64,000 bases of DNA, from the NCBI RefSeq assembly GCF_000315625.1, contig NW_005434615.1, positions 130,852-194,851 of the forward strand, given 5' to 3'. The notes under the pieces are model-generated. The model worked only from the letters and a program-made list of their open reading frames with translations, was not told the origin of the DNA and made no database searches. Position numbers and translations under genes: made by a program. This document shows, one piece after another, positions 1-64,000 of this stretch (position 1 is its first letter; each line of letters opens with the position of its first letter). The stretch is from Guillardia theta CCMP2712 (lineage: Eukaryota; Protista; Cryptophyta).

Positions 1-1
1 T

Positions 2-3000
2 GCGGTATGCTTTGCCGAGATCAATGATGTTCCGGCGATATACCAGACAGGAAACTTTTCGTTGTTTGAGATTTTGTTCAGCCATCCGCAGGCACTCTCT
101 CACACCAATATTTCCATTCGATTTCAGGCTGAGATGACCATCTTTCCTGGTTCTATCATTCACATTCTTTTCCCCGGATTTGTGCATGAAGATCGTAGCA
201 TAAACGTGCAAAACACACCTTTCAGTGACATACAATGGATTCAAACAGACTCTACAGTGCAACTGATAGTTGACAAGATTATTGACAGCATGGAAATTAT
301 CACTATGGATATTAATGTAAACTTTTTAATTCCTGGAATTGGAGTTCAGAAATGTGGGGTTTTAGTATTCATCAATGCAACTTCCGGACCCATTCAGCAT
401 GGAATCTGTCCTCAGATTAATCCGATTGGCGCTTTCTTGCACACGAACATGAGCTTTATACCAGCTGCAGCAGGAAAAGAAGTTGAAATAGGGCTTCAAT
501 TCAATGTTCAAATGAAAATACGGCCAGGAGAAAGCATCTTCTTGAAGTTACCATCCTTCATGCGTAATACGCAGAAATTGAATGAGACTTATGGACTGAC
601 TTGGAAGCACGTTGGACAAAATCTATCAACTATTGAAGGTCAATGTATCCTCGCATCATGGAATAGCAGCTCGTACCTGCTCCGACTTGAAGTCTGTCTT
701 CAGGACATCCCCGCAAAGGCCGATGTAGAGATTGTGATCCCTAGCTCATTCGGGCTTCGACTGCCGTCGTTGGGCCTCATGCAGAATCAAGAAAGTCTGA
801 TGATCTCATGCGATGCTGAGGCTGGAAAGGTACCGCCGACATCGATACAGGAGACTTCTGGGGTTGGATATTTCACGAGGACGAGCCTAGGCTTCTTGGA
901 TGCGAACGATCAAGGAGAGCGTTTCGTGCAAGCAGGCAGGGTCGTGCGACTGGTGCTTGAAGTCGAGATCGGAATGAAGCTGTACCCAGATGACGAGCTC
1001 GTACTGGGATTACCCGGATTTATGTTGACAGCTACACCAACCGATCTCACCATCAACGCATCGTCAGGCAATGAGTCCAGCCCTGCTTTCCATGTGTCAA
1101 TCCAACCTGCATCCAACGAGGTGGTGTTGACAAGCATCACGGAGGTCGAAGGAAACACCTTCCTCACCTTTGTCTTCCCTTCGACGTATGAGATCATGCT
1201 GCCTCAGACAGGCGTCGCACCGAACCAGCAGGACCTTACTTTAGAAGCGCGCTCTTCCTCACGGCCAGTGGCCCCAACACCCTTCGGTACCGTACAGCCA
1301 GTCGGCGCATTCTTGAATGCGTCGCTATCATTCGACCCGCCTGTTGCAGGATCGAAGGCAAACCTTTATCTCAATTTTACTTGTTCGATGGAGATATTAG
1401 CCAACGAGTCGATCGCAGTAAAGCTTCCTGACTTCTCGAGCGATCTTTCGAGCATGATCTTGCAAGACGCTATCGAGGGAGTGATCGCAAACGCAACCTG
1501 GGACGGGAGTGCGAACCAGCTCACTCTTGTGTATCTGAATCACACCAGGAGGAACCAGGGGTTCAGCTTCGAGATATTGCAGATGTTTGTGCTGCCGACA
1601 CTAGGAGTGAGGAGGAGCTACAACAACATCAGCGTGAGCACGGAGGCAAGACTTGGCCCTGTTCATGAGAGCAGACAATTTGTCGTCAACTATTTTTCTG
1701 TGGTGTTCAACTCAACTTTGGCATTTTCCAATCCCAAAGCTTTACAAGTTTCGAACCTCAGTATCAGCATGTCGATGCAAATGGATCTGCAATACCAAGA
1801 CAGCATCGTACTTTATTTGCCATACTTCAATCTCAATACTGTGAACATTCCACCGGAAAATGTGGTGATCGCCGTCGAACAACTGGAATCAGTTTATCCT
1901 TTAGCAGTTTTCTGGGATAATGCAACAAATATGCTCTCTTTGATGGTGAATGGCTCAATTCTAGCTGAATCCTTTGTTGTCATCAACGTTATTAGCACAG
2001 TAGATTGTTACGTAACCCTTCCATCCTGTGGTGTGTCAACAGGCAGCTCAGGGATCAAATTTTCAATCAAAGCCTTTGATGGTATTGTTATGTGGAAAGC
2101 TTTTGATCATTTGCTTGGCTACAATTCCTTTTTACTCGGCTCCACTTCAGTGGACTTCCATCCAAGAAAAGCTGGAGCCGTAGTTGATTTGAGCCTTCAG
2201 TTCCAAACTTGCTTTTCAATCAAGGAAGGTGACAGGCTAAAGCTATACTTACCTGGGTTTACTGGTTCTGAGTTAAGTTTGCTTCAATTGAGCAATTACA
2301 GCTTGCCTATAAAGCTGATCACGTGGAATCCCCTTGAATATTTGCTCTCCATCATGCTGGCGGAACATATTAACACTTCAAATGTTGCAATTGCTCCGTT
2401 GAACATTAGCATCTCACTTCCCGTTGTAGGAATCAGATTGCAAACAGAGATTCTGATTGGTCTTGATTCCATTGAACCGATCCAACTGGAGCGAATCGCT
2501 CATGTACCCTTGATAGGTTCATTCACAAATTCGACGACTCTACGGTTCGGCAGTTCCAGGGCTGGTGAGAGGAGCAGCCTTGAGTTATCTTTCACGGCAC
2601 AAACGAACTTAATCGAAAACGATTGCATCTATTTGCAAACCAAGTTTTCGTGGCTGTACAACGGAAGTGGATGTAACGTTAGTGAAATTTGGGATGTTTA
2701 CTATCTGGAAAATCAAAGTATGCTACTTCTATGTCTGCAGAATTTCACAATCGCAGCAACCGATTGGGTCTTCATGACTCTGCCCATGACATGTGGGTTT
2801 GTCATTCCAGCTGATGGTGTTCGAAGCAGTGACCAAAGGATTCTCATTGGTTCGAACGCAACTCTCGGGCCTATCCAGCCAGAACCATTCGCTACGGTTG
2901 CTCCAATTGGCGCCTTCATCCTTTCGGCGTTCATATACGTTCCACAAAATCGATCGATTCGCTTGAGGATGAAACCAGCCATGACGGTTGTCCCGGGCGA

Positions 3001-6000
3001 AAGCATCTATTTGCTCTTGCCCGTCTTTGATGGCAAAACGATCAGTAACATGACCATCCCAGGTCAACACTGTCTGCGTGCATCATGGAATAGCAGCTCG
3101 TACCTGCTCCGACTTGAAGTCTGTCTTCAGGACATCCCCGCAAAGGCCGATGTAGAGATTGTGATCCCTAGCTCATTCGGGCTTCGACTGCCGTCGTTGG
3201 GCCTCATGCAGAATCAAGAAAGTCTGATGATCTCATGCGATGCTGAGGCTGGAAAGGTACCGCCGACATCGATACAGGAGACTTCTGGGGTTGGATATTT
3301 CACGAGGACGAGCCTAGGCTTCTTGGATGCGAACGATCAAGGAGAGCGTTTCGTGCAAGCAGGCAGGGTCGTGCGACTGGTGCTTGAAGTCGAGATCGGA
3401 ATGAAGCTGTACCCAGATGACGAGCTCGTACTGGGATTACCCGGATTTATGTTGACAGCTACACCAACCGATCTCACCATCAACGCATCGTCAGGCAATG
3501 AGTCCAGCCCTGCTTTCCATGTGTCAATCCAACCTGCATCCAACGAGGTGGTGTTGACAAGCATCACGGAGGTCGAAGGAAACACCTTCCTCACCTTTGT
3601 CTTCCCTTCGACGTATGAGATCATGCTGCCTCAGACAGGCGTCGCACCGAACCAGCAGGACCTTACTTTAGAAGCGCGCTCTTCCTCACGGCCAGTGGCC
3701 CCAACACCCTTCGGTACCGTACAGCCAGTCGGCGCATTCTTGAATGCGTCGCTATCATTCGACCCGCCTGTTGCAGGATCGAAGGCAAACCTTTATCTCA
3801 ATTTTACTTGTTCGATGGAGATATTAGCCAACGAGTCGATCGCAGTAAAGCTTCCTGACTTCTCGAGCGATCTTTCGAGCATGATCTTGCAAGACGCTAT
3901 CGAGGGAGTGATCGCAAACGCAACCTGGGACGGGAGTGCGAACCAGCTCACTCTTGTGTATCTGAATCACACCAGGAGGAACCAGGGGTTCAGCTTCGAG
4001 ATATTGCAGATGTTTGTGCTGCCGACACTAGGGGTGAGGAGGAGCTACAACAACATCAGCGTGAGCACGGAGGCAAGACTTGGCCCAGCAGTTTCGCGTG
4101 ATTTTGTGGAGGGCATTGGTTACTTGAGCAACATCTCTCTGAGGGCCGTTCCTCCGAGGGCTGGATCACGAACGGATGTTGAAATTTCGTTTGTCGTTCA
4201 TATGATGCTCTTACCTGGAGACATTTTGCAGGTTTCACTTCCAGACTACATAGTTTCAGGAGTGCAGCAGGTAGTATTCTCCAGTGGGAACTATAGTTGG
4301 GAACTGTCTCGTGAGGAGGATTTGATTCGTTTGCATCTCAACAGTTCTATGGGAATATATCCAGATTCACTTGTATCATTTGTCGTGAATGAGATGATAG
4401 GTATTGACCTTGTCGTAAGGAATGATACGTTTCCAAAGATGCTCTTTCCCACTATTGAAGTGTCAAAATGTGCAGATGGCAAAGTGTTGTCGAAGCAATT
4501 TGATTATTTTCCCCGCATATTTGTCATTGGAGATTTCCAGAATTCGAGTTTGAATTTTAATCTAACAGATGTCAGGGCCAACCAAGCTTGCGATATCTGT
4601 ATTGATGTCTTCCCCATTATGACGCTTTCAATTGATGACCTCGTTGTCGTAAAACTTCCTGGGTTTCATGGAGAACCAAATCGCAATGTGAGCTTCAATT
4701 GCAAACCTCCGGATCTCATTCGAAATATTTCTTGGGACCCAATTGCTGAAGAGGTCTCGATGTTGCTGAAACGAGAATACTATGGTAATATACATGCATG
4801 CATTTTGAAAGAATCATTGTTGTACCTTCCACAACGAGGTATAAGGATGAATGATGATTCATACCGTGTGCGCACGAATGCAATCGCTGGTCCTGTGATG
4901 GATAAAGCAATTCAGTTGGTCGAACCTGTAGGTGCTATCAAATATTCGAGCATCTCATTCCGTCAAACCTCAGCAAGTGCTGTATCTATCCAAGCGAATT
5001 TGATTTTCTGGATGAACCTTTTCGAGCATAGTTCTCTAGTCCTCTACGCATATGACATGTCACTGTCTGGTGCAAAGGCTTTTATTGCAGGAGGAGGGTA
5101 CTCTGAAAGCTCTGTTAACAGTACATGGAGAACGGACTGTGCATGTCTGTCTGTTGACATACCAGAAGCAATGACTGCTGAAACTAATGTATACCTTCGT
5201 GTTGAAGGGGACTTCGCGCTCCCAAGCACTGGAATCTCTAGAGATGAGCAGGGTTGGAGGGTTGGAGTTCAATCTGATGATGGAAATATTCTACCGACCC
5301 CATTCATCCATGTTGAGCCAATCGGACATGTAGATGTGGAAATATTCATCAAGAATGGTTCTTTCACGTTGCAGAGTATAGAAATGCATTTTTATATGAA
5401 GCTTGAACGTTTCGAAAGGGTTGATTTGATAATCAAGGGATTTTCAGGAAACTCCACGTATTGTCAATACGTCCCTTCACTGCCAGAAAATGCGTTGTCA
5501 ACAATCATTTGGAACTCTTCTGCTCCACAGATGACTTTCATAGCAGAAAAAGACATACAAGCAGGAACGCTAGTGTCAGTCGATTTAAGTTCGCTTAGTG
5601 TGACAAGTCCTCCACCTGATTCAATTGCAGGTTGCTGTCAGATTTTTTCATCTGCAGTCGCAGGACCGGTGAACTTCTCACCTGTTCTCGTTACGTTCAG
5701 CACAAAGGTCTGGACAGGCACAGCTTTGGGAACCACTAAACCTGTCTTCTCAAGCAGTAGCTCCACTGCAGCCCTTACTTCGGGAACGACCTCTGCAGCA
5801 ACCTTGTTTGAAAACACGACGACACCGATATCAGAAACAGAAATGCTGGTCACAGGTACAGAGCTTCAAACTACCACACCCTTCATCTCAAACAGCTCCA
5901 CTGCAGCCCTTACTTCGGGAACGACCTCTGCAGCAACCTTGTTTGAAAACACGACTACACCGATATCAGAAACAGAAATGCTGGTCACAGGTACAGAGCT

Positions 6001-9000
6001 TCAAACTACCACACCCTTCATCTCAAGCAGTAGCTCCACTGCAGCCCTTACTTCGGGAACGACCTCTGCAGCAACCTTGTTTGAAAACACGACTACACCG
6101 ATATCAGCAACAGAAATGCTGGTCACCGGGACAGAGTCAAATTTAACCGCACCCTTCATCTCAAACAGCTCTGTTCCATCAACAACACCTTCACTGGTTC
6201 CTGTTGATGAATCAACTGCAGTTCCACGAATAGATGTGATCATGTCAAAAGATGGACGAATAAGCCTCAAGTTGATCTTTCAGACCAATGGGATGATCGA
6301 GAGCAACTCAAATGCATCGATATACTTCCAAGGTGTTCAGAACCAATCCTTTCTTCAAATGACGATTGAAACAAATAATTGTTCTGTGAACATATCTGCT
6401 AAGTATGAAGTTCCATCAAATGGCTATTATTTTGAGTTTCCATGTATGACAAGTTCGGGGTCCAATGTTTCGATTCGTGTTGCAGATCTCAGTCTCCTTG
6501 CAAGTGGACCGAATATAACCCGACTGGGAGCCAGCTTAATTGCAGAGGTCCAACTCCAAGATGGCAAAACCACGTCAAAAGAATACGTCTTCCCTTCAAT
6601 AGATATTGGAAACATCAAATCGTCCCTCAACTTCGGTTCATCAGCAGCTCTGCTTATAGAGTTAATACCGAATTTTGACATGCAGAGCTTTGACCTCCTG
6701 AGCATAACTCTTGGGGGCTTCCTGGGTGACTGCGAGGGTGATCTGGTCCCTTACCTCGCCTTCGACTCCTCCGTCTTTAACCTCTCCTCTGCTCTCTGCA
6801 ATACGTCAAATGTTGCTGTATCTCTGAGCCTACAGATAGGATCCGCCATCCCCAAGGGCACATCCATTTCGTTCATGGTCAGCAAGTCTGCAGGAATCCA
6901 GCTCCCAGCAGCAGGCCTCACAACCTCGGCAGACTTGGACAAGGTGACTATCCGAGCGGATGCCAAGGCAGCGTTAGTGTTCGAGACACCCTTCTTGTGG
7001 ACAGGCGGCAGCATCCAACGCGTGGGAACCTTGCAGCAGTCAAGCATCAGGTTTGATGGCACAGACTGCTCGAGCATAGAATTGTCAAGCATCAGTCATT
7101 CTTGCATCCGTGCAGGCAGCATTGTGAATGTAAAGGCGTCGTTCACAGCTTCGACACCGTTCCAAGCCAATGAATCCTTCACGCTGTGTATGCCTGGCTT
7201 CCGAGGGCCGGAAAATGTCTCGTACATCTCTCTGACCAACTCGAGCGTCGCGATCCGGAACAACAGAGCGCTGTGGGACCCTGCCGGGTGTGATGGGGCA
7301 GCCTCACTATCGTTCGTGTATCGCGACAGCATTGCAGCCAACGTGCGGAGCTGCGTGGCGATCTCGTCTGACGCCGGCATCAGACTACCGACACTGGGAG
7401 TCAGTTATGCGACCGGTTTGTACGTGCGGGCTGTTGGTGTATTGTTGAACCCAGAGTTTACGCAAGTGCAGCAGATTGGCTTTGTGCAAAAGTTTTATGT
7501 GGATTTTCAACCTGCATGGAAGGGCTCGGTGGTGGACGTTCAGATTGAAATTGAGGCGGGACCATGCCTGAAGGCCAACGATGAAATCTTCATTACTTTG
7601 CCGCTTGCGGCCACTGAAGCATCCAGTCTGGTGTGCGATAATGTCACCCAATACTTTTCAAATTGCTCGATAATAAGCCAAGATTGGGAATACAACTGTA
7701 ACAGTCAGAGTGGAGGAGTTCTTGTTCGGCTTGTTGTATCCCAAAACATCTCGGGAAATTTCAGCTTGAGTTATACGATACCAGCTTCTTCTGGAATCCG
7801 TTTACTTTCAGAACAGATTGACGGGTATTCTATCAGTTTGCAAATAGAATCAAGCATCTGCGGCCCGATGTTCTCTGGCATTTCAAATGTTTCATCACTT
7901 CTAGGTAACAATGACTTCTGCGACGTGCAGATCAGCTTTGTTCCAGCCGCCCTTTACAGGCTAGTTGCAGTGGTTATCAATTTTGATGCGTGTGTTCAAG
8001 TATATGACGGCGATACACTTGCAATTCGGCTGCAGAATTTCTCGGGAGATTCCTTCAATATCACACTGGAATCATCCATCAATGTCACATGGAATTCGGA
8101 GAGTGAAGCATTACAAATTGTGTTTCCTCATCTTTCCTTGGGTGAAAAAATCAAGGTGGTGACGCCAGCCTCTCTATATCTCCCGAAAGATGGGATTTCA
8201 AGCTTGTCAAATGGAATATATTTGAACTTCACATCGGATAGAAAAACTCTGTCATTCTTCAGCCAAATAAAAGTGCAATTGGTAGGGTCACTCAAATATA
8301 TTCCTGAGGTGAAAATGCTACTGTCAGATAACAAGATTGCAATAAGCACGAGTGTCGTTGCTTTGATGAATCTCCTACCTCAGGACAATTTGACAATCGT
8401 ACTTCCCATGTTCGCAGAGGTCTTACAGTGGCCCACCCTTGCGTCAAACAGCATATTTTCAAACGTCTTGTGGAGGTCCGAAAATCAAACACTTACTCTC
8501 ACTGTTGGCTCAGTCATATCATCTTACACTGTCACAGACATTGTTGTCAGATTCAACAACTCCTTTCTGACTTTGCCTCCGAATGGGCTGGTTCAGGTTT
8601 CCAACACCATTGGTTTGCAGCTGACGTCAGCGTCAGGCTTGTCGTTCGATTATTTCCCTCTGACCTTCAGAGGCCTTGGTTTTGAACAATCGAAGATCAC
8701 GTTTTCTCCGCCAATTGCTGGGAGGCCAACCGGCATTTCAATCCGTCTGGTAGCTCAAAGTTTAATCGCAAAGGGACAAATGATAGAAATATACTTGGAG
8801 GCATTCACAGGAAGTGACGTGTTTGACCTTCTGGTTACCAGTGACTTTACCGCTCCGATATTCTTCTGTTCATGGATCAGTCAGGAACGAGCTTTGAAAT
8901 GTCCAATTCAACGAGATATCCCAGCGTCAAATCCATTCACGATCCGTTGGCCTGATTATGCTGGAGTTGCTTTGCCGGAACAGGGTGTGAACTTCTATGG

Positions 9001-12000
9001 GCCAAGAATGATCGTGAGTGTAAATACCGTCATGGGATCTAAGATTTTTCAACAACAAATCCAAGATTTCAATCCTGTTGGTGCATTGAAATATGCATAC
9101 ATAGTAAGAAATGAAACAGACTTCGGCACGTTATGGAGCTTCGTCTTTATGGCCTACATGGATATCGAATCCAATAGCTCTTTTTCGATCTATTCCAGTG
9201 GTTATAATTCAGGTCTAGACGTTTGCTTCGATATGGTTTCTTCGCCTACCAACTTTGTTCAAGATGGACACATCAAGAATTCCACGCTTTCATTTAAATC
9301 TATAACCCCAGTTTCAAGGCTGTCAGAGCTCAAAGCCACTCTGTTAGATCCTCGGGTCTTGGAATTTCTAGAAGCTGTGCGCAATGGAAATCACCTGATT
9401 CTGCTTTCCCTGCTATCATCCACTGGCTCTGTTTCTGATTATTCCATGGAATTTCAATCAATTTCGGGTAGGACAAACTCTAGCTCCAGCATCAATTCGG
9501 CGCAAGTGAGTGTCCGAATCCAATATGAAAATCCGTATGCGGATGAGGGTACAGGAATTCTAATCAACCTTGAAACGAACATTCCTATTTATGTCGGGGA
9601 CGAACTCAACATTGACTTGTTGGGTTTCGAAGGGTCCAAGGTCTCGAATTTCAGTGTAGTAAATGATGTTGGGGTCGTTCAATGTGAAGGATCCTGGATA
9701 CAATATAGAGAGACCATCGTCAATCCTCTCCCTGAGGTGGGAAATGAGACATGCTGGCTGAACACTTCGAAGAATGTGACATATGCTGAATGGCAAAACG
9801 TTACCTTGTGGCAACTGCAATACAAGATTGTGAATATTACGACATACAAGAATGTTACGAATGTACTTGAATTCGCAGTTTTCAATCCTGAGGCAGAAGA
9901 GTGCGAGATTGTGTACAAGAATGAATCTGTCGTGCAGAAGCATTTCGAGATGGTAAATGTTACTGAGAACGTGTCGGTGACCATCTTGCAGCCTGTGACC
10001 AAATATTTTGAGGATGTCCAGGTATCGATGTGTCCACAAAACAATTTGACCAACATCAGTGATGACAAAGTCATGACAATCCAGACCCTAAACCGTCTCA
10101 GCCTTAAATTTGTGAAGAATGTAACCTCAGGAAATTCGCTACAGCTTCGAATTCCAGAAACCGCTGGCATAAAGTTGCCGACCGAAGGCATTGCAGAAAA
10201 CGAGCAAGCTCTTGTAGCTTACTTGGATTCTGCACAAAGAGAAGTGATTTACAAGGCCGATGTGTTGCATTCCTTCCCAGACGTGGGTTCATTCAGAGAA
10301 AGAGTGGTTGAATTGAGTGGAACTAAGATTTACAGAGAATTGGAAGGTATCTACTCAAGGCAAAGATTCACATGGAATCTTAGCTCGGTTTACGTGAGCA
10401 ACGACAGAAAGTCTTGTATCGTCTCTTGTGGTCGCTACCTTTCTGTTTCCAAAGATTGCAATTTTGCGATAGGAATCAACTGCCAAGACGTTGTGCTGCG
10501 TAGCAAAATGGACTCCGAGCCCATCCTTTTTGCAAACAATCAGTATCAGGTCACCTGGGAGGAAAGGAACGGGTCAACCTGGGTTTCTACGAAGAGCATT
10601 TCACTGGTGATTCTTCTCTTTGTTTTTGACACTTTCTAACTCCTAAACCAGGTTTCAAAACCTCCACGAAGATCAGCCTTGCTTCGATTCAGTGATGAAG
10701 CAAAACCAGGTACTCCAAGTTCTTTGTCATTGAGCCTAAAACCAAAGGGAAACATTGTTCCTCTTTCCCAAATCCTGTTGTCGCTTCCTGGATTCACAGG
10801 CATCGAAGGTGCTCGATCACACGACCTGATGATTGCAGGAAACAAGTCAGAATTGTTTTATGCTAAGTGGGGAAGATCTTGTTCAGACTCGTCATTTATT
10901 GTTCTGATTGCGAAAGAAAATACGTACATTGCACCAGAGGAGGATATAGAATTGTACGTTTCTGCGATCCAGAACATATCACTCCCTTTGAATGGAATTA
11001 CTGAGAATTCAGGAATTCAAATCATTCTTCGACTCACTACTTATCCTAAATTTGCGATCACTGTGGTTCCAAATTTTTTGCTCGTATCACAGGCTTCGTC
11101 TCTGTCACTGGATTTTAATCCCAAATCGCCTGGAAATCCAACGACCATGTACCTTTCTGTGATTCTGACACAAGATTTGCGACCCAACGATATTATTTTG
11201 TTGCAACTACCTGGGTTTCAGATTCAAAATTCATCATTAGCGTTCACCTTCTTCTCGAATCAGCAGGCAAACTTTGAAGCGATGGTGGCAGACGGTGAAA
11301 GAGTTACTTTGACCAGCTTGCAGTCCTTTGCAAGTGGCGAAAGGATTGAGGTAAGATATCATAGTCCGATAGAAATAAGGATTCCTCAATATGGTATCTT
11401 AAACACTCAACAATTCCCTTCCATGAGAGTACAGTCTGCTTTAGGTAATGTCCCTTGGACAGTGATTGAGAATACTTCGCTTGTCGGAAGTGTGACCAAT
11501 GCTTCAATTCATCTATCGAACACGGAAAGTGTCGGTGTACTCGAAGTCATGATCCGATTTCATGCTCTAATGCCCCTTGCTCCTGCTGATTTAATAATCT
11601 TACAGTTTCCGACCTCACTAAAGCAAATCTCGGACACTTTGAATTTGTCATCAATGCCTTACAAGTTCGAAGATCCATTGAGAAATCTGACACAGAACAC
11701 TTTGACCTTGAAGATCAATGAGACTATACAGATTACAGAAGAGATTTCAGTATCAACACTAGTTCTTGCAGCAGCTGCCCAAGACAGATTTCAATATTCA
11801 TTGAATCTGTCAATTAGCTCCATAAATGGTAATATCGATGCTTATGAGCTCTCCTTCTTAAATCAATCCGGGCTCTTACCTGCTAGACCTTTGAAAATCG
11901 AGATACTGGATTCCCGCATGGTAATTGTACCTCCGATGCAAGGTGCAGAAGTCAAATTCGGAATCAATCTTACTCTCATTTCGAATGAAGATATTGATTC

Positions 12001-15000
12001 CGAAATTATGGTACATCTACCACCAATATTTGACATCACGGGCAACACACCATTGGGCACAAATCTTAAAATTCAGAAGGATAATTCCTGCATCGAAGGA
12101 GGTCTAGTTTTGAAGTTTTCTGCGCCACTACTGCCAACCCTGCAACATTTGAATTTCTCCGTGGTTGAATCCGTGTTGCGACTGAAATCAAGAATATATT
12201 GTGCTTCAATGGGAAATTTCTTCTTTTCTATCACATCCCGAGATGGAAACCTTAGCTGCACTCCAATCCAGTCGGTGTCAAAGTTGTTGTGCTCTGATTC
12301 GCTTTATGAATCTAAGTTGCTGTTTGGGAATGCTATGGCAAATGAAACTTCATCAATTTCACTGGGTTTCAACCTCCGAGACTTTGTCTTGCAAAAGGGA
12401 GATTCCATCCTCCTATCTTTACCCTTCTTTGGCAATACTCAAACGAGCACTGCCTTGAATTGCGAGGTCCTCACCACACCTTCTATGCTTGTGCACACGT
12501 TGAAGTGGTATTCGACATCAGCGCAAGTCGAGATTCTCCTTGATTCAAATCTTGGTCAAAATAGGCAAATATGGATCAATATGACATCTGCATGCGGATT
12601 TGTTTTGCCTGCAGGAGGTGTAACACAATCGGACAATCTTCAAATCAATGTCTTGACCAAAACATGGGGGTTGTCATCATGGACTGTTATCCAAGAACTT
12701 CAAGCTGTAGATTGTAAGTAAATTTGATTTGTTGGTTTGATATCTAACTCTTGATGTGGCAGCTGTGCTTTCAAATTCAGTGCTGTATGTACTTCCACCA
12801 CATGTAGGTAAAGTCAGGGCTTTGCAGTTTTCATTCATGGTGATGACACCATACTTTTCACGGGGTGTTCTGAATCTCACTGTCCCTGTTCTCAATGCTT
12901 CAATTCTGAATCAGACCAAGAATAAGTTTATTGCATTCAGCGATCCACCTGGAATTGTTAATCCAACCGCAAGATGGCATGATGACAAGCAGACAATCGA
13001 GATCGTCTTTTTACAGGGAATCTCGTACAACTCCGCTGTCCGAATTGACCTGATCCCAGAATTTGAATGTACGACGATCGAGGAAGGGCTTACCTCTGTC
13101 AATAGAAAATATGTGACATTCCAAAAGGGCGATGTGATCACCAAGATCCGTCATTCAAATGCTTTTGGATTCCTTCTGAACCTTGCCATGAAATTTGTGA
13201 GCGATCCAAGCTTTTCAAAGATCAAGGTAACTTTTCAGCCGGTCATGAACATCATGGCAAATGAAAGCATATCAATTGGTCTTCCTGCATTCAAGTTTTC
13301 AGTGCAAGATATAAGCGTTACAGTTCAAAATGGACATCAGGCAAATTTTTCGTGGGACCAAACCGTGGAAACATTTGTCGTAATAAATCCTATTGATTTG
13401 ATTGCATTTACGATCTGTACGGTAGAAATCTCTGGCACTGGAGTTCTTTTTCCTCCATTTGCTATTGTTGCAGATGACGATTCTTTCTTTGCTTCATCAG
13501 ATGCAAAGGATGGTCCAGTATCCCAACAGCCATTTCACCATGTGGAACAAGTTGGAGTTTTCATCAGGAGGCCGAAAGTCACATTTGATCCTCCTTTGGT
13601 TGGCATGAATGCGAGAATGAAGCTGGATGACATGCTCCTCAACATCTCTTTGAAGTCCAATGATATAATCACGGTTGTCCTTCCAGGCATTTTTGCTAAG
13701 GATTTTGATAAGGAGATTGTGCAATTCAATGAGTTGAACTTTTCAATGTCTTGGTCACAAGATTGCCCACAGAACACGCTCCGAATTGTGACCTTACAAG
13801 AAATCTCAGAAGGGACAAACATCGCTGTAGTCTTTCCACAAACGAACAACACCAAATTTTTTGTTGCACAAAGAGTCATACATGAAAGGATGAAAGTGCA
13901 TGTGAACACTATCAGCAGTGCATCTTGGACGTATAGCAACGATGTGATGATTGCTGCAAAGGCTGTAGTGCCGACATTATGGGGTTCTCTGAAATTTGAC
14001 CCTGCCGTAGCTGGTGAAAAGACGACCGTAAATGTGCGAGTCAACCTTCTTTCCTCTCTCGAGCTGTTTGACTTGGTCAGCATCTCTCTCCCTGGCTTTT
14101 CCCTTGGTGCACCTTTCGAGTTGAGTGGGTCGAATTGGAGTGCCGTACAGTACCGCGACGGAAATTCCTTGAACATAGCTGCACTCGTCGACAACATCGG
14201 GGAAGGGCTTGCTACTGGCATTTTAGACTTGCTGGTTCCTAAAACAGGCGAGCTGATAATTCCTGGTGTTGGCATTCCAAAAGGAACTGAAGCCTCTCTG
14301 ACTATAAAGAGATTCGGTATAACTATGCAGGAAACGTACATATCAATGAATCCTATAGGCTCATTCAGCAACACTTGTCATTTGAGCTTTTTCCCAAAGG
14401 AATGTGACAACTTTGTCGGGATCGAGCTCCAATGCGTCCCTGAAATGAACCTACGTAAAGGAGATCAACTTCTATTAGCTCTTCCTGGATTTTCAGTGTC
14501 ACAAACCAACAGTTCAAGTTCATTCACTTGGAATGCATCATCATCAGTAATTGTCATTTATTTGGATCAAGATGTAAATGCGCACAATCTCATGTCCATT
14601 ACTTTGCCGCAATCCTCGGGTATTCGTTTACCGCCCTCTTGTGTGGTCACAAACCAATCTGATATCAAGATTTCTGTCCATTCTGTGAATTCTTTGATTT
14701 TGTTCACCACTATTCCCAATGTTGAAGGCGTTGGTATGCTAAACAACACAAGAATGCTTTTCAATTATTTACATTTGAATGAGCCGACCGATATCACTTT
14801 GTCGTTTGATACTTCAAACAGACTGGTAAACGGCGATTCAATCCAACTGGTGTTAGAGAACTTCAGGCTGTCGAGTCAGCCTGGAAAGATAGTGTACACA
14901 TCTGAACCTGATGTGATTGGCGATATATTTGCTGTCAGCTATGACCCTCTCACCCTGAAACTCCAGCTTTCAAGCGATTTACACGCGGGTGAGAACCTCA

Positions 15001-18000
15001 CTATCGTCATTCGGAGACAGTCCATGATAGTCCTTCCCCGGCATGGAATCCTGAGTGAGAATGGTATCAAGATCAAATTGGATGCCCGATATGGTTCTGC
15101 CGATTCGCGAACAATCCAGACCGTGCAGAAAGTTGGGTTCTTAAACCACACTACGATTTCATTCTACCCAGCAAAAGCCTCTACTAACAGTGATGTCTTG
15201 ATCGAATTCACTCCTTTCATGGCTTTGTTCCCCAGCGATATGATTGTAATGGAACTTCCAGATTTTGTAGGAGACGAAAGTCTGATTTCTTTGACTACTC
15301 ATGGGCTTGTCTCAGGCTTTCAGTGGTTGCAACTTTCGCAGACCTTGTCGTTCACAGTTTCGAGCGAGGTGGCACCTTTTACCCGAATTTCAGTGAATAT
15401 TTCCAAAGGTTTTGTTCTGCCTGCAAGAGGAGTGCGACTGAAAGAGAAGGTGACGATCAAATGCTATGCGAGAACAGGCAACACAGCTGCAGAACGACTT
15501 GACGTCATTCAGGCTGTCGGAGCAGCCAAGTCTACAAGTTTGGCATTTTCACAAATAGTTGAGGGGGTTTCAACGTCAATCTACGTCACTATCACCACCT
15601 TCATGAAAGTAACACCGGGCGACAGAATCAAACTTACCCTTCCGAACTTGCATTTGTCCGATGGTAATGCTCAAGCAGCCATCTATTCAAGAGTTTTGAT
15701 TCAAGGAGAGCTAGTTGATAGAGTTGTCAGCAAAAACAAGACAGTGATCAAATACGTCAATCGTTCGTTACCTTCAGACAACAGGTGTGTTGTTGTACCA
15801 ACAGAAGTGAACAGCAGCGAAACAGTCTATCTTACAGAGCAATTTCAAACTAGCGACAGAATTGAAGAATATACGACCTACTTGCAGAACTTGTCCGTTG
15901 TGAATGACGTATTGACGCTGATCTTCCCATTTGCATATGCTCCAAATACAAGCTTTGAGATCAACATTACTGGTTTCCTGTTTCCTGGCGGCAAAACATA
16001 TGACCGGAACGCGTTTGCGTATGAGATGCAATGCAAAGAGGGACCAATTCCATCTACAACGTTCGAATCTGTCCCATACGTAGGTTATTTTACGAAGGCT
16101 AACATGACTTTCTACAACGGAATAGCAGGAAAAATCAGTAATGCTGCGCTACAACTTCAAGCAAGCATGACTCTGAGGAAGTCAGAAACCCTTTTGATTT
16201 ACCTCCCTGGATTTGCAGGTGATTCAAGGGCAGATGTCGACGTTTTGCTTGCTTCTTCTTTCAAGGTCAGACTGCTCGGATGGAACAATCAAACTGAGAC
16301 GCTCTCTCTCACAATGGCCGACGACGTGCTTGCTCTTGAATCCTTTGCTTTGGACATCATGTCAATATTGCGGTTGCCGATCGAAGGAATTCGCGTCGGC
16401 GAAACTCGATTTAAAATCTCAACAGATGCATTAGCAGGAGCAGTGTCGTTACAAACGGTAACATTGCAGGCAGTCGGATCCCTGAATAACAGCGAAGTGA
16501 TGGTCATTGATCCCCCGATATCTTCCACGTATGTTAGCGTCAACGTCTCCTTCACAGCCTTGATGAAAATCTCTAAGGATTCCAAAATGACGATCCGATT
16601 GGATCAGTTCAAGTTGGATGCTGCTAAGTCTGTTAACTTACCATTCTATGGAACTTTGTTCGATACCGTGCAATGGGATAGACAAAGCTCATCGTTGTCT
16701 ACAGTCTTTAAGAATGTCGTTGAGATCAGGTCAAAAGTCTTTCTAAGCATTCCACTGATGGCAGGCATTTTCAGTCCGATTGCAGGACTCACAGAGAATA
16801 AGGGAATACAGATGTCCATTGAAGCCAACCCCTATGGAAACTTGCTTCCAACCTCATTCGGGACATTCAATCGTTTCGGATCGTTTTATTCATCTCCAGC
16901 CTTGAAGTTTTGGCCTGCCACACCTGGAAATGCAGTCTACTTAGAAATATTCTTTGTTGCGTCCATGGACATCGTTGCCGATGAGCTTGTACTGATTCGA
17001 TTGCCTGAATTCACTGGAGGCTATCATTCTGAAAGTGACATCTCGGATGAGTGGCAGGTGATGTGGACCGGCACCCAAGATTTAATCAGAAATGGCCGAG
17101 GAATACCTAGTTTTACTGTGGCTCTCGTTGCAAAGAGTTTCATTACCAAAGATAGAACTGTAAGTCTTGTCATTCCTCAGAGTTTTGGAATCAGACTGCC
17201 AAAGTATGGTGTTTCATCTGACTATTCACAATTCTTCATCTCTTCAGATGCTGTTGCTGGCCCCATCCTACCGTTTCGAATCACCAACTTCACACCCATA
17301 GGATCATTCCTGTCAGGCCCTCACCTGGAATTCAGCTCTCCTTGCCGAGCTGGAGAATCTTGTGAGCTGCACATCTCATTTCAAACTACCATGAACTTCA
17401 CTGAATGGGATGTCATCCAATTTGTGCTCGCTGATTTGAAGTCTGATGTTGGCGATGGTAATGTAACTGAACATTGTGATGTGATTGTTCAGAACGTGTC
17501 CAAGAGAGATCATGTCGACATTGAGTGGAAATCTCTCAACTCCACAATTCTGATCGTGTTTAAAGCATCAATACCATCACGGAGTAAGATTGAATTCGTA
17601 ATTTTCAAGTCTATGCATCTCAATTTACCATTGCAAGGCGTGCGTAGGAATGACGTGACATACTTGGTCACAACAAATGCTAGCCTTGGCCCAATCTCAC
17701 TCATCCCTTTTGCGAGTGTGAATCCGATAGGTTCTTTCATGCTTTCAACGAAAATGAAGTTCTATCCGCCTGTTCGGCCTGGATTTCCGGCTGAAATGGA
17801 GTTGAATCTGGAAAACTTTATGAGCTTTCAGGCTGGAGATTCTTTGTTCTTGCATCTACAAGGATTCTTTCAGCAGGTATCAGGTTACAACATTGAGGTC
17901 ACGAGCAACCCAACAAATCTTCTGGCTAGCGTTAAATGGATAGCGGATGCAGAGCTTTTACAACTCATATTCCAGCAGGCTGTATCAAGAAACACAAAGC

Positions 18001-21000
18001 TTTCGTTCGTCGTTGCTCGCGATTCTGGTCTATGTATACCGTATGTTGGTGTGAGGAGCAATGACACAAAGGTAGAAATCAGCTCGGACGCATTCGATGG
18101 TCCTGTCAGTCCCACACATCTGATATCTGTTGAGCCTGTCGGTTCATTCACCAACACTTCCATGATTCATTTTGATCCTGCGGTTGTTGATCAGGTGTCG
18201 AATATCTCAGTTAGTTTCCAGGCTCAAATGGAATTGATCCCAGGCGATCAAATTGTTATTACTCTGAACGGATTCAATCTCTCCCGTGCTCAAAATCGTA
18301 CTTATCTTAATGACAAGTTTAAGATAATCATTTCAAACCAGAAGGTTGCTGCTGAAGTTCTTGAAAGCATTCAAGCTCTCACGGAAGTGAACTTTGTTTT
18401 GAGCTCAGAGCTTGAAATCAGGTTGCCTATCGTTGGAGTAGAGAGAGAACGCTGTTGCATGGCAGATATGCTCTGCTGCATCTTGATTGGAACAGACGCT
18501 AGATACGGCCCAATGTCTGACTTGCCTGTGTATTATCAGCAGCCCGTCGGTTCATTCAAAGACAGCACCGAAGTAGAATTCTTCCCACCTATAATAGGCA
18601 AGTTGGACAGTATCGCGATCCGCTTCACGACAATCATGGCAATCTATACAACAGAGACCATCACAATCTCGTTGCCGAGTGTGACATGTTTAGATGTCAC
18701 CTGTATCTCAGGAGTCGAGAAAACCAGCCAGGCCACTTTTTCATGGAGTAATGATACATCCGTGTTGACCTTGACCTTGTCGAAAGACATACCAGAGAAT
18801 AGAAAGACCAACATGAATCTCCCTGCCAATTTTGTATTGCTGCAGACTGGAAATAAGTGCGATAACTCAGAGATTCGAATCTCCACACAAGCTCGAAAAG
18901 GCCAAGTTCTTCATGAGAGGGTCAAGTCTCCGGGAATCTTGACATCGGGTGAACTGCAAAGCACAGCTCTTAGGTATGGAAAGGCTGAAGCTGGCACCAA
19001 TACTGCACTCTACCTGCAGTTTGTTAGCACAGTAACCATCTACCCAGGCACGAACCTCACCCTCCGACTGCCTCGCTTCTTTTTGACGAATTCGTCCCAA
19101 TACTCCAGCGATTGGAAAATACTAGAAGAGGCTAACAGCAACGGAGTCGTGGTGTATTTGAACGCGCAGAGAATCATCTCGGCGTGTGAGTTGGTGGAGG
19201 TAACTATTCCTGAAGGGGTTGGGATTGTCCTTCCCATCTATGGACTCATAAAGAACTTTCCTGGCCTGACCGTCTCATCTGATGCTGTTTCTGGCGCTGC
19301 TCTCGAGACTTCCATAGAAGACTCGCCAGCTTTTGGAGCCTTCTTTGAGGTGCCGACACTTCGATTTGAGAACAACAGCTCTCCCGTCCGAGCTGGATCA
19401 ATTGCTAACATTTTCTTGACGTTCAATCTTGTCGCCACTGTCCCAATGGGTACAAAGATTATCTTGACACTGCCAGACTTTGGTGGAAACGAATCTAGAG
19501 GAAAGACTAGCACTCCTGGATTGTATGCCTCTTTGAATTGGACAAGACCCCAATTGACAATTACTCCTATGGAAGACGTTTTGAACAACACTAGGGTTGA
19601 AATCATAATACCACGAAGCATGGGGATCTCGCTCCCCGTGAATGGAGTCCGTAGGAATGATGCAAGGTTTGCAATGTCGATACTCTCGGAACAAGCTCCG
19701 ATCGATCATGTGCAGCTGTCAATCGGTCAGCCTGTGGGATCATTCAGAACAAACAACTTGCAACCAAGTTTGTCCTTCAACCCACCGATAGCTGGAAGAT
19801 TGAGCACCATTACCGTGTCCTTGTTCCCACAGATGGAGATGCGTTCAGAAGACAAAATCACCATTTTATTTCCAATGTTTGGTTACGGTAACCAGGTACA
19901 ATTGAGGGTCTCCTCAACGCCAGAAAATGTTATTGGCAAATTCAATACTTCTACTGCGATGATCAATGGAGAGCAAACGATTCTACTGGACCTCACAACC
20001 TCTAGGACGATTGCTGCTGAGAGCAAACTCATCTTGTATGTTGAGGGATTGACGATACCCGACCGAGGAGTCAGAAAATATGATGTTACAATCCAGATCG
20101 AAACGGATTCGAATCAGGGCCCGATCCCTCCAACTCCATTTCCAGTCGTCCAACCAGTCGGCGCATTCAGAACCAAGCAAATGCTTCTGACTTCATTCCA
20201 AGTTGGAAAACCGACAAGCGTGATCCTCATCCTGTCGCCCTGGATGGAAATTCAATTCGGAGAAACAGTCTCGATTCGCATGCCGGGCTTCTCCTGCATT
20301 GGCCAAGGACAGATCGATCTAACCATAATATCGGAGCGACCGGGAATGAGGGGGCCGTATGTGATATCTGCGTGGACCTCGTCGATGAGCACGCTGTCAA
20401 TTACATTCAAGGAACCGATCAATGCCATGGATGACATGGTCTTCAGGATTTCAGGCTCTAATTGTCTCATTATCCCTGAATTCGGTGTGCCGAGCTTGAG
20501 CGGACGTGCTAACCTGTCAAAGAAGTACGATGTCAGCATGCCAACCAACATCTCTGACCTCATGACAATCAGTACCGAGGCGAGCTTCGGACCCGTGCTT
20601 CCAACGATCCTACAGGACGTTCTGTCTCCCGTTGGCTTCTTCAAGATGACAAGAATTCTGTTCAACGAAGGACTTCCTATCAGGGCGGGACAACCTTCCT
20701 CGATCGCGTTCGAGTACATTCCTGGAATGTGGTTGTTCCCAACTGACAACGTAGCTTGAGAATGCCAGGATTTCGATTCGGCATGAATGAATTCAATGTG
20801 ACATGGGAACAGTTGCGTGCGAACATCAGTGCTACTTGGAGCAGCAACGATTTCACTCTGACGATGAGAGTGCCGGGCATAGTCGAGGCTGGGACGACAG
20901 TCAGAATCTCTATGCCGCTCAGTGTTGGAGGTGTCAATCCGGACGTTGGAATCAGACTCAATGACCCTAACTTTCAGATTTCTGCGAATGCTGTTGACGG

Positions 21001-24000
21001 GAAGGTCTCATCTTTTGTTGTCGGCAGTGTGCAACCTGTGGGTTCATTCTTAAACACTGCAAGACTAGGCTACTTGTATGAGAGTGTCAACCAAGGCAAA
21101 GCAAACGCGGTCAACGCTTTACTCTTGTCTTTCACGCCATACATGAACATCCTCAAGAGCGAGAATGTGTTCTTGCAGCTGCCTGGCTTTTACGCTGCGG
21201 ATGTAGATAACTTTCCATTGCAGTCTCACAATCTTGACACAGGACGATTGTTTGCGTCCTGGATGCAAGTAACCCAAACGCTCACCATCTCCTTTCATCA
21301 GGATGTGCCGGCAAACTTCACAGTTATCATCTTGATCCCTACGAACATGGAAATCCGTCTGCCACCTGCGGGATTGACCTTGAACCAGAAGTCGCTGATG
21401 ATTGGGTCCAATGCAAGACTCGGCCCCGTCCCCTTGACTTCAATCCCCAGCTCAGCTGCTGTAGGAAGTTTTGCTTACTCAAAGATTTCCATCACGCTTG
21501 ATTGCAATCAGAACTTGTTGGCCGATATCAATGTAAGTTTTGCCATGAGAAATGAGATCCGAAAGTACGAGCTGGTCACCATCAGATTGCCACATTTCTC
21601 ATGGGATAAAAATTCCTCCTTTGTGCCTGTCGCGAACGGTGGACTTGGACCCATTGCAACAGTACAAATTTCACAGACAAGTGATAATGTTGACATTGTG
21701 CTTGCTTTCACGGCGAACATACAAAGCGACGTTCATTTGTTGCTTCCAAAACAAGCTGGAATTTCGATTCCGATCGGAGGAGTCGATAAGAATGATCAGA
21801 GTCTGACAATCTCATCCAATGCAGCGTCGGGACCTGTTCTTCCAACTTCATTCCAAGAAGTCACGCCAGTGGCCGCTCAGATCAATGCGATCGTAAGTTG
21901 GAAGCGAAGCTGCCCCGGAGACGATCTGATTATGAACTTGACTTTGAGTGTCGGTTATGGACTCATTGCTGGTGATGTCATCATCTTGAAGTTGGGCACG
22001 AAGTCAGACTCACCGAATGTGCTAGAAGAGCAATTCGAATCGAGAGATCTGCAGTCCATCCTCTGGGAGGGATCAACAGGAACTCTTCGACTCACCGTTG
22101 GCAAAACCATTTCCAAATCGTCTTGGATAAGTACAGGCTCTCTGCCGTTCCTCCTCAAACCCTCCGACTTGGGCAATGCCACCAACGGGACTCTCAGCCT
22201 GTCAATCGCCTCAGCAGAGGGATCAGTCTGCCCCATCGAGGGACGGGCTTGGCAGATACCAGCGGAGTGTCCTAAAGTATCAGCAGCTCAGATGGTCCCC
22301 TCGGTGTCGTTCACGTTGGATACGCCGGTAGCCGGCCTGACGTCAAACTTCTCCGTCCGGTTTCAGTTAGCTTTCAATCTTAGCGCGGGCTCGAAGATCA
22401 TGCTGAACTTGAAGTCGCCGTCTCTTAGCGACCAACGGCAGCCGTACACGCCAACATGCACGAGTGAACAACTTCCGTGTGTGTTGAGCCCCATAACATT
22501 TGTAAGTTCCACCGAGTTGTACTTCATGAACAGCCTACAATTAGAACCCGAGGTCGACTATCTGATTCACTTCCAACAGTCTCCAGTTCTCATCCCTGCG
22601 GAGGGATTGTATACCAACTCGACTTCGGTTTCCATCAGGTTCGAGGGCAACGAGTTCTCGTACCAGGTGGACATCAAGCCCATCTCGCCCATCGGAAGAT
22701 TCTTGTCTAGCAACCTCTCAACGAGCCCAAGAATTCCAAGCTCGAATGCAGCCATCATGCTTTCCTTCATTTATGATCGAAGCTTGCAGAAAGGGGATGC
22801 TGTTGAATTCTTACTGCCAGGTTTTGTTGGGAAGACTCAAACAATTCAGAATGGCCAATCAGCCATCGTTGACAGCTACTGGAGCGATGAGACGAAGGTG
22901 CTGTCTGCCGTGTTCAAACAAGGTTGGTCAGCAAAGGCTGTCTTCACCCTCGAAGTCCTCGCTGCCAACGGACTCATCACCCCGGCGCAGGGCTTGCCTC
23001 AGAATGATAAGAACCTTCTAGTGAGTACCAATGCGTCGGAGGGGCCAGTGAGATGGACTCCAATCCTCCATGCCGAAGCGATCTTGGCCTACAAGTGTCA
23101 GCGTGTTGCTCTTCAAGTTCCTGGCGGATACTGCCAGGGCGACTACTCGCTGCGAGTTTGTGCGACAAACACCCTGCAGGCGCAAGCGTACGCGAACATG
23201 GTGATAAGCGAACAGCTCTCGACGACAACTGCAGCTTCTTGCAATCGGACTGGTCAGTCACTTTGTGCAACCTTTCCTGGAGGTAAATTCACTGGAGTGA
23301 GCAAGGACGCTTGTTGCCAGATACTGGGCGTTGAGATGTTCTCTACATGTGAGACGGACAGTAACTGCAGAATAGACACTTCTTATGGAACTTTGCAGAA
23401 CCTGCAGATCCCCAAGACTTCTTCTACCTGCTGCAACTACTGCAACGACGTATTGGCTGGAACGTCGAGCCACAGGCTGTGCGTTGCCGATCAAGCGTAC
23501 GTGGCAGAGAGCTGCAGCTCCTCGCTTCCAAGAATCACTCCGTTCCAACAAAGCGCCACCTGCTCCACCTCAGCTTGCTCAGGATACTCGCTGGGCTTTG
23601 TTGAGAGCGTGATTGACCCGACGGCGGGCGGGCAGGTATTGACGGCAGACAACATCGGTATGTCTGTGCCCCCCAATGTCTGGCCTCCAGATGCTGGCCC
23701 AGCGTCCGTCACTCTGATCACTGAAACTTCCCCTGCTTCCCCGGGACAAATCGCCGCTGGTCCGGCCGTCTTCTTCGGGCCGACGGGCCTCAAGTTCCCG
23801 GAGCCCGGGGTGAACTTGTCGCTGCCGATCAACCTCCAGTCGCTTCCTGCGGGAACCTCGCTCGCTAACCTGAGAGTCTTCAAGTTGGTGAACGGAACCT
23901 GGACGTTGCATCCCTTCGGACTGGCCGGGAGCCTCGAGACTGGGGTGCTCTCAGTGAAAACTCTCAGTTTCTCTCAGTACCAGATCCAAGTGGTGCAGGC

Positions 24001-24811
24001 GGTAGTCGGACCGCAGACCACCGAGAGCGCGACGCAGACAACAAGTGGACAGGAGTCCAGCACAACGCCAAGTGTGCAGGTGACCAACGGTGTCGTGTTC
24101 ACCACCCCCGTTCAACCAGCCGCCAAGAGCTCGTTCTTCACTGTGTTGAACATTTCGCTGCTCGTCGGCATCATCGGCGGAGTTCTCCTGGTCTTGGTCT
24201 GCTGCCTTGCAAGGCGTGTGTGGCTCAAGTCGAGATCTTTGAAGAGAGCAGGACTCCATGAGACCCTGCTGGACTCGCACAGCACCACCAGCTCCGAAGG
24301 CTCGACCCCACCAGCCAAGCCGACAGAGCAGGTGGAGAAAGAGAAGGAGCCGGCCAAGGTTTCGAAAGAAACCAAGAAGCCAGAAGTGCCTGTGGAGGTG
24401 AAGAAGCAGGACATGTCGTTCTTGAGACCAGCATTGCAAGAGATACAGTCCACGGTGCAGGTCCAGTCTTCGCTCGTGATGGGTGATGGCACAATTCCAC
24501 CCTCCATCTCGGACTCTCTGGACATTGAAGAAAGGTTGAACCAGAAGTTTTCGTTGTATCCAGACATCAATGCCCGGATACAAGCAGAGGCTGACTTGGT
24601 CATCATAGACGACAGGTATTGTGAACACTTTCACCTCTTTATTCCTGACTTTCACTGCAGTCCGCCTCCTTCCCCCGTTGCCAGCGTGACCAAGAAACGC
24701 CCGACATTGAACGAAGAGACTTTGATGTCGCAAGACGACATAATGGGCGAGGCAAAGAAGCGCCCGACTCTCAACGAAGATACTTTAACTTCACAAGATC
24801 AGATCATGTGA
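2..24811 (+). CDS. Giant (>8,200 aa, 5'-partial) type-I membrane protein: ~50 tandem ~130-aa beta-rich repeats, S/T mucin stretch, Cys-rich region, ZU5-like domain, TM helix, cytoplasmic tail
   Basis: The frame is open from base 2. ORFs 62..10639, 10679..12721, 12756..20759 and 20756..24811 share one repeat motif (LP..G...N...L.ISS.A..GPV.PT.F..V.PVG.F...L.F.P..AG....L.F...M.L..GD.I.L.LPGF). They are joined by GT-AG introns 10607..10651 (45 nt, phase 0, branch TTCTAAC) and 12714..12762 (49 nt, phase 1), both restoring frame. There is a 1-nt frameshift at ~20756 and a probable in-frame intron at 24616..24660. TM helix ISLLVGIIGGVLLVLVCCLA lies at ~24150-24210, followed by RR. Confidence 0.85.
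653..1659 (+). repeat. Copy 1 of a 1,007-bp near-identical intragenic duplication
   Basis: Matches 3080..4086 (offset 2427 = 809 codons). The only difference I spotted is a synonymous GGA/GGG. Confidence 0.95.
3080..4086 (+). repeat. Copy 2 of the 1,007-bp intragenic duplication
   Basis: Same sequence as 653..1659 (ASWNSSSYLL...STEARLGP). Confidence 0.95.
5745..6170 (+). repeat. Coding minisatellite: three 135-138 bp units encoding 45-46 aa Ser/Thr-rich mucin-like repeats
   Basis: CTCCACTGCAGCC recurs at 5761, 5896 and 6034. Peptide STAALTSGTTSAATLFENTTTPISETEMLVTGTE occurs three times (one substitution in copy 3). Confidence 0.95.
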
Positions 24812-24903
24812 GGAAATAGAAAAACTTTCAAGTTATGATTCAATAAAATCGGAATCAAATATCGCTGTGATCGTACATTGCAATGTATGTCAGATCCCAC
24901 TCT

Positions 24904-25876
24904 TCACAAAGTCGAACCCCATAAACACTCGCAGGGCAACGAGCCTCCGATCGAAGTCATGACTTGTGAAGTCTCCATCTGCCTGCCCAAGGATCTCCAT
25001 GAGCACATCCATGTCCTTGAAAAGTCACGATAAGTTCCAGACTCGGATCGGAACTTCACAGGATCACCGACCTGATATGCTGAGATGCGATGTAAACCTT
25101 CTTCCATGTCTGCCATGAGCACTTTGTCGGATTCTTGAGAACCCTTACGTAGCATATTAGCCGGAGCAAACAGACGGAAGCTCGCACCTCGTAGTGTGCG
25201 GCTACCATCCTGTTCAAGATGTCGTTGTAATAGTCCGAGCCTTGCCAAGCTGCAAGACGTCTCAATGACGGACATGATAACGATGACGATGATTGTAGTT
25301 TGTTCCACCTTCACGGTTGGCTCGTTGCCACAAAAGTCCGAGCACGACTTTGACATCTTCCCACTCTACGCTCTGTCCGTTGACCAAGTTTCTCAACCAA
25401 TCCATTCTAGAATTCTTTCAGAAAATAGCGAAAAAGTCAATGGGGAGAAACAAGTAAGATGGCATCAACCTCGTCAAACAACTTCGTCCTGAGCTGAAAG
25501 GCCAAGTCATGCGCATCTCCTTGGGAGTAACCCCATCTTCATGCCAGATGTTACTAACGACTCCAATAATCAAGACAGAATCAGACCTCCATGTCGGACT
25601 ATCCCATCTGCCCATTCTGATCTGCAAACACTTTCCTTGCACACTTCTTCTTGATGAACAGAAACCTGACAAAGTGTTCAATGGAACTATGTCACAGTAC
25701 CAACCAACCCTTCAGATCATTCTCTCATCTGCTTTCATCTGCATCCTTCCATTCTCTTCTTCTCTTCTTCTCACTCTTCCGCTTCTCATCTCACCCAATC
25801 TTCCCGGCATGACGAAACCTGCGGCCAAGTGCACGAGACAAGCCATGAGCCCCACCAGTCGAACCATGGTTCGCAT
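24904..25876 (-). CDS. Multi-exon hypothetical protein with a putative bipartite plastid-targeting presequence
   Basis: ATG at 25876 gives MRTMVRLVGLMACLVHLAAG-FVMPGR (signal peptide, Phe at +1). After an intron comes the Arg/Ser-rich transit-like GFCSSRRSVQGKCLQIRM. Downstream exons fall in ORFs 25056..25265 and 24904..25356. Exon structure is approximate. Confidence 0.5.
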
Positions 25877-25943
25877 CTCCTGGGTCGCACTGCAAGCCGA
25901 GTCTGCCTCAGTATCAAGTAGTGTAAAGTGATGCAGAGCCGTT

Positions 25944-26848
25944 TTATTGAAACAATACTAGCATGATGAAAAAATCAAGAGCACCGCAAACAAGATCAAC
26001 AAGAAAGTGAGAGTTTGCTTGGAATCCTCTGTTAATGTCCTCTTGAATAACGAGTCTGCACCTTCGAAAAGATTCGATCATGGCATTGCCTTACACTTTC
26101 AGAGTACAAGCCAGCCCTGAGATCTGATTCCAAGATCATCCTTCTGCCCTGTGCGGTACAATGACTCCAAGCCGCGCTTGTGATTTCTTTGATGAAGAGT
26201 TCACAGGTGTGAGCCAGGACAATGGGAGACTCTCCTGCAACCATCTGGCAAAAAGGTAGTGAAATCAGATTGGGAGGTTTCACACGGTACCAGTGTTGTA
26301 CCTGCACTTGTGGGGAGCATTTCATTATCTTCTTGATTCTTGCCAATGGAAGCTTTGAAAAATTTGAATAACTGTCATCGGCGCTGATCTGTTGAGCCCA
26401 GCTCTTCGGCGTCATATCTGCGCTGTCTTGAATCTGCGCATGTTCGCATGGCAGCGGCATGGATTCTCGCGAGACCTCTTCAAAGGCGCAGACTTTTGCA
26501 GATGAGTTGCCATTTGCTTCTGCTTCACTGAATGAATCGCCGAAGTCCTCAGGAACGTGTGAATGGTTATCATCGATTGTCGGCATTGTGCCATCCTCCG
26601 TTTCGTTTTCGGCAAGGTATGGAATGATGTCGAGGCCTTCTTGGAACATCCCTTCTTCTACATCAGATCCGAAGGAGGTCGAAAGCTGTTCGCCGGACAA
26701 CGAAGCAGGAGAGGATGGCATGGATAAATTGCCACTCTCCAAGAAGCAGATGGAATCATCATAGTCGTCAACCTGCTATGAAACCATCAATCTCGATTTG
26801 TAGAATGTACATTCATCGTCAACCGACCTGCACGAAAGGAGACAACAT
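25944..26848 (-). CDS. NFYC: NF-YC/HAP5-like histone-fold transcription factor subunit
   Basis: KLPLARIKKIMK..., then (57-nt intron 26245..26301) MVAGESPIVLAHTCELFIKEITSAAWSHCTAQGRRMILESDL, and a downstream exon HFLVDLV. These match the NF-YC LPLARIKKIMK...FLIDIV pattern. The N-terminus is acidic, with the probable ATG at 26848. It may be a DRAP1/CHRAC-type paralog. Confidence 0.75.
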
Positions 26849-27294
26849 GAAGGAAGAAAGAGAAAGGTATCGATGTAGCCGAAGGGTGCAGCAAGGTTGT
26901 AGGGAGCGTAGGGCAAGGGCGGCGTCCGACCAGCCTCTCCGTCCCTCTTGAGGGAATGTGGCGGCACAAGGCGGTCAGACGGCCCTCCCCCCGGGCTCCA
27001 GCGGCTAAAAGTTTCTCTGAATTTCTTTGACCAAATTTCAAATTTCAAGTATGCAATCAATATATTTTGAACTGGTAGAGCAAGGGCAGTCAATCGCTGA
27101 GATCGGATTCGGCGGGGGAAAGTCAAATGGAACCACACGAGGCGCTTCTCTGTCACTATCAGCCTAGCAGGGTGGGGTGGGAGCCGGGAAGAAGGACGGG
27201 TATTACCCTGAACAGTTCAGTTCTCCGGTATCTGTTTGACGGACTCTCACTTTACAAGGCCCTAGTAAAGTAATAATGATAGTGATGTAGCCTG

Positions 27295-27530
27295 ACTTAC
27301 CCGGACCGGCCCGTGACCGGCGGTGCGGCGCCGAGGCTGAGTGAAGACAGTTTACTCAAAGTGAGGCCGCAGTACGGCAGGCGCCGTGAGCGGCGACGGC
27401 AGGCTCCGAGGCTCTGTGAGCCACACGGCCCCGGCTGATCCCCCGGCCCGGCGAGCCTGTCAGGCTGTTAATACAGTGCCAGTGCGACCGCGGCGCCGGG
27501 CCCGGGACTCCGGGCCGATCATCGGGGCAC
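27295..27530. promoter_or_regulatory. GC-rich CCGG/GGCC-dense island in a divergent intergenic region (candidate bidirectional promoter)
   Basis: Dense CCGG, CCCGGG and GGCC runs between the NF-YC gene (minus) and the receptor gene (plus). Similar islands occur at ~42470-42570 and ~45420-45495. Confidence 0.35.
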
Positions 27531-27602
27531 AGCCTAGACACTACCGTTACATCATCGGTTATTGGCTGATCTAGCAAACTCCCCGAGCGCTATGGCTTGA
27601 GC

Positions 27603-30600
27603 ATGAATTCGAGGGGCGAGCATCGTGCCTTGCTCTCCCTCATCCTCCTTGCTTCCTCGCTCTCCTTGAGTATCGGAACAGTGACCGTTCCTCCAAATGA
27701 AAATGCACAAAGCATTAAGGTGGAACAGGTTGTTTCTATCCAAACCGTCGATGACCAAAATCTGTTGCTGCTCAACCTCAATGATTTTGTAAACCCTATT
27801 TACGAAGGTTCTCTTTCTAACAACAAAGGAATTTCAATCCAGCGCAATACTCTTGGATCTCTATTCTATGTTACAAATTTGCCTCATATTGGCGAACTTT
27901 TGCAAGCATACCGACTGTCGCCGTGCTCCTACGTTTGGCCTTCGAGCTGTCAGGCTTGCTGTAATGATGCTGTCATCGCACAAGGAAAGAGGACTGATGA
28001 TTTGTTGTACAGGCTATACTGCCTCAGGAGTCCCGCTCTCTGCACCATGTTGCTCAAAGGTGGACTCATCTGGAACGAAGGTCTTCAATGTGGGTGAGGC
28101 AATAACTGATACGCCTTCGACGGTATGATTTTCGAAGATTGAGTACCTTATTGATATGATTCCAGGTCACTGCTCATGACTCTGGAATTCTCTGGTTTCG
28201 ACCACCAATATCTTTGTTTACCAATCAGAGCCAGCCAGTTTCTGGGTATAACACGTCTGTCAGTTTCGCTGTAGACTTTTGGATCCTACGATCACCACCC
28301 TCATCCGTGCCAAATGGGACAGAGTCTAGTTGTAGCCTTGATCGATCGAAATGCAAAGGATCTGGTGATATCCACAGCAAGTTTTGTGGAACATGTACCA
28401 ACTCCACATTTCATTTCAACATCAGTATACAGATTCAATTTGGGAAAAAGTATCCTCAAGTTGGATTTGGTGGACAAATGCTCTCTTTTGACGGTAGCTA
28501 ATCCTCGGAACGAGAGCCATGTTTTCTGATTGGATTGCAGGTGGAGATGATTTTATGATTTTTTCCAATGACAACTTCCCTCAATACGAATTCAGTATAC
28601 AGTTATGGATACAACATGATAAGATTCATTCTGGTCAAACCTTGCTGACAATTTGGAGTGATGCAAGAGGAAGGGAGTTTGAGATAGCCGATACATCAAA
28701 CCTTCATTTTTATCATTTGAACAATCGTTCCTTGAACAGCGGGGTAGATGATCTAGTATTCATTTTGTGCCAGGGGTCTTGACTGATTTTCAAGGTGGGG
28801 ATAAACGACGGATTGTGGCATCATCTCGCGTTTAGCTGGAGGCTCGTCTGTTCTGTATGAGCTCGTATCGATTATGCGCGCTCTGATGTTGAAAAAGGAT
28901 CCTCTTCAAGGGTCGACGTATTGCTTTCAGAGTGAAAGCTGTCAAATCGAGCGAGATTGCATACATGTTGAAATCGCCATATTTGTCGATGGTAGTTACA
29001 GGACATCGGTGAATTTGATCACGAATGTTATTGTTTCCTGAATCTTTTACACGTAATGTACAGTCTTACCTGCCAGCAGTTACATTGTCACCTCAAGTAT
29101 ACTTCATGTAACAAGAGAAGAATACGACTGACACTTTTCGATAGAACGAGGTTGTCATTGGCCAAAAGATGACAAAGAAATATCAAACTGCAGAATCAAC
29201 ACTCAGGGAGAGGTTTTTGTTTTATTGATTGTTGGTTATTCCCAGATGATTTTTTTTCAGATTCTATCAACTTGTGACCAGCAAAAAATCTACTTCTGAA
29301 ATCAACACTCCATACACCGACAATGAACTGCTTTTGATGTTCAATCGATTACGTAAACATGAGAGAAATAATTTGGAGTGATTCTCCCTAATCTCGCAAC
29401 AGGTTCCAACTACTTGAACAATGCACAATTATTTGAGGGATCTGTTCCACAAGACAACAGGTGTATTCAATTGAGGGATACAATTTGAAAAACATCTCGT
29501 TAACTTTGTGATCGCTCAGATGGAGCGAATTTGTGGAAGATGAGCCCTGGAGAAACCTGTTTTACAAATATTGCGAATTGATGGCTCCTGGAGGATACAG
29601 TCCTTGGGCAGCCCTGAGCGCAAACATCGATGAATTTCGGCTCTATGGATATTTCAGAACACAATGGGATATTCAAATTGCCTATGACGTCGCATTGAAT
29701 GGAGATGCTTTTTACACATTCAATCCAATAGAAGCAAATTACAGCCTGCTGATCTACTATAGTTTCGACTTTTATGGAAAAGATTACCTCTCGACATCAA
29801 GAGATAACTTTCGCGAATGGCCCCTTCAAGTTCGAGATGAATCGGTCAACAGGTATCTTTCCTGTCTCTTCTGCACTCATTGAGTTTTGTTGCCAGTGCA
29901 AATTCACCTGGAAGTCTGGGAGGAGGTGAATTTCTTTGGGCGCCCATGCAAGTTGCTTCGACAGCACCCATCTACGGTTCACGAACAATTCAAATTGTTC
30001 TACCAGATTCGACCCAACCGATTCCTTTGAATCTCATTAGTATTGCGTTTGAAAAAGGATTGGACCAATCAGCAATCTTTTCTCGTGTGGAGACGAACCC
30101 TTCTTTTGGTGAAATCTACCTTGGAGCTGATGACTGCGACAATGTGGAGGTAGTGTGTGGTCCTGGCTACACTTCCTGCCCCGATCTTCCTTCAACAAGC
30201 AACAATCAACAAGTAATCTACAGACCCAAGGGATGCAAGGGAAGCATCATTGGAGTAGAGGTGATTAGTCCACAAATGAAGGGTTGCAAACCGGGAGTAT
30301 TGATCACCGCGTCAGATGGAGGTATTTGTGTGAACTCCGCACTGAGCATGGAGCTGAATTCTATGATCTTGTTCAGGTTCAGGTCGAAACGTGTTGGGAA
30401 ACATAACACAAGTAAGCACCGATGGAGGTGTGAGTCGAGTCGACATGATCAACATGGGAGAGGGGTATGATTGGACTTACGCACATCCTTCCATATTGAA
30501 ATTGGATGATCCGTCATGTATCTGCAATGGAGTAAGTATACCTTGTAATTCAGTCTGCTTTCTATGCTAAACGATTTTACTTTTGCAGTCTCAAGGAGTC

Positions 30601-33600
30601 AACAGCATTAATAATTGTCTAGAACCATTGATCTCAGCTGGAAAGGGAAGGAATGACGGAGTGGATTTTGTGGGTTTTGAGTATGGAATTTTCATTGGTT
30701 CGATTCAGACCTTGCATGCATTTCCTGTCATGTACAAAGTTTCTTGTACCCCTGGAGATTGTGTATCAATTAAGCCGCGTCCTTGTTTGTGGTCCTGTCA
30801 TAGATCGGTGGGATGGATGACTGACGTCAAAGCTGTTGCAACACAATTCTCGAAACGAATGGTTGGGTCGTTTTCCGAATATCCGTCAGGCGACACACGT
30901 CCAACTGCCTACTGGTCGAACTCACAGCATGTGTTATGGTACGTGCCGACCCATCTAGGTGAAGCAAACTATTACATCAAAGATAGCACAGGCTTTCAGC
31001 TACTTCAAGGTACCCCTTAGCTCTATTGCTGCAGTATGACCCATATGACTGACTGCCGCTTCTTCAGATACCATCAAGGATGAATTCATCATCAGAAAAT
31101 TTGATTACCTTCCTGGAAGTGAATTTATCGTCAATACAAATAGTCCTCCTCCTTTTGTGCACGTCTGGTTTCAAATCATTCTTGAAAAATTGGCCATTCC
31201 TCTGAATTCTTCTATCACCTGGCAAGAAAGCAGTTCAATGTTGATTCATCTGCAAGTTCTCGATTATCACAGGGGCACAAGTGTGCTAAATGCCCCATTC
31301 TCAGTCTTTGTGAATACACCAGTTCGTGGACAATTGTATCAAGCAGAAAGAATCTCAAAGTCTCATCCTGATTTTCCTGGAAAGTGCGTTTGTCCCCTTG
31401 CACCTCGGTTTCCGACTTTGACGAGGCAGCCTGAAAGCTTGTATTATCCCGCAAACACAACACTTCCTGGATCCTATGAATGCGATCTTGAATCTATTGG
31501 TGAATTTTGCTTCATGAAAGGAGATTTGATCGCGAACAATGACACAGAAGTTACCAGTTTTATTGAAACAAGAGTGATTCCGGGTTTTCAACATGCAAGG
31601 GATGGTTTCTTTGTGATATATGAGATGGAGAAATTTGAAAGCGGATCTTCACAATTCAAATGGTATATCAAACATCCTCAAGGGCAAGAAACGGAAGCTT
31701 TTGTTGATATACATGTCAGATCTGTGAACAATCGTCCTGTTGCATTGAATTCCTCGGTAGAAGTGCAAGAGGACACAATAAGTGAAATATATCTCAAGAG
31801 CAGAGATCTTGATGATCAGAACAGACCTCAGACGTTTGTGATAAAACCGCCAATTCATGGTACATTGTATCAATGTGTTTCAGCTTCGAATTCTTCATCA
31901 TGTGCTGTGGGAAATCGTTTGAGTTCCGTCAACGAATCAATTTTTCAGTGGGCGAACATCTCTGTTGTCGACACAGGAGCGATAGATGACCAAGATTACC
32001 CCGTTGTCCAGGTTGTGAATCGAGCTGGAGAAGATTTACGAATGATGATCAATCGAAAGGATTCTAGCATAATTCTGAATTCTGGTTACGGGTACAACTC
32101 ATGGAGTTTCAACTCCAGCGATAATGGAAATTTCAAAGCACTTTGTGGAAGGAGGGGCACTGTGGCGGCTGACGTCACCATTGAGAAGAGTGTCTATCTG
32201 ACCGGCATGGAGATCTTTTACCCCATTCGATTTGACACTCCGTTCCGCATACTGGCAGAGCGACCAGCAGTCTTCAACGATGATTCTCATGACTATAACG
32301 AGGAAACTGCAACCCGAACTTTGCAGGACATCCCACTTACAAGTCGGAAAGTTGATCTCACAAATCTATCTGGTTATGACTCTGGTAGCCTCCATTTTGA
32401 CAATGAAGGTTACCTGGTTTCCTCTGAAGAATATACTCTGAATCGTGTTTCTTGTGCAAACAACGATCACAGTCAATTGAGCGTGTGCTCACAGGTATGG
32501 AACAGTACAGCCGGCAAAGGTCGATACATTGTTGGAAGACAGCATCACAACTTCTTAAGTCACTTTGACACTTGGTTCGAGAACTATGGTGGGAAGGATA
32601 TTCTCAACGAAATACATGGACGAAGATACCCAGAAAACATATGGTTCGAGCTTTTCAGAGGACTGCCCAATCAGGTGCAACGTAATAACAACCTCTTGAG
32701 TCTTGACTTCGAGAAAACAATATTTCAGTCTTCGCACTTGCGACTTGAAGCCTGCAGCCAAGATGGTAGAACATTTAATGGGCAAAATTTGAACTTTCTA
32801 CAATTTGTCAAAAAGATCCGCGTGATGGGCACCTACTCTAAGGCGCCGAGGGGAATGATTCAAAATCAAGAACGCAGAGTCGTGTACATACCATTTCACA
32901 ACTTTGCTGGAGAGGACATGTTTACTTTTGCTGTTCGAGATCATGGAGGAAACGCTGCAACCTCTTCATCAAGATTCTCACAGCAGATCCACTGGTCGCC
33001 AGAGGCCTACGTGCGTATCACAGTCAAGCCAACAATTGACTTTCCGACAAGCTCTAATGTACTCATCAATCAGAAATATACTGACAACAGTACGTTTGTT
33101 AGGTTTCCTTTACAGGGAGTGCAGCCAAGCCCTGATGGAGCTTACCTTATAGACCATTTCGCTCTCGACGTGACATCGTTCCCCTCTCACGGTTCCATCC
33201 GAAGCCAATCAGGAAATACCTTAACAAGCACACTAAGTCAGTTCAGTGGTTTCTTGCTGTACCAACCCAATCCCACAACTTGTGGGCTGCCATATTCACG
33301 TCTTCAATATCGGCTTATCAATGCCACTGAAGGTCAAAATTTGCCTTCTCTTGTGAATTATGGAGGCAATGCTCGATTTGATGTTAGGTGTGGGTCAGGA
33401 AGCTTCTGTCAGCATGCAGTTTCAGGTCAGGTTGGATGGTTTGGAACATGTCAACCCTGCCCTAGAGGATACTATGGAATGACATCTGCCATCAGTAATC
33501 AATGTCAGAAATGTCCTGCTGGTCAATATCAAGATGAGCTTGGTTCATCCACATGCATTTTGTGTCCGCCAGGATTTTTCAGTGGCTTTCCTGGTTCTCC

Positions 33601-36600
33601 TCAATGCTCGGCGTGTCCTGCCGGCACTTACAGCGAAGCGTCAGGACAGACAAAGTGCACCCCATGCATTGGCGGAACGTTCGCCTCGTCGTCAGGATCT
33701 TCGAGCTGCAGCAAGTGCGGGTCAACACACTTCACCTACACCGGGGGATCAACATCATGTACTCCATGCCCCAACAATACGAGGACGATCAGTGACAGGG
33801 CAGATGGAATCAACAAGTGTGTCTGTGCTTTCGGAACCTACGACGTGCTTGGTCGGGCCGGGCATCCTTGTTTCCCTTGTCCTCATGGCGCGTATTGTCA
33901 TGGGGGGACCCTGCTGCCCGTTGCAAGGACTGGTTATTGGACGTCACAAGCGTACTGGACCCAAGATAGGTATGATCCAGCTGTGAGTGCGGTCTATCCC
34001 GGACGAGCAGTGTTTGCTCCTTGTTCATTCAACTACATCCGCGGAGTATGTATAGGATACCCCGATGTGAACGTGCAGGAACGAGAGGCTATCTGTCTCT
34101 ACCGGAATGACATCCTTGTGTACGGACCAGAACGCTTAGACATCTACACATCCGCTGGGATAAATGTCAACCAGACGAACTGTACACTTCAATATGGCAT
34201 TAATAACCATTCGGTTCAAATCGACAACATTTCCTACTCAATCAATGCTCACTGTTCAATGGGTTATACAGGAGTCCTTTGCAGCACTTGTGCACCAGAG
34301 TTTTATCGATTCATCGATGGACTGTGCTATCTGTGTCCATTCAATGACAACTTCTTTGTAATGCAGGCTCTTTATTTTGCATATGCAATCGTCGTGTCAA
34401 CCATGTTGTGGGCTTTCGTCTTCTGGATGATTCCATCTCGAGCACGATCCATGTATATGATAATAACTCACGTTCAGCTTCTGGCTGTCTTTGGTAAATA
34501 TTCCATTCCACTAGAACGAAATGCGCAGAGGTTGTTGAGCATGCTCTCCATTTTCAATCTCAATTTCAATGGAATCCCTTGGAATTGTTTGAATTTGATG
34601 CCTTCGTCGTACTTTTGGAGCTGGTCCTTTCAACTAGCAGTACCACATGCCTTGCTTCTGATTTTCAGTGGCTCACGTTACATTCAGATTTACAATCGAA
34701 AGAAGGTTTTAGACGAGTATGAAATCAAGGTAACTCAACAAAAGCTGCTTGTGGGTGACATAAACAACAAGTCAAGTGTGAAACAATCGAAAAAGTCTGG
34801 GAGGTCGAACAAGATCAAGCCTCTCTTCTCTGCGCTTGAGGAGGATGCTACAGGAGAGGAAAACACCAACCTTGACACCCTCTTCGATGTGCAGGAAGAG
34901 GTAGCAGAAGAGTCGTCAGAGGAGCTTAGGTCGAGTAAGGACCGTGATTCGTTGAAGATCTACACCAGGCAGGAAATAGAGGAACAAGTTCAGGAAGTGA
35001 TTCACTACAGCATTGTGTATAGTCATTTTTTAACCGTTACGGTGGCTTCGCTCCTTTTAGAACCATTTGCTTGCACTTCAGTATCAGAGAATTTTCAGTA
35101 TTTGGGCTCATATCCAGATTTTTCTTGCTTCAGTGCATCTCACAGCATGATGAAGTTTCTGTCGTACACATTAGGCTTTATATGGTTCATTTTATTTCCA
35201 GGCTTGACTTTGTACATTCTCATTCAAGGCTGGAATTTTCAGAATCTTGGTGAAAATCGATATTTGCGCCAGTTTGGCTGGTTAACTAGTCAGTACGAAA
35301 TGAGATATTATTGGTGGGAATCAGTTCATACAGTTCGAAAGATTCTAGTCGTGGTTTTGGCTCATATCTTCAAAAATAACGGATACGTGCAGCTAATGAT
35401 TTTAATGTCGTTCCTCTGTCTCAACGTTTTCTCGTCACTCTACTTTAGACCTTACAAACGTCACGATACAACGTTCTTGAACTTGTTCTGTTAGCTCACT
35501 TCCTGCTCTGTGTTGCATTTTCGTACATTTACCTCGTCGGATCAGATGGAATGGAGATCTTCACAACAGTATTTGGCAGCAGCAATGAAATACAAAGAAA
35601 AGTGATACCACAGCCTCAACCTGGAATGTCAAATATTGCAAATAAGATTGTAAACACGGATGCTTTGTATCAGCTCTCGTTTCATGTAACCTTTTTGGTG
35701 TCGTTTGTCTTTGCCGGTTTCATTTTTCTCCATGACCTTCATGAAGTGAAGATGCAATCGCCAAAATGGGTTCTAATGTTTTTCAATGCCATCACCGGTT
35801 TGTCATTTTTGAAATATGAGGAATATACATCTTATTTTGGCTTGATCTGGAATTCTTTGCTCTTTAGACTACGTAGGCAGCGCAGGCCGCCACCTACAAT
35901 TTCTGAACTCAGATGGGTGGAACGTGTGATTTCGAACGCTCATGTTACTCCCAGGCTGTATTATCATGATTGCAAGACATTTGATGAGATGCTAACAAAT
36001 GTCCATGAGAGCTATCAGGAGGAAGATTGGGCTAAAGACGAATCCACTTGTTTGAGTTACATTCATGCTTTGGACCAGTACGTGTTTTCATATGAAACAT
36101 TGTATTCCAAATCTTTAGAGCTCTATGCTCTTGAGAGAGAGCGAAATAAGGCCAAAATGTACATCTTGTCAAGTATAAATGCCAGACTTCAAGCTCTAGA
36201 ACGAAATGTGAATGTGACAATAGGAGAGAATGAGAAGAAGTTGAATCAAATATTTGATTTGGAGAGGTCTAGGCAAAATTGTGTTGCTTTGCAAGAGGGC
36301 ATCCGACATCGGGGGCAGCTGACAGCAGAGCAATCAGCTGAGCAGAAAAGAAGGTTTGTTGACGTTGAGGAATGGAAGAGGATGTATGACAACGAGAGGA
36401 AGAAATCTGAGGTGAGTGCTTTATCCCTATACAAACGTGACTGAATGTTTGCCTTGCAGATTTTGCGACAAAAAGTGGAGAAGGCTAGGAAAGAACTTCT
36501 GCTGTATCATATAGAACATTCATCGTCATCTGACAGCGAAGAGAATGATGAATATCTTCGTCGTCAAGTGGAAGAGTATATTGAAAGCATGACTGCACAA

Positions 36601-36651
36601 GACTTCGTCGAAGAAGGAAAGATCGAACCACTTCCCAAGTTTTATGAATGA
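27603..36651 (+). CDS. Large multi-exon receptor-like membrane protein: signal peptide, LamG/pentraxin-like domain, cadherin-like/Ig domains, Cys-rich ephrin-receptor-like (GCC2/GCC3-type) repeats, multi-pass (7TM-like) domain, coiled-coil tail
   Basis: Signal MNSRGEHRALLSLILLASSLSLSIG. LamG motifs FSIQLWI, INDGLWHHLAFSW, IDEFRLY. Cadherin-like VRSVNNRPVA...VQEDT and YIPFHNFAGEDMFTF. CPAGQYQDELGSSTC-type repeats at 33440-33900. TM region with YEMRYYWWESVHTVRKIL and RPY..(1-nt frameshift at 35470)..NVLE. Many short introns at 28100-31070 and 36412-36459. Confidence 0.8.
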
Positions 36652-36681
36652 TGATTTTTGTAAATAGACAACACATTGCAC

Positions 36682-39600
36682 TCAATAGTTTTGAATCCGT
36701 CTCCGCGGGTTCGCTGCTTCGCTGCTGTTTCCCTTCGGACTTCCTCGTGCTCTTGGCTTCATGTTTGGACTTTGAACAGGAGAAGGGAGAGCGACTCCGT
36801 AGAACTTGCCGTGCGTTTGCAGCACAATGTTGATAGCGCGAGTCAACCCTGTTGATTCATCTCCCCCCCAGTCCAAGGACGTCTTATCCCTGATCACCTC
36901 ACTGAGCCAGCCCCACGAGACTTCATTGAAGCCGTTCTCCAGCACCTGCACCAACTCAGATAGCCGGCGGTCACTCGCATGTCTTACTATGCAGAGAATT
37001 TCCTTGCCAAGTTCAAACGCCAGCGCTCCTTCAAATCTACAAGTGGGACACTCCTTGTACTCCCTAGTGATGCAACAGATGACCAAGGAGGAGGAAGCGA
37101 TGGCTTCAGCAGTCTCATTCTCACTGCTTGAGCTCTTCGACCAGAGAACAAACCCATGACCTGCGAGCCATCAACACAGCAGACACAAAGATGTTTGCGG
37201 CACAGCCAATACCATCTAACTTTTCTTTCAGTGCCCTAACTTTTTCAGGCTGATTTTCAGGAAAATAACTGAGATACACATGCTTTCCTTTTTCTGGATC
37301 ATTGTGTTGTCGAGCCATATTGACGATCTTTGCATTCTAGGAAATCAAACAATAAAAACATTTGAAATATCTTGTTCTGATGGATTACCTCGCTTTGCTT
37401 GGTAAGTATCCATATCATTCTCTTTGCTTTTCTTGAAAATCCCCACCTATCATCGACATGCGATCTGTAGTTTTTCAAAGTTTCCAGGACGCCACAAGTT
37501 AACATTCGTCGCCTTCCCAAATTGTCACGAGCGAATGAGAGAAGAAGCATTGACAGCAGCGGCTCACCGACACTCCGCAGAGAACACCAAGTGCTCGAAG
37601 CAAGACATCGCCAGTGATTCCTCGACCTTGCTCAAGCCGACATTCAGACATCGGCATAGGAGATCGATCTGCATGATTTGAGATGAGTGAAGGGGTATTA
37701 AGAGGAGGTGCTGCTTTCAAAACTCCCAAAAGACTTACCAGACCAAGCTCAGCAAGAAGGTCCTTGTTCTTGTCACATTTTGTGAGATTTGTCAGCGGCA
37801 GCAAAGCTGTGTATGCCGTCCATGCCACCCCGGCCCAAATCTATTCAGACAGACAGATTACAACTTGTCAATAAATTTAAGTTTTCAGCACTTTGCCGTC
37901 TAAGCCATGTCTCAAGCATTTGATGATTGTCTTTAAACAATCAGCATCTGCTGCAAGAAAAGAATCTTCGAGGCTCCCTGAAAGATTCGCCACAGCCATG
38001 AGCTGTGAAAACAAAGTGAGTTGAAACTTGGTGGTCGTAGAGCGCTAATACAGTATCAGCTCGCATGGCTTTGTACTCATCCCCATCTCCAAACAGTCGT
38101 TTCTTTTGTAGCAAGGTAGGAATCAGAGCTTCTTCCACCACTCGAACGGCAATTAGCGTCTGAGACAAGTGAGATCGATTCACGACTGCTGACGGGCATA
38201 CCTTCCTGGCCTGGGGGTAGGTGCTCAGACAATGAATGGCTCCGATCGCTTTTGCTTTCGTTCTCTGTGCTCTGCCTCCGGAACCGCAGAGGTTCTGAGA
38301 GACAGGGTGAGGAGTCGCTCTCGACGCCAGCATCAAATGACCTTGAGAGCCTCGATCGTCTCCATGCGTGATGAGATGTACTCAGCCGCGTTTGAGCTAT
38401 ACGCTGCGCAGTTGTTGATGACCCGTGCTGCCTCGTGCTTGCTGTTCACATTTCCGTTGCGCAGAACGTCTCTGTGTAGCCGTCATCGTCAGAGAGCGAA
38501 GCAGCGAAGCAGGCTTTACGTTAGCCCTTCCAGCATGCCATCTGTAGTGACGATAGTCCAGCAGTTGTCGGTCATCAGAGCGTCGGCAGCTCCACTGGCC
38601 TCCATCACCGACGGCGGGAGGGCCTGTGGAGACGTTCAGGACTGAAGCGCAATCCAACGATGAGCCTGTGTGATACCTGTCCCAGACATCCAGGGTTCTG
38701 AAACGCTATGTTCCCAAGGGCTCTACTTGCCTCGTACCTTGAGATCCATATGAGGAACACTCAACCAGGCCAATACACGAACCTGCATCGTTCTGATCTA
38801 GACAAGAGCAGATGAGCCAGTGCTTGAAGCATGTCAGGACTTCTACAAATTTGTGTCTGGTTCTGACGCCATGTTGGACAAGTTCTGACACAACGACCGA
38901 TCATTCTACATTGAAAGAAGAGGTTGAATCTTCATACTCTCGAACTATATCGAAGACATTTTTTGCAGCTGCAGCAGCCTTGGAGGGATCTGCGCTGCGC
39001 ATCTTGACAACAAGCTCTGAAATGAGAAGACTCTGAATGATGCTTTGAAATTGCAAAATCATCAGCTGTCTCGCCATCTTTTCTATTTAGTACCTTCCAT
39101 CGGGCAGCATACTATCGAAGCTATTTGTCAAACCTGCCATCCTGTTACTCCTTCGCCTAGACAAGCTTGCACGGACTGTCAATGCTATTCGTGGGGGATG
39201 ATCTTCCATCCGAACGAAGCGAAGATCCTCTCTCAGATCCTGAGTCTGTTGTCTGCAACAGGCAAAATGAGCACATGCATGGAACGCCGGGAAATTTTAT
39301 ACTTGCAGCGTGAAGAAAACTGGTAAGCGAGTTTCAGCTTTGAATTTTCCAACTAAACGTCCGCTTGCTCTGTATTCATTGCTTGACCCAGCTTTAGAAG
39401 AGACGCTGTCAACGGTGCGCTGGTCAGTCGGACTGGACTTGCATTGGATCTACTGTTGCATACCTGACCTCCTCCACTTCTTCAACCTCCTCATCTATCT
39501 GTAACCCATCAATAGTGATGTCTGCTGTTCCATCCACAGCGAAGGGCTCAGGTGCCATGCACCCTGACGGCGTGAACTCCGGGGCCTCCGCATCCAACAC

Positions 39601-39699
39601 CGTGAACCTGCGCCGAGGAACAGCAATCAGAATGTCCACATGAGTCAAGGCCTCTACTCACCTGCTCCTGGACTGAGACTCGTCTGCTGGGTTCTTCAT
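36682..39699 (-). CDS. Multi-exon protein with armadillo/HEAT-like helical repeats and a C-terminal TIR (TIR_2-like) domain
   Basis: TIR motifs HVYLSY..., EAIASSSLVICCITREYKECPTCRFEGALAFELGKEILC and WGWL. ARM-like exons KHEAARVINNCAAYS, KAKAIGAIHCLS and ALLPLTNLTKCDKNKDLLAELGLVSLL. Probable ATG at 39699. Exon boundaries are approximate. Confidence 0.7.
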
Positions 39700-39975
39700 G
39701 CTCTGTCTTTGCATGTGCGAGTGGTTCCCTCTCAGAGCGCTCTAAGAGCCGGCGGAGGGTTCCCCCTCTACCATGGCGGCCAGTCGGCACACTTTTAGTT
39801 AATATGAGGGGATAGCGGACCAGAGTGCGGACCTACAGCACTGAAAGCGATCACAAGGGTAGGAATCAATCGCTGTCTTTCCATTTGAACTTAATAAGGT
39901 TCTGAGGTGGATCCGATAATTGAAGGTCTAACAAAAAAAGTGGAGGATGGGCACCATATGACTATTGGCGCTAAT

Positions 39976-40193
<218 letters not shown>

Positions 40194-40411
40194 AGCTCTG
40201 TCGCAGTAGATGCAGCATAGACAGATGATGTAAGGACTCAATGTAATTCTCCACATCATAACCATTGAGGTACATTGACCTCTCTCCTGTAAAGCCTGTT
40301 GAATTACGACTATTTTCAAAGATCTGTTTCCATTCTTTGTCATGTTTTTTCTAAGTGACTTTTGACAGATTGGTTGAAAATCCCTGCTTCTCCAAGTTAG
40401 CTTGAGCTCTC

Positions 40412-41502
40412 ATGACTGATCCAGTGATGGATTGCGAGGCTGGATCGACACACAGTCGGACGATTACTGCCTGGAAAGAATTCGAGCTCCCTGCAGACAA
40501 CAAAATTGACCGATTGGATGTGGAGAGCAAAACTCTCCTGTTGGATTCCATCAGTAAAAGGATGTTTTTGAATCGAAATAGGGATTGTGCAGATTCCAGG
40601 AATGCAGAAGTTCGCGAAAGAGAAGCTTCATTGCAATACAATTCGAATCAGTGTCTCTTGCAGCAAGCCCAAACAGAGTTACAAGAAGAGGTTGATGACA
40701 TCTGTTCAAGTTCCTTCTTATGTATTTCTGCAACTCAGTTTGTGAAAGCAACAAAGATTTTCAAAGAAAGTTATCATAACGAAATCTCCAAGTAAGCGAT
40801 GCGTGTTTGCTTGGCTTTCAGTGATTTCTCACAGGGGCTGCTCAATGATACATGAACGAGAAGAATTGGATAAAGATCCCAATCGAGGGCTCGTAGGACT
40901 AGATGTTCCTATCAGAGTAGGTCTCCGGGTCAAGCCGGCACATTCCGGTGGTTTCTTTCAATATTTGAGTGAATCTGATGGCAACTTAGGGTCTGTAATG
41001 GCACAGAATTTGCAGGGCTTCATCACTCGAATGAACGATGACAAGAACGCGTGAGCCATATGATCTATGGAGACTGCACATGACTTCCGATAACGATCCA
41101 ACAGTTGCTGGGTAAAGTGGGACAACCAGCCGGAGGAGTGCGGGTGGTACAGGTGTGGCATTTACAGGTCATCGAATTGCACCGAAATTGCGAAGTTTGC
41201 TGACCTTCAAGCAATGTGTGCAGCCGATATGCGCTTCAGTCTATCTCTGAGAAGGATCAAATTCGTTCACATGTAAATCTGTGCTTTGCGGATAGGCTAT
41301 ACTGATCTCTAAGATAGCCAGGGGACTACATTCGCACTGGCGGAAACAGCGATGAAGATATCAGGAATAGGTAGTCATGACAAACACGAAACCGTATCCC
41401 GTTGACTCTTTCTCAAAAATGCAGAATATCACAGCATCAATCAGAAGAACCAATCTCAGGAGCCGATCTGCTTTTCGGAATTTGGGAATGGATGGGTATT
41501 TG
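40412..41502 (+). CDS. Multi-exon protein with a short coiled region and a MIB/HERC2-like domain
   Basis: IRVGLRVKP...DGNLGSV...GFIT..., then exon CWVKWDNQPEECGWYRCGIY|SRYAL. This resembles the MIB_HERC2 pattern G.RV.RG.DW...G.V...V.V.WD.G....YR.G..G.YDL. Both ends are uncertain. Confidence 0.55.
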
Positions 41503-41530
41503 AGACTTTACAGTATTTGAGACATCACGA

Positions 41531-42342
41531 TTAGAATTTGTATTTTACCCTTGGATCTTTCTGAATGGCAGCATACACCTGATACCTGTATAAATCGATC
41601 AGGAACAAGCAAGCCATTAAAGCAATACATACAATTGATCTGCACTTTCCACTGGTACTCTAATTGTGATGGATCGCCACTTGCCCTTGTCTCGGTACGA
41701 ATGCGCTAGATCGCTTCTTTTGACTCCTAAACACTTCAGTCATTTTTTAACCAAAATTGATGTGGCGGAAGTACCAACAACATTGCCCACAGAGTCAAGG
41801 ATGTCTTCAACAAACTCTCCCTGTAACGAGAAATGAGATTCCTGTCATTGGATTACAGTATAAAACAGACCTGCCGATATCCAACAACTTTAATTTGAAA
41901 ATGGCACGGAAATTCGACCAACTGTCGTTAAATTTCACGTGTGGTCAATCATAGCAAATTAAACCTGCTCAAAGCCTGGAGATGGTTTGTTGCCACTCTC
42001 TTCTTCGTCAGACTTCTTCACGGCAAAGTTAACGTTGGAGTCCACAACGGGAGACTCCTTGTCCCTATTCAAGCGCAGATTTCCTGCTGCTCCTATACTT
42101 TCAAAGTCAACGATTGTCTTGTTCTCTGGTCTGTCTTGGTCTGAAGACTTGGAAAGGTCTAACTTTACTTGTCCACATCTAAATTTTGCGGTCTGATATT
42201 GCAAGTGTGGTCTTGGCTGGTTTCTGTAGAACGTATGTGCGAGGCAACCTGCCGTCTTGAACACACGAAATCCACGAACAGAGCCGATTCCAAGCATTGT
42301 GATCACCAACAGAGCTCGTACAGCTGTCGATTGTGCTCTCAT
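41531..42342 (-). CDS. DUF493/YbeD-like (ACT-fold) protein with bipartite plastid-targeting presequence
   Basis: MRAQSTAVRALLVITMLGIGSVRG-F signal plus a basic transit peptide. Spliced exons read LVEFPCHFQIKVVG, EFVEDILDSVGNVV, HSYRDKGKWRSITIRVPVESADQLY and KDPRVKYKF*, which match the DUF493 EFPC.F..KV.G ... GKY.S.T pattern. Confidence 0.75.
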
Positions 42343-42745
42343 GGGCTCCTCTGCTACGATCACTCTCCCTTACTTTCACCACGACAGGAGGCCGTCTCGC
42401 ATGTGCTCCTTTCCCCTCATACCACCCGGTCCTTTCTGGGCTACAATCTTCTAGAGACTACCCCTGTCCGGCCATGACTCAGTGGCTGCCACTGGGCTTG
42501 CCTCGGATGCCGGCCGGGCCGGCCGGCGGCCGGCCTCGGCCCTCGGTGCACTCACAGTTCTAGGCCGCCTAGCAACTGTGCTCGGAGTATGGCATACTCA
42601 TTGCTTAGTGCACCGCTGAGAGGACATTTTAACTTTTAGTACTAACTGAGAACTGACATGTTCCTCGACTCTCCTGGTTGACGGTCACGTAATGATTTAA
42701 CTTAGTAAACTTGCGGCTAAGTGACAGACCGCATGACTTGAATTA

Positions 42746-44814
42746 TGACGGAATACAAGTTTGTTAGACTTGTACTAGTCCAAAGTCACGCAGATATCAC
42801 ATCGACCTTAGTTGTAACAAGACAGTTTTTGCTCAAGACCGAGTTTAATGTACACAAAACCAGAATTGAGGAGCACATGAGAGATAGACTGTATGCTAGG
42901 ATGTGAAACCCCAGCATCCAGACATGAGAGGACCTTAGCAAGACGGCTAGGAAAGCCCCCTCTTCGTCCACACACGCTACATTGGCCGCCTCGCAAACAC
43001 GTAAGTCGTCTTGGTTTACAGGAGAGTTTTTGTTAACTCGGCGCTATCTGACTGGCACGGCTGGCATACGTTCCATCCTCCCCCCGACTTCCTGGAATCG
43101 TACATCGGACGTCAGAAAGTCACGCAAACAAGAATGTCAGCAGATCCAAGTCAAGATACGATGATACAACGTCAAGTTCACAGTCATGCTGAGTGGGCAA
43201 TAACCATTCAAGGATTGTCCATTCTGAAGAAGATTTTCATGCAGGGCTATTAGATGTGCAGTGCAGAGATAAGGGAGATGCCTGGCGAGCTGATGCAAGG
43301 ACGAGAGAAGGAGGATAAGATAAGAGAGTCTGAGGAGAGAACTTCGGAGTTCAGATAAGAGAGAGAGAGAGAGAGAGAGCGTGCCCGCCGGCATTTGAAG
43401 ACCAAAAGATAAATTTTTGAACCGTAAAGAACTTGTGACCAGAGATTGCTGCCGCGAGATTGGAACATCCGTTTCAAGGCATTTGAAGATTGTTGTGCAG
43501 TTGTACCTTGTTCGCCGATCCAGAAGTAGCTCCAGTTATGCATGCCACAGCCTAGCTCCATGACATGAAACTTCCGCCAGATCTCCTGGTAGTTCCATTT
43601 GATCCTACTCAAAGATCAAGAAAAATAAGAATCGAATCAGCTTCAAGTGCGTTTCCACACGGTTAAGCAGATATTCGACCGACCAATCTGGCTGGGGAAA
43701 GGCTTGTTTTTCCTATTCGAAGATCAATCAAACAAATTGAGGCTGAGATGAGAGGCCTAAACAACTTGCGGCTAGAAAGAGAGCCTGATTGAAGGGAGGA
43801 GTCATCCGAATGTGTAAAGCTTGATAGAATTGCATGAATTTTCAACAGCAACGGGAAAACAATACCAAGAAAGAAAAAACTCCAGTAAACAATTCAACTA
43901 ACCAAATATAAGATCAACATGATTGAGCATGTAATCGACGAACCGTTCCGAGTACCGTTGCCAATGATGGAACGTATGCCAGCCGTGCCAGTCAGATAGC
44001 GCCGAGTTAACAAAAACTCTCCTGTAAACCAAGACGACTTACGTGTCGAGGCGGCCGATGTAGCCGGCGTGTGGGACGAAGAGGGGGCTTTCCTAGCCGT
44101 CTTGCTAAGGTCCTCTCACTCCTCAATTCTGGTTTTGTGTGCATTAAACTTGGTCTTGAGCAAAAACTGTCTTGTTACAAAAGGTCGATGTGATATCTGC
44201 GTGACTTTGGACTAGTACAAGTCTAACAAACTTGTATTCCGTCGGTTATGAGCCTCGATTACATGCTCAATCATGTTGATCTTATGTTTGGTTAGTTGAA
44301 TTGTTTACTGGAGTTTTTTCTTTCTTGGTATCGTTTCGTTGCTGTTGAAAATTCATGCAATTCTATCAAGCCTTACACATTCGGATGACTCCTCTCTTCA
44401 ATCAGGCTCTCTCTCTAGCCGCAAGTTGTTTACTAGTTAGGCCTCTCATCTCAGCCTCAATTTGTTTGATTGATCTTCGAATAGGAAAAACAAGCCTTCC
44501 CCAGGCCAGATTGGTCGGTCGAATATCTGACTCGAACTGTGGAAACACACTTGAAGCTGATTCGATTCATATTTTCTTGATCTTTGAGTAGGATCAAATG
44601 GAACTACCAGGAGATCTGGCGGAAGTTTCATGTCATGGAGCTAGGCTGTGGCATGCATAACTGGAGCTACTTCTGGATCGGCGAACAAGGTACAACTGCA
44701 CAACAATCTTCAAATGCCTTGAAACGGATGTTCCAATCTCGCGGCAGCAATCTCTGGTCACAAGTTCTTTACGGTTCAAAAATTTATCTTTTGGTCTTCA
44801 AATGCCGGCGGGCA

Positions 44815-44849
<35 letters not shown>

Positions 44850-45410
44850 ATCTGAAATTCTCTCCTCAGACTCTCTTATCTTATCCTCCTTCTCTCGTCA
44901 TTGCATCAGCTCGCCAGGCATCTCCCTTATCTCTGCACTGCACATCTAATAGCCCTGCATGAAAATCTTCTTCAGAATGGACAATCTTTGAATGGTTATT
45001 GCCTGCTCAGCATAACTGTAAACTTGACGCAGACAGTCTTCTCGTATCTCGACTTGGAACTCTGCTGACATTCTCTTGTTTGTGTGACTTTCTGACGTCC
45101 GATGTAACATACTATTTCAGAAACTCGGGGGGAGGATCCCAGAACGTATGCCAGCCGTGCCCGTCAGATAGCGCCGAGTTAACAAAAACTCTCCTGTAAA
45201 CCAAGACGACTTACGTGTCGAGGCGGCCGATGTAGCGTGTGGGACGAAGAGGGGGCTTTCCTAGCCGTCTTGCTAAGGTCCTCTCATGTCTGGATGCTTG
45301 GGTTTCATTAAACTTGGTCTTGAGCAAAAACTGTCTTGTTACAACTAAGGTCGATGTGATATCTGCGTGACTTTGGACTAGTACAAGTCTAACAAACTTG
45401 TATTCCGTCA
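42746..45410. mobile_element. Foldback/non-autonomous inverted-repeat element: ~1.2-kb arms (42746..43938 and 44255..45410) with an internal 278-bp copy of the terminus (43966..44243)
   Basis: Ends are TGACGGAATACAAGTTTG...CAAACTTGTATTCCGTCA. The arms are reverse complements with scattered SNPs and indels. Mirrored 120/121-aa ORFs occur at 43250..43612(-) and 44584..44949(+). No transposase ORF and no clear TSD. Confidence 0.8.
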
Positions 45411-45635
45411 GCCAAGGCTCGTCGGACTCGCCGGTTCAGTGCGTGGTGGCCCGGGCCGGGCCGGCCCGGTCAGCAGTGCGGCGGCGCGGCACAGGCTCCT
45501 CTCTAAAAGACTAAAAAACTTCAGATTGACAACCCCCATCAACCTCCGTTGATCATGATCGAGATTTCATGTAAGTAAGGCCGCTGAGAGTTGGGAGCGA
45601 AGCATGGCACATGCAGACGTTGCGTTGAAGCGTCA

Positions 45636-51969
<6,334 letters not shown>

Positions 51970-52004
51970 AACGCACGTCTATTCTACGGTACCTGCCGAC
52001 TCTC

Positions 52005-52070
<66 letters not shown>

Positions 52071-52230
52071 GGGATGATGATGATGGGGATGATGATAGGG
52101 ATAATGATGATGATGGGTCGATGATGGGGATGATGTTGGGGATGATGATGATGATTGGGGTGGTGGTGGTGGTGGTGGTGGTGGTGGAGATGATGATGTC
52201 ATGGCAGGGAAGATGAAAGATCTGAGGATT

Positions 52231-53240
52231 TTACGTTATGCTCCAACACCCGAGGAAATCAGACTGGTAGTCACAGGAAACCTGAGATATGCATTCCAGT
52301 CGATCATCCCCATCACAAGGTGGTAGACTCTCGTTGCTAGCAGAACATGCTGATGATTTCCTGTCAGTCAAACAGCTATCTCTCACGAGCATCATCACAA
52401 CAAGGGTTCTGTTGCTGCTCCCCTCAGCGCATCTCAGTGGGACGACGGGACTTTGCTTCCCGACACTATCAACCATGCAGATGCCTGCTCCGCAGCTCGA
52501 GCCCCCAACGAGGTCTCCCGCTCTCCATCTGCTCCGCTCTTTCCAATTACCATCCTTTCTTCCATCCCCTTGCTCTGTTGTCCTTGTCCTCCTCCTCTTC
52601 CTCCTCCTCTTCGTCCTTGACTTCCTTTGTTTCTTCGTTCTCCAGCACTGGGATGAAGTGAGCGGGACAGATGCAGACAAGAAAAAGTTCATCGCATGTC
52701 GGTAGAAGCCTGCTCCCCTTCCCCTTTCCCCTTACCCTTCCTCCCTTCCCTTCCCTTCCCTTCCCTTCCCTCCTTCTCTTCTTTCTAACCCATCTCCGCC
52801 TCTTCAAGGTTTTGGGGTCAGACAAGTTGGGTACAGCAGCGAGCTCCTGACCCTCCTTTCTTCAACTTTCAGGTTTCTCTCCTCCTTTCTCTTCACCTCC
52901 GCATCCTCTCCTCTTCTGTCTTTACTTCCCTGATATTCGTTTGCCGTGCTGCCATCAATCCACCTATCCACTACCCTCTTGCCTTCTCTCCTCTCCTCTC
53001 CTCTCCTCTCCTCTCCTCTCCTCTCCTCTGCTCTCCTCTTGCCTTCTCTCCCCTCCTCTCTCCTCTCCTCTGCTCTCTCTTCTCATATCTTCTCTTGCCT
53101 TGCTTCTCTTGCCTTGCTTCTGTTCTTTACAACTCCGGGCTCTCTTAACACACTTACCTCCAGTCGTCATCGCGAAAGTTTGGCATCGGTGATCAAAACC
53201 TTCAAGATATTGTGGGTTTGTTGACAATTTTTCAGGCATC
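52231..53240 (-). CDS. Possible multi-exon hypothetical gene (or 3' part of the upstream minus-strand gene) with purine-rich repeat introns
   Basis: Complex-sequence blocks (MPEKLSTNPQYLEGFDHRCQTFAMTTG; LLPTCDELFLVCICPAHFIP; GDLVGGSSCGAGIC...) alternate with (GAGAG)/(GGGAA) tracts. No recognisable domain. Confidence 0.3.
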
Positions 53241-53539
53241 ATCACGACCATCTTGACGCAGTAAACAGCCGGTCTGCTGTAAAATAATTCCCCGACCTCA
53301 TATTCTCGTTTTGTAAATTTTGCTTCTCTTTACTTTGAATTCAATGAAGTATGTCTAAACGTCAACTCAAGTGACGCAATCTCAGATGTTGTCAATGGCA
53401 TTTGAGGGATCGAGACACCAGTTCTTGATCTCTTCGGGTTGAGTTTCGTTTGGAGATTTCGTGAACTCGTTCTTTGATAATCTGTTCAGATACTGAGCGA
53501 GATGCTCAATCTAAACAAAATAACACTTACAGTTCTTCA

Positions 53540-53775
53540 AAGATTGACACATCTTGAAGAGAAGGTGAACCATTGAAATCTATGGAGGTCGAGATTAAGT
53601 GTTTTTCCTATGATCATATCAACAAAGGTAACAAACCTTCCAGCTCGGTTTCTCGTTCTCCCTTCATTTGCAAGATCCAAGAATACAACCTGCGAACAAG
53701 TGCTGCCAACAATCGTTACCACCAACATCAAGATCATCATTCCCATCATCACGTCCACATCATCATCATTATCCC

Positions 53776-53820
<45 letters not shown>

Positions 53821-55560
53821 TCTGATCCTGATCCTCATCAAACACGTCCTTCGCATATGAAGACTGAGTCCAAACGTGTTCTACCCGCTCTTTTTCGCTT
53901 CTGTATGACGAGGGCAGGGAACTGGAACCCATCCCATTTCCTCATGTCACAATGATAACTCGCCCTGCCGAAAGGGTAAACAGGAGAAGCTCGCAGGGCT
54001 GAAGCAGACTTGTGACTTTCACAGAAGATTGGAACTCCGTTCTCGTTGTCGCCGTAGAAAGCTTTTTGATTACATCCTCCCTTCACACCTCAAGTTCAGC
54101 AAGTCTTCGTCGCTGGGAAGAGAGCCTCTGAGTGGTACCGGATACATGCAGAGCTCGTCGAAGTTCCAAACACCTCCATTCTGAGCGTCAAGTTCGGTCG
54201 ATTTCCACTCCTCGAAAGAATCTCGATGGGTTTGACACAAGGCTAAAGGAGATTTGTTTGGAGCTCCTTGAAGGAGAAAGAATTGTCTTGAAGATTCACA
54301 CCTGCCAGAATTTGTGATATATGATTGACCAACACAATTTATTTCAGCAAAACAAAATCGTCACAACAATGAGCATTCTTCTCCTTATCATTAACATCAT
54401 CTCTTCCAAGATCAAAAACACGTTCTTAACTATCGTCTTCATCTCCAAAGCCTTCTATCCTCCTCCTCCTCCTCCTCCTCCTCCTCCTCTCCATTATTTT
54501 CCTCAATTTCATCGTCATCACTTCAGAACCTTGTATGCATCTGATCTTCTTCATCCTCTTCTCTCAATTCCTCTGAATCCACAGTCGAGCTGACAGGACA
54601 GTCAGACGCGCCAGCACAGAGCGGCAAACACACTTCAACTCAACTCGTGGAACAGAAACTAGAGATACCGAAGTCACAGCTTTCTGTTCCATGTCATAAT
54701 TGCAAACTCAACCATCACACTGAACCTCACTGCAGTTAGCAACACGGCAACGGGTGCCCTTGATAGCCAGATGATGCATCGCCCGGTGTTGAGAGCAGAA
54801 AACAACCTTCTTTCCACCTTGAAGATCATCTCACACGAGCTCTTGAGAAGTCATCATCAACCTTTGAAGCTCTGATAGGAAGGTTGCTTGTCGCAGCCCT
54901 CCTCGTTGCACTTCCTTTCATCTCGATTACAGCATTGTCAAACCAGAGAGTTTTCAACCTGCTCCTCAGGTCTCTGTGGGTTATATCCTTGTGCTGCACA
55001 CAATACATTCGATAGTCGTCCAAGCTTCCGAACGTTCCTGTACTCCTACAAGGCGGTCAAGACAGTCTCGTGAGTAGAGCTCAAGTCGGCAATACGTACC
55101 TGCACCCATCGACGCAGCATTTCTTCTTCTTCTTATTCACACTCCCTGCCGGAGCATGCCCGGCGCAAAACTCGGGTTTCCTGGCGTCTGGGCTGCCGTA
55201 GGACGGCCATCGTAAGCAGGACTGCAGCTCACCTGAGGCAAGTCAGCCGGGCACCTGAGCTGCGAGAGAACCTGTCTCATTGTTGTAGGACTGGAAGTGA
55301 CAGAGTTGCGCTGGGGATCTTGAAGGTACACTCCCGCCAGGACGATGGACGGCGCAGTAGTAGGAAGGAGCCGGGTGCCCATTGGGCAATGAGTGGATGG
55401 ACTTGAAAGTTGCTCTCTTCTTGCAGCCAGGCTCCTGGCAGAAGCTCTTCCTGTTGCCCCTGCCTAGGTCAGTGCTGATCTCTGCCCTGAGTGACGCTTG
55501 CCCGCTGGGGATCAGGAAGTTCATGAAAGCAAGGCAGAGGACGATGAGGCCTCTGCGCAT
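53540..55560 (-). CDS. Secreted protein with EsV-1-7-like Cys/His repeats
   Basis: Signal MRRGLIVLCLAFMNFLIPSGQA. Repeats CQEPGCKKRATF...YCAVHR, CLR..PSYGSPDARKPEFCARHA, CCVDGC...YCVQHK, CNEEGCDKQPSY...FCSQHR, CRVANC and GCNQKAFYG...IFCESHK fit C-x4-C...P.(F/Y)...(F/Y)C-x2-H. The 3' end is uncertain. Confidence 0.7.
53755..53820. repeat. (CAT)n microsatellite
   Basis: Directly visible in the sequence. Confidence 0.95.
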
Positions 55561-55789
55561 GTGTCGTGCTACCAAGTCTTACATCACAAGAGGGAGCAGA
55601 CGACGAGCCCTGAGCAGGGAGCGACGAACAGTGATGCGCGCATGGTCGACGGGAAGGAGAATGCTATGGAGGAGCAAGCGATGTAGGGGAAGATCAAAGT
55701 TTGGACTGGTAGTAGTAGACAGGATGAAGAGGAGAAGGAGCAAAAAGGGGAGGAGGAGGAGGAGGAGGAGGAGGAGGAGGAGGAGGATG

Positions 55790-55820
<31 letters not shown>

Positions 55821-55827
55821 GGAGAGG

Positions 55828-56445
55828 NNNNNNNNNNNNNNNNNNNNNNNNNNNNNNNNNNNNNNNNNNNNNNNNNNNNNNNNNNNNNNNNNNNNNNNNN
55901 NNNNNNNNNNNNNNNNNNNNNNNNNNNNNNNNNNNNNNNNNNNNNNNNNNNNNNNNNNNNNNNNNNNNNNNNNNNNNNNNNNNNNNNNNNNNNNNNNNNN
56001 NNNNNNNNNNNNNNNNNNNNNNNNNNNNNNNNNNNNNNNNNNNNNNNNNNNNNNNNNNNNNNNNNNNNNNNNNNNNNNNNNNNNNNNNNNNNNNNNNNNN
56101 NNNNNNNNNNNNNNNNNNNNNNNNNNNNNNNNNNNNNNNNNNNNNNNNNNNNNNNNNNNNNNNNNNNNNNNNNNNNNNNNNNNNNNNNNNNNNNNNNNNN
56201 NNNNNNNNNNNNNNNNNNNNNNNNNNNNNNNNNNNNNNNNNNNNNNNNNNNNNNNNNNNNNNNNNNNNNNNNNNNNNNNNNNNNNNNNNNNNNNNNNNNN
56301 NNNNNNNNNNNNNNNNNNNNNNNNNNNNNNNNNNNNNNNNNNNNNNNNNNNNNNNNNNNNNNNNNNNNNNNNNNNNNNNNNNNNNNNNNNNNNNNNNNNN
56401 NNNNNNNNNNNNNNNNNNNNNNNNNNNNNNNNNNNNNNNNNNNNN
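55828..56445. other. Assembly gap (618 N), preceded by (GAG)n(GAT)n tracts
   Basis: Run of N. Confidence 1.
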
Positions 56446-56810
56446 TGAGCACTCGCACGTAGCACGGCGGGGTGAGCCTCAGGTCGTCTACCAGGCTGTC
56501 CCAGAAAGCCACCTTGAAGCTCTCCCTCACCTTGGACAGCAGGGGGTTGTCGAGGTAGCCTGCCCCCTGCTCGTCGAGCTTGAAGGCGGGATCCAGCAGC
56601 AGCTCGTGCGCCAGCTGCTCGTTGGTCATCCGGCCGGGCAGCGAAGACAGCCCGGACGCATTCGTCGAGGACGGTAGCTCTGCTGGCCTGGAGCTGCTTC
56701 CGGCCCCTTGCGAGGAGGACGATGGTGTCTCCTCCGACGGCTCCGCGTCGACGGCAGTGAAGCCTTGCTGTCTTAGCGCCTCGTCGAAGCTCTCCAGCCC
56801 CTGGGCTCGG
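56446..56810 (-). CDS. TCP11: T-complex protein 11 (TCP11) domain exon, truncated by the gap
   Basis: NEQLAHELLLDPAFKL...KVRESFKVAFWDSLVDDLRLTPPCYVRVL matches the N-terminal TCP11 motifs (LAHE...DP.F; KAFWD). Confidence 0.75.
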
Positions 56811-56835
56811 AGGATGAGAAGGAGCAGGAGGAGGA

Positions 56836-56868
<33 letters not shown>

Positions 56869-57133
56869 GGAGGTATGCGGAGGCAGGGAGTCGAATTATT
56901 GGTCGTATTGCAATCTTTGTCGCCTGTGGGTGGGGTGTTCTGAGTACCCCTCATTTTGTCTTAAAGTTTTAGGGTGTTGTTTATTCTAGTATGGGTAGGG
57001 GTATTCCCTCAACTAGAGATACAAGGGAGTTCTGAACGTGGGTGAAGCGAGGGGGGAGAGAGAGGGAGAGAGAGAGAGAGGCAGGGAGCGAGCAACACAG
57101 AGAGAGAGGCAAGGAGCGACTAACAGGCAAGAG

Positions 57134-60100
57134 ATGAGGCACCATCGCTTCGAAGAGTCGGACAAACCTGCCCAGATGCAATACTCCAGAATCATCCATA
57201 AAGTCCTTCCTTTCCTATGGCCTGAGAATCTTCAACTGCGTTTCCGCGTCGTCATCTGTGTTCTCCTCATCATCTCCGCGCGTGTAGCGAACGTGATGGT
57301 ACCTCAGCTCTACAAGGGAATCATCGACTCGCTGACCGGCAGCAAGACAGCCGATCCTTTGTTTCCTCTTGGATACATCATCATCTACACCGGCCTGAAG
57401 CTCTTCCAGACATTGCAAAGGGATGCCAGAGGGTTCGTGTGGTTGGACGTGGAGCAAGACACAAACAAAAGGATCAAGTTGGCGATCTTCTCGCACCTCC
57501 ACTCGCTCTCACACTCCTACCATATCAGTAGAAAGACAGGAGAGGTCCTCAAGGTCACTGAAAGAGGAGCCAGCAGCCTTCAGTCGCTGCTCAACATGGC
57601 CTTGTTCACCATCGGGCCGACGATCTTCGATCTTATCCTCATCTGCACAGTGCTGATGATCGACACGGACGTTGCATGCTCGCTCGTGATCCTCGTGTCT
57701 ATGGTGGTGTACTTCTACATAACTATCTACATGAACGACTGGAGGAAGCAGTTCCGCCGCGCCATGATCGATGCGGACAATCAGTGCAGCGATCGAGCTG
57801 TGAACTCGCTCATGAACTTTGAGACGGTGAAGTTCTTCGGGATGGAGAGGAAGGAGTGCGAGTACTTCGAGGAGAACCTCGTCGACTACAACCGAGCGGC
57901 TTGGAAGAACGAGGCCTCTCTTTATGCACTCAATGCTGCACAGCAGACTACCCTAGCAGCCGGAGCGTTTCTGTGCATGTACATCTCAGGTATAGTGTGT
58001 ATGAGCTGCTGCTCTCGTCTCTGAGGTCGAGGCAGGAAAGAAGGTGGTGGATGGAAGCTTGACTGTGGGAGATTTCGTGATGATCCAGACCTACATCGTG
58101 CAACTTTCTCAGCCCCTTGCGGTTCGCACTTGTCGGGTTGTTGTCTTTCTTCTGACTGCGATTCCTCAGTGGTTGGGAACAGCCTGGAGGGTTTTACAGC
58201 AGGCCTTCATTGACATGGAGAAGATGTTTGAGTTGCTGGATGTCAAGGCAAGAGACGTTTCAAGGGCCTGACTTGCTCTTGACGTCTTTCTATCAGCCGG
58301 ACATTGTCGACGCTCCTGACGCCGTGGCGCTAGAGGTAACTGGACTTGCTGAGACGAGTCGCGGCCGGATCTCATTCTGACCAAAGGTGACCAAGGGAGA
58401 AATCTCCTTCAGAAACGTCACTTTCAAGTACGACTACGGCAAATCCGAAGTGCTCCCTTCCTTGCTCCCTTCCCTTCCCCTCCCTCACCTCCCTCAGGTA
58501 CTCTCAGACCTCTCCTTTGAAATTCCTGCCGGACACACCGCGGCGTTCGTTGGGAAGACAGGAGCAGGTCGGAGCAAGAGGAGGGGAGCAGGAGGAGGCA
58601 GAAGGGGGAAATGGAGGAAAAGAGGACAACAAGGAGAGGTCAACGCATGGAATGACGGGAAGTGCAGGCAAGAGCACCATCGCGCGTCTGCTCATGCGCT
58701 TCTACGAGCTGGACACGAAGGAACAAGGAGCCGTGTGCGTTGATGGCATGGTCAGCGAGTTCTGTTCCCTCCTCTAGCGTGACGCTACCTCCATAGGATA
58801 TCCGCAAGGTCAAACAGCAGTCGCTGCGAGAGGCCATCGGCATCGTGCCGCAGGTTCCTGAACCCTCTGTACTCCCCTGTTGTCCTCCCTCCCCTTCCTC
58901 CCTCCCAGTCTCCCGCCCCCCCCCCCCCCATGCTTCCTCCGTCCTCCCTCCTCTCACGTTCCTCCAGGACGCTGTGCTGTTCAACGACACAATCAGGTAC
59001 AACTTGGCCTACGGCAGGTGAATGGCTGAACCCTCGCCACCTTGTCCTACCTGACTACCCCTCGTCTCGTCTCGTCTCGTCTCGTCTCGTCTCGTCTCGT
59101 CTCGTCTCGTCTCGTCTCGTCTCGTCTCGTCTCGTCTCGTCTCGTCTCGTCTCCTCTCCTCTCCTCGTCTCCTCTCCTCTCCTCGTCTCCTCTTCTCGTC
59201 TCCTCTCCCCTCCGTTCCTCACCCTCCTGCTCTCTTTTTGAGAGCTCTTGCAGGCAAGATGCAACTCTGGAGGAGATAATGGAAGCCGCTAGGATTGCTG
59301 CTGTGGTTTGTTGCCTCCCTCCTCTCTCAATTCGCTCCCTTCCGCACCTCCCTCTCTCTCTCCCTCTCCCTCTCCTTGTCCTTGTCCTCCTTCGCCCTCT
59401 GCTCCTTCTCTTTTTCCCTCTCCTCCTCCTTCTCCTCCTCTCTCCTCCCCCTCCTCCTTCTATCTCTCCTCCTTCTCCTTCTCCTTCTCCTTCTCCTTGT
59501 CCCTCTTCTCCTTCTCCTTCTCCTTCTCCTCTGCTCTCCTTTCTTATCCTTTGCCAGCATGACACGATCATGAACTTCCCCGACAAGTACGAGACGAGGG
59601 TGAGGAGGAGCAGTGAAGGGGCAAGACTGAAAGCAGCAACAGGTAGGGGAGAGGGGCTTGAAGCTGTCCGGGGGAGAGAAGCAGGTACCATTCTACCAAT
59701 CATCCCTCTTCCCTCCTCCCCTTCTCTGTCTCCACTCTTCTTCCTCCTCCTCCCCGCCTTTTTTCGGTTTTTCTTCCTTTGTTTGTATGAGCAAGGAGCA
59801 TGACTTGTGATCTCAGAGGGTAATGTGATCTCTTCGCGAAGAGAGACAAGCTTCATCAACACAAGATAAAGAAATGAGTCAGGTGGCTATCGCCAGGACC
59901 ATCCTGAAGAATCCGAAGATCGTTCTCCTCGACGAGGTTTTGCTTCCTTCTCGCCCTCGTCATCATCCTCGTTCTCACTTCTCCTCCTCCTCCTTTGTCC
60001 CTCCTCCTCCTCCTTCTCTCCTCGTCTGCTTACACGCTACCAAGGCCACCAGCGCGCTGGACTCGCACACGGAGTATGAGATCCAGGGAGCGCTGGAGGA

Positions 60101-60493
60101 GATGTGCAAGGGAAGGACGACGCTCATTATCGCCCATCGGCTCTCGACCGTTACACATGCTCACGTCATCTTTGTGCTCGAGGGAGGGGCCATCATCGAG
60201 AAGGGGGCGCATTCCGAGCTCCTCCTCAAGGTCACTCCCCACTGCTTCCTCTCCGTTCCTCTCCTCTCCTGAGACTCCCCTTCCCCCCCCCTCCTCTACA
60301 TCCTGCTCCTCCTCTCCTCGTCATCATCGTTGTCAGTGCTACATCCACCTGTTCATCGTCCCTCCTCCATGGCTTCTCTTCAACGTGATTCTTTGTACAG
60401 GACGGCGTCTATGCCTCCATGTGGAAACGGCAGCTAGAGAAACGAGAGATCACTGTGGTTGGCAAGGAAGAGGAGGAGGGCGCGGCCGACTGA
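57134..60493 (+). CDS. ABCB6: ABCB half-transporter of the ABCB6/HMT1/ATM1 (heavy-metal/Fe-S) subfamily, multi-exon
   Basis: LPFLWP; [23 protein letters not shown]; [11 protein letters not shown]; [11 protein letters not shown]; Walker A VGKTGA|GKST; IGIVPQ|[12 protein letters not shown]; [14 protein letters not shown]|R|[18 protein letters not shown]|ATSALD; [11 protein letters not shown]. Stop TGA at 60491-60493. The start is uncertain and the ortholog label is tentative. Confidence 0.92.
59060..59210. repeat. (CTCGT)n intronic microsatellite degenerating into (CTCCT)n
   Basis: Directly visible inside an ABC-gene intron. Confidence 0.95.
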
Positions 60494-60549
60494 GCTAGAT
60501 AACCGTTTGAACCTTTTAAACCTGTTTATCTTGTAAGTCGTACACATCA

Positions 60550-63500
60550 ACATCCTGAAAGCAGAAGCAGCGTGCGAAGGGGAAGAGCAGAAGGAGTGAA
60601 GCTGGCAAGACAAATGTTCCTCGAACAGCTGGCAAAAAGATTCTCGAGGACATCTGAACAAGAAGGCGATCGAGACTGGTTCTGGTACTGGTGCTGGCGA
60701 TGGTCCTGGTTTAACGATTGGTCGCGGTCTCCTTCTTTGTTTCCATCTAGTGAGCAGCTTGTGCCATCAGCTCGCTTACAAACAATCGCGAGCACAATCA
60801 CGAGCGAGCATGTCATTGCTTTCCTGCAAAGACTGTCGGTCACTACCAGCCTACCAGAACGGCGCGAGCCGAGGGAGGCACAAGACTTTCGGGGCCTCGA
60901 ACGTACCTGCTGACGCTCGTTTCACAGCCTCCTCTGCCTCCCTCAAGAAAGCCGCCTGAACACAGAGAGTGACGACAAGTCAAGTTTCACGCGAGGTCCT
61001 AACCTTCTTGGCTGCAGCATCATCAGCACTCGCCTTCTTCGACGCCAGCTCAGCCATCTTCTTCTGCACGGCCAGTGAGCTTCTCTCACACAAGGGTGAA
61101 CATAATCAAGGTCAACCTGGCGGTACTCTTCTGCTCTCTTCAGCCTGTCTGCATCAGGTTGTGCGTTTACCTTGGCTGAGAATACAGGTCAGGTGTACAC
61201 ATCGATCTTATGCGTCTTCACTTACTGTTGGTTTCGTCATTCTGGGAGGAAGAGGAGGCGTTACGGCTGTGTCTCTTGGCAGCTTCTTCCAGCAGAGCCT
61301 GGCAATGACATCATCATCATTCACCATCAAACGAACCACTGACCTTCTTTCTCGCCAAGAGCTCCTCTGCCTTTCTTCGAATCTCGTCCTCGTCAGAGTG
61401 TTTTGTATCCTTGTCATTAACAATTTTCTTGGGTGAGTGGTTTTCGTTGGGTTGGGATATTCTCGATTGGTCGTTTTCTTTCCCCGAGTCGTTGTTCACG
61501 AACAGACTAGATGACAGGGCCCGAGCATCATCAAGAGCCTTCCTGGCGGCAGCGAGGCGAGCTTGCTTTGCCTCCAGCTCTTGCTTTGAAAGAGCGTCTC
61601 TGAGAATTCGCAGTTTCTCTGAATCCTCCTTCGACTGCTCTGCCGGTTTAGCTTCCCCATCATTTGTTGAAGGCACCTTGCTGATCGACGAGTCTCCGTT
61701 CTCCACCACCTTGCCCGAATCCACAGCCTTTTCCTTGTCTGAAGGCAGTGTTGTGGTGACCTCAGCCTTCTCTTCATCGATTCTCTGGAGTGCCTTGGAC
61801 AAGTTCACTTGGTTTCCATGGTTATTGACATCTTCACTCTCATGAGCCTTCGATTTCTCCGATTCCACGGGAGCTTCAGAACTCTTGTTGCTTGCTGGTT
61901 CAATCTGTGCTTCAACCGTCGGTGTGTTAGACTTTGTCTGAGAGTCTTCCTTCTCTGCCTCCTTCGGTGGTTCTTTCATCTCTTCAGGATGGGCAATTTT
62001 CTCCTTGCTGGATTCATCCTTGCCGTCGGTAGCTGACTTTACCTCAGGCTCCTGCCTAGTAGTTGAGGCCTCCGGGGTCTTGGAGTCTTCGACAGAAGGT
62101 TTTGGGAGCTTCTCCTCTGCTGCTTTTTCCTCAGCTTGACTAGCAGACTTCATTTTTTCTTTCTCCGTGTCGTTCTCAGGGGCTGCTGCCTGTGCTTGCG
62201 AGCTCTGGGAATTTCCGTCAACTGAAGCACTTGATTCGGTGCGGGATTGCGGGGGAGATTCCTTTGCCTGCTGGCATTCAGATTCAGTTCCATGGACACA
62301 AGGTAAGAACACACAAAGACCTCTTGAGGCACACTCTTCTCTTCATCCTTTGCGTGTCTGGTGGTCTCAGAGGGAGCCTCCTTGGTTTTCTTTGGCGATG
62401 CCTCCTTGCTTGGAGCTCGAGCAATTTCAGAGGAAGGCTCTGAAGATTTAGACTCTGGAACTTCGTGCTCCCCCTTACTCACTTCCTTTTCATGCTAAAG
62501 ATCAAACAAAACTATCAGAAGACCAATCGCAGATGTAAGTCAAGAACAAAATCGAAATTACCTCTTGATTGTCAACAACCTCGTCATTGTTCTCTGCTTC
62601 CGATAAATCCTCAGGAGACCAATCCGGTTCTTCTCCCATCACCTGATCACTTTGTGAATTGGATGTCAAAAACAATGAAATAGGAAGAAACCTCCACAAG
62701 TTCCGAGTGTCTAGCCCGTTCCTCATACATCTTTGCTGCAGCACGCTTTTTCGCAGCTTCATCCTCAAGCTTCTGAGCCTCTAGGGCAGCCTGCTGAGCT
62801 TGCTGCATGTAGTCGTTCTTGTCATATGCTTTCTCGATGCTGGCGTCACTGCCATGATCTGATGAACAATCACTGCCCTGAACCTTCTTTTGAGCAAATC
62901 TCGATCTCCCCTGCGATTTCTTCAGATGAAAAAACATTGATCTTTTTCAAACTTACAACAGTTTTCCTTGTCGCATTCTCGTCCTTCTTTTTGAGTACAA
63001 CGTTTTTGAATTCTCTGTCAGCTTGCACAGAAGTATTGAGGTCTTTCGGCTTTGAGGTGGCTGTGTTTCCACCATTCATTTTCCTTTCCAGCCAGATCTC
63101 GTGCGGTGTCTTCTCTCTCACTACGTCCTCGAGCACCTTGCCCGCATATGGCTTGCTCTGCAGCTGCGAATCTATTTGCTGAACGTGTGAGGTGTGTACA
63201 GATTCATTTACATTTGCAACGCTCTCGTTGACTTGTTCCAAGGAATCATCATCTTCGTCTTTCACTCCAAGAAGGTCGTTGACAGATTCGACGATCTCCT
63301 CCTGCAAATTGTGCACAACCGTAGTGATCCAGCTCGAGATTGCACCACGATGAGTGCTGATATTGGCTTTGACAAAGGCAGGAACGTTCTTTCCAATCCA
63401 GCAGACGTATGTGCACTTGCTGCTGCTATCGTCCTCCTTAATGAGCATGTACATGCACTTGTCAAGCGCCCCATTCATCTCCTCTCTCACATAGCCTGCC

Positions 63501-64000
63501 AAACCATCCCGTCCACCATTTCCAGTCTCTATCAGGTGTAGAGTGTTTTTCTTGCCTTCCACGTATCCCAAAATCAACCAACTAAAAGTATCCTCTTCGA
63601 TCTGTTTCAAAGACAGCAGTATGAGTCGTTCTCAAGTTCCAGCTCATTTTGTCAAACTCACATTCGCTTCCCTGAGATCCAGGCACAGCTCTTTGAGGGC
63701 ATCTTCTTCCTCAAATTCCACTTCAATATTTGCCTGAGAAGTTTGGCAAGTTAGGCATCTTGGAGATAACCATGGCTTGACTGCCACCTTTTGGTACATG
63801 GTGTGTGATAACGTCTTGATTGGAGCCTTCTTTGGTACATTCACGTCTGATCCCTATAGACACTCTCAGATACAAGATCGATAACATCGCAGCAAACGAA
63901 AATTACACAGCAAATGACTCACCTTCAACATACTGCCAGTGGCACTCGTGACTGTCACATTGTTGATACTCTTCGCAGCTTTGACTGTGTTTCCCCTCCA
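60550..64000 (-). CDS. 5'-partial multi-exon protein with an ADF-H (coactosin/drebrin-like) actin-binding domain, a long charged low-complexity region and coiled coils
   Basis: SWLILGYVEGKKNTLHLIETGNGGRDGL...KCTYVCWIGKNVPAFVKANISTHRGAI is the ADF-H pattern (W...Y...L.....G.GG...; K.V.I.W.G..V....KA). E/K/S-rich ORF 61317..62312. The 3' end is uncertain. Confidence 0.75.

Follow-up and report, generated by a model that had tools for sequence, protein, structure and literature searches.

The 64,000-nt stretch of Guillardia theta CCMP2712 DNA that we analysed (the window) carries, on its plus strand and up to position 24811, the 3′ third of a single gene. The whole gene spans 71 kb (contig C59:84580-155662) and consists of five exons separated by four short GT..AG introns of 49, 45, 49 and 45 nt. 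Four long plus-strand ORFs of the window (62-10639, 10679-12721, 12756-20759 and 20756-24811) are parts of this one continuous coding sequence, whose four introns are all spliceosomal. The 3′ end of exon 2 fills positions 1..10606 and is followed by intron 2 (10607..10651, 45 nt, GT..AG), the top-scoring splice against the Hanusia sequence P0032, which is colinear from exon 2 into exon 3. A splice start at 10598, giving a longer intron, was dropped for 10607 on the guidance of Hanusia. Exon 3 (10652..12713, 2,062 nt) is made of repeat units, and the join over intron 3 (12714..12762, 49 nt, GTAAGT..CAG, phase 1) is bridged by a repeat unit; ORF1 of the Hanusia-like contig L018 is colinear over this intron. 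Exon 4 (12763..24615) has 11,853 nt in the reference and 11,854 nt with a missing T restored. Intron 4 (24616..24660, 45 nt, GTATTG..TGCAG) is in frame; it is missing from the Hanusia-like contig L018/P0005 and retained in P0158. Exon 5 with the stop codon closes the gene (24661..24811). An earlier sequence-only reading had fused the four ORFs by two introns and a 1-nt slip: the single coding sequence and both canonical introns hold, but intron 4 had been missed and the slip is an error of the reference.

The coding sequence, said to be open at the left edge of the window, is indeed open there and continues for another 44.6 kb without a stop. Exon 2 starts at G000:C59:86418, 44,433 nt upstream of the window, and runs for 55,040 nt as one exon without a stop, with repeat units all along it (the open frame comprises 18,418 aa). 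It is preceded by intron 1 (C59:86369-86417, 49 nt), whose join fits Hanusia P0137, and by exon 1 (C59:84580-86368), which holds the ATG and the signal peptide; extension of the scaffold upstream, proposed earlier as a way to find a signal peptide, thus located a signal-peptide-like segment. In the public annotation the gene is broken into fragments, such as GUITHDRAFT_112426 (1,891 aa), and the public model XP_005828433.1 is a part of the big exon only. Taken at face value, these models would mean several adjacent genes or transcripts rather than one giant product, and the Hanusia contigs, being fragments, could be read in the same way. We regard this as quite improbable: 55 kb run without a stop, the entire span has one signal peptide and one transmembrane helix, repeat units bridge three of the four junctions, and the Hanusia phi sequences overlap and tile the ortholog colinearly over every junction. 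The reference annotation of a model alga is shown here to have cut a gene into pieces.

The apparent 1-nt slip lies at 20755..20757, where the reference has TT and read assemblies have TTT. Contigs from two DNA runs of the same strain (X1 and X2) carry the extra T behind 20755, which puts the frames in phase, and a repeat unit bridges the site once the frames are joined; the Hanusia sequences P0158, P0005 and L018 are in frame at this position. The slip is therefore an assembly error in the reference and not a biological feature, and a programmed frameshift or a pseudogene at 20756 is ruled out by the T missing from the reference and present in the read assemblies. A 1-nt deletion at 24105, seen in X2 only at depth 3, was taken as a contig error. 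The missing T was inserted for length and statistics only, and the searches described below were run on the pieces separately.

The reference frame break, the almost complete lack of G. theta RNA and the near-identical internal patches of the gene, which could come from mis-assembly, might also suggest a decaying pseudogene or an assembly artefact. This reading is already largely refuted, and we hold it to be extremely improbable, since the frame break belongs to the reference, an intact frame of 18,418 codons could not last by chance, and independent read contigs of 12-14 kb are otherwise identical to the reference. Comparison with the Hanusia ortholog gives a dN/dS of ∼0.13 over 3,531 codons, with values of 0.06 for the ZU5-like domain and 0.05 for the transmembrane helix, while identity reaches 89% in the ZU5-like domain, 92% in the transmembrane helix and 90% in the last 120 aa of the tail. 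These codon comparisons indicate that the gene is under purifying selection.

Cultured G. theta expresses the gene at a level close to zero: ∼0-1% of its words occur in thirteen putative RNA runs, and a raw RNA-seq run gave three reads on 6 kb among 19.8 M, in both orientations, which may be DNA carry-over. The ortholog is nearly complete in the Hanusia phi set, in overlapping fragmentary contigs; we take this set and contig L018 to be most likely cDNA-derived, judging from the shape of the contig. Near-absence of RNA despite strong purifying selection would fit an adhesin made only at a particular stage or under particular conditions and silent in vegetative CCMP2712, for instance an agglutinin of gametes or of mating, or a surface protein of the alternate life-cycle morph, and the almost fully assembled Hanusia ortholog can be counted in its favour. 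Cryptophytes do have dimorphic life cycles with periplasts that differ (PMC7486100). Still, the Hanusia cultures are, as far as known, vegetative too, yet they appear to express the ortholog, and with a second giant paralog present in G. theta a division of labour is equally possible; the same protein in such a restricted role is a possibility that we consider unlikely.

The protein has 23,631 aa and ∼2.6 MDa and contains ∼156 copies of a 138-aa repeat, so that the earlier estimate of >8,200 aa and ∼50 repeats, although right in pointing to a giant repeat protein, was about threefold too small. The old, diverged, tandem repeats make up 89% of the chain; the further parts are an eight-unit Cys-rich insert, a Cys-rich module, a ZU5/GAIN-like domain, one transmembrane helix and a 184-aa tail. 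The N-terminus is signal-peptide-like, with a basic n-region, a hydrophobic core and an A-H-G|A site, and the predicted signal peptide is long (∼44 aa counted from the second Met). The chain is rich in N-X-S/T sequons, as had been noticed in the window: 570 were observed versus 233 ± 15 expected from composition (z = 22.8), a 2.4-fold enrichment, and a sequon scan of the chain found none in the cytoplasmic tail. On sequence criteria this is a real giant type I membrane glycoprotein, predicted to lie at the surface. It ranks with the largest proteins that any genome is predicted to encode; with 23.6k residues, 2.6 MDa and a 55-kb intron-free exon it joins a very short list above 20,000 residues. 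Titin (3.7 MDa; PMC3166861) and PKZILLA-1 and PKZILLA-2 (4.7 and 3.2 MDa; bioRxiv 10.1101/2024.01.29.577497) belong to the same size class, but the giant of G. theta is neither a sarcomeric ruler, as titin is, nor an enzyme, as the PKZILLAs are.

In cryptophytes the signals that direct proteins to the plastid or the periplastid compartment also have a signal peptide as their first half, and so the protein might reside not at the plasma membrane but in an endomembrane or periplastid compartment or in an extrusive organelle. In cryptophyte bipartite signals a Phe at +1 is typical of stromal targeting; here the residue after the predicted cleavage is Ala, and the sequon-rich ectodomain, the single C-terminal transmembrane helix, the GAIN/ZU5-like module and the conserved tail together make a cell-surface architecture. 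An internal location appears very unlikely to us.

An iterated HMM identified 57 repeat units within the window and 156 in the whole protein, 133 of them near full length. The ∼138-aa unit, arranged in tandem arrays, has the consensus lP..G ... Gpv ... pvGsF ... F.p..AG ... M.l..gD.i.l.LPgF ... W ... L.l, with which the signature derived earlier by eye from the window agrees. The repeat had been described there as unrecognised and matching no domain. The first part of this description stands, as no Pfam or NCBIfam family reached threshold over the 23.6k residues (searched as pieces of the protein, with NCBIfam on the repeats), but relatives do exist: at least 1,010 representative proteins carry the repeat at E ≤ 1e-3, of which 217 still match at E ≤ 1e-30. 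The carriers are often thousands of residues long and come from cryptophytes and environmental eukaryote-like contigs; members are present in Hanusia phi and Cryptomonas curvata, and the second giant paralog of G. theta lies on contig C35. Pfam searches with 34 single repeats, the Cys-rich insert and the C-terminal module gave nothing above threshold, nor did those with two metagenomic relatives of 7-8k residues; a PDB sequence search with the repeat profile and the C-terminal region had no match above threshold, and an ESM Atlas feature search returned only unnamed clusters. Homolog searches bounded by a length window and a word prefilter gave one weak match for the last ORF and none for exon 3, an outcome that these bounds account for. 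Neither the pieces nor the 34 single repeats matched Big_8 (PF17961), even with E-values up to 1 allowed. DUF2808 (PF10989) is matched below threshold by three separate pieces, with E-values of 6.5e-4 to 9e-3 and 20.2, 18.7 and 16.4 bits versus a cut-off of 25.3; none of the 34 single repeats match, and the DUF2808 Pfam model has no hit in the G. theta genome at E ≤ 0.01. We know of no function for DUF2808. The repeat is an uncatalogued, previously undescribed Ig-like family, and a large one. The gene also has six internal patches of 99-100% identity, which may stem from gene conversion or from mis-assembly. Two of those seen by self-blastn touch the window: 653..1659 (+) is 99.9% identical to 3080-4086 over 1,007 nt, and 6710..7413 (+) is 99.6% identical over 704 nt to a partner 7,830 nt upstream, outside the window.

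The AF2 model of the repeat (pLDDT 89.5) is all-beta and Ig-like, in line with the beads-on-a-string beta-sandwiches suggested by the sequence-only reading, and Foldseek points to bacterial adhesin Ig domains (E 7e-4, TM by query 0.51). The Ig domains of the adhesins Srr2, SdrE, UafA and ClfB are matched by VIA with Z 9.2-7.6, the top match being 4mbr (Z 9.2, rmsd 3.0 Å over 98 aa), which is only modestly higher than the Z of 7-8 typical of the Ig-like sandwich background. Atlas clusters near the repeat have TM values of 0.56-0.71 including DUF2808 clusters, with 0.56-0.58 for Big_8; DUF2808 is carried by 36% of the members of the top neighbour, a bacterial cluster with TM 0.71. The repeat is confidently predicted to fold as an Ig-like sandwich; the closest solved folds, by this modest margin, are the MSCRAMM DEv-IgG/Big_8 domains of the Srr1/2, Sdr and Clf adhesins. 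Giant bacterial repeat adhesins such as the MpIBP, SiiE and LapA-type rods are likewise built of tandem Ig-like sandwiches of ∼100-140 aa and form sub-micron surface rods. Unlike them, the G. theta protein is eukaryotic, with spliceosomal introns, a signal peptide and a transmembrane anchor and without an LPXTG or T1SS signal, and its ∼156 repeats and its length exceed most bacterial examples.

The C-terminal end, which the sequence-only reading had parsed as a Cys-rich part, a ZU5-like domain, a transmembrane helix and a tail, is upheld by the fold search. The Cys-rich module (23066..23593, +) has ∼14 Cys that are invariant across the aligned homologs; it is poorly modelled, with pLDDT below 50 in part. 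It is followed by a ZU5/GAIN-like beta-sandwich (23594..24004, +) in extracellular, juxtamembrane position, for which the modelled region 175-310 has pLDDT 74-89. The top 18 Foldseek matches of this domain are all ZU5 or FIIND (E 3.6e-6, TM by target 0.58-0.63), and VIA aligns it to the ankyrin ZU5 domain (3f59) with Z 14.0 and rmsd 2.1 Å over 119 aa. By sequence the likeness is fainter: with Pfam ZU5 (PF00791) the G. theta protein scores 12 bits versus a cut-off of 21 and two of 10 homologs match (best E 0.012), and a profile of the C-terminal alignment searched against PDB has ZU5 domains in all top five places, at weak E-values of 0.4-1.9. A single transmembrane helix (24134..24211, +) is the sole 19-aa window of the 23,631 aa with a Kyte-Doolittle mean ≥2.0, and the cytoplasmic tail (24212..24811, +; 184 aa spliced) ends in a duplicated KKRPTLNE-type motif.

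A candidate autoproteolytic bond lies in the T-L-S-F-S motif of the sandwich, whose Phe and Ser codons (residues 23367/23368) are at 23969..23974 (+). Both residues are kept in nine of the nine homologs that cover the site and also in the C35 paralog. In the model S-F-S corresponds to residues 301-303, in the turn before the last beta-strand, and the ends of known cleaved fragments align to model residue 302, the Phe (NLRP1 1212, Nup98 863, GPR56 382, GPR110 566 and GPR97 249). The homolog alignment has no invariant His beside S-F|S, position 282 being H or Q. The models predict a juxtamembrane domain of ZU5 fold with S-F-S in register with known scissile bonds. In CARD8 and NLRP1 a ZU5-like domain ends in a cleaved SF|S site (PMC3210808), and bacterial MAIN domains are cleaved at HF|S, which sets surface proteins free (bioRxiv 10.64898/2026.05.12.724683).

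Two groups of known proteins share features with this anchor. The ZU5/FIIND domains (ankyrin, UNC5, PIDD, NLRP1 and CARD8; PMC3210808) are alike in fold, and CARD8 and NLRP1 also in carrying S-F|S at the domain's C-terminus, ahead of a long beta-strand, but theirs are cytoplasmic and followed by UPA and death-fold domains, whereas the domain described here is extracellular and followed by a Ser/Thr stalk and the transmembrane helix. The adhesion-GPCR GAIN and the bacterial and archaeal MAIN domains (Brogan & Rudner, bioRxiv 10.64898/2026.05.12.724683) resemble it in position, a beta-sandwich just above the membrane under a very large adhesion-type ectodomain; in having a hydrophobic-Ser bond that falls at the equivalent structural position, the turn leading into the last strand; and in the proposed logic of a non-covalent tether released by force. 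They differ in having H-x-S/T or H-F-S in place of S-F|S, and in being anchored by 7TM or a bacterial envelope anchor rather than by one transmembrane helix. In VIA the domain is closer to ZU5 (Z 14) than to GAIN (Z 9-11), and on the N-terminal side of the sandwich pLDDT falls below 50, the helical GAIN-A not being confidently modelled. MUC16 is comparable as a multi-megadalton glycosylated type I surface protein with a juxtamembrane self-cleaving module (a candidate in the giant), but it is built of mucin PTS repeats and a SEA domain, whereas the giant has folded Ig-like domains and no SEA.

The explanation towards which we lean, with slightly more belief than doubt, is that one gene encodes a ∼23,600-residue type I glycoprotein which forms a rod on the cell surface and is held by a self-cleaving, ZU5/GAIN-like breakaway anchor. 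The repeats would form a long, flexible, glycosylated rod of ∼0.5-0.7 µm, assuming ∼4 nm per domain, reaching out from the plasma membrane and serving as a fibrillar coat, an element of the surface periplast or an adhesin. Cell covering, adhesin and shield, the functions put forward by the sequence-only reading, are candidate roles. The ZU5/GAIN-like domain, ∼55 residues above the membrane, would cleave itself at S-F|S, after which the giant ectodomain would be kept only non-covalently, through the last beta-strand. Such a hold could let the ectodomain break away or be shed under force, in the manner of GAIN, MAIN and SEA proteins, while the conserved transmembrane helix and tail would link the stub to partners beneath the membrane. 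The protein is probably a fibrillar coat or an adhesin with a breakaway anchor. Animal adhesion GPCRs and mucins were already known to be anchored on this principle, and bacterial MAIN domains joined them in 2026 (bioRxiv 10.64898/2026.05.12.724683); the models would add a unicellular alga whose giant adhesion ectodomain sits on a self-cleaving beta-sandwich, with an extracellular S-F|S motif of FIIND type.

Among the proteins that may make up the cryptophyte cell covering, the product of this gene is a concrete candidate. A more specific proposal, which we consider unlikely as a whole, is that the giant and its C35 paralog constitute the surface periplast or fibrillar coat of cryptophytes, with the ectodomain freed by ZU5-type autoproteolysis at S-F|S and the tail of the stub marking the site of docking to the inner periplast. 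If true, this would be the first ZU5-type S-F|S autoproteolysis that is extracellular and in a eukaryotic microbe. The giant would then be comparable in kind to a secreted polypeptide of high molecular mass that is reported from Komma caudata to self-assemble into a component of the surface periplast (Perasso, Ludwig & Wetherbee 1997, cited in PMC6212826).

The four long plus-strand ORFs that a sequence-only reading had joined into one CDS were recovered by ORF calling at window positions 62-10639, 10679-12721, 12756-20759 and 20756-24811, and translation from the window edge meets no stop in any of them. The product had been described as longer than 8,200 aa and open at the left edge; the open end stands, while the true length is 23,631 aa. 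In the assembly holding the window (87.1 Mb, 669 contigs), translation of the upstream DNA of contig C59 (NW_005434615.1) extends the left ORF without a stop for 44.6 kb, to an open frame of 18,418 codons (the same figure came from an independent genome search), and the gene starts on a separate ORF further upstream. Orthologs from Hanusia phi place four GT..AG introns: intron 1 at C59:86369-86417 (49 nt), and introns 2, 3 and 4 at window positions 10607-10651 (45 nt), 12714-12762 (49 nt) and 24616-24660 (45 nt, in frame). After splicing, the CDS measures 70,896 nt, with an exon 2 of 55,040 nt, and encodes a protein (∼23,605 aa if counted from the second Met) with a computed mass of 2.58 MDa and a pI of 5.2. 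This is close in size to titin, 3.7 MDa (PMC3166861), and PKZILLA-2, 3.2 MDa (bioRxiv 10.1101/2024.01.29.577497).

The catalogued protein XP_005828433.1 (GUITHDRAFT_112426, Guillardia theta CCMP2712, 1,891 aa) matches part of the giant at 99% identity; the model spans only residues 10506-12104 of the 18,418-codon frame (the frame's first codon being 1) and its N-terminus differs. Exon 3 was absent from catalogued proteins of 378-1,200 aa, the length range covered by the homolog search. The size of the protein and its mis-annotation are both solid and surprising.

A 1-nt slip had been proposed where the reading frames of ORFs three and four overlap, at window 20747-20756. When public runs were compared with window 19200-25199, contigs of two runs of the same strain (X1 and X2, 2011) carried an extra T behind 20755; both runs are evidently genomic DNA, given that the introns are present and that the contig sets add up to 54-68 Mb. 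With TTT in place of TT, the downstream frame comes into phase and a full repeat unit scoring 78 bits bridges the site, where the frame of the Hanusia sequences is likewise unbroken. What looked like a slip is a homopolymer error in the reference assembly. At window 24105, in the stalk and transmembrane (TM) region, one base is absent from one X2 contig (depth 3) and present in X1, probably through an error in that contig.

The joins of introns 1 and 3, as well as the T site, are each bridged by repeat units; intron 2 sits in a degenerate unit, and the Hanusia fragment P0032 is colinear from exon 2 into exon 3. Fragments of H. phi (EukProt), 62-75% identical to the giant, tile its ortholog: the N-terminus and the join of intron 1 fall in P0137, a single alignment of P0003 extends over 6,378 aa, and further parts are covered by P0035, P0059, P0040, P0027, P0032 and P0158. 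A Hanusia-like JGI contig of 12.8 kb (L018) spans residues 19403-23631 and thereby the positions of introns 3 and 4 and the T site; it is taken for cDNA because it is without intron 4. MMETSP transcriptomes are presumably the source of both the JGI sample series and the Hanusia set in EukProt. Over its full length, the span shows a single signal-peptide-like start and a single TM helix. We consider it very probable that the locus is a single gene, as the reading of one CDS had claimed.

The signal-peptide-like start, found by extension into the further-upstream ORF, consists of a basic stretch, a 13-residue hydrophobic core (Kyte–Doolittle mean 2.15) and an A-H-G|A site. The remainder is dominated by the repeat array. 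An HMM seeded with one unit and iterated on the four ORF pieces finds 57 units of ∼137 aa in the window, where ∼50 had been noted; that figure falls far short of the whole protein, in which the re-iterated HMM finds 156 units (133 near full length) covering 89% of the chain. Among 34 full units aligned, mean column identity is 25% and no column is invariant, so the array is old and diverged rather than recently amplified.

The expected beta-sandwich is borne out by an AF2 model built from the 34-repeat alignment (pLDDT 89.5, seven strands). Among solved structures, the closest are Ig-like (DEv-IgG) domains from the Gram-positive adhesins Srr2 (Z 9.2), SdrE (Z 9.0), UafA (Z 8.2) and ClfB (Z 7.9), each with an rmsd of ∼3 Å over ∼98 aa; Foldseek matches SdrC with an E-value of 7e-4. 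Among the neighbours in the ESM Atlas are Big_8 clusters (TM 0.56-0.58), unnamed eukaryotic clusters (TM 0.64-0.66) and a bacterial cluster (TM 0.71) with DUF2808 in 36% of its members. DUF2808 has three Pfam matches on the giant, all sub-threshold, and fails both direct tests, Pfam on the 34 single repeats and the Pfam model against the G. theta genome. On these fold matches and failed family tests, the repeat forms an Ig-like sandwich, and its sequence family is uncatalogued.

Six patches of the array (0.4-1.0 kb) are paired at 99-99.9% DNA identity, other units being ∼25% identical, and the offsets within pairs are whole numbers of repeat units. Window 653-1659 equals 3080-4086, window 6710-7413 equals a segment 7,830 nt upstream, and four more pairs lie upstream of the window. 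Exactly at the first patch, the Hanusia fragments P0040 and P0027 share an overlap of 267 identical residues. The patches could be the result of gene conversion or assembly chimeras.

The main break in the array is an insert of 675 aa with 12% Cys (residues 5829-6503, C59:102113-104137, 28.7-26.7 kb upstream of the window), built from about eight ∼85-aa units; its Cys pattern is TNFR- or ephrin-receptor-like by eye, and it has no Pfam match even at E 5. At the C-terminus, a Cys-rich module (∼14 invariant Cys) and a ZU5-like beta domain precede the TM helix and the tail (184 aa), in the order read from the sequence, and a Ser/Thr stalk of 43 aa separates the beta domain from the TM helix. Identity to Hanusia is 70.5% in the repeats, 76% in the Cys-rich module, 89% in the beta domain, 58% in the stalk, 92% in the TM helix and 90% in the last 120 tail residues. 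The protein is also as rich in N-X-S/T sequons as had been noticed (570 observed versus 233 ± 15 expected), with none in the tail, a distribution that fits an exoplasmic, glycosylated ectodomain.

In a model of the C-terminal 356 aa (pLDDT 57 overall), residues 175-310 reach pLDDT 74-89 and superpose on ankyrin ZU5 with Z 14.0 (rmsd 2.1 Å over 119 aa); by Foldseek (E 3.6e-6) all of the top 18 matches are ZU5 or FIIND. Pfam ZU5 is sub-threshold on this domain. After ZU5 come the GAIN domains of CD97 (Z 11.2) and BAI3 (Z 9.6), the FIINDs of CARD8 (Z 8.7) and NLRP1 (Z 8.0), and Nup98 autoproteolytic domains. With cleaved-fragment structures, the aligned range stops at model residue 302 (NLRP1 1212, Nup98 863, GPR56 382, GPR110 566, GPR97 249), which is the Phe of the motif T-L-S-F-S. 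The F and S are kept in nine of nine homologs covering the site and also in a G. theta paralog only ∼30% identical, on contig C35; an invariant His near S-F|S was not seen among the homologs aligned. The S-F-S of the giant resembles the SF|S at which CARD8 and NLRP1 self-cleave, where their ZU5-like domain ends (PMC3210808). Bacterial MAIN domains are cleaved at HF|S with the fragments remaining associated, and shear-driven release of surface proteins has been proposed for them (bioRxiv 10.64898/2026.05.12.724683). By analogy, cleavage at S-F|S would leave a 264-residue stub (last strand, stalk, TM helix and tail) that would hold the 2.5-MDa ectodomain non-covalently; such a self-cleaving anchor is plausible. 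Elsewhere in the genome, C186:68042-68350 matches the ZU5-like domain weakly (33% identity, E 9e-4), and the module may anchor other G. theta surface proteins too.

Over 3,531 codons aligned between G. theta and L018 (Nei–Gojobori), dN is 0.175 and dS 1.34 (ratio 0.13). The values (dN, dS, ratio) are 0.185, 1.40 and 0.13 for the repeats, 0.066, 1.06 and 0.06 for the ZU5-like domain, 0.036, 0.72 and 0.05 for the TM helix, 0.138, 1.13 and 0.12 for the tail, and 0.241, 0.85 and 0.28 for the stalk. The direction of selection is clear, the ratios being approximate because dS is near saturation. The comparison excludes a pseudogene. Strong constraint and apparent expression in Hanusia contrast with silence in cultured G. 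theta, where expression was almost nil: 0.00-0.01 of sampled words were found in putative RNA runs, and a raw RNA-seq run gave three reads on 6 kb, in both orientations, among 19.8 M reads. Silence in culture would follow from a stage-specific role (PMC7486100).

With the repeat profile, at least 1,010 representative proteins score E ≤ 1e-3, and for 217 the match is as strong as E ≤ 1e-30; many are 3,000-8,000 aa long with 20-50 units, and the named members are cryptophytes (H. phi and Cryptomonas curvata, A0A7S0LYZ3). In metagenomes, the contigs that carry relatives show consecutive multi-thousand-residue ORFs on one strand, and therefore these relatives too are probably split giant eukaryotic genes. 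On two JGI contigs of 62-67 kb (L016/L017), ORFs of 5,341+, 4,748 and 5,004+ aa follow each other on the same strand with short gaps; in the protein P0009 from this locus the repeat occurs together with LCCL and endonuclease I domains, and the ORF arrangement suggests that P0009 is probably another giant gene (>15,000 aa) of an uncultured eukaryote. At least one further giant is encoded in G. theta, the paralog at C35 ∼108,000-150,000 (minus strand, open frame 13,956 aa; L013 = C35:106734-110366). Its repeat is that of the C59 giant, it has an EGF-like insert, and the C-terminal layout is likewise shared: the Cys-rich module is followed by a ZU5-like domain that carries T-L-S-F-S and is itself interrupted by short introns, then by a stalk, the TM helix and a tail, here acidic.

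The protein is of a known kind, that of giant surface proteins whose Ig repeats sit on a self-cleaving juxtamembrane domain. New are the undescribed repeat family, the extracellular ZU5-type S-F|S module in a protist (cleavage being predicted), the size near that of titin and PKZILLA-2, and the 55-kb exon. The protein could form a sub-micron glycosylated rod on the cell surface, acting as a fibrillar coat, a surface-periplast element or an adhesin; the rod would be tethered by a self-cleaving, force-sensitive module, its conserved tail bound to a submembrane partner, plausibly the inner periplast sheet. The literature searched gave neither the molecular identity of the cryptophyte surface periplast component nor any mention of this locus.

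The window also holds ordinary eukaryotic neighbours: an NF-YB-type histone-fold protein (26032-26742, minus strand), an EGF-domain protein (50221-51162, plus), an ABC transporter membrane domain (57038-58024, plus) and a cofilin/ADF-like protein (62870-63610, minus). The adjoining gene (31157-35494 and 35551-36444, plus strand) encodes a large surface-type protein with Ephrin_rec_like repeats (E 6e-17) and weak matches to bacterial cadherin-like, Big_9 and TRP-channel-like sequences.

What the first reader, a model, noticed from the sequence alone, without database searches (positions are those of the whole stretch)
59817..59819. Apparent 3-nt micro-exon encoding the conserved Arg of the ABC signature (LSGGEKQ-R-VAIAR)
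Seen: the exon ends ...GAG AAG CAG|GTACCA (intron starts 59685) and the next large exon starts GTG GCT ATC GCC AGG at 59883, so the Arg is missing. Inside the intervening sequence is CATGAC...TCTCAG|AGG|GTAATG: a branch-like motif, an acceptor, one Arg codon and a strong donor, leaving a normal 63-nt second intron (59820..59882). Established: EKQRVAIAR is highly conserved in this subfamily. Inference: a one-codon exon that predictors and aligners would miss. Its skipping would be in frame and could switch the ATPase off.
Basis: partly seen in the sequence, partly recalled or inferred. Interest (0 to 1): 0.75.

Follow-up and report, generated by a model that had tools for sequence, protein, structure and literature searches.

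The report
One-codon exon in ABC transporter gene
In the alga Guillardia theta, a conserved arginine next to the ATP-site signature of a single-copy ABCB6/Atm1-type transporter is almost certainly encoded by a 3-base exon of its own; the public gene model skips it and so predicts a protein one residue short.

Summary
One exon ends ...GAGAAGCAG at 59684. AGG sits at 59817-59819 between tctcag and gtaatg. The next exon starts at 59883.

The window is Guillardia theta CCMP2712, and the gene is a single-copy ABCB6/Atm1-type half transporter. Its public model (GUITHDRAFT_74667) reads [12 protein letters not shown]. It is the only one of 217 fetched homologues with the motif that lacks this Arg.

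The mRNA-derived ORF of the sister alga Hanusia phi (about 93% identical) reads LSGGEKQRVAIAR. An exhaustive listing of canonical splice combinations gives only one route to that sequence: the 3-nt exon.

The acceptor before AGG has the same layout as the 13 other introns of this gene, with a branch-like TGAC 13 nt upstream and a CAG. A usable AG-Arg-GT arises in 3.3% of shuffles, and in 0.4% with those extra features.

I found no G. theta RNA for this gene, so inclusion is inferred (about 0.85) and not shown. Regulated skipping as an off-switch is untested.

Earlier notes of this scan report many RNA-supported 3-nt exon arrays elsewhere in this genome. I did not test them. This exon is solitary and is not part of such an array.

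Verdict: new member of a known kind, a mis-annotated micro-exon.

The parts
57134..57989 (+). Exon 1: start codon and whole transmembrane domain (ABC_membrane)
   Evidence: tblastn of Hanusia ORF P0028, 93% identity; Pfam PF00664 E 1.5e-33; junction located
58036..59599 (+). Exons 2-11 of the nucleotide-binding domain: 58036-58121, 58170-58247, 58297-58335, 58387-58449, 58498-58567, 58668-58750, 58797-58853, 58968-59017, 59254-59305, 59558-59599. Their introns are 43-252 nt. One is GC-AG (58248-58296).
   Evidence: Each junction was fixed by matching the Hanusia mRNA ORF
59643..59684 (+). Exon 12: [14 protein letters not shown] (ABC signature); ends in phase 0 before GTACCA
59685..59816 (+). 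Intron A, 132 nt, GT...CAG. CT-rich like the other long introns of the gene. No AG lies between the branch-like motif and the acceptor.
59799..59804 (+). Branch-like motif CATGAC; its A (59803) is 13 nt from the intron's 3' end
   Evidence: all 13 reference introns have an nTnAn motif with the A 10-14 nt from the 3' end. Intron 6 has the same ATGAC at 12.
59817..59819 (+). Proposed 3-nt exon AGG = Arg of LSGGEKQ-R-VAIAR
   Evidence: It is the only in-frame canonical solution that restores the conserved sequence. The Arg is present in 216 of 217 homologues and in the Hanusia mRNA ORF. Chance 0.4-3.3%.
59820..59882 (+). Intron B, 63 nt, GTAATG...TCAG. Purine-rich like the gene's other short introns. 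Contains a 16-nt perfect palindrome at 59829-59844.
59883..59936 (+). Exon 14: [18 protein letters not shown] (Walker B)
60045..60230 (+). Exon 15: ATSALD...IAHRLST...LLLK (D-loop, H-loop)
60401..60493 (+). Exon 16: [14 protein letters not shown]... and the stop codon

Best explanation
The gene at 57134-60493 (+) is the single-copy ABCB6/Atm1-type ABC half transporter of Guillardia theta. Its nucleotide-binding domain is cut into 15 small exons. The Arg that follows LSGGEKQ is encoded by an exon of 3 nt (AGG, 59817-59819) flanked by a 132-nt and a 63-nt intron. Both introns are ordinary GT-AG introns. The upstream one ends with the gene's usual layout: a CT-rich tract, TGAC 13 nt before the end, then CAG.

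Inferred mechanism: the branch site of intron A and the donor of intron B are only 17 nt apart, so the two introns are probably removed one after the other by intron definition. Whichever goes first fuses AGG to a normal-sized neighbouring exon. No special machinery is then needed.

The mature protein reads LSGGEKQRVAIAR like all its relatives. The public model, which joins 59684 directly to 59883, is an annotation error. It is one of at least three in that model.

Shown: the anatomy, the uniqueness of the splice solution, the conservation of the Arg, and the error in the public model. Inferred: inclusion in G. theta mRNA, and the order of splicing.
For: - Coordinates and signals are read directly.
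- G000 is 87.1 Mb in 669 contigs. The annotated protein of this locus is GUITHDRAFT_74667 of G. theta CCMP2712 and reads GGEKQVAIAR.
- The Hanusia phi MMETSP transcript ORF P0028 ('type:complete', 93% identical over exon 1) reads GGEKQRVAIAR.
- All other orthologues fetched have the Arg. 216 of 217 homologues with the motif carry it. The only one short is the G. theta model.
- A listing of all GT/GC-AG and AT-AC single-intron solutions, and of all internal exons of 3-30 nt, gives one route to EKQRVAIAR: the 3-nt exon.
- Chance is 3.3%, 1.4% or 0.4%, depending on how many features are required.
- The acceptor context matches the 13 reference introns, with the branch-like A at 10-14 nt. Intron sizes of 132 and 63 nt lie within the gene's range of 43-252 nt.
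- The gene is single copy; the next best paralogue is 37-43% identical. It is otherwise intact.
- The public model is not transcript-based. It also misses a GC-AG intron, drops an exon and retains an intron.
Against: No RNA of G. theta covering this junction could be found:
- three word searches of the protein collection;
- two scans of metagenome contigs with the junction and with exon 14;
- exact look-ups of P0028 and P0029.

No Hanusia genomic DNA is available. The Arg in the Hanusia mRNA could therefore come from a gene without these introns.

The branch site of intron A and the donor of intron B are 17 nt apart, which should hinder simultaneous spliceosome assembly. Intron B has only a weak branch-like motif at the usual distance (ATAAA at 13; TTCAT at 27). 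The first base of the exon is A, whereas 10 of the 13 reference introns are followed by G.
Confidence: 0.85

Rival explanations
1. The public model is right. A single 198-nt intron (59685-59882) is removed, and the G. theta protein really lacks the Arg ([12 protein letters not shown]). The AG-AGG-GT inside the intron is a coincidence.
For: 59685 and 59882 are canonical GT and AG, and the product is in frame. It is the annotated model. No RNA contradicts it.
Against: It would be the only one of 217 homologues one residue short, in the helix directly after the signature motif. The sister alga's mRNA has the Arg. The gene is single copy and otherwise conserved. The coincidence has a probability of 0.4-3.3%. 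Splicing would have to ignore a CT-tract, TGAC, CAG acceptor with the gene's normal layout. The same public model is wrong at three other places.
Confidence: 0.07
2. The 3-nt exon is a regulated cassette. Both the +Arg and the delta-Arg mRNAs are made in meaningful amounts, and the delta-Arg form is an inactive or dominant-negative subunit of the homodimer. It is a sub-case of the best explanation, so its confidence is not additive with it.
For: Skipping is in frame and uses canonical sites. The close spacing of the branch site and the next donor could make inclusion inefficient.
Against: Nothing observed speaks for regulation. There is no special RNA fold (z = 0.36), no repeated or conserved intronic element, and no isoform data. 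Micro-exons in coding regions of plants are mostly included (PMC8831610).
Confidence: 0.1
3. An alternative acceptor at 59843 is used with the donor at 59685. This gives a 13-residue insertion that happens to begin with Arg ([21 protein letters not shown]).
For: It is canonical GT-AG, in frame and free of stops.
Against: No homologue has an insertion there. The Hanusia mRNA ORF has exactly one residue at that place. The acceptor lies in a purine-rich stretch.
Confidence: 0.03
4. The locus is a decaying pseudogene, so the missing codon needs no explanation.
For: The gene has unusually many introns, filled with microsatellites.
Against: All 16 exons are open and 77-100% identical to the Hanusia ORF. 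All catalytic motifs are intact. There is no other copy in the genome.
Confidence: 0.03

Closest known systems
Small micro-exons (1-15 nt) of plants that genome annotations miss (Nat Commun 2022, PMC8831610)
   Same: Tiny coding exons with ordinary GT-AG introns, inside conserved protein domains, mostly included in the mRNA. They are absent from reference annotations and are recoverable by comparison with conserved protein sequence.
   Different: This case is in a cryptophyte alga, not a plant. Here the exon is exactly one codon and encodes a residue next to the ABC signature. There is no RNA proof yet for this case.
Single-nucleotide and other extreme micro-exons (Arabidopsis APC11 and VPS55, 1 nt; Fusarium CYP621A, 1 nt, PMC12940212)
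   Same: They show that exons far below the size of a spliceosome footprint are spliced, and that they are found because a conserved protein cannot otherwise be assembled.
   Different: Those exons shift the frame if skipped. This one is frame-neutral, so a predictor pays no penalty for skipping it.
Animal neuronal micro-exons (3-27 nt; e.g. Genome Res 2015, PMC4317164)
   Same: They are often multiples of 3 nt and in frame, and they alter protein surfaces (abstract).
   Different: Those are regulated cassettes that depend on dedicated splicing factors. Nothing here indicates regulation.
Arrays of one-codon exons in Guillardia theta receptor-like genes
   Same: Same genome and same exon size. 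They would show that this alga's spliceosome handles 3-nt exons.
   Different: Those are tandem arrays with near-identical ~105-nt introns and branch signals about 58 nt from the acceptor, in fast-evolving N-termini. This exon is solitary. Its two introns are unlike each other and unique in the genome. The branch-like motif is at the normal 13 nt. The exon encodes an invariant residue of a housekeeping enzyme.
ABCB6 / HMT1 / Atm1-type ABC half transporters (human ABCB6 8yr3/7d7n, Novosphingobium Atm1 4mrn, Arabidopsis ATM3 7n58)
   Same: Same architecture, TMD then NBD. The best solved relatives score E 6e-158 to 1e-143 against the Hanusia orthologue over its whole length.
   Different: It lacks the extra N-terminal domain of animal ABCB6. 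No targeting sequence was analysed, and the substrate is unknown.

Membership tests
Coding micro-exon (internal exon of 30 nt or less, here 3 nt) | Canonical acceptor (AG) directly upstream and donor (GT) directly downstream | tested here: met
   tctcAG|AGG|GTaatg at 59810-59825
Coding micro-exon (internal exon of 30 nt or less, here 3 nt) | Both flanking introns are of workable size and carry the organism's usual signals | tested here: met
   132 and 63 nt against 43-252 nt for the 13 reference introns. ATGAC lies 13 nt before the acceptor of intron A, as in the others. Intron B has only a weak motif.
Coding micro-exon (internal exon of 30 nt or less, here 3 nt) | Inclusion keeps the frame and restores a conserved protein sequence that the flanking exons lack | tested here: met
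   It is the only solution giving EKQRVAIAR. The Arg is present in 216 of 217 homologues.
Coding micro-exon (internal exon of 30 nt or less, here 3 nt) | Seen in transcripts of the same organism | not testable with these tools
   No G. theta RNA for this gene in any collection reached. Only the sister species' mRNA ORF has the Arg.
Guillardia theta one-codon-exon arrays (earlier notes of this scan) | Tandem repetition of a 'codon plus ~105-nt near-identical intron' unit | tested here: not met
   There is no tandem repeat at the site, and the only repeats nearby are CT microsatellites. The interval is unique in the genome. The two introns differ in length and composition (CT fraction 0.76 against 0.38).
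Guillardia theta one-codon-exon arrays (earlier notes of this scan) | Branch signal displaced to about 58 nt from the acceptor | tested here: not met
   The branch-like ATGAC is at 13 nt
ABCB half transporter of the ABCB6/HMT1/Atm1 type | ABC_membrane domain followed by an ABC ATPase domain in one polypeptide | tested here: met
   PF00664 on exon 1. PF00005 and PF00664 are precomputed for P0028 and P0029.
ABCB half transporter of the ABCB6/HMT1/Atm1 type | Walker A, Q-loop, signature, Walker B, D-loop and H-loop all present | tested here: met
   GKTGAGKST, VPQD, LSGGEKQ, IVLLDE, ATSALD and IAHRLST are read on the exons
ABCB half transporter of the ABCB6/HMT1/Atm1 type | Closest solved relatives are ABCB6/Atm1 rather than other ABCB subfamilies | tested here: met
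   ABCB6 E 5.8e-158, NaAtm1 3.7e-144, ATM3 1.5e-143, ABCB7 1.5e-134, tested with the Hanusia orthologue. No NCBIfam equivalog reaches its cut-off.
ABCB half transporter of the ABCB6/HMT1/Atm1 type | Substrate and location (mitochondrion or vacuole; Fe-S, glutathione or metal conjugates) | not tested
   No experiment or targeting analysis was done here

The most novel reading that the evidence does not exclude
This solitary one-codon exon would be an alternative cassette. Its in-frame skipping would produce a delta-Arg subunit that poisons the homodimeric transporter, giving the alga a post-transcriptional on/off control of an Atm1/ABCB6-type exporter. It would also show that one-codon exons in this genome arise by ordinary intron gain at two adjacent proto-splice sites, and not only by tandem duplication.
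Probability: 0.1. Interest if true: 0.7.

Novelty: new member of a known kind. Interest (0 to 1): 0.45.

Why it matters
It corrects a reference protein. GUITHDRAFT_74667 lacks an invariant Arg beside the ABC signature and is also mis-modelled at three other splice sites.

It is a clean example of how a frame-neutral one-codon exon escapes gene predictors. In an intron-rich alga, a single-residue 'deletion' in a conserved motif should be read first as a missed micro-exon.

If RNA confirms it, it also shows a 3-nt exon with the branch site at the ordinary distance. That differs from the displaced-branch design noted for this genome's micro-exon arrays, and it bears on how small an exon intron-defined splicing can handle.

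Tried and rejected
- Looked for G. theta transcripts or transcript-derived proteins. Word searches with the 335-aa exon-1 frame, with the orthologue P0005 (NBD region) and with the 62-aa exon 15 inside a 147-aa open frame found the public model, the Hanusia ORFs and more distant orthologues, but no G. theta RNA product.
- Two scans of the metagenome contigs gave nothing: one with the junction pattern allowing 0-3 bases between the exons, one with exon 14 alone.
- Exact look-ups of P0028 and P0029 gave nothing.
- Looked for the same intron pair in relatives. The paralogues in G000 (L001, L002, L004), the Tara Oceans orthologue (L005) and a Logan contig (L008) encode EKQRVAIAR without interruption. 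L005 has an intron after VAIAR instead. They confirm the Arg but say nothing on the micro-exon.
- Tested whether the introns belong to a repeated intron family or an array. They do not.
- Tested for an unusual RNA fold across exon 12 to exon 14. There is none (z = 0.36).
- Literature: no paper in the held library links Guillardia or cryptophytes with micro-exons.
- The large representative search and structure prediction were not used. The family was already clear, and neither could show splicing.
- No full joined (spliced) model was built, saved or searched. Exons were searched by reference. Only short joins across single junctions were made inside scripts to place splice sites.

Full report
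**The observation**

- The exon encoding [14 protein letters not shown] is 59643-59684 and is followed by GTACCA.
- At 59810-59825 the sequence is atctcag|AGG|gtaatg, so AGG is 59817-59819. CATGAC lies at 59799-59804.
- The exon encoding [18 protein letters not shown] begins at 59883.
- The interval therefore splits into a 132-nt and a 63-nt GT-AG intron around one Arg codon.

**What the locus is**

The window is contig 59 (130852-194851) of an 87.1-Mb, 669-contig eukaryotic assembly. The annotated protein of this locus, returned by the protein search, is GUITHDRAFT_74667 of Guillardia theta CCMP2712 (P0029).

The gene has one large exon carrying the whole ABC_membrane domain (PF00664, E 1.5e-33). 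Fifteen small exons follow and carry the ATPase domain.

Against solved structures, the orthologue from the sister alga matches best human ABCB6 (E 5.8e-158), then Novosphingobium Atm1, Arabidopsis ATM3 and ABCB7. It is an ABCB6/HMT1/Atm1-type half transporter.

It is single copy. The next best match in the genome is 37-43% identical.

**The gene model**

I used the MMETSP transcript ORF P0028 as a guide. It is 615 aa, marked 'type:complete', and its N-terminus is identical to the EukProt Hanusia phi entry P0001. It is 93% identical to exon 1 here.

With it I placed every junction:
- Exons: 57134-57989, 58036-58121, 58170-58247, 58297-58335, 58387-58449, 58498-58567, 58668-58750, 58797-58853, 58968-59017, 59254-59305, 59558-59599, 59643-59684, then the gap in question, then 59883-59936, 60045-60230 and 60401-60493.
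- The 13 reference introns are 43-252 nt. Twelve are GT-AG and one is GC-AG (58248-58296).
- The short introns are of mixed or purine-rich composition. The long ones are filled with CT microsatellites.
- The donors share little beyond GT. The acceptors are mostly CAG.

All 13 reference introns have an nTnAn motif, mostly yTGAy, whose A lies 10-14 nt from the intron's 3' end.

**The missing Arg**

The public G. theta model reads [12 protein letters not shown]. The Hanusia mRNA ORF reads LSGGEKQRVAIAR. So do all other orthologues (P0024, P0005, P0026, P0027).

That is 214 by the strict pattern and two with small variants. The G. theta model is the only one a residue short.

The paralogues in the same genome encode the stretch without interruption. 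So do the orthologues on a Tara Oceans genomic contig and on a Logan contig.

From my own knowledge, not tested here: this Arg corresponds to CFTR R555, in the helix that follows the signature at the ATP-bound dimer interface. Deleting one residue would also shift the register of the helix leading into Walker B.

**Is the 3-nt exon the only way to get the Arg?**

I listed all single-intron solutions (GT-AG, GC-AG, AT-AC) around the two exons. I also listed all internal exons of 3-30 nt with AG before and GT or GC after.
- Only AGG at 59817-59819 gives EKQRVAIAR.
- The other in-frame options are the annotated one-residue deletion, a 13-residue insertion through an acceptor at 59843, two- or six-residue oddities, and products that lose part of the signature.
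- The overlapping second AG (59817-59818) would leave a 1-nt exon and break the frame. The first AG after the branch-like motif is 59815-59816.

**Chance**

AG-(Arg codon)-GT, with both resulting introns at least 40 nt, occurs in 3.3% of 20,000 dinucleotide-preserving shuffles of the 198-nt interval. It occurs in 1.4% if YAG is required, and in 0.4% if a branch-like motif is also required.

The empirical rate in the window predicts 0.02-0.04 per interval. The other 1311 nt of introns in the gene hold one such heptamer, 3 nt from an intron start and so unusable.

The candidate acceptor has the gene's standard layout: a CT-rich tract, ATGAC with its A 13 nt from the end, and CAG. Intron 6 has ATGAC at 12. 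A spliceosome removing a single 198-nt intron would have to ignore this site.

**The public model is not evidence for skipping**

Compared with the Hanusia ORF, the public model has three further errors:
- It misses the GC-AG intron.
- It drops exon 58297-58335 and part of the next exon.
- It retains the 48-nt intron 58450-58497.

It is therefore an ab initio product, and skipping a frame-neutral 3-nt exon costs a predictor nothing.

**Mechanism (inferred)**

The branch-like A of intron A (59803) and the donor of intron B (59820) are 17 nt apart. Both spliceosomes can hardly sit there at once.

With short introns and intron definition, the two introns can be removed in either order. Each first step fuses AGG to a normal-sized exon, of 45 or 57 nt, and leaves the other site intact.

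I found no unusual RNA fold (z = 0.36). The interval is unique in the genome.

Both intron positions lie at AG|R-type sites, like most introns of this gene. That fits two independent intron gains one codon apart.

**What is missing**

I found no G. theta RNA for this gene:
- three searches of the protein collection;
- two scans of metagenome contigs;
- two exact look-ups.

The EukProt Hanusia entry P0001 is an intron-retaining form. It shows that Hanusia shares at least the first five or six intron positions, but it stops before the signature. Whether Hanusia has the same micro-exon is therefore unknown. Inclusion in G. theta is inferred, at about 0.85. Regulated skipping is pure conjecture, at about 0.1.

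**Relation to what is known**

Micro-exons down to 1 nt are documented and are routinely mis-annotated (PMC8831610, read; PMC12940212 and PMC4317164, abstracts). No paper in the held library links cryptophytes with micro-exons.

Earlier notes of this scan report arrays of one-codon exons in receptor-like genes at many other places in this same genome, with RNA support. They describe repeated ~105-nt introns and displaced branch points. I could not test those notes, and they do not count as support.

This exon differs from them in four respects:
- it is solitary;
- its introns are unique and unlike each other;
- its branch-like motif is at the ordinary distance;
- it encodes an invariant residue of a housekeeping enzyme.

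The joined model was not assembled, saved or searched. Only short joins across single junctions were made inside scripts to place splice sites.

**Verdict**

This is a new member of a known kind, a mis-annotated micro-exon. Interest is moderate.

Noticed in passing
window 58248-58296: A GC-AG intron (aag|GCAAGA...tatcag, 49 nt) in the same gene. The public model P0029 misses it, skips exon 58297-58335 and part of 58387-58449, and retains intron 58450-58497. It loses about 27 real residues and adds about 19 spurious ones.
   Followed up: partly
window 59829-59844: A 16-nt perfect palindrome (TCTCTTCGCGAAGAGA) lies 9 nt downstream of the donor of the 63-nt intron. Its function is unknown. The region as a whole does not fold better than shuffles.
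   Followed up: partly
window 59018-59557 and 59937-60400: The long introns of the gene are filled with CT-rich microsatellites, e.g. (CTCGT)n at 59061-59207 and (CTCCTT)n at 59348-59541. The short introns (43-51 nt) have none. Intron length variation here looks driven by microsatellite expansion.
   Followed up: no
window 58568-60044: Introns of the ATPase domain fall at or next to each catalytic motif: Walker A (GAG|KST), Q-loop (VPQ|D), signature (EKQ|R|V) and Walker B (LLDE|ATSALD). The orthologue on Tara contig L005 has far fewer introns, and these lie at other positions, e.g. after VAIAR.
   Followed up: partly
window about 55830-56440: An assembly gap (run of N) lies about 700 nt upstream of the start codon of the gene, flanked by GGA/GAG repeats.
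   Followed up: no
window 50554-50900 and 39977-40193: Very long pure microsatellites: (CTG)x115 and (AGGC)x54.
   Followed up: no
L005/L006/L007 (Tara Oceans and other marine metagenome contigs, about 10-11.6 kb): Genomic contigs of an uncultured marine alga carry the orthologous transporter, about 60% identical in the TMD, with three introns. Neighbouring genes include HhH-GPD, Nop10p and an epimerase. They could be useful as an outgroup for intron gain in this gene.
   Followed up: partly
P0001 (EukProt Hanusia phi): This database protein is the translation of an intron-retaining transcript. In-frame intron translations appear after ISG, QPLA and DVK. It is not a real isoform, but it shows that Hanusia shares these intron positions with G. 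theta.
   Followed up: partly
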